Origin: Leucoraja ocellata
Taxonomy: Eukaryota
Reading direction: 5' to 3'
DNA: 64,000 bases
Assembly: GCA_036785375.1 (NCBI GenBank)
Contig: JAWMAR010000541.1
Span: forward strand, 496,001 to 560,000
How positions within the stretch are numbered: position 1 is the first letter of the stretch; every line of letters starts with the position of its first letter. The position numbers and the translations under genes were made by a program. The notes under the pieces were generated by a model that was not told the origin of the DNA, did not search any database, and worked only from the letters and a program-made list of their open reading frames with translations. This document shows, piece by piece, positions 1 through 64,000 of the stretch.

Positions 1-670
1 AGAGCGATACTGTAACCTCCGGACAAGCACTTCTTAAAATGTGATTCGCCGGTCTGTGGGAGTAACTGCTCCATTCCACAGATCATTATCCGTGCCTATG
101 AGAACTGACATCAGCACTTCATCTGTAAATGGACCCCACACTGTAAGTCAGCATTGTCCCCAGTTATGTGGCCTCCCTCCAACAGAACACAAACACCAGT
201 GGTGGTGATTCAGCAGACAGCAGCAGCATGAGAGTCTATAACCAGTGTTATTGTCATCCCTATCACCAGGGAATTTGCTTCATATCAGACATGCAGGAGT
301 GATCAATCATGGGCTCCACTTTTCCTTGGTCATCAGTGATTTGTTCAGCACCTTTCCATAGCTTTAGTTTTCCTCTCCACAGAATCACAGTCTGAAATAG
401 GGTCTTGACCCAAAACGTCACCTATTCCTTTACTCCAGAGATGATGCTTGAGTTACTCTAGTATTTTGTTTCTATCTTCAGTGTAAACCAGCATCTGCAG
501 TTCCTTCCGATACAGTCCTTCCGTTCATGCACCCACTGTTCAGGCTCATTTTTCTATATTTAACCAATCAACTCCTAGTCCGTGGGCACAGCTGGACCAG
601 TCAGGGTGGAAAATCAAACCTAATTCTAGAAAGATTCAGACGGCCCCAAAACAGGCCATTCAGCTCACCT

Positions 671-1650
671 TGTATTGTATTGTATTGTATTGTATATCTT
701 TATTGTTATTTCCTGAGTATTCACATACCCAGAGGAAACAAAAAAACGTTGCTCAACCAGTGTCCATTCAGTGTGCATTAAAAATAAATAGAAATAAAAA
801 TACATATATCATGAACAAATTAAACACTCTACTCTCTACTAAACATTCAACAGGCGTTCCGATCGGCAGCGGCACGACAGTGGCTCTGCTGCAGTGTGTC
901 CAGGTTGGTGGTTGGTGCGCGATACTTTGGCAGGGGGCAAAGTCCGTTTATCAGTCTTATAGCCTGTGGGAAGAAGCTGAGGAGCATCCTGCTGGTTTTG
1001 CAGCTAATGCTCCTGTACCTCTTCCCAGATGGCAGGATGGAGAATATGTGATGCAATGGGTGGTAGGGGTCTTTGATGATGGAGATGGCTCTGCTGATAC
1101 ATCTCTTCCTGTATAATTCCAGCAGGAAAGGGAGTGGAGCACCAATAATCCTGCTTGCGGTCTTCACAATCCTGTCTAGTTGGTGCCGTTCGTACGCCTT
1201 GCAGCTCCCGAACCAGGAAGTGATGCCGTAGGTCAATGTGCTCTCGATTGTCCCCCTATAAAAAGTTTGTAGGTGTGTAGTGGGGAGACCTGCTTTACGT
1301 AGTCTTCGGAGAGGGTGTAGTCGCTGCTGGGCTCTCTTGACCAGTGCTGTGGTGTTGGCCGTGGACGTCAGGTCATCTGACAGGTGTAGTCCTAGGAACT
1401 TCACGCTGCTGACCCTTTACACATCAGCTCCATCGATGTGCAGAGGTGTATGGTGTTGTTTCCCCGCCCTCCTGAAGTCAACCACCATCTCCTTAGTTTT
1501 TACCACGTTGAGAATGAGGTTGTGGGATTTGCACCAACCTATGAGCAGCTCCACCTCCATCCTGTACGCCGATTCATCATTGTCACTGATGAGACCCACC
1601 ACTGTTGTGTCATCAGCGAACTTGTTGATGAAGTTGTTGTTGAGTCCATG
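671..1650 (-). mobile_element. Rex1/Babar-type LINE 3' fragment
   Basis: FADDTTVVGLI...LNVVKTKEMVVDFRR and KFLG...AQQRL...FYRGTIES, then a (TACAA)n tail at 671-693. Confidence 0.85.
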
Positions 1651-2459
1651 CTAGCCATCAACCTCCCATTTACTTTTAGACTTTAGAGATACAGCTCAGA
1701 AACAGGCCTTTTGGCCTACCGAGTCCGCAGCGACCAGCAATACACTAGCACTATCCTACACACTAGGGACAATTTACAATTTCACTAAAGCCCACTAACC
1801 TACAAACCAGTACATCTTTGAAGTGATGGAGGAAACCAGAGCTCCCTGATAAAACTCATGCAGTCACAGGGGGAATGTACAATCTCCGTATGGACAACAT
1901 TCATAGTCAGGTGTCTGGCGCTGTAAGGCAGCAACTATATACCGCTGCGTTACTGTGCTGCCCCCGTTTACCAGCACTCGGTCCATCACCTTCTCTGCCT
2001 CGTGAGAGTCTTGGCCTCCACCACCCCCTCAGGCAATGCTTTCCACATTCCAAATGCCCTTTGAGGGGAAAAGGTTGTTCCTCAGATCCTCTTTAAATCT
2101 CTTCCCCCTTTACCCAAATGCTGTGGCCTCTGGTGTTGGGTACCAGGGTGAAGCTCTCTGGCCCTGACACAAAAGCCAGTCTCTTTATGAAATGAAGGCT
2201 CAGGAGCAAGCCTTGAATCAGTGAGATTCACCCACTGGGTCAAGTCTGACAGACATGGCTGTCCTTGTGGCCTTTCCTAGGAGGTCCATTGTGTGTTGCA
2301 GGAACCAGGTGTCAGTTCTGCTCAGGAGCAGGATTGCCCGGTACAGGAATGGGTACAATGACAGACAGTAATGCATTTCCCAGTCTGGTGTTGACATTTT
2401 GCCATCATTCAGTTTGGTGCTTTAGACGTATTCCTTCTTCGCATTGAAACCACAAGGAA

Positions 2460-2532
2460 GCTTTCACTTCCCTGCGACTCTCTCCTCTGCCCCTAGCTCC
2501 AGCTCTGAGCTGAGCTGTCTGCTTTCACTTCC
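2460..2532 (-). promoter_or_regulatory. Paired Ets-IRF composite (EICE/ISRE-like) sites
   Basis: The identical 12-mer GCTTTCACTTCC (minus strand GGAAGTGAAAGC) occurs at 2460-2471 and 2521-2532. Confidence 0.4.
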
Positions 2533-4035
2533 AGGGAAACCAAGACTGTCGATGGGGGAGTTTGCTCTCTGCTCCTGCCCAATATCAGTGTATACAGAAG
2601 ATTTAGAACTGAGATGAGGAAAAACTTTTACACCCGGAGAGTTGTGAATCTGTGTAATTCTCTGCCATAGAAGGCAGTGGAGGCCTATTCACTGGATGTT
2701 TTCAAGAAAGTTAGATTTAGCTCTTAGGGCTAAAGGAATCAAGGGATATGGGGAAAGAGCAGGAGCAGGGTACTGATTTTAGTTGATCAACCATGATCAA
2801 ATTGAATGCCGGTTTGAAGGACCGAATGGCCTGCTCTTGCACCTATTTTTCTATGTTTTCTATCGTCCTATCGTGTATCGATAACCCCGAGGAAGATCAC
2901 CTGTTGCGGGGAGCTCTGGCTCGGCCAGCTGTGGGTCTGCGGTGCCCACCTAACCCGGCCGTGATGGCAACACTGGTGGAGCGGGATGTCAGGGGTTGTC
3001 TGGTTCACTGTGCACCCTGCTCCTGACTGGCAGCAGTGAAACACTTGGGTGGGGGGGACATGGAGGGCCCTGCATGGACCCTTGTACAGGAGGGGCCCAT
3101 TCAGTGACTGTGACAGAGCTATAGGCTCCACACCCTTGTCCCTGGGGCCGCCCACATCACACTGCATACGTCCCACTGTTCACGTCAGGTACCTGAGTCG
3201 CTGGTGAACCCGGTATCACGCTGGTGTGAAACTGGAGACCAGAACAGCACCAAACATGAACCCCACACCTCTCACACTGAACCCTCCAAACTGGCCGTGC
3301 AGCTAAGATCCGAGATCCTCCCATCACCAAGGGCAACCTCCTGCCTCGGAGGGTCTACACTTGCCTCCTCTCTGTGGAGAGGACCCCGAGTTGAAATCTG
3401 ACGTCCCTGGCCACAGCCTGCACGACGGGCCCTCGGTCAGAGGGATGTGTGAGGGTGGGTGTGGGATTGGGAGTGGTGTTTTGGGCTGGGTGACTAAGAG
3501 CAACCTCCTGCCCTGAGGCTCTGCACTTGCCTTGTGGGGAGAGGGATGTTGTAATGAGTGTGGCTTGTTACTACAGTGAGTGGCACAGTGGCACAACAGT
3601 AGAGCCGTTCACTCACTGCGCCATCGATGTGGGTTCAACCCCGACCTCGGGTGCTGTTTGTGTGGAGTTTTCATATTCTCCATGTCACTGCTTTAGTTTC
3701 CCCCACCCCGGATCCTCCAGTTTTCTCCCACATCCCAAGGGACATGCGTGTTGAGGGGCTAATTGACTAATTGACTGTGTGTTGCTGTGAGTGATTGGCA
3801 GGGATTTAAAGGGCCAGCTGAGCCGTGAGGGGGCACCAGGTGTGGCCAGCAGTCGGTTCAGCAGACAGGGGGTGAAGCGAGGAGGCGAGGAGATTATGGT
3901 CATAGAGTGATGCAGTGTGGAAACAGACCCTTCGGCCCAACTTGCCAACACTGGCCTACAATGTCCCAGCTACACTAGTCCCGCTTGCCTGCGTTTTGTC
4001 CATATCCCTCCAAACCTGTCCGATCCATGTACCTG

Positions 4036-4167
4036 TGTTCAAGAAGGAACTGCAGATGCTGGAAAATCGAAGGTACACAAAAATGCTGTAGAAACTCAGC
4101 GGGTGTAGCAGCATCTATGGAGTGAAGGAAATAGGTAACGTTTCGGGCCAAAACCCTTCTTCAGACT
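4036..4167 (-). mobile_element. Solo Penelope-derived pLTR insertion
   Basis: Flanked by the duplication GATCCATGTACCTG (4022-4035 and 4168-4181) and carries the hammerhead-like core on the minus strand. Confidence 0.82.
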
Positions 4168-5028
4168 GATCCATGTACCTGTTTGTTTCTTAAACAATGG
4201 GATAGTCTCTGCCTCAACTATCTCCTCTGGCAGCTTGTTCCATACACCCACCACCCTCTGTGAGAAAAAGTTACCCCTCAGATTCCTATGAAATCTTTCC
4301 CCCTTCACCTTGAAGCTGTGTCTACTGGTCCTTGATTCCCTACTCTGGGCAAGAGACTCTGTGCATCGATCTGATCTATTCCTCTGATAATTCTGGATGG
4401 CAGAAGTTTCACTATGTGCTAGTCTAACAGTGGGCACTCGGTGGGTGGTGAGAAGAGACAAACTCTGGTGCATCAACATAATTTTACCTCCTGACTGCTA
4501 ACAATGAAACCCAGGTGAGGGGACATTCGAGGCCTTGCACAGTCTGGAGGGGCCTAGCCCAGACCTGACAGTTAGTGTCCTGGTGATGGAGATAATGGCT
4601 CTGTACCTGGAGCTCCTGAATGTTGACTCAGGGCCTGAGGTTATTTAGTTTAGTTTAGAGATACAGCATTGAAACGGGTCCTTCAGCTCACTACTCGCAC
4701 TAGTTTTATGTTACCCAATAACTTCACTCCCTACATATTCCAGGCAATTTACAGAGGTCAATTAATCTACAAACCAGCAAGTCTTTGGGATGTGGATGGA
4801 AATCGGAACACCCAAAAGAAACCCATGCAGTCACAGGGAGAACGTGCAAACTCCATACAGACAGCACCCAAGGTCAGAATGAGAACACGTGTCTCTGGCA
4901 CTGAGGCATCGGCTCCATTAGCTGTGCCACTGTGTTGCCTGGACTACAGAGAACTTGAGTGGGCCAGGACTTTATTCCTTTAAGCACATGAGGATGAGTG
5001 GTGATCAGAAGTTAGGTCTTTATTCTTT

Positions 5029-5428
5029 GGAGCGCAGAAGGTTAAGGGGGGACTTGATAGAGGTTTTTAAAAATGATGAGAGGGATAGACAGAGTTGACG
5101 TGGATAAGCTTTTCCCACTGAGAGTAGGGAAAATTCAAACAAGGGGACATGACTTGAGAATTAAGGGACAGATGTTTAGGGGTAACATGAAGGGGAACTT
5201 CTTTACTCAGAGAGTGGTGGCTGTGTGGAATGAGCTTCCAGTGAAGGTGGTGGAGGCAGGTTCGTTTTTATAATTTAAAAATAAAATGGATAGTTATATG
5301 GATGGGAAAGGAATGGAGGGTTATGGTCTGAGCGCAGGTATATGGGACTAGGGGAGATTATGTGTTCGGCACGGACTAGAAGGGTCGAGATGGCCTGTTT
5401 CCGTGCTGTAATTGTTATATGGTTATAT
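5029..5428 (+). mobile_element. CR1 second-family 3' end
   Basis: [24 protein letters not shown], with the same 3' UTR and tail as 49763-50346. Confidence 0.85.
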
Positions 5429-7264
5429 GATGGAGGTGTATAAAATAGCAGGCATGGATACAGGGTAAGTGCACATTGTTTTATTTTCTCCAGTTTGACA
5501 AATCAAGAATTAGAGGACATAACTTTAAAGTGAAAGGGGAAAGATTTAATAGGAACCTGGTGGGTGTGTGGAACGAGCTGCCAGTAGTTGTTGAGACAGA
5601 AACAATAGTTCCTCTGACATATTGTTCCCTCTATTCACCTGTTCCAATCTGACATATGGAACCCAATAGGAATATATGCGGAGGAAAGATCATGAGATCA
5701 TGTGATCGGAGCAGAATTAGGCCATTCGGCCCATCAAGTCTCCCGCACCATTCAATCCTCATGGCGGATCTATCTCTCCCTCCTAACCCCATTCTCCTGC
5801 CTTCTCCCCATAACCTCTGACACCTGTCGTGTTAGGTTAGATTGCAAGATTTAGAGGCATATGTGCCAAACGTGCAAATGGAACTAACAGTTGGGGTATG
5901 TTGGTCGATGTGTTGGGCTGGACGGCCTGTTACTGTGCCGTGGGCTCCCCCACATCCCCACACACGCTGCTTGACCTGCCGTGTGTGCCCAACATTCCCT
6001 GCACATTGCAGTGTCTGCAGTGGTTTCCAGTCCACAGTGGGGAGTGTGTATGGGGGCTTGAGTGGGGCGAGGGGGCAGTGGGATCACTGCGGGTTTGCCC
6101 TGCCTTCCTGTGGCAAGGCTGTGCAGAGAGATCAGTCGGGTAGTCCAGTGGAGGTCACTCATTGCTGTTGCAGGAAAGCCTAATCCTGCAGACAAACCCG
6201 CTGCCGTTTTAGACTCTCACTGATCCATTCCAACCAGCAACCGGTGACGCCTGTGTGCTGTCACCTGTCACAGGCTGCCGCTGGGCTGTGGGGCGGAGAT
6301 ACAGCCGGGCGGATGTTTGGTTCATTCTGGTCCAGGGACTTTCCAGTTAGCAATTCCCACCCAGTACAATGCGCGTCGCTGCTCGGTCAGACTCAGCTCC
6401 GATGGCGTTCCACAAGGGAGTGCAGCCAAAGTTAACCCTTTATAGTCCGGTGCTTACCTCTGAATCCAGGCAACACCCCATCAGAGATTCCGACTGCAGG
6501 GAGCTAGGCCATTCGGCCCATCACGTCCACACTGACCAGTGGTGACACTTACTGAAGAAGGGTCTCGTCCCGAAACGTCACCCATTCCTTCTCTCCAGAG
6601 ATGCCGCCTGTCCCGCTGAGTTACTCCAGCATTTTGTGTCTACCTTACGAATGAATCCCATCTTCCTGTATTAACCACCATCGACGCCCTGGCGATTCAA
6701 GTTGCTCATCGAGACTTGTTCTCTGTCTGGCAGTGTGTTCCAGGTGCTCACCAGTCCCCCTCCTAATCTCCTCCTCCGTATCCTAAATCCATTCCAGTAC
6801 TTCAGTTTTATTCACCTCTGATATGAGAATAGTGTCCCTTAGTCATTGTATTTACCTCAATCATGTCCCCTCTCAACCTCCTCCTCTGCAGAGGGAACAG
6901 AAACAGCCGCTCCAGATCACTGAACCGCTCCAACCTGGGGACTCTCCTCTGTATCCTCTCCATTGTAATCACACTTCCCTCGGATGGGGTGACTAGAACT
7001 GCACAAAGTATTCCAGGTCATGTCCAACCATTATTGAAGCATAACGCCTTTACACTCTCATCTCAGCCCTCACACCCCCACCTCACCTGCCTTGCAGAAC
7101 ATGACCTTTCCTACCCGATCCTGCTCTCTGTTCAAGGTGGGACCCCAACATCTGAGGGTCCCAGAGAGCCCCCAAACTCCATCATCCACAGCGAGTGTCC
7201 ACAAACACGGCAGCAGGAGGAGCACATTCATCCTCTCCTGTCCCATCATAGACATAGGTAACTG

Positions 7265-9124
7265 ATAGAAACATAGAAATTAGGTGCAGGAGTAGGCCAT
7301 TCGGCCCTTCGAGCCTACACCGCCATTCAATATGATCATGGCTGATCATCCAACTCAGTATCCCGTACCTGCCTTCTCTCCATACCCCCTGATCCCCTTA
7401 GCCACAAGGGCCACATCTAACTCCCTCTTAAATATAGCCAATGAACTGGCCTCAACTACCCTCTGTGGTAGAGAGTTCCAGAGATTCACCACTCTCTGCG
7501 TGAAAAAAGTTCTTCTCATCTCGGTTTTAAAGGATTTCCCCTTTATCCTTAAGCTGTGACCCCTTGTCCTGGACTTCCCTAACATCGGGAACAATCTTCC
7601 TGCATCTAGCCTGTCCAACCCCTTAAGAATTTTGTAAGTTTCTATAAGATCCCCTCTCAATCTTCTAAATTCTAGAGTGTATAAACCAAGTCTATCCAGT
7701 CTTTCTTCATAAGACAGTCCTGACATCCCAGGAATCAGTCTGGTGAACCGTCTCTGCACTCCCTCTATGGCAATAATGTCCTTCCTCAGATTTGGAGACC
7801 AAAACTGTACGCAATACTCCAGGTGTGGTCTCACCAAGACCCTGTACAACTGCAGTAGAACCTCTCTGCTCCTATACTCAAATCCTTTTGCAATGAAAGC
7901 TAACATACCATTCGCTTTCTTTACTGCCTGCTGCACCTGCATGCCTACCTTCAATGACTGGTGTACCATGACACCCAGGTCTCGCTGCATCTCCCCCTTT
8001 CCCAATCGGCCACCATTTAGATAATAGTCTGCTTTCCTGTTTTTGCCACCAAAATGGATAACCTCACATTTATCCACATTATACTGCATCTGCCAAACAT
8101 TTGCCCACTCACCCAGCCTATCCAAGTCACCCTGCAGTCTCCTAGCATCCTCCTCACAGCTAACACTGCCCCCCAGCTTAGTGTCATCCGCAAACTTGGA
8201 GATATTGCCTTCAATTCCCTCATCCAGATCATTAATATATATTGTAAATAGCTGGGGTCCCAGTACTGAGCCTTGGGGTACCCCACTAGTCACTGCCTGC
8301 CATTGTGAAAAGGACCCGTTTACTCCTACTCTTTGCTTCCTGTTTGCCAGCCAGTTCTCTATCCACATCAATACTGAACCCCCAATGCGTTGTGCTTTAA
8401 GTTTGTATACTAATTTCTTATGTGGGACCTTGTCGAAAGCCTTCTGGAAGTCCAGATACACCACATCCACTGGTTCTCCCCTATCCACGCTACTAGTTAC
8501 ATCCTCGAAAAATTCTATAAGATTCGTCAGACATGATTTACCTTTCGTAAATCCATGCTGACTTTGTCCAATGATTTCACCACTTTCCAAATGTGCTGCT
8601 ATCCCATCTTTAATAACTGACTCTAGCAGTTTCCCCACTACCGATGTTAGACTAACTGGTCTGTAATTCCCCATTTTCTCTCTCCCTCCCTTCTTAAAAA
8701 GTGGGGTTACGTTTGCTACCCGCCAATCTTCAGGAACTACTCCAGAATCTAAAGAGTTTTGAAAGATTATTACTAATGCATCCACTATTTCTGGAGCTAC
8801 TTCCTTAAGTACTCTGGGATGCAGCCTATCTGGCCCTGGGGATTTATCGGCCTTTAATCCATTCAATTTATCCAACACCACTTCCCGGCTAACCTGGATT
8901 TCACTCAATTCCTCCAACTCCTTTGACCCGCGGTCCCCTGCTATTTCCGGCAAATTATTTATGTCTTCCTTAGTGAAGACGGAACCAAAGTAGTTATTCA
9001 ATTGGTCCGCCATATCCTTGTTCCCCATGATCAACTCCCCTGTTTCTGACTGCAAGGGACCTACATTTGTTTTAACTAATCTCTTTCTTTTCACATATCT
9101 ATAAAAACTTTTGCAGTCAGTTTT
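7265..9124 (-). mobile_element. CR1-clade LINE, 5'-truncated, uninterrupted RT-coding 3' part (young copy)
   Basis: ORF 7355..9145: [45 protein letters not shown]. The 3' UTR ends in (TTTCTATG)-type repeats. The first 7 codons of the ORF are flank-derived. Confidence 0.95.
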
Positions 9125-11489
9125 GATGGCAGGACAGCGTCCCATCTTGGCTTTATGACCCTCAATGGCCTTGGCTATTGATTGTGCTCACCATGTGTCA
9201 TTGGATTTGTTCAAGAAAGTTTCACCCTTCCATTGCTCTGTACAAATTTCCATGAACAGTCACGAGTTAAGAGTGCTTTATTGTCATTTGTCCCAAAACA
9301 GAACAATGACATTTTTACCTGCAGCAGACCAACAGATTTGTAAACACAGTACTCAGTAAATAATAAATAAACAGAAAAGCTTAAATAAATAAATACATAA
9401 GGAGGAAAAGGGTAACTAGAGGGACAGTGGGATCCCTCAGGAATCAAGGCAGTCAGCTCTGTGTGGAGCCGAGGAGATGGGCAAGGTCTTCACAGAGTAT
9501 TTCTCCTCTGCATTTACCATGGAGAAAGGCAGGAGGACGGAGGTACTTAGGGCTGTCAATGGAAGTGTCTTGAAAGCTGGAAGTTGTAAGGTCATACATG
9601 TTAGGAGTAGAATTAGGCCACTCGGCCCATTAAGATGGCCATTCAATCTTGGCTGATCTATCTCCCTCCTAACCCCTTTCTCCTGCCTTCTCCCCATAAC
9701 CTCTGACACCTGTACTAATTAAGAATCTATCTATCTCTCCCTTAAAAATATCCACTGATTTGGTGTCTGTGGCAAAGAATTCCACAGATTCATAACCATC
9801 TGACTAAACAAATTTTTCCTCATCTCCTTCCTAAAAGAACGTCCTTTAATTTGAAGCTATGATCTCTAGTCCTAGAGTCTCCCACTAGTGGAAACATCCT
9901 CTCCACATCCATTCTATCCAAGCCTTTCACTGTTTTGTATGTGTCAATGAAGTCCCCCCTCATTCTTCTAAACTCCAGTGAGTACAGGCCCAATGCCAAC
10001 AAATGCTCATCATAGATTAACCTACTCCTTCCTGGGATCATTCTTGTAAACTTCCTCTGGACCCTCTCCAGAGCCAACCCATCCTTCCTCACATATGGTG
10101 CCCAAATTGCTCACATTATTCCAGATGCGGCCTCACCATCGCCTTAGAGAGCCTCAGCATTACATCCCTAGAAGACGTGTTATTGACGAGGAGTTCGAAG
10201 GTAGACAAATCTCCAGGGCCTGATCAGATATATCCGAGGCCATTGTGGAAAGCCCTGGTTCAAATTCACAAAGCATCTTTAAATACAGGAGAGTTTCCGG
10301 AAGACTGAAGGGTGGCAAATGTTGTGCCTCAATTCAAGAAGGGCTGAAGGGAAAATGCTGTGAACTATAGGCCAATAAGCTTAACGTCTGCAGAAAGTTA
10401 TTAGAGAATATTCTGAGGGCTAGGATATACATGCATTTAGTTGGACAAGGGCTGATTAGGGATAGTCAACATGGTTTTGTACGTGGGAGGTTGTGTCTCA
10501 CAAATCTAATTGAGTTTTTTGAAGACGTAACCAACAGGTTGATGAGGACAGAGCTGTAGATGCTGTATATATGGACTTCAGCAAAGCAACCATTTTAAGT
10601 TAGGACATTTTACACACTTTACACAGGCCTTGCAAGTATGACCTCAACCTTTCCTCTCCCTAATGTGGCTAGGCAACGGCTGGAGGCCCTGCAGCAGCCT
10701 GGGGCTCGCCTTGTTCGGGAGCCACTCCAAAAGAATTAGTATGCGGACCAAACTTTGGAAATGGAGCAAAATTTAGCAACTATCACCTAGACAACATGAT
10801 TTTAGAAAGAGCAATTTTTATTCAGCAACAATAGAACAAACTGAGACGCCTCCTCGATTGTCCAAGTAACAAACAAACTGTCAGATCCACTGGTGAGGTG
10901 AGCCCATGTTCCAGCTGACATCAGTGGTGATGAATGAAGCACACGCTATTAGGAGTCGCACAGCAGTCAGACAGGCCATTTGGCCCATTGAGACAGTTTC
11001 CATCATCACATTTACACAAATCTTATGTTGATCTATTTTTACTCTCCCCACATTCCTGTAAATCTCCCCCTTCTAGTGTTTGACGTCCACCCTGGGAGAA
11101 AAGTTCTGACTGTTTGTTTTATGCATGCATCTCATCATTTTATATACTTCTATCAGGCCTCCCATCAGCACTCTGGAGAAAATCATGCAGGTTTTTCCAA
11201 CCTCTGCCTATTGCTAATAACCCTGCACTCCAGGCAGCATTCTACTGATAACCCTGCACTCCAGGCAGCATTCTACTTGACAGAGAGCAACTCCTGATGT
11301 TATTGGAGACAGGCATCAAGTGGTGCTGAAAGACCATCTGACGGTGAAAGACTCATTGGCCTGCTTGATACTTGGTTTCCCAGCAAAGGCCCATTCCAGA
11401 CTGCAGGACTACATGCTGATGGATGCACTGAAGCTTGGTGCAGACAACACCAAGGCTCTTGGGGAGGATCACAATCTAGAACTTTGTTT

Positions 11490-12960
11490 ATTGTATAAGC
11501 CCACGGACTCCCACGGCTATCTAGACGACAAGTCTTCCCACCCTGCTTCCTGTATTTGGCTACGCCACATCTGCACCCAGGATGAAGTGTACCATATCAG
11601 GATATTGCAGATGTCCTTATTCTTTAGGCAATGGGGGTTTCCCTCTCCAATCATAGTTGAGGCCCTCACTAGGGTCTCGATATCCCGCAGCTCTGCACTT
11701 GCTCCCCCTCTCCTTGGTCATCACAGGGACAGAGTCCAGCTATTGCTCACCTTCCACCCCATCAGCACATGATCCTCCAACATTTTCCCCACCTCCAACG
11801 GGATCCCACCACCAGGCACATTTTCCCATCTCCGCTATCCGCGGAGATTGTTTCCACCACAATTCCTGATCAACTCATCCCTTCCCACCCAAACCATCCC
11901 CTCCCCAGGTACTTTCCCCCGCAACCATAGGAGATGCAACACCTGTCCCTATACCTCCCCCTTTGACTCCATCCAAGGAGCCTGACAGTCTTTTCAGGTG
12001 AGGCAAAGGTTCACTTCCACCTCCTCCATCCTCATCTCCTGTATCCGCTGTTCCAGGCGTGGACTCCTATATATTGCAGAGACCAAGCGCAGGCTCGGCT
12101 ATCGTTTCTCTGGCACCTCCTATCAGTCCGGCTAAACCTACCTGATCTCCTTGTTGCTACATACTTTAACTTCCCCCTCCCATTCCCACACTGACCTTTC
12201 TGTCCTGCACCTCCTCTTTATAATTCAACGTTAGATTTACTGTACGGAATCCTCCAGCATTAGTTTTTCACACAGGGTTGTACCATGTATGGAACTGGTG
12301 ACAATAAACCCCTTGAATCATGAATGCATTGTCAGGCTGAGGCCCAGAGCAAATTGGAGGAACAGCACCTCGTATTTTGCTTGGGTAGCTTACACCCCAG
12401 TGGTATGAACATTGACTCCTCTAACTTCAAGCAACCCTTGCTTTCCCTCTCTCTCCATCCTTTCCCCAATCCAGTTCTCCAACCAGTCTTACTGTCTCCA
12501 CCTACATATTATCTCTGTTTGCTTTGTTGTTACCTTCTCCCAGCTAACATAGAAACATTGAAAGTAGGTGCAGGAGTTGGCCATTAAGCCCTTCAAAGCC
12601 AACACCACCATTCAATATGATCATGGCTGATCATCCAGAATCGGTACCCCGTTCCTACTTTTTCCTCATATCCCTTTATTCCATTAGCCCTAAGAGCTAT
12701 ATCTAACTCTCTCTTGAATACATCAAATAACAATGATCTATTCTTCATTTTTCTTGATCTCCATTCCCTTTGTCATATTTTCACAGCTGACAATTCCTTA
12801 TCTATGTATCTCCCACTTCCCTGGCATCAGTCTGAAGAAGGGTCTTGATCCCAAAACGTCACCCATTCCTTCTCTCCAGAGATGCTGCCAGTCCCACTGT
12901 GTTTCTCCAGCATTTTGTGTCTATCTTCGGTTTAAATCAGCATCTGCAGTTCCTTCCTAC
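11490..12960 (+). mobile_element. Penelope-like element (Poseidon type) 3' fragment with pLTR
   Basis: YKPTDSHGYL..SSHP..C RT C-terminus, GIY-YIG-like LYIAETKR at ~12065, and the terminal repeat at 12829-12960. Interrupted by a CR1 tail. Confidence 0.8.
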
Positions 12961-13559
12961 ATATTTGTTTATTAATTTGTTGTCACATGTGCTGAGGTGC
13001 AGTGAAAAGCTTTTTTATTTTGTGCTGTCTAATCTATGGAAATACTTTACATGATTACAATCGACAAATACATGATAAAGGAAATAGCGTTTAGTGCAAC
13101 ATAAAGTCCAGTAAAGTCCGAATGAAGATGTCTGGTGAGCTAGATGGGTCTCTGAGGTAGAAAGGTCTCCGATGCGGTAGACAGCGGCAGATAGCAGATG
13201 TATGTAGAATGTATTGACTTATAGGACTGTAAATGTTTGTATTGTGTTTCCCGTTTATATGTTTACTAATTACATTTGAAATAAAATAAATGTGTGTGAA
13301 GACAGGCCAAACTAAACGATTTAGTCTCAAGGGGCTACAGATGCTGATTTCCAAATAAAGACACAATGTGCTGGAGTAAATCAGTGGGTCAGTCAGCATT
13401 TGTGGAGAACGTGGATAGGAGATGTTTTTGGGACCAGACAATTCTTCACGCTGATAGTAAGACAACTGGAAGAGAGGTAGGGGCAGGACAAAGCTTGGCA
13501 ATTGATAGTTGGTGCAGACAAAATATGTACGAAGGAAGTTCAGATGCTGGTCTACACTG

Positions 13560-13860
13560 GGGTCACAGCTTAAGGATAAGGGGGAAATCCTTTAAAACCG
13601 AGATGAGAAGAACTTTTTTCACACAGAGAGTGGTGAATCTCTGGAACTCTCTGCCACAGAGGGTAGTTGAGGCCAGTTCATTGGCTATATTTAAGAGGGA
13701 GTTAGATGTGACCCTTGTGGCTAAGGGGATCAGGGGGTATGGAGAGAAGGCAGGTACGGGATACTGAGTTGGATGATCAGCCATGATCATATTGAATGGC
13801 GATGCAGGCTCGAAGGGCCGAATGGCCTACTCCTGCACCTAATTCCTATGTTTCTATGTT
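13560..13860 (+). mobile_element. CR1 3'-end fragment, same family as 7265-9124
   Basis: Near-identical to the 3' 300 bp of the 7265-9124 copy. Similar short copies lie at ~57624-57810 (-) and ~61102-61325 (-). Confidence 0.88.
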
Positions 13861-14119
13861 ACACTGAAGATAGAGACAAAATACTGGAGTACTTTTCTCC
13901 AGAGATGCTGTCTGACCCACTGAGTTACTCCAACATTTTGTGTCTGTCTGATTGGTAGGTGAATACAGGTGAGGGTTAGTTTTTATTGTCAAATGTTTAG
14001 ACAAAGGCAAGAGACAAGAAAATAAAAAGTCTGAGAAGAATATAAGGGTAGAAGAGGCATGAAATGTGAAGCCAGAGGAAAGAACAAAAGTGGGCCAAAC
14101 TCAACAATATTAGACTGAC

Positions 14120-14265
14120 GGTACACAAAAAAGCTGGAGAAACTCAGCGGGTGCAGCAGCATCTATGGAGCAAAGGAAGTAGGCAACGTTTCGGGCCGAA
14201 ACCCTTCTTCAGTCTGAAGTTTGTGTACCTTCGATTTTCCAGCACCTGCAGTTCCTTCTTGAACA
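14120..14265. mobile_element. Penelope-derived inverted pLTR insertion, internally deleted
   Basis: Starts GGTACACAAAA and ends GAACA, exactly like 62035-62268. Target duplication ATATTAGACTGAC. Confidence 0.82.
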
Positions 14266-14602
14266 ATATTAGACTGACATTGACCCACTTTAGCCGACAA
14301 CTGATGACGACTCTCTGTTCCCTCGTCTCACTGGGTGAGGGTGGGAATAGGGCGGAGTCAATGTTGTGCAAATCAGTAGATTGTTTTGTTCGAACAAATA
14401 CGGAACTGCAGATGCCTGTTTACCAAAGAAAGATACACAGGGCTGGAGTAACGCAGTGGGTCAGGCTGCATCCGTGGAGAACGTGGACATGTGATGTTTC
14501 GGGTCGGGATCGTTCTCCAGACTGATTACGGGGGCGGGGGGGGGGGAGCTGGAGTAGAATTATTTTGTTAAACCAGTTTCTAACAGGGTTGAACCTCATC
14601 CT

Positions 14603-14681
14603 GGGACTTTCCCGTTTTCACTTCCTTGCTTCTATTTAAAGGTTCTCTCACCAGCATAATGTATATTGCTGATTGGCCAAT
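14603..14681. promoter_or_regulatory. Candidate upstream immune enhancer: NF-kB site + ISRE/EICE + Y box
   Basis: GGGACTTTCC (14603-14612), GTTTTCACTTCC (14614-14625; minus strand GGAAGTGAAAAC) and CTGATTGGCC (14669-14678), in an apparently non-repeat island between transposon remnants. Confidence 0.55.
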
Positions 14682-16156
14682 AGTACGCTTGGTTTGTGCA
14701 CGGAAGGTGCCTTCATTTGATGCTTCTCAACCTTCAACCAGTAGACTGGGAGTAGCTAAAGACATGTCAGCTATTTCCCACACCTCTGTTCTCATCCCCA
14801 CAGCAACCCCCCACATACTCACGCACACAACCCCCCTCCCCCACCTTCTGGATTGACTCAGGATACTTCTCCTAGCCCATGCCTTCCATTCCACCAGTCT
14901 CCACCTACACACATCATCCTTCACAATTTTCACCAGCTCCAGCAAGATTCCTCCACCAGACACAACTTCCCATTTCCTCTGCCTTCAGTAATTCAATGGG
15001 ACCATTCACCACCACTCCCTGCTCCATCCTTCCATCCACTAATCACTCCGTGATTTATAGCAGTTCCCATACAAATGCAGGGATCCTTTCACCTCTTTCC
15101 TCCCCACCGCCCAGATACCAGCAGTGATTGACTAGCACTTATCATTACAGAGATACAGCACAGACACAGGCCCTTCAGCCCACCAAGCCCACAATGATCT
15201 GTTTTCACATTCAATTATTAACTAGGGGCAAGTTACAGTGGATAATTAACCCACATTATTGAGGATGTGGGAGGAAAGAAGAGTAACCAGAGGAACCCAC
15301 ACAGTCCCAGGGACAACGTGTAAACTCTCCACGGATATTTGAGGTCAGGATGGAACCGAGGTCGCCGGCTCTGGGCAGCATCTACTGGGCAGCACTATTG
15401 GCCACTTCTCATTGAGTTACCTCATTATTCCAATCTAGCGAACTCCATTAATGTTCACAGTGTGGTCTATTCTATAGTGGACAAGACAAACAGATTGGTA
15501 AATGGCTTGGCAGAAAACCTGTGTTTAGTCCGTGGATTTTGAGCTCCGTGTTGCTTGTTGCTTCAATTCCCCACTCCAGCCTGACCGTTCTGTCTGTGTG
15601 TGTCTACACTGTTACAGCCAGGCCCAACACACGCATCAATGCCTCATCTTCTGTCTGGGCAATTACAGACTTCTGGACTCAATATTGAATTCTTCCACTT
15701 GAGGTATCTCATTCTTTACTTCTGTGATTCTGGCTGTGTGTTTCTCTCTCCATTAATGTTGACCTGACATCAGGTCAGTAAAGTGTTCATGAGCCTGAGA
15801 CCCGTGAGCTCCAGGTTCAAGAGCACCTTCTGCGTAACAATAATCAGGCTCTTGAACCACACTGCACAACACTGACCACAATTAACCATTCTTGACTCTC
15901 CTGAAACTGTTTATTTCTCTATAGATGCTGTCCGACCTGTTGAACAAACACAATGAACCTAGTTCTCGCTCACAACTCAGCGACGGGAGGGGGAAGTGAA
16001 TCTAAACGCGTAAACTATTCAGTTCAACGCCAGTCAACAAATATCTTCGCCTCGAATCATCTCGACTGACAGCAGCGCCTCCTCTCGCCACAATCCTGCC
16101 TCCATGCGGCAAGTTCAAGGCTTGGTGAAATTTAGAGCAAGTTTGTGTGTAGTTCA

Positions 16157-16200
16157 CCTGGAAACTGCTGTCGCGTACGAATCCCAGCTGGTGATTGGCT
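16157..16200 (+). promoter_or_regulatory. MHC class II X1 - Y promoter module (RFX / NF-Y, CIITA enhanceosome)
   Basis: X1-like CCTGGAAACTGCTG (16157-16170) and Y box GTGATTGGCT (16191-16200) are separated by exactly 20 bp, the canonical class II spacing, about 160 bp upstream of the ATG. S and X2 boxes are not clearly recognisable. Confidence 0.8.
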
Positions 16201-16362
16201 CATCGGCCCTCAGTCGCATGTCAGTTATAGACAGATCTATCAGAAAGTGAGTGAGATAGAAACTTGGCTTCAGAGAGAAACCGGCGCCACATTGAGCGGA
16301 GCTGCTGCTGGTGCTGGTGTTGGCGAGGAGACGTCGATATTGTGGGACAAGGGAGATCGAAC

Positions 16363-16426
16363 ATGGGAGCTGTTTACTTGTCTATGTTAGCGATGGCTAT
16401 AATATGCGGAGCCCGGGCTGGAAAGT
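16363..16426 (+). CDS. MHC class II alpha exon 1 (signal peptide [21 protein letters not shown])
   Basis: ATG at 16363 in good Kozak context (AACATGG), hydrophobic leader with an A-x-A cleavage motif, and donor T|GTAAGT at 16427. Phase 1 joins to exon 2 as TAC (Tyr). Lies about 160 bp after the X1/Y promoter. Not in the ORF track. Confidence 0.88.
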
Positions 16427-17052
16427 GTAAGTAATTCAATTATAACATTTAACAGAAATTGACGTCGGAACTCTCGGGATTAGCTGGTGTTATAATGAGT
16501 ACACAAGAATAATTCTGTTCTCACTTGGGTCTATTGTAACTGCAGAAAGATACAACATATTGGAGAAACTCAGTCTGAAGAAGTGTCCCGGCCCGAAATG
16601 TCACCTGTTGATGTTCTCCAGTGATCCTGTCTGATTCGCTAAACGATTCTATCATGTTGTGTTCTTTGGTGACCCAGCTTGTGCAGTTCCTTCATTCTCT
16701 ATTATAACTGGGGTCTGTCTTGGTCTCAGGATGTCTTATTTTCACAATGCTAAAGTAACCCTCACCTCGCTGATGTCTCTCGGGGAGTACAGTCCGGGTC
16801 ACACGATCCTCGCGGTGTCTCTAGAATCCCGAGCTCACTCCCTTTATATGGAAACGTTGCTGGTCTGAGTTTGTACTGGATTGATCCAGGGAATTTGAGA
16901 CGTCTGTTCCGAGTGAAGGAACAGTCTGTGACCGGATGGGAGTGGGAGCGGGGAGAAAGCCGGGAGTGACGGGGAGGCAGCGAGGGTCGGTGAAGATCTC
17001 TTCCGCCCGATAAACCCTGGGAGTGGTGGGAGTGAATTGAAGAGGAGACTGT

Positions 17053-17084
<32 letters not shown>

Positions 17085-20000
17085 GGTTGGGGAGAGGTCG
17101 GGGTAGGGGGTTACATTGACTGCCAGAAATTGGCTGGCCGGTGTTTAGGGTGAATGGTAGGTAGGATGCAATGGATCTGAGGAGGATATTTTTCCACCCG
17201 GAGAGTCGTTGGCATCTCGCCCTGCACCGGTCTTACATCTGCAAGTTATTGGTGACAGACTTTATCTTCATGTGGAAAGGCAGGTTGAATAGGAATAGTC
17301 GTCATAGGTTTGATCATGGGAAATCCTGCCTCACTAGTTCGTATGAGCCCCATTGTTCAGCTCTTTGCTCCCCCCTAGATATAGAATACCTGAAGAAGGG
17401 TTTCGGCCCGAAACGTTGCCTATTTCCTTCGCTTCATAAATGCTGCTGCACCCGCTGAGTTTCTCCAGCACTTTTGTGTACCTTCGATTTTCCAGCATCT
17501 GCAGTTCTTTCTTAAACACAAATATAGAGTTCCCCGGGACCACGCCTTTCATGCCACTGGCTCCACATCCAACAAATCATTCTCCAACATTCCCACTGCC
17601 TTCAACATGATCCAATGCCCAGTCACATATTCCGATCGCCACCCATTTCTGCTTTCTACCGAGACCGCTCCCTCGGCAACTCCTTGGATCACTCATTCCT
17701 TCCCACCCACTCTCCAGGATAAGCCATTATCCCCATTAACCGCCGGATAAGAATCACTTAGCCCTCTAACTCCACCCAGGGTCCACAGCAGCCCTTCGAG
17801 ATGAGACAGAGGTTGACGAGCACCTCTTCAAACCGCGTCTATTACAATCAGTGCTCCCGGTGTGACCTCCTTTGCTTCGGCAAAGCCGAGCATAGACCAG
17901 GCAACCATTTTGCTGAACACTTGCACTCGATCTGCCACGGCCGGCAGGAACTCCCAGTTGCTAACCATTTTGACTCCCATTCTCGAATCACCAATTTCCT
18001 TTTATCCCCCTGTTTCTCTTCCCCCTAACCCCATTCCACTCATATCCCGCCCTCTGGCTTTACATTTCACTCCTCTCCTCTGACATATGTTTTACTCCTT
18101 CATTCATATGGCAACCACCCCCTGCACCTGTATCCACCGATCACTTTGACAGGTTTTGTCCTGCCCCACCCGTTTTTCAGCTTTCTCTCTCCACTACAAT
18201 CAGTCTGAAGACTGGTTTTGGAATTGTTCAACATTAGGATCATAGTTTAATATCTGTATATATATATATTTTTTTTTAAATCAGTATTTATTCTGTTTAA
18301 TATTTGGGTTGATCAGTTCAATGTTGCAGTTTATTCATGTTCAATATCAGTGTGTGTGTGTGTCTTTGCTCCACACTGATCTCACTGTCATACATTTCCT
18401 TCACCTTGGAGAAAATTGATGCAAAGTATTCATTTATTACCTCTCCTACATCCCCAGACTCCAAGCACAAATGCTGGAGTAACTCAGCGGGCCAGGCAAT
18501 GGGTGACGTTTCGGGTCGAGACCCTTCCTCAGACTGATGTCAGGGGAGTGTGCGGGACAGAGATGTAATGTAGTCGGAGACAGTAAGACTGGTGGGAGAA
18601 ATGAGAAGGGGGAGGGGGGAAGTAAGGGCTATTTGAAGTTAGAGAAGTCAATGTTCTTACCACTACTCAAGCAAAATATGAAATGCTGTTCCTCCAATTT
18701 GCGCTGGACCTCACTCTGACAATGGAGGATGCCCAGGACACCAGGAGTTTGTAGTTTGTAGTTTGCCTTTCTCCAGTTTGCTACATTCCACAAGGTCCGG
18801 CCCTCTCCCTATTCAAAACAATCTTAAAACTTATGAATAGACACAAAATTCTCAGTAACTCGGCAGGTCAGGCAGTATCTTTGGTGAAAGTGTATAGGTA
18901 ATGTTTTGGGTTGGGCCTGAAACATTATTTATCCATTTTCTCCAGAGGTGCTGCCTGTCCCGCTGAGCTACTCCAGCACTTTGTGTCTAACCAGCATCTG
19001 CAGTTCCTTTGATTAAAACTGGCACTGGAGAGGCAACACACCACCCTTAAGTCCCATTTATTGCCACTGAATCTCCTGTCCGTACCCCTAACTAACGAGT
19101 CTCCTATCACGATGGATCTGTCTGACTGTTCCCTTCCCTGCCTCAGAGCCAGGCCTGACACTGCAGACCAGACCACAGCTGCTGCTCCCCCACACCAGTG
19201 GTGGAGGGGAATGGCCCTCTCTGCCTACTCCCTTTCCTGGTGGTCACCCATCAGGTGAAACCCAGTTAAGGGATTCATTTTTTTTACTATTCTGGGTTTA
19301 ATATTGTGGAACTTGTGTTTAATAACAACAAGTATAAATATTAAATCATGTTCATAAGTTCTAGGAGGAGAATTAGGCCATTCGGCCTATCAAGTCTACT
19401 TAAGTAATTTAATGACGGCTGATCTATTGTTCCTTCACAACCCCATTCTCCTGCCTTCTCACCATAATGCCTGACCCCTGTACTAATCAAGAATCTGTCC
19501 ATCTCCACCATAAAAAGCTCAATTGACTTGGCTCAGCTGATCGTGATAATGAATTCCACAGATTCACCACCCTGACTAAAAAAATTCTCCTCCTCCTTCC
19601 TAAAGCAATGTCTTTTTATTTTGAGGCTATGCCCTCTGGTCCTCTAAATCATATTTATATTTGTAACATTACACAGGATCCATAGTGAGGATCCCACACA
19701 ACAATGCTCAACACTTCTGCTCTGCAAGGATGTGATCTCGTCCCTTAACAGAGTCCTTATTCATTCACGACTGTGCCAAATCTGGTTCCGATTTGACTTA
19801 CAAGTTTGCAAATGACACCTCTGTAGTGGGCCAGATCTCAAGCAATGACAGCATGGTGTAATGAAAGATAGAGAGCTTGGTAACATGGTGTCAAGACAAC
19901 ATTGATGTTAGCAAGGCAGGAGCCAGTTATTGACTTCAGGAACGGGAGTCAAGGGTTATGGGGGGGAAGGCAGGAAAATGGGATTAGGAGGCATGATTGA

Positions 20001-23000
20001 ATGGTGGAGTAGACTCAATGGACCGAATGGCCTAATTCTACTCCTATAACCGGTGAAGCATGGCCCCGCCACATCAATGGTGCTGAAGTGGAGATGGTTG
20101 AGAGTTTCAGGAGCCTAGACATAAATATCACCAACAATTTGTCCTAGACCAACCCACAGCCACGAATGTACACCAAATCCCTCATACTACATACTTGCTC
20201 AGAAAATGAAAGATTTTTGGCATGTCCACAATAACTCACCAATTCTACAGATGCAGTGTTGGGATGCATTACAGCTCGGTACGGCAACTGTTGGCCCAAG
20301 ATTGCAGACAGTCGTGAATAAAGCCCAGCCTTCCAACACCCACCTCCACCCCCATCAACACCATTTACAATTCATGCTGTCTCGGGAAAGCAGCCAACAA
20401 AATCAAGAAACACTCACACTGTTGTTCCCTCTTCTCCCCTCTCCCATCAGACAGAATATATCATAGAAACACAGAAAATAGGTGCAGGAGGCGGCCATTT
20501 GGCCCTTCGAGCACACACCTCTTTAGTCTTTGGTGAATCTGTGGAATTCTTTGCCACAGACGGCAAATGGATACTTTTAAGGTAGAGATTGATCAATGGT
20601 TATGGGGAAAAGGTATGAGAATGGGGTTGAGAGGGAAAGATATATCAGCCATGATTGAATGGCGGAGTAGGCTTGATGGGCCAAATGGCCTAATTCTGCT
20701 CCTTCAAATTAAGAACAAAGCTTGAAAGTACATATCACTCGATTCAGGAATAGCTTTTCCGCTACTGAATGTCCCTCTCGTAAGCTTAGGATCTTCCAAT
20801 GTACCTCATTGCAGCCCTTGCACTTCACACCTCCTTCCTCCCTCTTGCCACCTCCCTTCTCATCCCCTCTCACCTCCTCTCTCCTCTGTCTCTCTCACCC
20901 CTCCCCTCTCCCCACATCACTCCCCCCTCCCCCTCTTACTGCCCCACCTCTCCACTCTTGCTCCGTCACCCCCTCCCTCCTCATTTACCCCCCTCCCCTC
21001 TCACTCTCTTCCCCCTCACTCTATCACTGCCCCATCAACTACCCTCCTCACCTTCCTTTACCCTCCTGCCCGCCCTACTCGGCCCTCCCCTTCTCCATTC
21101 TCTCTTTACCCTACTGCCTGCCCTACCCATATTCCTACCCCCTTTCCCTTGTCTTCCCTCTACTCCCAAACACCCTCTCCTCACTCCCCACTTCTACACC
21201 ACATTATCACACGCCTCCACCCCATCCTGCACTCCTCCCCTCCCCTCAGCCCCCCTTCTCCCCACCCCTACACACTATCTTGTCCCTCTACCTCCTCTCC
21301 CTCCACTACCACTCCCCCACTCCCCAAACCAGAGGACTGGGAGAGATTTAGAATTCAACAGAGGAGGGCAAAGGGGTTAATTAAGAGAGGGAAATAGAGT
21401 ATGAAAGAAAGCTTGCAGGGAATATAAAAACTGACTGTAAAAGTTCCTATAGATATGTAAAAAGGAAAAGATTAGTGATGACAAATGTAGGTCCCTTACA
21501 GTCAGAAACAGGTGAATTTATAATAAGAAACAAGGAAATGGTAGGCCAGTTAAATAAATACTTTGGTTCTGTCTTCACGAAGGAAGGCACAAACAATCTC
21601 CCAGAAATACTAGGGGACCGAGGATCTAGTGGGAGGGAGGAACTAAAGTAAATTCACATTAGTCAGGAAATGGTTTAGTTTAGTTTAGTTTAGAGATAGA
21701 GCATAGAAACAGGCCCTTCGGCCCACTGGGTCCGTCCAACCAGCGATCCCCGCACATTAACACCATCCTACACCCTCTTGGGACAATTTTACATTTACCA
21801 AGCCAATTAACTTACAAACCTGTACTTCTTTGGAGTGTAGGAGGAAACTGAAGATCTCGGAGAAAACCCATGCAGGTCACGGTGAGAACGTACAAACTCC
21901 GTACAGGCAGAACCCATAGTCGGGATCGAACTAAGGTCTCCGGCGCTGCATTCGCTGTAGGGCAGCAACTCTACCGCTGCACCACCTTGACTAATGGTCT
22001 TAGGTAAACTGTTGGGACTGAAGGCAGGGACTAACATGTGGCACGGTGGCACAGCGGTAGAGTTGCTGCCTTACAGCAAATGCAGCGTCAGAGACTCGGG
22101 TTTGATCCCGATTACGGGTGCTGTCTGTACGGAGTTTGTATGTTCTCCCCCTGACCTGCGTGTTTAATTTTTCGAGATCTTCGGTTTCCTCCCACACTCC
22201 GAAGACGTTCAGGAGGGAGAGAGAAAATGGGGAATTTTACTTCGGAGTCACGTGAGTGACTATGTGAAGAAGACCCCGTCCAGCTGCACACGCGTCATAA
22301 CGTCAGACGCAGAGCGCAGCGACCAGTTGTAGAGGGGAAAAGCTCCTCTAGCAGTAAGTTTTAAAAAGCCTGAAGGTAAGTGCTTTCAATTTACTACAGG
22401 TCGCTTTCTTTGGGGAATAGACTTGTAGTTTGTATGATACAAGTTTATAATGGAGAAAGTGCGTAAAGGAAAGGGGAGGCATACCGCAAGCAAAACTCGG
22501 GTAGACCGCGGGTCTGCGAGTAGTGGGCGCCCGCTTAACGAGTCGGTGGCAGCGAGGCCATCGAATGCAGAAGCAGCATTGCAGAATGCAGAAGCCATTG
22601 AAAGTACCGTCGCAGCGCCGTTGGGGCGCAAGGCCAGCAAAATGTCTGTTCGGCCAGTGGACTCTGAGGAGTCAGACCCGGAGGGTTCCCCTCCTCAGGC
22701 AGACGTTATGTCTGCTCGGGTCACAAATTTAGAATGCCTCATGGAAAGTTATTTATCAGGACCCACTGCAGGAGGAGTACAGTCCGCGTTGGCCTACGGG
22801 AGAGCCAGCGCAGGCAGCGCCTGAAAAAGGTCCAGCTAGGCGTTGGCCTATAGGAGAGCCAGCGCCTGAAAGAGGGCTGCCTATGCGTGGGCCTATGGGA
22901 GAGCCCGTGCGGAGCGCGCCTGAAAGAGGGCTGCCTATGCGTTGGCCTACGGGAGGGCCCGCGCGGGGAGCGCCTATAAGAGGGTTTCCTATGCGTTGGC

Positions 23001-26000
23001 CTACGGGAGAGCACCTGAAGCAGGGATACCACATCGCCCCCAGCATGAGGAGGATTATTTCACGGGTCATTCGGATGACGAATCATATGAGGACCAGAGC
23101 CTAATAACAGAGCCTAAAATACCAGGCCTGGCCCAAATGTTTGCCATTCCCAGACTAACTGGGGAACCATTGGGGGATGAATTGGCAATGACAATAAATT
23201 ACTTGCTCTCCCATCAGCTCCAGGAACTCACTATGGACGAGGCTGCCAAAAAAATGAAACCCCGCAGAATTGTGCACGTTTAGCAGTCCCAGCAGTTAGT
23301 AATGTAATATGGGGCTATTTGGGTATTGCAGTACGCGGACAAGAAATGAAATTACAGCGGGTACTGAAGTTGCTGGGATCAGGCATCACAGCTTTCGCCA
23401 GAGGCTTGGATGAGGAGCACGTGTCTGTATCACAACAGGATGCCTTAGCACACATGTGTAATGCGCACTTTGAAATAAACCGTGTTCATAAAAGTGCTAT
23501 AAGGCCTAACATACACCCTAAGTTTGCGGGGTTCTGTGAACCAACTAATATTCAATTACCTAATCTGCTTTTTGGAGGGGATCTGGCCAAAAGAGTAAAA
23601 GACCTGAATGAAGAAGCAAAAACCGTGGGGATGATGAAGCCACCGGTGCTCGGCAGATCAAGTCGAAGGCAGTTTCCCTACCGATGTGGGGTGACTGGGG
23701 CCGGGGAAGGAACAAGTCGGTCCCTCCCGTATATGCGTTATTGGCACACTGCTTCTGGGACACGTGGAGGTTACAGTTTTCCCACTAGGAGCAGGGGACA
23801 ACATTTTTCACCAGCAAACCCCGAGGTAGATGGGTCTGGTCCTGATAGAAACATATTAAGTGTTTCACACTTACAAGTTGGAGGGAGGTTAAATTTCTTC
23901 CTAAAAGAATGGCAAGAAATAACATCTGATGCATTTGTACTGTGCAGTATAGTGGGGTTTAGAATTGAATTCTACCTAAATTTGGTTCCCCTACTAAGCA
24001 TGTTTCAAGCCGGACACGTATTTTCTCACAAGAAGAGAACAAGGAGATTCAGGCAGAACTTGAAAAATTGTGTAAAAAAGGGGTAATTGAGAATTCAGTT
24101 CGCCAATGCCACCAATTTGTGTCAAGTATTTTTCCTAGAGCAAAAAAGGATGGTGGGTGTAGAATCATTCTCGATCTGACGAGTCTTAACCCCTTTGTAC
24201 AGTATACACATTTTAAAATGGAGACATTTGCCAATGCTATACAGCTAATTTCGAGAAAATGCTATATGGCTAGCATAGATCTTCATGATGCATAATAATC
24301 TGTGCCTGTGCATGGTAATGATCGGAGATATTTAAAATTTAGCTGGATGAGTCAATTAAGGCAATTTAAAGCATTGCCTCATGTGTTAACCTCAGCTCCT
24401 AGATTATTTACCAAATTGTTAAAACAAGTCTTAGCGTCTACTAAGAGCTCAGGGCCATTTGGTAATGGCCTATTTGGATGATATTTTGATTGTGGGGGAC
24501 ACTCGTGCTACAGTGGAAGCCCGAGTGTCCCCCAATTTTCAATTCCAAGCCTCCTAGACCCAGGTATACATTAATCTGGAATGTAAGGGATTTGCTGATG
24601 CTCCTTCGTCAATGGACTCCTATTTCAGCTGTCTTTGGCCAAAGTTACCATGAAGGTAGTCATGCTCATGGCACTGGTTTCAGCACAGAGTGCAGACATT
24701 GCAGAAACTACGAATAGACAGGATGGAAATAGCTGCAGGTGCCATTACGTTCTATGTCTATGATTTGTTCAAACAGGTCACGGGGTGTAAGTTGCATTTT
24801 TCAGCATATCCTATGGATCCACGTCTATGTGTAGTGTCACATTTACGATATTACATTGAAGCCACCAGAATCTTAAGAGGGGAAGAATCAGCATTCTTTA
24901 TCAGCCATAAGAAGCCGCATAAGTAAGTGTCAGTTCAGACTATCTCAAGGTGGCTGAAGCAGATGCTGATTGATGCAGGTATTGATACTGACAAATTTAA
25001 ATCTCATTCCACCAGGGCTGCATCAACATCGGCAGCCAGGGATTTGGACGTCCTAATAGACCATATCCTTGGTGCCGTAGGATGGGCAAGTGAACGGATG
25101 TTTCACAAGTATTACAATAAGTCGATTACAAAACCTGGGATATTTGGTGGTGCTGTTTTGGATTAAGTTTTAAGTTTCCCCCTGGGATAAAGGGTTTACT
25201 ATTGTTTTTGTTGTGATAAATAAACCATTAACTGTTTGCATCAATGTTATGGTTATGCATTGTTGATTACTTTACTCATTCAGATTCAATCAGTGCAGTG
25301 AGACGCCTGGATTTGAATCTACGGCATGAAATCACAGAGCTTTAAAATCTTCATGTAGTCACTCACGTGACTCCGAAGTAAAATAGTAAGATTAAACGAG
25401 AACTTACCAGTTTGAAGTTTGATCTTTATTTTATGAGGAGTTATGATGAGGGACTACGTGCCCTCCGCTCCCACCCCTCATAAAGGTCATCTGGTAGTTC
25501 TAGTTTTCACATCTTACTATTATACTTAACCATATAACAATTACAGCACGGAAACAGGCCATCTCGGCCCTACAAGTCCGTGCCGAACAATTATTTTCCC
25601 TTAGTCCCACCTACCTGCACTCATACCATAACCCTCCATTCCCTTCTTATCCATATGCCTATCCAATTTATTTTTAAAATACTTCAGTCACTATTATTTG
25701 TGATTTCACACCGCTGCTTTGAAGATTGATGCGTGTGCGGCTGGACGGGGTCTTCTTCACGTAGTCCCTCATCGTAACTCCTCATAAAATAAAGATCAAA
25801 AATTTTTGTCTAGTTAAATGTAGTTGTTCGTGTATTTAATAGTGTTTTTAACTGTATATGTGGGGGGCGGGGGAAACTTAAAAAAAATCTCTTCCCTGCA
25901 CGGGAGACCCGACCTTTTCCCTGTCGGGTCTCCGTTGTTATTGGGGGGGGCCTAGCACCATGGAGTGGCCTCCAGCTGGAACAACCTGGAGGCTCCAGTC

Positions 26001-29000
26001 ACGGAGCCTGCGGAGCTGCGGACTTACCATCGTGGGGCTGGCCGGCCTCGGAACGTGGGGAGCGGTGGTGGCTTGCTGCTGCGGCCCGATTCTGGAGCTC
26101 GGAGGCTCCAGCAACGCCGCTTCTGTGGACTGTCAGGATATTGGGAGCTCGCGGGTCCAGGTGGAGACCGCTTTCCGGAGCTCCCGCAACGCAACTTCGC
26201 CAGCCCGTGTCGCGGGGTTGGAACGACCCAAAGCGGGCCGTACATCACCCAGCGCGGCTTAATGGCCGCAGGACATTCCAGCGCCCGCCGGGGGCTCCAA
26301 CTTTGTGGCATTTAGACCGGGAGCGAGGCCGTACATCGCCCGGCATGGCCTAAAATGGCCGTGGAACTTAACATCGCCCGCCTGGGGCTTCAACATCGGG
26401 GGGAAAATGGAGATCAGGGAAGAGAAACGACTTTGCCTTCCATCACAGTGAGGAGGAGGTTCACTGTGATGGATGTTTCTGTAAATTGAATTGTGTGTAT
26501 GTCTGTAGGAAATTGTCTTTGTTTGTATGGCTGTGGAAACAGAGTTTTGTTTGAGCCTCACTGAGGTTCAAATGACATGTAATGTAATTAATATTGTATT
26601 GTATTGACCAGTTAGCCTTACATCAGTAGTGAGGAAGATGCTCGTGTCAGTTATTAAAGACGTGAAAGCAGCGTACTTGGAAAGCAGTGTCAGGATCGGT
26701 CAAAGTCAATATGGATTTATGAAGTGGAAATCATGCTTGACTAATCTTCTGGAATTTTTTGAGGATGTAAGTAGAATGGATAAGGGAGAGCCAGTGGATG
26801 TCGTGTACCTGGACTTTCAAAAAGCATTTGAGATTAGTGTACAAAATTGCAGCACATGGTACTGGGGGTAGAGTATTGACATGGATAGAAAACTGGTTAG
26901 CAGACAGGAAGCAATGAGTTCAAATTAACAAGTCGTTTTCAGAATGGCAGGCAATGACTAGTGGGGTGCCACAAGTCTCAGTGCTGAGATTCCAGTTATT
27001 TACAATATATATTAACGATTTAGACAAAGGAATTAAATGTAACATCTCAAAGTTTGCGGATGACATAAAGCTGGGTGGCGAGGAGGGTGCTATGAGGCTG
27101 CGAGGAGGATGCTATGAGGCTGCAGGGTGACTTGGACATCAATCACTGAAAGTAAGCATGCAACTACAGCAAGCAGTGAAGAAAGCTAATTACATGGAGG
27201 TCCTTCTGCAGTTGCACAGGGCCCTGGTGAGACCGCACCTGGAGTATTGTGTGCAGTTTTTGTCTCCTAATTTGAGGAAGGACACTATTGCTTATGAGGG
27301 AGTGCAGTGTAGGTTAATGAGGTACAATCCCATGATGGCGGGACTGACATATTCAATAGAATTATGGAGGATGAGAGGGAATCTTACAGAAACATATAGA
27401 ATTCTTAAGGGATTGCCCAGGCTAGATACAGGTAAATGTCCCTGATGTTGGGGGGGTCCAGAAATGAGCTTTCAAGCTTATTTCTAGGAAAGGGAAGATG
27501 TCTGCAAATATTTTTTAAATTTTCACCTATTTACATTCAAACCATGAACTAAATAATTGCAAACAGGTTGACTGTAAACTGTTGGGAGTTCTAAATGAAG
27601 TATATATTTAGAGAGTGATGATACTGGAAAACCTACAATGAATTTCACACCAAAACAGGACCTTTAGCCTTTTAATTTGTACCGTTGATGGTTTCAGAGG
27701 CAAAGCGCAGGTAGCGACGACAAATGTAAATTTCAGAGATTTTACAGCAATGATATGTAGTGTACTGCATCAATAATGGGGAGAAGGCAGGCACGGGTTA
27801 TTGATTGGGGATGATCTGCCATGATCACAATGAAGGGCCGAATGGCCTCCTCTTGCACCTATTTTCTATGTTTCTAAAAAAAAAACCAGGGGTCACCGTT
27901 TTAGAATAATGGGTAGGCCTACTCCTACACCTATTTTCTATTTTTCTATCTCCTCCCCTTCCCTCTCCATCACCCCCTCCCTCCTGCATCTCCTCCCCCT
28001 CCCTCACCTCTCCGTGCTTCCTCTTCACCCCCATGTCCCATTCACTCCTGCTTCCGTCCCGTCTCTCTCCCTCCACCACCCCACCCATCCCTCCCCATCA
28101 CCCACTCCCCCCTCCCAACCGTCCTCCCACTCCTCCCTACCCGTCCCCTCCCACCCTCCCTCCCCCACCCCCCATCATCTGCTTCTCCCCCCACCCGCTC
28201 CCCACCTCGTTCCCTCTCCCTCTCCCCACCCCCTCCCAGTCCCCCTCCCTCCATCTCCACCTCCGCCCCTCCACCTGTCTTCCCTCTCCCTCTACTCCCT
28301 CCCCTACCTTCTCCCTCCCCATCTGCTCCCCATCCCTCCCTCTGTCCTCAGACACTCCCACTCACCACCTTCCTCTCGCCCTTAACTCCAAGAAGACCAA
28401 GGAGCTCATTGTAGACTTCAGGAAGTCCAGAGGCGGCACGCACACCCCCATCCACATTAACGGGACGGAGGTGGAACGTGTTTCTAGCTTCAGGTTCCTG
28501 GGAGTCAACATCTCCGATGACCTCTCTTGGACCCACAATACTTCTACTCTGATCAAGAAGGCTCATCAGCGTCTCTTCTTCCTGAGAAGACTGAAGAAGG
28601 TCCATCTGTCTCTTCAGATCCTGGTGAACTTCTACCGCTGCACCATCGAGAGCATCCTTACCAACTGCATCACAGTATGGTATGGCAACTGCTCTGTCTC
28701 CGACCGGAAGGTGAAAATTGCCCAACGCATCACCGGTTCCACGCTCCCCTCCATTGAGTCTGTCCAAAGCAAGCGCTGTCTGCGGAGGGCGCTCAGCATC
28801 GCCAAGGACTGCTCTCACCCCAACCATGGACTGTTTACCCTCCTACCATCCGGGAGGCGCTACAGGTCTCTCCGTTGCCGAACCAGCAGGTCGAGGAACA
28901 GCTTCTTTCCGGCCGCTGTCACTCTACTAAACAACGTACCTCGGTGACTGCCAATCACCCCCCCCCCCCTCCCCCCCGGACACATATTATTATTTTTTTT

Positions 29001-32000
29001 TATTCAAAATCGTTTGCTATGTCGCTCTTCAAAGGAGATGCTAAATGCATTTCGTTGTCTCTGTACTGTACACTGACAATGACAATTAAAATTGAATCTG
29101 AATCTGATCCCTCCCTCCTCCATCTCTCCCACCCCCTTCCTCCTTTCTCTCCGCCTCCTTCACTCATCCTCCCACCCAACTTCTCCCCCTCCCTTCGCCT
29201 TCCCCTCCTTCCTCCTCCCCCTCTCCTCATCCCTCTCTCATCCCTCCTTCTCCCCACCCTCTACCCCCTCACCCTCTCCTCCATCTCTCACCCCCCTCCA
29301 TCCCTCCCTCTTCCCCTCAATATCCACCCTCTCCAGCCCTCCATCTGTTTCCTCCTTCCTCTCCCCATCCCTCCCTCTCCAACCTCTTATGACTACATCT
29401 CCCTCCCACACTCCCTACCTCCATCTCCCCCTCTTGCCCTTCTCCATCCCAGTACCTCCCTATCCCCCAGCACCCTCCCGTCCTCATTCATTCCCTCTTC
29501 CACCACTTCTCCCCTGTCCCTCACTCCCTCTCCATCCACCCTCCCTTCCTGCTCCACCCCTCCATGCCTCCCACCCTCCCCCTCACTACCTCCCCCTCCC
29601 TTCCCTCCATTCCCCCTCCCCCCCTCCCCCCCCTCCACCCAACTCAACCCCCTCCCCTCCATCCATCCTCCCCCTCCATCCACTTTCACTCCCCTCCCTC
29701 TACCCTCTCCCCATCTCCCCTTCTTCTCCCCCTCCCTCCCTGTTCCCCCCCTTCATATTCCCCTGCCTCCCTCTCCATCTCACTCACTCCTCATCCCTGC
29801 CCCCTTCCCCACTCCTCTCCTTCTCCCCTCTTCCCCTCTCTCCCTCCCTCTCCCACTCACACCTTTACTCACTCCCTCTATTCATCCCCCTCCCTCTCCC
29901 AATCTGTCTCTCCCCCTCCCTCCCTTTCCCCTATTCACCTTCCTCTCTCACTACCTCTCCCAACCTCCCCCTCTCTCTTCCCCCTCCCTCCCTCTCCCCC
30001 TCCCATCCACCCCGCCACCCTCCCTCCCCAACACCCTTATCCCGCTCTCCACCTGCTCCCCCCTCTCCCCCAATCTCTCACCACCGTATCCCTTCTTCGT
30101 CTTCCCTCACCCCCTCCCTTCTTCCTATCTCTTCCCTCGTTCCCCCTATCTCTTCCCCTCCCTCTCCCCATCCATTCCCTCCATTCCCTTTCTCCCCCTC
30201 CTACCCTCATTCCCTCCCCTCCATCTACCCCCCTCCCTCCCCACTCCCTCTACCACTCCCTCCCTCCCCCTCCTCCCTACCCCTCCCCCTCTCCGACTGC
30301 CCACCCTATACCCTCCCTGCTACTCCCCACCACTCTCCCTCCATCCCTCTCCCACTCCCTCCCTCTCGCTCCACGCCTCCCACGCTCCCCCTCTCTCCAT
30401 TTCCCCCTCCCCCTTCCCCCCTCTACTCCTATCCCCCTCCCTCATTCTTCCACTCTCCCTCCCAATCTCCCCTACTTCCCTTCCCTATCCCCCTCCCTCT
30501 ATTGCTCCCTCCCCTCCTCCCTCTCTCTACCCCACTCCCCTCCTTCATTTGCTCACAGCACCTCCTCCCCCCCGCTCCCTCCTCCCTCTCATTCCTCTCT
30601 CCACTCCCCTTCCTCCCCCTCCTTCCCTCCTCTACCATCCTGTCCGTCTGTACCCCTCCCATTCCTCCCACCAACTCCAACCCTTCCAACTTATTTCCCT
30701 CCATCCATCCATCCATCCTCCTCTTCCTACCACTAGTCTCTCCCTATCCCCCTCTCCTACCCTCTCCCATCCACTTCCTCCCTCCTGTCCTCCTCCCCAT
30801 CCCTTGCTCTCCCCCAGCCTCTCTCTAGACTTCCTCCCTCCCAGACCTTCCTGCCTCTCCCTCTCACCCTCTCCCTCCCTCTCTGCAGCTCTCTCTTCCC
30901 CCTCCTTCTACCTCTCCCCCTCACACTGTTACTCTCTCCCTCTATCTCCTCCCCTCCCTCCATCTTCCCCTTCTGTCTCTATCTCCCCGCTCCCCTCAAC
31001 CTCCTTTTCCATCCTTCCTCCCATTCCATCTCCCTGCCCCCCTCCCATTCCTCCCATACCCTGCCTCCCTTTCTCCCCCCCCCCCTCTACCTCCTCCCTC
31101 TCCACTCCCTCCCCTCCACCCGCTCCACCACAGTGCCCCTGGCCCCCCTCTCACCACGTCCTTTCTCTTTCTCTCCCACCCTCCCTCTCCCCCCTTCCAT
31201 TCACCCACCCTGCCTCGCCTCCTCCCTCTCACCCTCACTACCCTTCTTCCCTCCCCCCCTCCCAATCCCCTCCCTCCACATCCTCCATTCCCCTCTCCCC
31301 CACCCCTCCAACTCCCCCTCCCAATTCTTGCCCTCAATCCATCCTCCAACCTTTGTTCCCTCTACCCTCTCCCCTTGTTCCTCCTTCTTCTCCTCCCTCT
31401 CCCCGCTTCCACCCCTCCCTCCCTCCCCTCCCTTTCACCCGCTGACCCCCCTCTCTCCCTCTCCCTGAAATTCCTTCCCTCCCTCTCCACCCCTCCACCT
31501 GCTCACCCTCCCTACATCTCCCCCCTCCCCATCACTCCCCCTGCTACTCCTCACTCTCTCCCCTATCTCTTCCACTCCCTCCCCTCATCCATCCCGCTCC
31601 TTTCTCCATCCACCGCTCCCTCTCGCCCCTCCCTCTCTCCCCCTACTTCCATTACACCACATCCTCCCTCACTCCACGCCTCCCCCTCTTACCCTCTCCA
31701 TCCCCTACCCTCTCCTCCCTTCCCCCTCCCCGTCTCTCCTAATCCCTACTCTCTCCCCCATCCTCCATCTCTCACCCCTCCTTCCCTCTCCTCCCCTCCC
31801 CTTCCCTCCCTTGCCTCATCCCTCTCCTGCACTCTCTCCACCCTCCCTCTTACCATTACATCTCCCTCCTCCCTTTTCCCTCTCGCCTAGCACCCACCCC
31901 ATCATTCTCTCCTCTTTAATCTCCCTACCTCCCTCTCCCCTTCCCAACATCATTCCCCATCCTCCCTCGCTCCCACTCTTCCCCTCCCTTTATCCCTCTT

Positions 32001-35000
32001 CATCCTCCCTCCCTCAACCTTCCCTTCCTCTCCCATTCCCCCTCGCTCCCTCTCCCACCCTCTCCACCCCATCTGCTCACCTTCCCTGCCTCTCCCCCTC
32101 GCTACCCTTTGCCCTCCCTCCACATCCTCCATTTCCCTCCCCTTCTCCATCTCCTCCCTCCAACTACCCCCTCCCACTTCTTCCCCTCAATACATCCTCC
32201 TCCTCCCTCCCCTCTACGCTGTCCCCCTTCTCCCCACATTCCTCCCTTCCTATCCCCCACCCCCTGCCTCCCTCTCCCCCTCCCTCTGTCTCTCCCACTC
32301 CATCCCCCTCCCTCCATACCGTTCCTTCCTCCCTTCCCCCACCCCTACCCCTCCTTCTCCCCCACTACCCCCTCCTTCCCGCTCCCCTCAACCTCCCTTT
32401 CCCCTCCCTCCCCCCCCTGCCACCCTCACTTTCTTTCCCCCTCTCTTCATTCATCCACAATCCATTCCTCTCCCCTTCCTACCCCTCCCTCCTTCTCCCT
32501 ATCCACTCCCTTCCCCTCCCCAATCCTTTCCTCCCCTCTCCACTTGCTACTCTTCCCCTATCCCTCCACTTTCCCCACCCTCCTACCCACTTTCTCCCCT
32601 CCCTCGCTATCCCCCACCCACTTCCACCTCCCTCCCTCTCCCGCCACTCCCTCTCTCGCCCCCCTTCACCCCCTCCCTGGTTCCCCCTTCCATTGTATCT
32701 GCCCATCTCCCTTATCTCCTCTCTCCAACACCCACTTCTTCCCCTCCACCCCTCCCCCTCCCACCCTTCCACCCTCCCTCCCTCTCATCCCTCGCCCCTC
32801 GCCCTCTTCCCCCTCTTTCCCTCTCCCCTACTCTTCTCCCTCCCCCTCCTTCCCTACCCGCTCTCTCCCTCATCTCCCTTCCACTCCGCCCCTCTCACCC
32901 CGCCCTTACCCTCCCTCTTCCCCCTCCCACCGCTCTATCCCTCCCTCCCCCTTCATCTCCAACTCCCGCTTCCCTCCTCCCACTCCCCCTGCCTTGCTCC
33001 CACCATTCCCCTCCCTCCCTTTCCCCGTCCGTCTCTCCCTCCCTCTACCACTCGCACCATCCCTCCCTCTCCCCCCTTCCATCTGTACCGCCTCCATGCC
33101 TGCCCCCTCTCCCCGCCCCCTTCCTGCCACTTCCACCTCCCTCCATTTCCCCCTCCCGCACTCCCCCTACGTTCAGCTCCCCCACCCCTTCCTCCCTCTA
33201 TCCCACTCCTTCCCCCCTCCATCTCCCTCCCCCTCAATCTTCTCTCTCTCTCTGCCCCCTCCCCCTCATTTCCTCCCTCTCACCACCTGCTTTTCTCACA
33301 CACAGACCGGCACGAGGAACACCTGGTCTACGTGGTCCAGGACGGCAGCCCCGACAAGCAGTTTGACCTGTTGGTGGATGACGATGAGGTTTTCTACATG
33401 GACTTCAAGCTGAAGAAGGAGGTGGCGCGGATCCCCGCGTTCCAGCACATCACGATGCAGGGAGGAGAGGCGGGGATCACGGCTCAAATCGCCCTCAATA
33501 AACAGAATTTAAATGTTTGGAAGAACCTGTCGCACGGGAGCCCGGAGCCCAAAGGTGAGCGCGGGGGCCGGGGTTAGGGCCGGGTAACCCGGGCTGTCCG
33601 CAACAGCGAGCCGCTCCCCCTCCCTCACCGATCCCTACTGTGGAACTGCTCCAGCTCCAGACGCCCCAGAAACGACTTTAGTCTAATCGCCTCCTCGCTC
33701 CCGCTCCCGTGGGGAGGGGCGGGGCAAGGGCTCGACGTCACGCCAGCGCGCATGCGCCCCACCCCCCCCTCTCGGGCAATGCGCTTGCGCCGATCTCCGC
33801 ACTAGGCCCCGCCCCACGGGTTGGAGCCCGTTGCGCGCACGTGAGGCGCCGCTAACGGCCGGGAGCGGGAACGATGCGGCCATTAGGTGTGACGTTGGGT
33901 TTAGTGAAGACCAGACTAAGTGGGGCCCTAATCCTGTCGTGTGAGGTCGAGGCGAGGGGATTAGTCGAGGTGTAGGTGAGGGGCAGTGGGTGTAGGTGAG
34001 GGGGAAGTGAGTGTAGGTGAGGGGCAGTGGGTGTAGGTGAGGGACAGTGGGTGTAGGTGAGGGGCTGTGGGTGTAGGTGAGGTGAGGGGAAGTGGGTGTC
34101 TGAACTCGGGAGGGGGAGGCCAAGGAGCTGCTGAAGGAGACGAGAGCGACAACTACCTTCTGTAGCAGAGAATTACACAAATTCACAACTCTGGGTGAAA
34201 ACGTGTTTTCTCATCTCAGTGCGAGGCAAAGACACATTTCAGGTAACATAGTTTTTGTAAAGATTTTTAGCAATGTTACAAAATTTTGAGATTTAAAAAT
34301 CAAGTCTGCAATTTATCCCATCAGATAAAAAAGTATTAAAAAAGTTATGGCCATTTTCATACTCGGAAATTAGCATCTTGTTCCCTATTGATTTCCCATT
34401 GACTTAACACAAAAGCTGTGATCGAGGACAGTCTAAAGCCCATAACTTTTATTAAAAATTAAGAGAACTGAAATAAATTTTCAGTTATAATAGATTGAAG
34501 CATTCTGAAACAAATATTAAACAATCTTACTTGGATGACCTGAAATTAAAGCATATAATTAGTTAGTTACCCAATTGTAGCTAATTCCAAAATTCAATTA
34601 CTAGATCTAAACATCTATCCATTTCTTAAGGAAAGATTAACATTTTTAAATAGCATAAGTGTCCAAAGAACATTCACACAAGAATTCACAATAAAACATG
34701 ATTTTTAAATCTCATTGAGATTAATTTATAGGCCAAATGGAAGAGATTTAGTGTTTAATTGCTGTAAATGAATGGCCATTTAAATCAGCTTTCGAGTGGG
34801 ATCCTGTAGAACGCGCTGGTTTGGAACGTTCCCATTGCGGTGGATTTGTACCCCATATGCCCAGAAAAATACTGCGGGATTTAATGGGCCCCCAAATTAG
34901 TTACTCGCAACATAAAATGTTGTATAAAGGGATCTTAAGAAGCGCTTTTAATGTAAAAATAAACAACCTACCTTCCGTTGTCCCCTGCATGAGATCCATC

Positions 35001-38000
35001 CCGTTGTCGGCGGTCGCAGGTTTAGAGGATGATTGTTAACCTACTATAACAATTAAATTAACCAATTTAGTTTAAAAATAGCTGCAGCGAACGAACCTTG
35101 CAGTGATTTTTCGTCAGCAACTAAGTAGGCTGAACAACCTCGATTTGAATAGCCTAGAGAAAGTCGCGTTTTAAACCCGCCCCCCACTCAAAGGCACCAA
35201 AATTGCACACGCGGGCAGCGCCGCTGAAGGTAGGTTTTGCAACATACCTAGTATGAGGCCATTTATTGAAACATAAGATTATTAACGGTTTGGACATGCT
35301 CGAGGCAGGAAGCTTGTTTCCATTGCTGGGAGAGTCCAGAACCAGGGGCCACCTCCATCGCAGGTGATAGACTACTGACCGACATCCACTGACTCCCTTG
35401 GCTATTTGGACTATACTTCTTCCCACCCCACTTCCTGTATGGACTCCATCCCCTACTCCCAATTCCTCCGTCTACGCCGCATGTGCACCCTGGATGAGGT
35501 GTTCCAAACTAGGGCATTGGAGATGTCCTCATTCTTCAGGGAATGGGGGTTCCCATCTTCTACTATAGATGAGGCTCTCACCAGGGTCTCTTCTATACTC
35601 CGTGACTCTGCTCTCACTCCCCATCTCCCCCCCCCCCCCACTCATAACAAGAGGCAGAGTCCCCCTTGTCCTACCTACCACCCTACCAGCTGTCACATAC
35701 AACAAATAATCCTCTGACATTTTTGCCACCTCCAACGCGATCCCACCACTTTATCTACATCTTCCCATCTCCTCCCCTGTCTGCTTTCCGCAGAGACCGC
35801 TCCCTCCGTAACTCCCTGGTCAATTTGTCATAATTCGTCATATTTCGCTTGGCAGGAGGCCATTTCTCTGGAGGTTTTCAGAGAGAGATAGAGCTCGTAA
35901 AGATAGCGCAGTCAAGAGATACGGGGAGATAGCAAGAACGGGGCACTGACAGGTCAGTAAAACCACTCACAGTTTAGTAGACATGTGTTCAGTGTTATTT
36001 CACAGCTCAGCCTGAGAATTGGGATCTCTCACTCCCCCATCTTGCAGAGAACTGAGGCACCTCCACACTTCCGGGTTTTATAGTCCCCCCGGAAGGGGCT
36101 TGGCCTTCAGGAGAGAAAATCTCAACATTTTCTAAACACTAATTACTCTTTTAGTTTTCATCGATGAGAAAAATCCTCGGCACCTGATGAGCGGTGGGGG
36201 ACTCTGAGTAAGATAGCCAAAAATTGCAGCCATACGTTCTTTCTAAAATCAAGATTAGACTTTTAATAATATAGAAGGCAAGGCAGCTTTAATTAGGCAA
36301 GGCAACTTTTGCACTTTCAAAACCAAAGGCAAGGCAGCTGGCTTTAGCACTTTCAAAACCAAAGGCAAGGCAGCTGGCTTTGGCACTTTCAAAACCAAAG
36401 GCAATGCAGCTTGTTTTAGCACTTTCAACACCAAAGGCAATGCAGCTTGTTTTAGCACTTTCAACACCAAAGGCAATGCAGCTTGTTTTAGCACTTTCAA
36501 CACCAAAGGCAATGCAGCTTGTTTTAGCACTTTCAAAACCAAAGGCAACGCAGCTTGTTTTAGCACTTTCAACCCAAAGGCAAGGCAGCTTGTTTTAGCA
36601 CTTTGAAAACCAAAGGTAACACACAGCTTTAGCACTTTCAATCGAAAACCACTTTTGCATTTTCAAACTACATTTTCAAACCACATTAAGGGCCCATTGA
36701 AGAAGATAACGGTGGTTACCCAGACCTTGTTGCTGGTTGTGAAGGGACCCCATAACAGTTCAATCCTCAGGGCACCAAAAATGTAGGCCACTAGGCCCAC
36801 AGTAGCTCGCATCCTCCCCGCAGCCTGCGGACTGGGCTGGTGCCGGTGATGATGGACTGGATGCCCTGAAATGAGGAGCCCATGATGGACTGGACTGTTC
36901 ACCACTCTCTGCGGGGCCAGGTGGTCGAGCACTTGCCATACCAGGCTGTCATGCATCCCGTCAGAATACTTTCCCCACCACAACCGTAGAAGTTTCACAC
37001 AATCCTTGTTGACATGCTGGTAAAACTTCTCAGAATGGCTACGTAAATTTACTGCTAAATTCCTGTAAGGAATCCAACCCCTACTCCCAATCCCTAGGTC
37101 TACGCTGCATCTGCACCCAGGATGAGGTGTTCCAAACCAGGGCATCGGGGATGTCCTAATTCTTTAGAGAACAGGGGTCCTCTCTTCTATAGATGAGACT
37201 CTCACCAGTGTCTCTTCTATACCCGTAACACTGCTCTCACTCCCCCCCATTCATAACAAGGGCAGAGTCACCCTTGCCTTCACCTTCCACCCTACTAGCC
37301 ATCACATACAACGGATAATCCTACTACATTTCCACCACCTCCAATGGGATCCCACCACTGGCCATATCTTCCCATTTCCTCCCCTTTCAGCTTTCCGCAG
37401 AGACTGCTCCCTCCGTAACTCCCTGGTCAATGCATCCCTTCCCACCCAACCCACCCCCTCTCCTGGTACTTTCCCTCGCAACCGCAGGAAATGCTACACT
37501 TGTCGCTTTAACTCCCCCCTTGACTCCATCTAAGGAGCTAAGCAGTCTTTCCAGGTGCGACAGACAACATTCTAGTAAATCTCCTCTGTACTCTCTCTAT
37601 TTTGTTGACATCCTTCCTATAATTAGGTGACCAAAATTGTACACCATACTCCAGAATTGGCATCACCAATGCCTTGTACAATTTTAACATTACATCCCAA
37701 CTTCTATACTCAATGCTCTGATTTATAAAGGCCAGCACACCAAAAGCTTTCCATCATGTAAAGGCTTTCTTTACCACCCTATCTACATGAGATTCCACCT
37801 TCAGGGAACTGTGCAGAGTTATTCTCAGATCCCTCTGTTCAACTGCATTCTTCAATTCCTTACCATTTACCATGTACGTCCTATTTTGATTTCTCCTTCC
37901 AAGATGTAGCACCTCACACTTATCAGCATTAAACTCCATCTGCCATCTTTCAGCCCAATCTTCCAACTGGCATAAATCTCTGTAGACTTTGAAAATCTAC

Positions 38001-41000
38001 TTCATTATCCACAACACCACTTATCTTAGTATCATCTGCATACTTACTAATCCAATTTACCACACCATCATCCAGTGGACCCAACACAGATCCCTGAGGC
38101 ACCCCACTAGTCACTGGCCTCCAACCTGACAAACAGCCATCCACTATTACTCTCTGGCATCTCCCATTCAGCCACTGTTGAATCCATCTTGCTACTCCAC
38201 CGTTAATACCCAACCGTTGAACCTTCTTAACCAACCTTCCATGAGGACCCTTGTCAAAGGCCTTACTAAAGTCCATATAGACAACATCCACTGCTTTACC
38301 CTCATCAATTGGCCGAGTAACCTCTTCAAAAAATTCAAGAAGATTAGTCAAACATGACCTTCCAGGCACAAATCCATGTTGACTGTTCCTAATCAGACCC
38401 TGTTTATCCAGATGCTTACATATATTATCTCTAAGTATCCTTTCCATTAATTTGCCCACCACTGACGTCAAACTAACAGGTCTATAATTGCTAGGTTTAC
38501 TCTTAGAACCCTTTTTAAGCAATGGAACAACCAGCGCAGTACGCCAATCCTCCGGCACTATTCCTGTTTCTAATGACATTTGAAATATTTCTTGTCATAG
38601 CCCCTGCTATTTTACACTAACTTCCCTCAATGTCCTAAGGAATATCCTGTCCGGACCTGGAGACTTATCCACTTTTATATTTTTCAAAAGTGTCAGTACT
38701 TCCTCTTCTTTGAATCTCATAGTTTCCATAGCTACTCTACTTGTTTCCCTTACCTCACATAATTCAATATCCTTCTTCTTGGTGAATACCAAAGAAAATA
38801 AATTGTTCAATATCTCCCCCATCTCTTTTGGCTCTGCAGATAGCTGTCCACTCTGACTCTAATGGACCAATTTTATCCCTCGTTATCCTTTTGCTATTAA
38901 TATAGCTGTAGAAACCCTTTGGATTTACTTTCACCTTACTTGCCAAAGCAACCTCATATCTTCCTTTAGCTTTTCTAATTTATTTCTTAAGATTCTTTTT
39001 ACATTCCTTATACTCCTCAAGCACCTCATTTACTCCATGCTGCCTATAATTATTGTAGATCTCTCTCTTTTTCCAAACCAAGTGTCCAATTTCCCTTGAA
39101 AACCATGGCTCGTTCCAATTTTTACTATTTCCTTTCAACCGAACAAGGACATAAAGATTCTGTACTCTTAAAATTTCACCTTTAAATGTCCTCCATTTCT
39201 CTTCCACATCTTTCCCATAAAACAACTGTCCCAATTTACACCTTTTAAATCCTTTCGCATCTCCTCAAAGTTAGCCTTTCTCCAATCAAAAAATCTCAAC
39301 CCTAGGTCCAGTTCTGACCCTCTCCATAATTATATTGAAACTAATGGTATTGTGATCACTGGACCCGAACTGTTCCCCAACGCATACCTCTGCCACCTGA
39401 CCCGCCTCATTTCCTAACAGGAAGTCCAGCACCGCCCCTTCTCTAGTAGGTACCTCTATGTATTGCTGCAAAAAACTATCCTACACACATTTTACAAACT
39501 CCAAACCATCCAGCCCATTTACAGAATGTGTTTCCCAGTCTATGTGTGGAAAATTGAAGTCTCCCACAATCACTACCTTATGCTTACTACTAATATCTGC
39601 GATCTGCTTACATATTTGCTCTTCCAATTCTCGCTTCCAATTTGGTGGTCTATAATACACCCCTATAAGTGTTGCTATCCCTTTCCCATTTCTCAGTTCC
39701 ACCCAAATAGCCTCCCTAGACGAGCCCTCTAATCTATCCTGCCAAAGCACTGCTGTATATCTTCCCTATCTTTTGCATCCGCTGCTCTAGGTGTCAGCCG
39801 CTCTACATCGATGAAACCAAGCATAGGCTTGGCGATCGTTTCGCCCAACACCGGTTTGTAATAACCAACCTGATCTACCGGTGGCTCAGCACTTCAACTC
39901 CCCCTCCCATTCGAATCCGACCTTTTGTAAGGCACTATATCCCACGTACAAAACATGCTGTCGATCCTTAATTAGGCACAGTCCATCTACATCTTATCCC
40001 TCAGAATCCTCTCCAGTGGATACCTTGCCTACCTCAGACGTTAGCCTCACTGATCTATAGTTCCCAGGCTTTCCTTGCAGCCCTTCTTAAATTGAGGCAC
40101 AACATTAGCCACCTTCCAGTCTTCTGGAACTTCACCCATGTCTAACGATGATTCATAAATCTCAGCCAGGGCTCCTGTAATTTATTCTCCAGCTTTCTGC
40201 AGTGTCCTTGTATGTACCCAGTCAGGCCTGGGAGATTTATCTATCTTCATACGCTTTTGGATGTGTAGCACCTATTGCCATAGTATGCAAGAATGGTTGA
40301 AGATGTAATCAGAAAGTAGTCTCAGCACCTTATTTCTCAGATCATCCAATTTTTGACTGAACCAGCCAGAGGACTTGGCTGTTCACAGAGTTGGTGGTGA
40401 GGCCCATGAAGGCCCTGTATAGGGAATGTATCTGCTCTTTACAGTTGTCTTGTTGCTGTTGGGCCCTGAAAATCAATTCTGTTGTGCCCCTGGCTGGGCA
40501 TAAGCTGCAGTGGAATTGGGGCAGGATTTCTTCAGGCAGTGGGAGGTGTTGGTTGGAGAGAACTATAGCCGATTATCTTTCCAATAGTGAACAGAAGTTA
40601 GATGCCCCTATAGCTTTCACACTCTGTCCTGTGTGGAAGCTATAGGGGCATCTATAGTATAATGACAATCCGGGAATCTAGGAAATCATTGGGTAGAATT
40701 TCATTCTGTCAGATTTTTACCATCAGTGTCCGTATTCTTGTTGTTTCTCTTCTTCAGGATGGCATCTGCTGACTTCCTGTAAGCTTGGAGGATCTTCCAT
40801 ATTCTCCCTCATGGGGCTCTGGGCGATGCATGATACTATGCGATATAGCTTTATTGACCTCAGGAGGGAAATTGATCTACCAACAGTCATTAAACACAAA
40901 ATACATGAAATATGAAATGAATGTGATGAGTGAAAAGGTTTGGGGATGTGCAAAGATTGGGGAGGGAGCGGAAGTCAACCTACCCCACAATAGAATGGGG

Positions 41001-44000
41001 AGGAGTTGTACTGTTTGATAGCCACAGGGAAGACGGATCTCTTGTGGTCTTGTGAGGGGAGGATGCTCCACAGTTTGAGGAGCATCCTCCCCTCCTAGAC
41101 CACCTCCCATGAATCCAACTCTGCCCCAGGATGGTGCCAGCCTTCCTGATGAGTTTGTTAATCCTATTTGCGTCCGTGCCCTGCTGCCCCAGCACACGAC
41201 AGCGAAGAAGTTGGCACTCGCTACCACCGTTTGGTAGAACATTTGCATGTCCTCGTGGAGCCATGTCTCTGTGAAAACACATCACACTGCTCTCACGGTG
41301 TTCCCTCTGGGTCCTCACTAGTGCAGCTAGCTCATCAATCTTGTTAGCCAGCGATCAATGAATTGTGCTGGAAGGCAAGTGTGGATTGTTCCTCCTTTTC
41401 TGCGCACGTTATTTTACTCCCGACCGGCATTCCCTGTATTTTATCCTCTGTTCCGTGGGGATTTCTGATGTAACTCTGGTGAAGTCAGCTGGTCAGGGTG
41501 GTCAAAGCTCCAGCAGTTAATCCCTGGTGTAGACAACAAACAGACCAGCTCCTCGATGTTGCAGTGATTGTTCAGAGATACGCTGAAATAGTATTCCTCA
41601 ACGAGGAGATAAAATGTTTCCCCACCACAACATGGTGAAAAAAAATTGAACTAACTAAAAAACACAAAATAAATAGGAATTAAATAAGTAAAAATGAAGG
41701 AAAAGATGATCGACTGTTGCCTGGCTGCCGTGTGCACAGCGCTGGAAACTGGAAGCAAAAAAAGGTGGATAACCTCCATGTCAACAGTTATTTCCCGGTT
41801 AACCAGCTCTTCAAAGTATTCTCACCATTCATAAATGATTGCTCATTCCCTTCAGAAGAGTTTGTCCATCTTTTGAGCACAGCCGGTTGTGCCCATGCTG
41901 GATGGGGCCATAGGCGGCCTTGGTGGCATTGAAGAGAGCCTGGTGTCACTGAGTCAACAAGATGCTGGATCTCTCGAGATTTTATTGGTCCACCATTTGC
42001 TTTTCAGTTCCCTCATTCAGCACTGGACATTAGCCATGGCTCTGGAATACAGTTCCCTTTTGCCCTGGCATTTGATGTGATTCTGCCAGGAACAAAACTT
42101 TTTCTCGTTCAATGTCAGTGTCATTGTCGTCACGCCAGTCCTGATGTTTTTGGTGTCAATGATGTTGCTGTTGGCATCAAGAATGATTATCTTTACCATA
42201 TCCTAATGTGTCTCAATATCAATGGGATATTGGATAGGTAGATTCTTATTGAGGGCAGCTTGGAAAAGTTGCTGTATCGTAATATTGCGAGACGGGGTGG
42301 GAGAGGGGAGGGTGAGAAGAGGGGAGAGGGGGAGGAGGAAACAGGAGAGATTGGGGAGGTAGAGGAGATTGGGGAGGGGGGGGAGAGTGGGATAGGGGGA
42401 GAGAACGGGGAGGGGAGGAAAGTGGGGAGTGGAGGAGAGCGGGAGGGCAGGAAGGGGGGGAGAGGGGTAGGGGGGTGGGAGAGGGGTAGAGGGGAGTGGT
42501 GGAATAGGGACAGAGGGGTAGGCGGAAGGGAGAGGGGGTGGGGTAAGGGGGAGAGAAGGGGAAGAGGGGGGAGAGGTGCGGGGGTGGTGGAAGACGGACA
42601 GAGGGGTGGGGCGGGGGGAAGAGAGGGAAAGGGTGGGGGAGAGAGATGGAAGGGGGTGGCGGAGAGAGGATGGGTGGGAGTAGGAGGGGGAGGAGAGGAG
42701 AGAGGGGTGGGGGAGGAGAGGGATGGGGAGAGGGAGATGGGGTGGGGGGAAGGGGGATGGGAGGGAGAGGGGTGAGGATGGAGATGGAGCAGGAGGAGAG
42801 GGGGGTGGGGAGGAGGGAGATGAGGGAGGGGAAGAGTGGAGGGAGGAGGATGGGTGTGAGAGGGGAAAGAGTGGGGTGGGAGGGGAGGGCGGTAGAGAAG
42901 TGGAAGAGTGGGGAGGGAGGGGGTGAGGGGTAGAGGGAGTGGTGGAAGAGGGACAGAGGGATAGGGGAAGGGGGTGGGAGGAGGGATGGGGAGGAGAGAG
43001 GAGGGAGGGGTAGGGGGAGTGGTGGAAGAGGGACAGAGGGGAAGGGGGCATGGGGAGAGAGGGAAGGGGGTGGGGTAGAGGGGGAGGTGTGGGGGAGAGG
43101 GGAGAAGGGATATGGGGTTGGGGAGAGGGAGAAGAGTGGAGGGAGGAGGAAGAGTGTGGAGGGAGGAGGAAGAGTGGAGGGGATGAATGGGGGTGGGGAG
43201 AGGGAACGGGGTGTGGGAGAGGGAAGGGGGTGAGCGGAGAGGGAAGGGGTGGAGGAGGAGAGGGAGAGGGGTGAGGAGCGGAGAGCTGGTAGGGGGAGAG
43301 AACAGGGAGAGGGGTAGGCGGTGGGAGAGGGGTAGTGGGGAGTGGTGCAAGAGAGGGGAATGGGTGGGCGGGAGATGGGGGTGAAGAGTAGTGGGGAGAG
43401 GGGGTAGGAGGGAGAGGGGTGAGGAGAGAGGGAGATCTTCTTCGAGTCCGTTGCAATCTCAGATGTCGTTCTGCCAGTATCTGGCGCAGGTCACAGCTGG
43501 TCGGGTCGGGTCGGGTCGGTTCAGCCAGGTCCTGGGGGCTGCACTGGGGGGGCATCGTCACACTCCAGTAGGTGGGACATTGGCTGTACTGCTCCACAGC
43601 TGCATGTGTCTTCTGCCTGGTAGTTCCATGCTTTCATCAGTGCTTTGCACCTCCCCTGCTCCACTCGTAATCTGTTGAGGGTCTTCCAGGTTGGCCATGG
43701 GAGGTCGTGCCCGCTGGCGAGGCATTCAGTCGGAGTGATTCCTCTCTCCATCCAGTCGTGGGCTCGTGTGTTGAGCTGGTTCCATTCATCTTTCCAGATG
43801 TTGGTCCTTGCCGTTTCTTTGGTTGTCTGGAGAGCTGGGACTGTCTGCAAGAAACTGGCTGTAGATTTCAGTCGGGGTGGAAGTGCTGTGTGTCCATGCA
43901 GGGGGTGCCTGGTATCGATCTCCTGTGCTCTCCGCTTGTCTTGGGTGACGATGGATCATCTGATATGGGGGGGGGGGGGGGGGGTATACAAGCTAGGGTG

Positions 44001-47000
44001 TAGAGGCATGGGACTGCCGTTGTCTTTATGCATCCCGTGATAATGCAGCAGGTGTCGTTGAGGGCTGTGTCAACCAGTTGGTGTGGTGGGAGCGGCTCCA
44101 GCTTGAGCACGCGTATTCAGCTGTGGAGAAACACAGGGCTAGGGCAGTTGCACGGATGGTTGGTGGATCAGCGCCCCACTTTGAGTTTACCAGTTTGCGA
44201 GTGTTGACCTTGGCTTTGGTGTTCTGAAGGTGGGTTTTGAAAGAGAGTGTCCTGTCGAGTGTGACTCCGAGGTACACGGGGTGGAGGTGGTTGGAGAGTT
44301 TGTGGCCATCCCATGAGACGCTCAGTTGTTTTCCTGCATCTCGAGATGTTTAAGATGGAAGCTGCATAGTTGGGTTTTTGATGGTTTGGGTTTCAGGTGG
44401 TGGTTATTGTAGTAGGTTGTCATCTCTTGGAGGGCGGGCGTTCTCCAGGACAGACTTGATCTTCTGGAAGTTCTCCTGTTGGGTGATGATGTAGAGGTCA
44501 TCATCATAGATGAGGCGGCAGCATTGTGGGGGAAGTGGTTGGTCGTTGGTGTAAATGTTGAAGAGGAGGGGGGCTAGTACGCTGCCTTGTGGTAGGCCAT
44601 TCACTTGGGTTTTCCATTTGCTCTTCTTGTAGTTTAGTTGAATGAAGAAGAGCCTGTTGTTGAGAAGGCTTTTGATGACTTGGCACAGGTCGAGGTCACC
44701 AATCATGTCAAAACGTTTCCTGATCATGGTGCGGTGCTGGGCAGTGTCGTAGGCAGCGGTGAGGTCTATCAAAGCCGCTCCGGTGATGAGTTTGCACAGG
44801 AGCGGCCAGGGCGTAAGCCAGCTTGATATTTAGTAAGCTTGGAGTCTATAAGTGGCATAAGGCGTTGGAGTAGTTAGCCTCTCGTAGAGCTTGTAGGTGA
44901 TGCAGAGGAGGGAAATGGGACTGTATGGGAGATGGAGGGGGGAGAGGGGTGGGGGAGGTGGAAGAGTGGAGGGAGGGGGAGAGTGGTAGGGGGGAGGGGG
45001 AGGGGTAGGGGAAGAGAGGGAGGGGAGAGAGGGTGGGGGGAGGGAGAGGGGAAGAGTGTGGAGGGGGAAAGGGGTAGGGGGAGATAGGGGAAGAGTGGAG
45101 GGAGGGGGAGAGTGGAAGGGGGGGAGAGAGGGGTGGGGAGGGAGGTGGGGTGGGGGGAGATAAGTGGAAGAATGGGGAGAGGTGTAGGGGGAGTGGTGGA
45201 AGTGGGAGAGAGGGAGGGGGAGGGATGGAAGAGGGAGAGAGGGGGAGGGAGGGAGGGGTGGGGTAGGGAGAAAAGTGGAAGTGGGGTAGGGGAAGTGGTG
45301 GAATAGGGACAGGGGTAGGCAGGAGGGGTGGGTAAGGGGAGAGTGCGGAGGGAGGGTGAGGGGTAGGGGGGTGGTGGAAGAGGGACAGAGGGGTAGGAGC
45401 GGGGGAGAGAGGGAAGTGGGTGGGGGAGAGATGGAAGTGGGTGGGGGGAGAGAGGGATGGGGGTGGGAGCAGGAGGGGAGGAGAGGGAGAGGGGGGAGGA
45501 GAGGGGTGGGGAAGAGGAGGAGAGATGGGAGGGGTGAGGGGAGGAGGGAGATGGGGTAGGGGAGAGAGGGGGAAGAGTTGGGTAGGGGGTGGGGGTTTGA
45601 GGTAAGGGGGGTGGGAGGGAGAGGGAGAGGAGTGAGGAGAGGGGTGGGGGAGGGGGTAGGGGTGGGGGGGAGAGGGAAGGGGTGGGGGAGAGAGGGGATT
45701 GGGGTGGGTAGAGGAGAGGGGTGAGGAGATGGGGAGGAGAGGGGTGGGGGAGGAGAGAGGGAGGGGGAAGAGTGGAGGGGGAGAAGGGTGGATTGAGAGT
45801 GGTGAGGGAGACGGGGAGGGAGGGTGGGAGAGAGGTGGAAGAGTGACATCACACGATGGAACGTTCACCAACATTCTATGGTTGAGAGCTGTTTTATTTT
45901 TTAACTTTTTGAAATTTTTGGGGGAGGATTTTATTAAAAATGTATACTTAAACTTGAAATTTAATGAGGAGTAGATTAGCGAATGTCAAAGTGAAATCTC
46001 TACTGAAATGGAAACAATCTTGGCGTTTCAGCGTGTGGGATTGGCGGACCAAGGAATCAAAGGCCAAAAATTNNNNNNNNNNNNNNNNNNNNNNNNNNNN
46101 NNNNNNNNNNNNNNNNNNNNNNNNNNNNNNNNNNNNNNNNNNNNNNNNNNNNNNNNNNNNNNNNNNNNNNNNNNNNNNNNNNNNNNNNNNNNNNNNNNNN
46201 NNNNNNNNNNNNNNNNNNNNNNNNNNNNNNNNNNNNNNNNNNNNNCGGAGGAGGGGAGTGAGGGGTAGAGGGGAGTGGTGTAAGAGAGGGGAAAGGGGGT
46301 GGGGGGAATGGGGGTGAAGGGTGGGGGAGGGGAGGGGGGGGAAGGAGAGGGGGTGAGAGGGATGGGGAAAGGGGGAGGGAGGGGAAGGAGGGAGGGAGAG
46401 GGGGAAGAGTGTGGAGGAAGGGGGGAGTGGTAGGGGAGGGGTAAGAGTGAGGATGGAGGGGGTGAGGGGTGGGACGGAGAGAGGGACGAGTGGGAGAGGG
46501 ATAGGGGGAGTGGTGGAAGAGGCAGAGATGTGGGGGAGGAGAGGGGTTGGGGGTGGGAAGGGAGAGGGGTGAGGAGCGAGGGGAGAGGGTGAAAGGGAGG
46601 AGAGAGGGTGGGGGAGCGGGAAAGAGGCGGAGGATGAGGAGAGACGGAGGGATGGAGGAGGGAGAGGGGAAGAGCGTGGAGGGAGGGGGAAGAGTAGAGA
46701 GGGAAGGGAGGGGGGAGAGAGGGGTGGGGGAGGGTGGTGGGGAAAGATGTGGAAAATGGGGGAGCGAGGGGGAGTGGGGTGGGAGAGGGGAAGGGGGTAG
46801 AGGAAGTGGTGGAAGAGGGAGAGAGGGGGTAGGGTAGGGAGTGTGGGGAGAGAGGGAGGGGGAGAGAGAGGGTGGGGGAGAGAGGGAGGGGAGAGAGAGG
46901 GTGGGGGAGCGAGTGAGAGGGGGGGGGGAAGGGGAGAGAAGTGGTAGAGTGGGGAGTTCATGTAGTTCTGTGACTTGGGTCACGAAACAGTAGAATAAAG

Positions 47001-50000
47001 CTCCTCGGCCCACAGCCTAGATTGAGGGTTATTTATTGGTTGATGTGGGTTGACGATGATATCACGACCAAAGTTCCTGCCCCAGCCCACACCTCCAGCT
47101 CCAGGTGACCGGTTCACATCACGTCCACTGTCCCCAGGGTTTACTGATGGAACTCACTGCTGGTGAAGACACAGGGCAGGTGCTGGGACACAAATAAACC
47201 AACCATTTATCAGCTTCCACTGTTGGTTGTAAATCTTCAATTGCATTTCTGCTCTGCAGTTAGTTGTGAACTAGTCCTGGTCTCTGCTCCTTACATTCCC
47301 CACCCATACTCATTGCATTCTGGTTTCAGTGTCCAGTCACCTTGGTTAACCTGTTCTCCCCTGTCTGCCCACAGTGCCCCCTCAGACTGCCATGTACCCC
47401 GAGGATCCCGTGGAGTGGGGTGAGTCCAACACCTTGATCTGTCTGGCTGACGGATTCTATCCTCCGCGCATCAACATGAAGTGGAAACGGAACAATGAGC
47501 CTGTGACTGAGGGAATCGACACCACGGAATATTACGTGAAGAGAGATTACACCTTCCAGAGGTTCACCTACCTGAACTTCATCCCGAGCCCGGGAGACAT
47601 GTACTCCTGCCACGTGGAGCACGAGGGTCTGGAGAGGCCCACCACTGTCTTCTGGGGTCAGTATGGACCAGGTTAACGGGGCTGATCTCTATGCGGGGTT
47701 GGGACTGGTTGGTGGTAGGTTCCACATTCACCTGATCCAATAGCAAGGCCTCAGCTTTCTGTTCCAGCTACAAGTAGGTGGAGTGCTGGGTACCACCGTG
47801 TACCATGGGGTTCAAGACCAGTGAATGTGTCCTGCTCGTGGAGTGAGTGTTGCTGGTGCTGTCTAACCAGGGTGGGCGATTGTAAAACCAGTCTAGACGC
47901 TGACAAATGGCAAATAGAGCTGTCATTGTCCATGTTGTCCACATAGTGATGAGGAGAGCACTGTGTCCCTGCCATGATTGGATTCCCAGTCAGTAATGAA
48001 ACAGGCTTGGTTGTCAGAAACCACAGATGAGGACGAGGCTTACATTCCCGGCCACATCCTGGGCAATGTTCAGGACCTATTCTGACTGCATATTGTGGAT
48101 GTTCTGATTAGATTGTTCCCCAGGCAGTTGTCCATCTTGAGTGTCTCCAGACCATTTCAGTCCTGGGATTTTAGTGTACTCTGACAGAGTGCCACAATAA
48201 TGAATCTTTCCTGCTGGAGAGTTACTCCGAGCTGCTGCAAATTGGGACACTGCATCTAACACAGTAAAGTCTTCACTGGTAATGCACATTCATTGATTGA
48301 GCCAAACCAGTGAGTTTACATCATCGATACTCTTTCTCCTTACAACTAAAGGGCGATCGCACTCTCCAATTAGTCTGTTAACTAATCTCACCCCAGATTC
48401 TATCCCTCACCCACACATTGGGTCAATTTACAGCAGCCACTAAACCTGCCAACCCACATGTTTCTGAGATGTTCGGGGAAACTGCAGCACCCAGTGAATA
48501 CCCGCACAGTCACAGGGAGAAAGTATAAACTCCACACATACAACGTTATGATTGAACCCAGGTTCTTGATGTTGTGAGGCTGTGGCCTTACCCACTGCAC
48601 CACTTTGTCACCCAAAGTTAATCCCGTTTGTTTATCAGTGGAAAATATTGCTTCTATTGGCTTTGACAGCCTTTCATTGTGCAACAGAGAATGGGCAGCT
48701 AAAGACAAAATGAGAATTAAGGACTAAACAGAAATGAACAGGGAGAAATTCTGTCTTCTCACCTCTTCTTTTGCTGCCAATTCTCTCTGATGTACAATGA
48801 AAATGTTGCTTGCACCAGACTCATAAGATATGTGTTCTTTCACATGGGTATAAACTGGAAGGCATAGACATATATGACAAACAAATCAAATTATATATAA
48901 AAATAAATTATACATAAATGACACTCAAAATTAAGCAAGGCTGCGCAAAAAAACAAGATAGTGCAAAACACAATTGTAGTCTGTCTCGTCGCTCTTTGTC
49001 TCTCAGCCATTCCCCATCTCCATCTATTACTCCTGCCTCACTCATACTTGTCTGTTTTTCCTTTTCTCTCTGCTCCCCAGCTCCGTCTCTCGCCTTCTTT
49101 CACTCATCCTCTCTCTCGTTCCTTCTCTCAACCCCTTTCCTTCTCTGCACAATTTACTGTTGTCCTCATAACACCACACCTGTAGAGTCAGCAAAGATCC
49201 TCTTCCTTGCCTGTTCTTTCCCCGTCTTTAAAATGCATTGCCTACATTTTGAGTAAGTAACACACAGAAACCTGATTCAAACATAATGGGATTAGAAACA
49301 ACATGAAGAAACCATTACATCAAAGGGAGAAAACAGAGGGATCTGGTGAGTGGAAAAGAAAAATACAGGCAACCTGGAAATCTGAAATACTGGATTCAGT
49401 CAACAGGAGATAGAGGGACAGATATAAAGGCATTTTCCAGAGCTATATGTTAAAATGGTGTAATGATACTAGGAGATTTCATACTTGGGAAGTTAAAGGA
49501 CACCATTTTTGAGGTTTGTCCAGGAGAGTTTTTTGACATAGTATATAGTAGACCAATGATGGAAGGAGCAGCACTGGATCTCGGGGAATGTAACCAGTCA
49601 AGTGGAGGAGCATTTTGGAGATAGTGATGGGAACTAATGACACAGAGCCTGTCAAGAGTATAAAGAGTGTCAGGAGGAGCGTGAAACAGAAATTGGAAAG
49701 GAAAAGAGGGGTCATGAGAAAACACTGGCTGACAGGACTAAGTTAAGCAGGAAAGTCTATTACCATATAACCATATACCAATTACAGCACGGAAACAGGC
49801 CAACTCGGCCCTTCTAGTCCGTGCCGAACACTTATTCTCCCCTAGTCCCTATCCATTCCTTTCCCGTCCATATAACTATCCAATTTATTTTTAAATGATA
49901 AAATCGAACCTGCCTCCACCACATCCACTGGAAGCTCATTCCACACAGCTACCACTCTCTGAGTGAAGAAGTTCCCCCTCATGTTACCCCTAAACTTCTG

Positions 50001-53000
50001 TCCCTTAATTCTCAGGTCATGTCCCCTTGTTTGAATTTTCCCTACTCTCAATGGGAAAAGCTTGTCCACATCAACTCTGTCTATCCCTCTCATCGTTTTA
50101 AAGACCTCTATCAAGTCCCCCCTTAATCTTCTGCGCTCCAAAGAATAAAGGCCTAACTTGTTCAACCTTTCTCTGTAACTTAGTTGTTGAAACCCAGGCA
50201 ACATTCTAGTAAATCTCCTCTGTACTCTCTCTATTTTGTTGACATCCTTCCTATAATTAGGCGACCAAAATTGTACACCATACTCCAGAATTGGCCTCAC
50301 CAATGCCTTGTACAATTTTAACATTACATCCCAACTTCTATACTCAATTGTATTCTATTGTAAGTACATTAAGAATAAAATAAACAGGGAAAGGGCAGAG
50401 CCCATTATGGACATCAGGGGCAATTCATGAGTAGAACCAGAAGATGGAGGTGAGGTCCTAATTGCACACTTTGTATCAATATTCCCAAATGAAACAGACT
50501 TTGTAGTTGGAGGATTCAGCAAAGAAGTTGGTGAGGTTCATGCAAGTCTCCATAAATAAAAATGGATGTACAGAATGCCTTAATGACTTGGATCCCATGT
50601 GATGTGTAGGTTCCAAGGAGTGATAGGTGAATAAATAGAAAATTGGTTTAATAGAAGAGAGCAGAGGGTGATGGTGGAAGGTTGTTTTTTGGACTGGAGG
50701 CCCGTGGACTAGTGGTGTGCCTCAGAGTTCAGTGGTGGGCCCATTGCTGTCTGTCATCTATATCAATCATTTGGATGAGATTGTACATGGCATTATTAGC
50801 AAGTTTGCAGATGACACTAAAATGGGTGGTATTGCGGATAGTGACGATGGTTGTCAAAAATTGCAGCAGGACCTTGATCGGTTGGCCAGGTGGGCTGAGG
50901 AATAGTTGATGAAAGTTAAAACTTAGTGTTGCATTTTAAGTGTCACATTTTAACCAGGGCAGGACCTACAAAGTGAATGTTAGGGCTCTGGGAAATGTTA
51001 TAGAGCAGATGGATCTAGGAGTGCAGCTACATAGTTGCCTGTAAGAAACATCACAGATTGGGTGACATAGGGTGGTTAAGAAGGCTTTTAGCACATTGGC
51101 CTTCATAAGTCAGAGTACTGATTAAGGAAGTTGGAAGGCCATGTTACAGTTGTACAAGACATTGGCGAAGCCACATTTAGAGCATTCTGTTCAATTTGGC
51201 ACTATGTTCTAGGAAAGATGTTGTCAAGCTGGAAAAGGTGCAGAGAAGATATTGGCAGGACTCGAGGGGCTGAGCTATAGAGAGTAGTTGAGCAGGCTAG
51301 GACTGCTCTTTGGAGCACAGAAGAAAGTGGGATGATCTAATGCAGGTGTATAAGATAAGGAGATGGATATATAGGGTATGTGCATGGTTTTTAACCCAAA
51401 ATAGGAGAATCAAGAACCAGAGGGCATAAGGGGAAAATATTTAATAACTTGAGGGGCATTTTTTTTTACACAAGGGGTAACAGGTATATGGTATGTGCTG
51501 CCAGAGGAGGTAGTTGTGGCAGGTACAAGCGCAATGTTCAAAAAATATTTAGACAGGTACATGGATAGGATGGGTTTAGAGCGATATGGGCCAAATGCGG
51601 GCAGGTGGGACTAGTGTAGATGAAGTATGTTGGTTGGCGTGAGCAAATTGGGCCGAAGGGCTTGTTTCCACGCTATCTCACTCTGACTTAAAGTTGAATA
51701 AATCTAAAATCGTGTAGAATTGTAAGATTTACTGATAACTTACCAGTTAGAAGTTTGATCTTTATTTTATGAGAAGTTACGTTGGTGATTACATGAAGAA
51801 TACACGACGGTGCGCATGCACGTCAATCTTCAAAGCAGCGGTATGCAATCACAGATAACAGAATATTTGAAGTAACATAGTAAGATGAGCAACATGAGAA
51901 CGACCATATGATCTTTATGAGAGAGAGGGTTGGGCGTGGTGGGCACGTAATCAACGTAACTCCTCATAAAATAAAGATCAAACTTCTAACTGGTAAGTTC
52001 TCGTTTAATCTTACTATTTTACTTCGGAGTCACGTGAGTGATTCCGTGAAGAGTTCAAAGCTCTGTGATTTCATGCCGCAGATTCACTGCATCACTGCAT
52101 CGATCAACGTAACATTGATTCAAATGTATTAATGGCTTATGTGAATAAAGCAATCAATAGCAACCCCTCTATGTCAAGAGAGGCTAAAGTGAACGCAAAA
52201 CAGAATGGTCAAAGCAGCCCTGGTTGGCAATCAGCCTATGGTAAAAAAAAATTGAAATGTATTCACTTGACCATCCTGCGGTCGCGAGGATATGGCCGAT
52301 GAGAACGTCCATTGTCCTGGCCGCTGATGTTGATGCCGTCCTGATGGAATGAGATGTAAAATCGTCAGTGTTTATACGTGCATAAAACCAGAACCTGCTT
52401 CAGCCACATTGAAATAGTCTGAACTGACTATCCCTTGTGTGACTGTTTGTGACTAAACCCAATGCTGATTCTACACCTCGTAGGGTTCTAGTGGCCTCGA
52501 TATAATATAGCAAACATGACGTGAGTCTGTGGGGTATGTCGCAATACGATCTTTAATTCTGCCACCCTTGGTCTGCTCTGCTTGTGTAGATCAGAATGTA
52601 AAACGTAATGGCATCTGCAGCCATTTCCATCCTTTCTAGGCGCAGCTTCTGCAATGTCTGCCTCGCTGTGCTGATCCTAGTGTCATGACTAAAGGATGTA
52701 GCTGGCTCTGGTGAAAAATTGTTAACCCAATGTCAATATCCCATACTACGTATACGTATACTGGGAGAAACTTGTGTTGGAGACATCGTTTGCAACTCTA
52801 TATCCGGGGTTGAAAAAACACGACTGGAAAACGTCAGTAATCTGTACCAGATAAAATGTAACATTAACATGAAACAAACCCCTTTCCAATATCCTGAATA
52901 GGAATGTACTGCTTTTTTGGTGCTCTCCCTGCAATCTGCAGTGAGCACCTGCATGTGCATTCAGAATGTGTAAATCACTAATATTTATTATACAGAGGCT

Positions 53001-56000
53001 AGTTTCCTAACTCACTGTTTGAACCAGCAAAGTTTTTGTTTTTTAAAGTAACCTTATATGGTTGTATTATCATGGCTGACGGAAGCAGGAAGCATGGCTG
53101 CACAGCCAGACAGATAGTACGAAAACTAAAGCGAGATCTTGCTGACTTTATTTCAAGACCCGTCTGAGGCAAAAAAGGAGAAAGCATAAAAGAAACATTC
53201 CTCCTTGTTGTGTCGAGAGTGTATCTCTCACCACTATTACCACATATTTCTGCAATCAATGAAAAGCATGAACCATATTTTATAAATACTTTGGGACTCA
53301 ACACTATTCTGCGTTGTCCTGAATCGGAACTTGATGATAGACCCGTGGCAAGGAATTAGGTAAATATTACCGGATATTTTACTTGACTGCCATGTGGCTA
53401 ACATCTGCCACCACTGTAGTGTATCAACTTGAAGTTGGGCTTGTAGATTATGTATTTGCTCAATAGCCCTTTACCCATGAGATGCGTCTAGCGTCTATAC
53501 CTAGGTTATACCAAGACTGAAGACTTGGTAACTCATGCAACTCTCCAATTTTCCCATCTTAGAGCTCTTAGCTGGAGCAATGCTGAATACTGTTCATCAT
53601 TGTGACTTGAGTAGCTTCAGCTGGTCATAGCATAAGCCTGTTAACATTCAACCACATGCTCATTAGAGAGATTGCTAATTCCGACTTGCACAGCTGAATC
53701 ACAGCTACTATCTTGCCAATACTCTAGATGAATAGAATTCAGCTTTATGACATGTTTTAATTAACTCCAATCTGGTGCCCCAAGTCGGAATCAGAACTAA
53801 TCAATAGTTAAAGATACATCCCAATTACCAATAAGTCTAATTGGTAACAACCTAAAGTTAGCTGGATGGATGTCCAATTTCTCAAGTATAGTTTGAGACT
53901 GAACCGGTGAATTTACAAATCCAGTGTTAGAATCTCATCCAGTCAAACATAACAAGTGATTTCGAACTTTGAGTTCAAACACCAATTTTATAATTGTTTA
54001 AATAACCTTGGAATATAATTTATCCCATTTTGCAATGTTTTACTGTTATTAATACAGTTAAACGACATTCTCCATTTTGCATAATGAACCGGCCACTCCT
54101 GCCATCATTGCATGGGTGCTTTGCATGACAACTCTGCCCAATTTAGAGCCTGTCTTGAAATGACAATTCCAGCCTTAGCTTGGAATGCTATTATAGTGTC
54201 TAAGCAGATGGCAAAGTTTTTATTGTTGTATGTTGCTCAAACAAGTGTAAATATTACCAACTTGTGAATGGTCCACTAACCCACGTTCAGAGTGCCAAAC
54301 CCACCTTGTTGATTAGGACTGGTAGGGTGCGTGGAACCTGTATCCAGCTTGTATGGTACCACCAGCTTCAGTGAACAGCCCACTGCCGATGAAGGCATAG
54401 GATGCATTGTCGCCAAACTGATGAAGCTCTGTTCATCCATGGCCCTGCCACAGAGCGCCAGCTGCGCATCTGAGTCGACGGCCAGCTTGTTGCTGGTCCA
54501 AACCTGGAATCTGCATCTCTTTTGTAGGGATACTTTCCTCAGATTTGTCGACCTCCAGTGGCTTAACCTTCCTGCGTCTCGGACAGCAGCTTCATTTGCT
54601 GGGCACGCATGTCCATCTGACCCCATATCACCTGGTTTACTGCTGGCACCTTAAGTAACTCGCAGTTCCCCGGGGTCTTGTGTTTCTTTGCGGTCTCATC
54701 CATCGTGAGCTCCTGTAGCTGATGGGAGACTAAATAATTTATCGTGGGGGCCAACTCATCTCCCAGTGGCTCTCCTGACTGACGGGACAGCGAATCGTAC
54801 TGCCAGGGATGGGACATCTGGCAACTGCCATTCTTCACCTGGATTGAACTCACGGTCAGAGTCGGGGTCAGAACTCAGCTGACCCATGGCACGTGCCTCA
54901 TCAATGAAGGTGCTATCGAGCAGCCCCTTACTAGGTGCTGCTGGCGCAGCCTCTTCTCCAGCCTACCGCTCCTGGAGTGTGCCCTGGGGAAACAACCTCT
55001 GCAAGAGGTGCTCCATTTGGGATAACCGTTGAAAAAACGGTATCCAGCCCCGGAGAGGAATCCTCCGCTCCTGACTGGCTAGTCAGTGGGCCTAACAGAC
55101 TTGCTGGTGGCCTTTCGCCCGACTGGCGCTGGCTCTGTGCTTTGCAGCACCAAGTCTGCAGTCGCCCCGCTCCTGACCGGCGACTGCGATTTTATTGCGG
55201 CTTGCCTCTTTCCCTTGGTCGTCTTGTCCATTGCGTTGTCCTGGAAGAAATACACAGCACAGCACCACAGCAAAACAACCCGAACTTCAGCTAAGTTTGT
55301 GGCAATTACCTGGAGATTTAAATCCTCACAGCCTCCGTGTGCCAATGCAGTTGGTGCGCTCACACACTACGCAGCCCTGTTTCAGGTGCTGCTGACACAG
55401 CCTGTACCATAGGCCAGCACTCACCCACTATGCAGACCTGTTTCAGGTGCTGCTGATGCGGCCTGCACCATGGGCCAATGCTCACACACTATACAGCCCT
55501 GTCCCAAGTGCTGCTGATGCGGCCTGTACCCTAGACCAGCACTCACCACTAAGCAGACCTGTTCCAGGTCCTGCTGGCTTGGCCTGTAGCATAGGCCCGC
55601 GCTGGTACCTGTGAAGGGTTAAAAATAACCAACACAATGCATACACATACATACATATTCGGAAGGGAAACCTTTCAGCCCGACTTCCGAGTTCTATGGT
55701 TGTTTGATTACCTCTGTGCTCTCCACCCCATGCCTGGAGACACATCCACACCTATCAACTATCCTGTGAGCCATTGACCTTCCTGTCAGCAACTGGCGGT
55801 AGCCCCATGCCCCACCTGCTTGTTTTACCCGGCCTGGGAACACACAGCAGGCTTGAAACCACTGAACTTATCAGTGGATTAAATCGCGAAATTCACGACT
55901 CTACCCGACTATCCGCTTTCGCGGTCGGAACCGGGGTCTCCCCACAGCCCATAGCCGGTTCACTCGTGACTTCGTGAAATCCTGCAGGATACTTCTGTGA

Positions 56001-59000
56001 AGAGAAGTTCCTGCATGAACATCAAACCTGGTAAGTAATAAAAATCTTAACTACAGGTTTCACTTTACCATCGCCAGGGTGTGAAGCCCTGCACGTCCGG
56101 TGCCTTGCCGTGAGAACGACGTAATGATGTGCATGCGCACTGGCGGGTCTTCTTCACGGAATCACTCACATGACTCCGAAGTAAAATTTATCCCAGGCTG
56201 TTATGGGAGGCAAGGGAAAAGATTAAGGGGTTCTGGCTCATATTTGTAAATGCCACTGTCCATGGTGGCTTACTCATAGAATTGTAGTGGTGAAAGGGTG
56301 TTATTCTGGTAAGGTCTGTGACTAGAGGGATCTTTGGTGAGACCTCTGTTTGTGATATTATATATTCGGATGTAATTTGGATGTAATATAGATGGTTTGA
56401 TTAGTAAGTTTGGACTTGACACCAAATTGACAGAGTTGTGGAAGTGAGGAAGGCTGTCTAAGTATGCAGTGGAATATAGTGGGTGGAGAAATGATGAATG
56501 GACATTAATCCGAGCGAGTATAAGGTGTTGTACTTTGAGAGCTCAAATGTAAGGGGAAAGTATATAGTTAATGGCAAGACCTTAACAGCTTTGATGTAGA
56601 GAAAGATATTCCTAAAAGTGATATTGCAGTAAAGAAGTTGTCCACCATTCTCAATGGGTACATATCCTCTGAAGTCTCCTACTGTCTCGCAATCTCAACT
56701 CATTTATCATCAGGAAAACTTGGAAACACGACATATGGCCCCTTCATTGATACCATATAACCATATAACAATTACAGCACGGCATTAAAAAGATTGTAAA
56801 TAATTTGTGCACCAGTCCCTGCTGAACTGATAATTCACAGCCTGGTGATTCCCACTATGTACTTTCTGTCCAATAACCAATTCTCAGCCCATGTCATGTT
56901 TGTCCATGTGCTCCTCCATTGATGACTAAACCTGTGTTGGACTTTATTGAAAACTCCACTGGTCCCCCCCCCCCCCCCCCCCCCCCGACCTATTTCACCA
57001 CTCAGTAACAGTCTTGGAGAACTCCAATTAGGGAGTGGAAACTCTTCCTGTTATGGCCATGCTCCAAATCGCAGCAGCTGCGACATCACTTCCAGCTTAC
57101 GGAAATGAAAGACAACATTCTTCCTCGGTGAGCAGGAAGCCACGACGACCTTCTTGATGGCAGGGATTGGATGTGGTCACCTAGAAAGATCCCGTGGAAG
57201 GAAATTGAGAGTCAATGTGACCTTGACCTCCACAGTAAGTATGGCAGAAGGTTTTCATACAGTGTGTTTATAACCTGGTGAGGACAGCGTGGAGATCCTG
57301 AGCCTGGAGTACGCAGATGCTCAGAAGGCTCAGGATGGGATGTGATGTTTCTGAATCTGCACTAAGGAACATGTCTGTGCCTCCCAACCCAAGGTCCCAT
57401 CCACCCCGAGTGGCCAGTCACAGCCATACTGACATCATCAGTGAAGGAGGACTTCTCACGATGTCTGCACTGATGACTCCAATCAATGGCGGTGCAGGCT
57501 CAAACCATTGATTGAGTATCTCAGCAGCTAAGGTACATCAGCTCAGTCCATGGGCTTTGGAGGGTGTGAGCTGTCTTGGTCACTGCTGAAGCTGCCCAGT
57601 CAGGTCCCAGGAAATCTGTGGTAAACATAGAAAATAGGTGCAGGAGTAGGCCATTCGGCCCTTTGAGCCTGCACCGCCATTCAATATGATCACGGCTGAT
57701 CATCCAACTCAGTATCCTGTACCTGCCTTCTCTCCATACCCCCTGATCCCTTTAGCCACAAGGTCCACATCTAATTACCTCGTAAATATAGCCAATGAAC
57801 TGGCCTCAACAAAGTGGGAAGAGGGTGCTCCTGGTAAAGTGGGAAACAGCCAAGCCTGTTTCCTGATGCTTTGTGTGTGGGCCTGAGCTCATACTTACAG
57901 TGGCTTGTAAAAGTTTTCATACCCCTTGAACTTTTCCACATTTTGTCACGTTACAACCACAAACGTAAATGTATTTTATTGGGATTTTATGTGATAGACC
58001 AACACAAAGTGGTGCATAATTGTGAAGTGGAAGGAAAATGATACATGGTTTTCAAATTTTTTTACAAATAAAAAACTGAAAAGTGTGGCGTGCAAAAGTA
58101 TTCAGCCCCCCCCCCCCCCCCACCGAGTCAATACTTTGTAGAACCACCTTTCGCTGCAATTACAGCTGCAAGTCTTTTGTGGTATGTCTCTACCAGCTTT
58201 GCACATCTAGAGACTGAAGTTTTTGCCCATTCTTTGCAAAATAGCTCAAGCTCAGTCAGATTGGATAGAGAGCGTCTGTGAACAGCAATTTTCAAGTCCC
58301 CAGAGATTCTCAATTGGGTTTAGGTCTGGACTTTGACTGGGCCATTCGAACACATGAATATGCTTTGATCTAAACCATTCCATTGTAGCTCTGGCTGTAT
58401 GTTTAGGGTCGTTGTCCTGCTGGAAGGTGAACCTCCGGCCCCAGTCTCAAGTCTTTTGCAGACTCTATCAGGTTTTTCTTCCAAGATTGCCCGGTATTTT
58501 GTTCCATCCATCTTCCCATCAACTGACCAGCTTCCCTGTCCCTGCTGAAGAAAAGCATCCCCACAGCATGATGCTGCCACCACCATGTTTCACAGTGGGG
58601 ATGGTGTGTTCAGGGTGATGTACAGTGTTAGTTTTCCGCCACACATAGCGTTTTGCATTTAGGCCAAAAACTTCAATTTTGGTCTCATCTGACCAGAGCA
58701 CCTTCCTCCACATGTTTGCTGTGTCCCCCACATGACTTGTGGCAAACTGCAAACGGGACTTCTTATGGCTTTTTTTCAACAATGGCTTTCTTCTTGCCAC
58801 TCTTCCATAAAGGCCCGATTTGTGGAGTGCACGACTAATAGTTGTCCTGTGGACAGATTCTCCCACCTGAGCTGTGGATCTCTGCAGCTCCTCCAGAATT
58901 ACCATGGGCCTCTTGGCTGCTTCTCTGATCAATGCTCTTCTTGCCCAGCCTGTCAGTTTAGGTGGACGGCCATGTCTTGGTAGGTTTGCAGTTGTGCCAT

Positions 59001-62000
59001 ATTCTTTCCATTTTTGGATGATGGATTGAACAGTGCTCCGTGAGATGTTCAAAGCTTGGGATATCTTTTTATAACCTAACCCTGCTTTAAACTTCTCCAC
59101 AACTTTATCCCTGACCTGTCTGGTGTGTTCCTTGGGCTTCATGATGCTGTTTGTTCACTAATATTCTCTAACAAACCTCTGAGGCCTTCACAGAACAGCT
59201 GTATTTATACTGAGATTAGATTACACACAAGTGGACTCTATTTACGAATTAGGTGACTTCTGAAGGCAATTGGTTGCACTGGATTTTATTTAGGGGTATC
59301 GGAGTAAAGGGGGCTGAATACTTCTGCACACCACACTTTTCAGTTTTTTATTTGTAAAAAAATTTGAAAACCATGTATCATTTTCCTTCCACTTCACAAT
59401 TATGCGCCACTTTGTGTTGGTCTATCACATAAACTCCCAATAAAATGCATTTACATTTGTGGTTATAACGTGACAACATGTGGAAAAGTTCAAGGGGTAT
59501 GAATACTTTTGCAAGCCACTGTATGCTGCCACAGGTGGGAAGGAGGCCTGTATAAGTAGTGACTTCATTGGATATGTTCCCAACACTGGACGAGCCTCAG
59601 GATTCAGTGGTGGATTGTGACAGGAAGTGCCCAGTCCAATATTGAGTTTTGTGGTGTCACTGGGAGATGATCACCAGCTCCATTTACTCCAGATAGACAG
59701 AGTGCCGGCAGACAGGGCTGGGCAATGCAGCCTTTACACTGTAACACAGGGCTGTAGTGGGGACTGGGAAACGTGACTGAATGACATTCACCCTATGGGC
59801 TTAATGGTGTCTGTGCCATACTATTCTGTGTTCATCTTCCTACCGCTCTCTATTACCTCCTTGCCCTGGTCACCACCTTATCAATGACCCAGGTGAGGGG
59901 CTCCAGGATTGATATCTGCCAGTGACAGGGAACATGAAACATGGGGCGTTCCAAATTTCTGATGCTCAGCTGTGGGGCAGGGCAGTGGGGGGTTGAAGAG
60001 GAAATTCCGATTCATAGAATATAGGTTCAATATTCTATATATATCCTGTTTATTTCTCATAAAATGAAAGGACCATTAGCTCATCAAATCTGTCAGAGCA
60101 ACTGTATTAATTCCCTCCCTCCATAATGTGCCCATTAACAACCCCAGATTCTACTATTCACCCACACACTTTGGGTAATTAATACACTAACCTGCACATC
60201 TTTGGGATGTGGGAGGAAACCAGAGCACGTGGAGGAAACCCACACAGTCACAGAGAGAACATGCAGACTCCATGCATTCATGGGTGGGTTTACAGGGCAG
60301 CTTGTTGAGCAGCCATTAGCGAGAGATTACACTGAGAGGGCGAGGGGAGGGAGGGAAATGACATATTGAGTGTGACGGGGAAGGACCAAGAGAGAGAGTG
60401 AGAGTGAATGGGAGGGGAAGGACACACAGAGGGAGGGTGGGGGCAAGGATATGCAGGGAGAGTGGGGGAATGACATGCACAGAGAGAGAGAGAGTGGAGG
60501 GATGGAGGTGAAGGACACACAGAATGTAGGGAGGAAGGGGGAGGGAAAGGACAATGAGTGGAGGGACGGAGAGAAAGGACACACTGAGGGAATGACAGGA
60601 AGGAAGGAACAGAGGGAAAGGACAGATAGTGAGGAAAATGAATTAAGGAAGGGTGGGCTGAGGGGAAGGAAGAAAAGTACACACTGAGAGGGTGAAGAAG
60701 AAGAAATAAGGAACAATCTATATACCCTGGTGAGGTACAATTCTCCAGACAGAGAAGTTCACATTATTCTCGATTTTGACAACCATCCAGTATCAGTGCT
60801 TGATCTACAAGTAACTCCTCCATTTGACCCGTCCATTTGATCAGAACCTCTCCTTAGTTTAAAGCAATCTGTTACCTCTCAGCATTTGTTCATCGTTCAT
60901 AAGTCATAGGATCAGAATTAGGCCATTCAGTCCACTAAGTCTACTCCGCCATTGCTGATCTATCTTTCCCTCTCAACCTCACTCGCTTGCCTTCTCCACA
61001 TAAACCTTGACATCCTTACTAATCAAGAACCTGTCAATCTCCACCTTAAAAATACCCAACAGACTCACCACCCTCTGACAAGGAAATTCCTCCTCATCTT
61101 AAACATAGAAATAGGTGCAGGAGTAGGCCATTCGGCCCTTCGAGCCTGCACCGCCATTCAATATGATCATGGCTGATCATCCAACTCAGTATCCCGTACC
61201 TGCCTTCTCTCCATACCCCCTGATCCCTTTAGCCACAAGGGCCACATCTAACTCCCTCGTAAATATAGCCAATGAACTGGCCTCAACTACCTTCTGTGGC
61301 AGAGAGTTCCACAGATCCACCACTCTCTTCTTTCTAAAGGCATGTCCTTTTATTCTGAGACTATGCCCTCTGTTCCTAGACTCCCATGAGTGGAAACATC
61401 CTCTCCACATCCACTCTATCCAGGCCTTTCACTATTGGGTAAGTTTCACTTGTCAAGGAGGAGACCCAGCATGTGCACCATTCCCCAGCAGATATAGTCA
61501 GGATCCCTCTTGAAATAAACCCCAGGGCTCACTCTGCCCACAATGCAGCTTCATTAACCTCTGTCGCCACGTTTAATGAATGAATATGTTTATTGGCCAA
61601 GTATTCACATACAGGGAATTTGCCTTGGTGCTCCGCCCGCTGTGGCAACGTCATACAGTGACAGGAATGACACTTTAAACATTAATAATAAAACATTATC
61701 GATTAAACTTGTGAATTAAATAAAATACCAGAGCAAAAGGAGGCAACAGATTTTTGGTTATTGAATAGAACGGCTACTCGTGGAAAAAAACTTTTTATGT
61801 CTGGCTGTGGCAGCTTTGACAGTTCAGAGTCACCTTCCAGAGGGAAGTGATTCAAAGAGTTTGTGGCCAGGATGAGAGGGGTCAGAGATTATCTTACCCG
61901 CTCACTTCCTGGCCCTTGCAGTGTACAGTTCGTCAATGGAGGGAAGGTTGCAGCCAATAACCTTCTTAATGATCAATGATTTCAATCCTGACTGTTCTCT

Positions 62001-63429
62001 CCACCACCTGCATTCCAGTTAGACTCTTATCTTTGGTACACAAAAATGCTGGAGAAACTCAGCGGGTGCAGCAGCATCTATGGAGCGAAGGAAATAGGTG
62101 ACGTTTCGGGCTGAAACACTTCTTCAGACTTAGTTGAGTCTGAAGAAGGGTTTCGGCCCGAAACGTCACCTATTTCCTTCGCTCCATAGATGCTGTTGCA
62201 CCCGCCGTGTTTCTCCAGCATTTTTGTGTACCTTCGATTTTCCAGCATCTGCAGTTCCTTCTAGAACAGATTCTTATCTTTGTTTTATTCACACTAAAAT
62301 GCACCAAAACTCTCATGGTTACACTATTTGGGAGTGCAAACTTAATACCACGTTTCCATTGCTTTGTAACAACCCCAGACCAATTCCATTCTCCTCATTC
62401 TCCCTCTGATCATTCCCAAACTAATCCCATTGCCCAGACTCTCCACCTGATCATTCCTAGACTAATCCCATTGTCCACACACTGCCCACTTGATCAGCCC
62501 CAGACCATTCCCACTGCTCTGCTCTCCACATAGTCTGAAGTGAACCCCACAGGTGTGCACATTTCCTGCACTTGTAACAAGGTAGATCTCATCCCTCCCT
62601 CCTCAGTTCCTGCGATCTGCTTCTATTTCACCCATTTGTCCAAACTTTACTTGCATGTTCCAGGGGCTCTGGTACAACAATCGCTGTGACCTCAGACAGC
62701 TCTTCCCTGTGTATATGCTCTGCTGATGCCCATCTTACATTGCCTACCCTCTATCACTCTTATGTGGGGTGTGGACAAGTTGGATGTGTCTCCGAGGCAG
62801 AGAAGATTGGACAGGTATATGTGGTGAGGTTTTGATCATGAAGGGTTCTCACACAGCAGACAGGTGAAGTTGTTTCTGCTGCCATGGGTCAGGAACCAGA
62901 CGAGATGGATATATGACGTGAGATTTTTAAGCAGCAATCTCCTGTGATCTGGAATTCCGTGTTGAATCTGGAGTTGAATAATTATACTAGATAACGGGAT
63001 AAAGAGCTGAAGGAAATGCCATGTAGTTGCAGGGCAGGTTGGATGCTGCTTTCACATCGCTGGTACCGTGAGAATGTTGAACGTTTGCTGTTTGATATTG
63101 TGAGTATTTCACACAGATCAGGGAATTACTGACGTGTGGGGCCAGGGTTTGCTGACGTAAGTGTGTATTTGGGGTGGGACTGGCTCCCCTCCACCCAGGT
63201 GGGCTTGGTGTCCCAGCTCTCTACTCTATGTGTTCATCCCGGGCTCTCTGTTGGATCCTTACCCTTCCCTCGTCTCTCCCCAGAGCCCGAGGTACCTGAG
63301 GAAGTGTCTGGCCCTGGAACCGTGATCTGTGCTCTGGGAATCACTCTGGGAATCATCAGCGCCGTGGTGGGAATCATCTTACTGATCAAAGAGAGGCAGC
63401 GGCTGCAGGCTCAGCAGCAGGGCATCTAG
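16363..63429 (+). CDS. MHC class II alpha chain gene, spliced CDS join(16363..16426,33306..33554,47375..47656,63284..63429), 741 nt, 246 aa
   Basis: Four exons join in frame through phase-1 GT-AG introns (64+249+282+146=741 nt) and give leader, alpha1, Ig-C1 alpha2 and CP/TM/CYT. Exon layout and motifs match class II alpha chains, especially the shark type ([15 protein letters not shown], [49 protein letters not shown]). Confidence 0.95.
17054..17083 (+). repeat. (GT)n microsatellite in intron 1
   Basis: About 15 GT units. Confidence 0.9.
17390..17417 (+). ncRNA. Minimal hammerhead ribozyme motif (Penelope-associated), intron 1 sense strand
   Basis: CTGAAGA-a-GGGT(TTCG)GCCC-GAAA-C-GTT. The 5' arm of stem I appears truncated. 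Confidence 0.5.
21675..21986 (-). mobile_element. tRNA-derived SINE (HE1/V-SINE-like)
   Basis: A/B-box-like head (GGTGGTGCAGCGG...AGTTCGATCC), central GGAGTTTGTACGTTCTC core, CR1-like tail and (CTAAA)n. Related copies at ~1676-1955, ~3580-3780, ~4640-4935, ~15140-15400, ~48400-48610 and ~60140-60275. Confidence 0.8.
22038..22210 (+). mobile_element. tRNA-derived SINE (HE1-like), 5' half
   Basis: GGCACGGTGGCACAGCGGTAGAG...GGTTTGATCC...GGAGTTTGTATGTTCTCC, inverted relative to 21675-21986. Confidence 0.8.
22234..25800 (+). mobile_element. DIRS1-like tyrosine-recombinase retrotransposon (degenerate, internally deleted)
   Basis: Left terminus ATTTTACTTCGGAGTCACGTGAGTGAC, inverted right terminal repeat at ~25727-25800, ICR at 25348-25460. 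Coding remnants: gag-like ORFs (22450-~23830), RT ([28 protein letters not shown] at ~24471) and YR ([16 protein letters not shown]...F.KYY, 24550-25166), with stops and frameshifts. Confidence 0.9.
25348..25460 (+). other. DIRS internal complementary region (ICR), copy 1
   Basis: 25348-25384 is the reverse complement of the left terminus (22234-22270). 25418-25460 is the reverse complement of the right-end extension (25758-25800). Confidence 0.88.
27950..33290 (+). repeat. Multi-kb pyrimidine (C/T)-rich low-complexity tract ending at the exon 2 acceptor
   Basis: Almost G-free C/T sequence, interrupted only by the Rex fragment at 28372-29107. A smaller tract lies at ~20829-21325. Confidence 0.95.
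28372..29107 (+). mobile_element. Rex1/Babar-type LINE 3' fragment inserted in the pyrimidine tract
   Basis: [15 protein letters not shown]...FLGV.ISDDLSW...[10 protein letters not shown]...LPSGRRYRS...NSFFP, ending in a (GAATCT)n tail. Confidence 0.88.
33306..33554 (+). CDS. MHC class II alpha exon 2 (alpha1 peptide-binding domain, 249 nt)
   Basis: Acceptor ttttctcacacacag|, donor G|GTGAGC. Encodes [83 protein letters not shown], hidden at the end of the low-complexity ORF 31811..33577. Confidence 0.95.
33560..33960. promoter_or_regulatory. Intronic CpG island with promoter-type motif cluster
   Basis: CpG-dense. GC boxes at 33716-33725 and 33806-33815, CRE-like GACGTCA 33734-33740, NRF1 palindrome GCGCATGCGC 33748-33757 plus variant 33780-33790, E-box CACGTG 33838-33843, YY1-like GCGGCCATT 33876-33884. 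Confidence 0.55.
33968..34100 (+). repeat. ~20-bp G-rich tandem repeat, about 6 units
   Basis: Unit GTGGGTGTAGGTGAGGGGCA with variants. Confidence 0.85.
35355..35830 (+). mobile_element. Penelope-like element fragment
   Basis: [26 protein letters not shown] motif. Related fragments lie at ~17530-18210, ~37075-37560 and ~39770-39925. Confidence 0.8.
36283..36640 (+). repeat. 36-bp minisatellite, about 9-10 units
   Basis: Unit TTTTAGCACTTTCAA(A/C)ACCAAAGGCAA(T/G)GCAGCTTG, which explains the 12-aa periodic ORFs on both strands. Confidence 0.92.
37566..39770 (-). mobile_element. CR1-clade LINE, second family (endonuclease tail + RT, frameshifted), nested in a Penelope fragment
   Basis: Minus-strand ORFs with [42 protein letters not shown]. 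Confidence 0.9.
40290..42200 (-). mobile_element. Highly decayed RTE-clade LINE fragments (two blocks, ~40290-40880 and ~41770-42200)
   Basis: Frameshifted RELKSKWW...EIQ...NATKAAYGP and PPSLQEV motifs typical of RTE ORFs. Confidence 0.5.
43434..44925 (-). mobile_element. Vingi/Ingi-like LINE, 5'-truncated and frameshifted, inserted in the purine tract
   Basis: [53 protein letters not shown] and a C-terminal W.TLNRLR...CSCG...HLLEC zinc-knuckle-like motif, with a short GAAGAA tail. Clade assigned from motif memory. Confidence 0.75.
46073..46245. other. Assembly gap (173 N)
   Basis: Run of N inside the purine tract. Confidence 0.99.
47375..47656 (+). CDS. MHC class II alpha exon 3 (alpha2 Ig C1 domain, 282 nt)
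   Basis: Acceptor cccctgtctgcccacag|, donor G|GTCAGT. VPP...[13 protein letters not shown]...W...YSCHVEH...VFW is a C1-set signature, and 282 nt is the canonical length. Confidence 0.97.
49763..50346 (-). mobile_element. CR1 second-family 3' end
   Basis: ORF 49842..50324 ([11 protein letters not shown]...TRGH) with a (TATATGGT)n tail. A + strand copy lies at ~5029-5428. Confidence 0.88.
50560..51690 (+). mobile_element. Degenerate CR1 RT/3' end
   Basis: [24 protein letters not shown] and a CR1-type 3' UTR. More CR1 debris lies at ~56190-56640 and ~9590-10590. Confidence 0.75.
51718..56187 (-). mobile_element. DIRS1-like retrotransposon, second related copy (both termini present, coding region decayed)
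   Basis: Same terminal sequence on the minus strand at ~56150-56187, ICR at 51944-52052, right end at 51718-51825. Gag remnant [31 protein letters not shown] is nearly the same as in copy 1. YR HS.R motif at ~52340. ~61-bp tandem repeats at 55340-55600. Confidence 0.88.
57898..59521 (-). mobile_element. Tc1/mariner DNA transposon, Passport-like (IR/DR group), full length ~1.62 kb
   Basis: TA duplication (57896-57897 and 59522-59523) and ~213-bp TIRs starting CAGTGGCTTG, with the (T/G)TGCAAAAGTATTCA-type motif repeated at both ends of each TIR. Confidence 0.95.
58128..59142 (-). pseudogene. Tc1 DDE transposase, frameshifted
   Basis: [28 protein letters not shown]...GRPPKL...WSDETK...[13 protein letters not shown] is open for 207 aa. 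The rest ([25 protein letters not shown]) lies in shifted frames. Confidence 0.9.
62035..62268. mobile_element. Penelope-derived inverted pLTR pair with two hammerhead-like cores
   Basis: 96-bp inverted arms (62035-62130 and 62137-62232), a ~36-nt unpaired tail, and a flanking duplication GA(C/T)TCTTATCTTT. Confidence 0.85.
62138..62169 (+). ncRNA. Minimal type I hammerhead ribozyme motif (Penelope-associated)
   Basis: gt-CTGAAGA-a-GGGT(TTCG)GCCC-GAAA-C-GTC-ac: core CUGANGA/GAAA, stem II with a UUCG loop, palindromic ACGU in place of stem III, and a GUC triplet. Confidence 0.6.
63284..63429 (+). CDS. MHC class II alpha exon 4 (connecting peptide, TM, cytoplasmic tail, stop)
   Basis: Acceptor cgtctctccccag|. 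Encodes [48 protein letters not shown]. Donor GTGAGT at 63432, 2 nt after the stop, implies a separate 3'UTR exon as in other class II alpha genes. Confidence 0.95.
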
Positions 63430-64000
63430 CGGTGAGTGCGGGGCTTGTGATGATCACAGTCTGTGTCCAGTCCCATCACTGGGAGAGATTCTCCATCAGA
63501 AACTCCCAAGGCTGTTCCTTGTTCACCCCTCTGGTACCAGGGTTCCACCGTTCACCCTCCGACCCTTCGATTATCCGAACCTTCAGTGAAAATGGAAATC
63601 CAGGTAGGTTTAAATATAGGAAGGCCAATTTCATTAAATAAGGGAAGACCTGACAGAGGTAGAGACACAAGAGACTGCAGATGCTGGAATCTGGTGCAAC
63701 ACACAAGCTGTTGGGGAAAACTCAGGCTGACACAGGGTTTCAACCCAAAATGTCAACCATTTCATTCTCCTCATGATGTTGAATTTCTCCAGCAGTTGGT
63801 TTGTTGCTCCTGGCCCAGGTGAATCAAGAGCATCTACTTGCAGTAAGTCTACATCTACACAGTGGGATGGGAAGCATTCAAAGGAGAAATGACGAGAATT
63901 AGCCCAATCAATCACCAGACCAGACTCCCCATCATTGACTCCATCAATGATTGTACTCCACCATTGACTCCACCCTGACATGAGGGCGATGCAGTGGCAC

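Follow-up and report, generated by a model that had tools for sequence, protein, structure and literature searches.

What are the short hammerhead-bearing inserts that recur through this stretch of skate DNA, a mini-element with a ribozyme of its own or pieces of something larger? The window, by which we mean the whole 64-kb stretch analysed, holds a gene for MHC class II alpha and had been taken, in a sequence-only reading, to carry a high-copy retrozyme-like or solo pLTR element derived from Penelope. In our analysis the inserts, here called stubs, are terminal pieces of about 100-135 nt that were likely laid down by the RT/GIY-YIG of an autonomous Penelope-like element (PLE) from uncleaved RNA, with the hammerhead riding along; we give this reading a probability of about 0.8.

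The hammerhead-core motif is present where it had been placed, with C3 of CUGA at 4164(-), 6552(+), 14212(-), 17390(+), 18532(-), 62127(-) and 62140(+), and the number given for the predicted cleavage after GUC, 62167, is right. A profile made from 68 full-length copies recovers 18 Penelope-end units in the window and none in the reversed sequence (Table 1); two of them, at 13328-13456 and 13892-13949, were absent from the earlier list, and the youngest are 95-97% identical to copies attached to an ORF. Five places in the window pass a strict minimal-hammerhead descriptor (4164, 14212, 17390, 18532 and 62140), but 6552 fails by a U-U in stem II and 62127 by a change of G to U in the same stem; in the 1.2-Mb sample described below the descriptor has 32 matches vs 0 in reversed sequence. 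The five copies, with G10.1-C11.1, GAAA and NUH, bear out a minimal type I hammerhead with an extra A and a palindromic ACGU stem III, and the short stem I of about 2 bp is also as had been noticed: 2 bp (paired in 72/74 copies each), a 2x2 mismatch and then 2 bp more (69 and 68/74). The Rfam search that had been proposed as a check returned no hammerhead family at E<=10 in the window, and its mir-722 matches at 62092-62175 merely reflect the inverted repeat found there.

Table 1. Units of the Penelope end, Penelope ORF fragments and MHC class II alpha exons in the 64-kb window
Feature	Position	Strand	Basis or remarks
Decayed unit with tail	386..509	+	Profile
Solo unit with tail, intact core (C3 4164)	4036..4170	-	15-bp target duplication; within LINE-like 3' fragment
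Solo unit without tail	6552..6647	+	5' end = C3; stem II U-U mismatch
Penelope ORF fragment	11494..12428	+	
Tailed unit plus about 105 nt of Penelope pyrimidine-rich 3' UTR	12727..12959	+	Core damaged
Old decayed unit	13328..13456	-	Profile
Unit fragment without hammerhead core	13892..13949	+	Profile
Head-to-head pair	14115..14262		Untailed minus arm with intact core (C3 14212); plus arm is tail end only; 17-bp duplication
Decayed unit with tail	14397..14528	-	Profile
Coding part of MHC class II alpha exon 1, signal peptide	16363..16426	+	RNA reads gave exon end, located at 16408-16425
Decayed unit, MHC intron 1, sense	16567..16694	+	
Solo tailed unit, intact core, MHC intron 1, sense	17390..17519	+	5' end = C3
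Further Penelope ORF fragments	17564-17983, 35354-35830, 37013-37605, 39768-39913		
5'-truncated Penelope end: last ~40 GIY-YIG ORF codons, 3' UTR, intact core (C3 18532)	18466..18760	-	Internal deletion 3' of hammerhead core
Decayed head-to-head pair, one arm tailed, other untailed	18837..19009		8-bp flanking repeat
MHC class II alpha exon 2, alpha-1 domain	33306..33554	+	Pfam MHC_II_alpha; RNA joint to exon 3
MHC class II alpha exon 3, C1-set domain	47375..47656	+	C1-set match; RNA joint to exon 2
Head-to-head pair, MHC intron 3	62035..62268		Minus arm 96 nt, untailed, core damaged; plus arm 132 nt, tailed, intact core (C3 62140); 15-bp duplication, one mismatch
MHC class II alpha exon 4, transmembrane part and stop	63284..63431	+	Inferred: translation, splice signals
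Head-to-head pair past MHC exon 4, strongly decayed	63668..63809		

Several copies had been credited with target duplications of 13-14 bp of their own. The clear duplications measure 15 bp (4036-4170), 17 bp (14115-14262) and 15 bp with one mismatch (62035-62268), and some copies do have one to themselves; 14212, 62127 and 62140, however, are arms of two head-to-head pairs (62127 and 62140 belong to the same one), and each pair has a single duplication for both arms. No clear target duplication was seen at the 6552 unit, and only a 7-bp core at the 17390 unit.

The window contains other repeats as well. A LINE RT frame of 610 aa, which we take to be CR1-like, occupies 7355-9187 (-), with more fragments across the window, one of which received the 4036-4170 unit. 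A Tc1/Sleeping Beauty-type transposase fragment (58519-59154, -) lies between 215-nt inverted repeats (57896-58110 and 59309-59523), and two related degraded elements in opposite orientations with RT-like frames, presumably DIRS-like, were found at 22400-25500 and 51900-55400; the two frames tested had no Pfam match. A tandem array of 36-nt units at 36271-36614 is open in several frames.

The derivation of the units from Penelope is confirmed by their place in the parent element: the unit consists of the final ~100 nt of a PLE, probably of the Neptune type, with or without a 'tail' of ~35 nt. It lies 3' of the ORF, after a pyrimidine-rich UTR of ~100 nt, in 18/20 loci retrieved with the ORF fragment of the window; all 20 loci picked for long ORFs terminate in it, and in all six loci that extend as far as the start of the ORF the unit or the tail directly precedes it. 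The monomer finishes at the short 3' end of the unit, and the tail is the first part of the leader that precedes the following ATG; the hammerhead sits in the leader ~170 nt upstream of the ATG. As the unit follows the ORF and the tail begins the leader, the unit is the terminus of the element and nothing else. In locus L183 an inverted tailed arm, a partial tandem, a full ORF and an untailed end follow one another. Unbroken ORFs of 1,236-1,269 aa are found in three loci (L181-L183). The intact ORFs contain an RT with YIDD (Pfam RVT_1 at E about 1e-6, slightly under the curated cut-off), and a GIY-YIG-type end and a CCHH motif that were read by eye, with no Pfam match; the copies are 98-99.7% alike across the RT/EN part. 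Between RT and EN, L181-L184 have the linker C-x4-C-x2-C, and this CX2-5CxxC pattern, which is common to Nematis as well (PMC8557442), suggests that the parent is of the Neptune type. In the same four ORFs the N-terminal part is separated from the RT by a long insert (residues ~190-520) that is rich in proline, contains variable short repeats and resembles the low-complexity inserts of Adineta Penelopes. In the literature within reach, which excluded subscription papers and Repbase, we found nothing on this family in cartilaginous fish or on the 5' wall described below; the family may have been catalogued already, and the supplements of PMC4209133 and 10.64898/2026.07.22.740005 may list related motifs.

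The exact 31-nt motif occurs 57,428 times genome-wide and its reversed pattern not once. In a sample of 120 unselected 10-kb stretches (1.199 Mb) we counted about 590 units (4.9 per 10 kb), with none in reversed sequence, which gives an estimate of ~1.7 million stubs (bootstrap 1.5-1.9 million), or 4.6% of bases, in the 3.44-Gb assembly; the figure is an extrapolation, since the stretches were taken from the larger contigs. An ORF end is still found upstream of 30 of the 591 sampled units, and inverted pairs number ~19 per 200 kb.

The ends of these copies are far from random. In the 1.2-Mb sample the 3' ends form two peaks, one at position ~109 and the other at ~137 of the model, and the two sites match both internal RT start sites reported to bound the tail in the anole element (PMC11167929). 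Head-to-head contact involves 227 of the 591 units (38%) and makes 111 mutual pairs, against 5 cases of tail-to-tail. One arm is tailed and the other untailed in 66 of the 78 pairs that could be classified (p=2e-10), with no tail in 8 and two in 4; the other 33 of the 111 were left out of this test, one arm being outside both classes. Target duplications of 9-18 bp flank 37/114 pairs (control 1) and 24/128 single copies (control 0/128), and no recognisable duplication was seen around the other 77 pairs and 104 singles. The junctions of the pairs are all different in the 50 sites listed, therefore each pair arose anew, and we conclude that the autonomous element gives rise to copies de novo. 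At L048:2750-3160 and in L025, L151 and L102, parts of the unit are tandemly expanded over short internal stretches with periods of 30-66 nt, which are possible seeds of pLTR-derived minisatellites.

To map the 5' ends we used 169 single copies that match a reference with an attached ORF at 85% identity or more. Many of them are simply truncated, 83 beginning inside the unit; the remaining 86 reach core base +1, and of these 58 stop at -8..+1, only 5 in the following 91 nt, and 23 run for at least 100 nt. This abrupt stop, which we call the wall, is not an alignment artefact of unknown UTRs, since 15 of the 24 singles verified by their duplications end at -6..+1. Exact cores genome-wide keep the upstream GT in 81% of cases, AGT in 65% and CAGT in 53%, and for a 24-nt core ATCAGT is kept upstream in 31%. 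The wall appears weaker in the youngest copies, where ~18 of 30 exact-core loci read by eye continue into the UTR (the 30 come from one contig end, and several duplicate one another). At the predicted cut site (+28) there is no peak of ends, with 4/169 singles and 7/129 pair arms ending at +27..+30; the templates that were copied were therefore uncleaved RNA, as is reported for the anole element (PMC11167929).

How would such stubs be made? The anole element is a Poseidon and not a Neptune, but by analogy with it (PMC11167929) the protein would nick both target strands ~9-18 bp apart, and cDNA synthesis would begin within the RNA, at one or the other of two sites separated by ~35 nt. A single cDNA would give a solo unit, and two cDNAs, one per nick and per start site, a head-to-head pair; two nicks, two primers and two start sites within one event are, we infer, the simplest reading of the pairs. 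The least certain step is the nature of the wall. Our working choice, to which we give close to an even chance, is that it marks the start of the mRNA at an Initiator-like TCAGTCT, such that the stubs would be copies of the mRNA leader, which would lie only 100-135 nt from the RT start sites. Taken further, and tentatively, Penelope might produce SINE-like inserts without a SINE: most insertion events would copy the leader only because the RT would start inside the RNA just 100-135 nt from the cap, and each nick would use a different start site, giving one tailed and one untailed arm.

The spot of the wall matches what we take to be the Initiator motif in 72/81 references, and a 3' splice acceptor of the polypyrimidine-CAG kind in 74/81. 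Transcription of the Penelope of D. virilis is reported to start within the pLTR (PMC2377424). A mark of the cap is equivocal here. G stands just upstream of GT (-3) in 4,114 of 9,300 cases (44%) vs 33% expected from trinucleotide frequencies, and upstream of AGT (-4) there is no excess, with 31/100 among the matches listed vs 34% expected. A cap-derived G at -4 had seemed present in a small sample (16/30), but it was driven by pair arms and was gone among the first 100 genome matches listed; because the excess at -4 vanished and that at -3 shrank after the trinucleotide correction, we do not rely on it.

It is also quite possible, if short of probable, that the wall is a stop of the RT on a long RNA from the same element, caused by the edge of a C-rich tract, by a protein sitting on the acceptor or by a switch of template at the near-palindrome TCAG-T-CTGA. 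The wall does lie 3-8 nt before the C-rich tract and coincides with the acceptor, the ends spread over several bases, the cap signature is weak, and in D. virilis an intron end of Penelope is reported to map to the 5' end of helix I (PMC4209133). However, cDNAs that pass beyond the wall seldom stop within the tract (5/28 in 91 nt), no spliced upstream exon is common to 67 solo copies, and singles have the same wall as pairs, so that annealing of two cDNAs is unnecessary. The rest of the probability goes to other causes. Spliced templates were considered and dropped, given those 67 solo copies and the lack of a GT-AG joint into the acceptor among the RNA joints listed; transduction of host exons was likewise rejected, as 50 solo copies comprised 9 with a near duplication, 2 with a far one (a possible duplication 96 and 194 nt further upstream) and 39 with none.

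We then turn to the hammerhead itself. The seven main clusters in an alignment of 314 copies agree at every catalytic position but differ in loop II, at position 17 and at positions 42-58. Stem changes across subfamilies are one-sided and keep their pairing by G-U wobble; a two-sided change is found only in a handful of old decayed copies. In one old decayed subfamily (L088, L152 and L164) the base of stem II is A-U and stem I is longer, at 4 bp, which suggests that stem I was shortened in younger lineages. The downstream block 59-90 is as invariant across subfamilies as the core, therefore constancy of the core is by itself no proof of catalysis. Among 256 sampled copies the CpGs of the core have decayed at 0.28 vs 0.21-0.25 at other CpGs; outside CpGs the mutation level is 0.058 in the core vs 0.083 in the downstream conserved block, and 0.018 vs 0.033 in 103 UTR-anchored copies. 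We ascribe the better-kept non-CpG sites mostly to subfamily mixture, though selection at the level of copies could give the same. Mutation of the core at the rate of its flanks, named earlier as evidence against a ribozyme, is thus absent in the source lineage, where the core is constrained, but present in the inserts, where its CpGs decay neutrally.

With regard to activity, the predicted minimum-energy fold is not the hammerhead, the helix I of 4-5 bp of PLE minimal hammerheads is not matched here, and the outer pairs are often missing in solo copies. The 62035-62268 pair is predicted to form a single 96-bp RNA hairpin of -185 kcal/mol, in which the 62140 core would be buried; the fragment earlier suggested for a cleavage assay (62120-62200) sits within this 96-bp inverted repeat predicted to sequester the core. 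Minimal hammerheads are reported to cleave poorly even as dimers (PMC4209133; review PMC6765202), and 8/9 Xenopus dimers did not cleave (10.64898/2026.07.22.740005), but the anole hammerhead does cleave, given the protein that it needs (PMC11167929). The hammerhead in the stubs is likely inactive; it is likely maintained in the active lineage, where it may cut weakly as a dimer or with help from the protein. RNA reads from four runs labelled as a related species reach a depth of thousands over the unit and fall below 30 from ~100 nt past the tail, which indicates that RNA bearing the unit is mostly passenger transcription of stubs. At no site in these reads did the starts or ends of many molecules gather, as is to be expected of libraries of this kind. 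No unit-length back-joint was seen among the RNA joints listed (126 more were unlisted, and two of the four libraries were oligo-dT).

It seems to us unlikely that the core has ceased to be a ribozyme and owes its conservation to a promoter or protein-binding function in the pLTR. The interrupted stem I (2 bp, 2x2 mismatch, 2 bp), the predicted fold, the equally invariant block 59-90 and the inert Xenopus dimers would all be in keeping with such a role, but against it stand the catalytic positions, which stay constant while loop II, position 17 and 42-58 vary, the stem changes that retain pairing by G-U wobble, the few old copies with an A-U stem II base and a 4-bp stem I, and the cleavage of the anole hammerhead with its protein.

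Far less probable still is a separate, non-autonomous retrozyme-like element, transcribed, self-cleaved, circularised and re-inserted by Penelope enzymes. Non-LTR retrozymes have been reported as derivatives of pLTRs (10.64898/2026.07.22.740005), and a very high copy number, a fixed length, target duplications and an intact motif in tens of thousands of copies would suit one, but the mapping of ends largely refutes it: the units have no private sequence and their ends are off the cleavage site. Unit-length tandem arrays are also missing, the 33 adjacent same-strand pairs among 591 copies being mostly fragments or short internal repeats, with none in the window; the pair junctions differ in all 50 sites listed and 67 solo copies share no common 5' flank. 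The distinct mini-retroelement of the sequence-only reading is thus given up, its proposal that the copies were mobilised by Penelope RT/GIY-YIG is supported as likely, and its 'solo pLTR' label comes close to the truth.

The MHC class II alpha gene spans 47 kb (16363-63431), with repeat-packed introns of ~17, 14 and 16 kb. A splice donor lies two bases past the stop codon of exon 4, and multi-kilobase low-complexity tracts with purine/pyrimidine asymmetry occupy 27900-33300, directly upstream of exon 2, and 42280-46980. The exon map agrees with the earlier placement of sense copies in introns 1 (16567, 17390 and 18908) and 3 (62140). The density of 18 units per 64 kb is below the genome-wide average of 4.9 per 10 kb, therefore the MHC locus is not enriched, and nothing points to a special role of the units at this gene. 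We give hardly any credence to the idea that intronic sense copies cut or regulate its pre-mRNA, since, although introns 1 and 3 do contain intact sense cores (17390 and 62140) and two motifs of a transcript could pair through the palindromic stem III, density is below average, core CpGs decay neutrally, stem I is down to 1 bp at 17390, the predicted hairpin would bury 62140, and minimal hammerheads are described as poor cleavers even as dimers (PMC4209133).

The element follows the general configuration described for Neptune PLEs with minimal hammerheads (PMC4209133, PMC8557442): a single RT plus GIY-YIG ORF with a Zn-finger-like linker; a minimal type I hammerhead in the pLTR, with G10.1-C11.1, a palindromic stem III and one base added after A9; strong 5' truncation, 5' copies in inverted orientation and, at one end, a tail of 30-40 bp. 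It differs from those accounts in scale, with units estimated at 1.7 million and 57,428 exact copies of the motif here vs minimal motifs numbering ~4,000 in coelacanth and ~9,000 in Xenopus; in its shorter stems (II of 4 bp and I of 2 bp vs 7-8 and 4-5 bp in Schistosoma); and in the hammerhead lying in the leader, ~170 nt upstream of the ATG. PAc, the Poseidon of Anolis carolinensis (PMC11167929), shares the two 3' end points around the tail, the uncleaved template and the lack of ends at the cut; in PAc, which belongs to another clade, the ORF starts inside the hammerhead and the RT start sites lie inside the ORF, whereas here both lie before the ATG, and the sections of its description considered here contain neither a 5' wall nor a tail/no-tail rule for inverted pairs.

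Metazoan non-LTR retrozymes (PMC7229834; 10.64898/2026.07.22.740005) resemble the units in being short, non-coding, pLTR-related and dispersed as monomers with a type I hammerhead, and have been found in one chondrichthyan (10.64898/2026.07.22.740005). They are described as tandem repeats of ~150-450 bp with a ribozyme per unit and circular RNA, whereas our units are single or inverted, with a minimal core and ends outside the cut site. The pLTRs of Adineta vaga Penelopes (PMC3846280) are similar in their head-to-head arrangement, an optional 31-bp tail on one of the two, duplications of 8-10 bp and an Initiator-like motif; there, copies are few and recombination or deletion was invoked for the solo pLTRs, whereas in our case many solo units have target duplications of their own and were therefore inserted as such. 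A tail at one end only has been described qualitatively (PMC8557442, PMC3846280). The stubs are thus truncated ends of a known PLE class, to which the 5' wall and the tail rule add new detail.

How PLEs integrate, where their tails and inverted ends come from and what the hammerhead does are presented as open questions in the literature (PMC8557442, PMC11167929). The fixed start and end points of the units likely record how the element copies itself, and a young intact element together with ~1.7 million stubs offers base-level statistics on the steps of integration and a ready substrate for work in vitro. For ribozyme scans there is a warning in the tens of thousands of intact-looking hammerheads that are passengers of truncated insertions, and the inverted pairs are predicted to give rise to much intronic double-stranded RNA. 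If the stubs are indeed copies of the leader, more than 1 million frozen intermediates would mark out where transcription begins, the two sites at which the RT starts and the stagger of the nicks, and several hundred thousand long RNA hairpins would have been left in the genome as a by-product.
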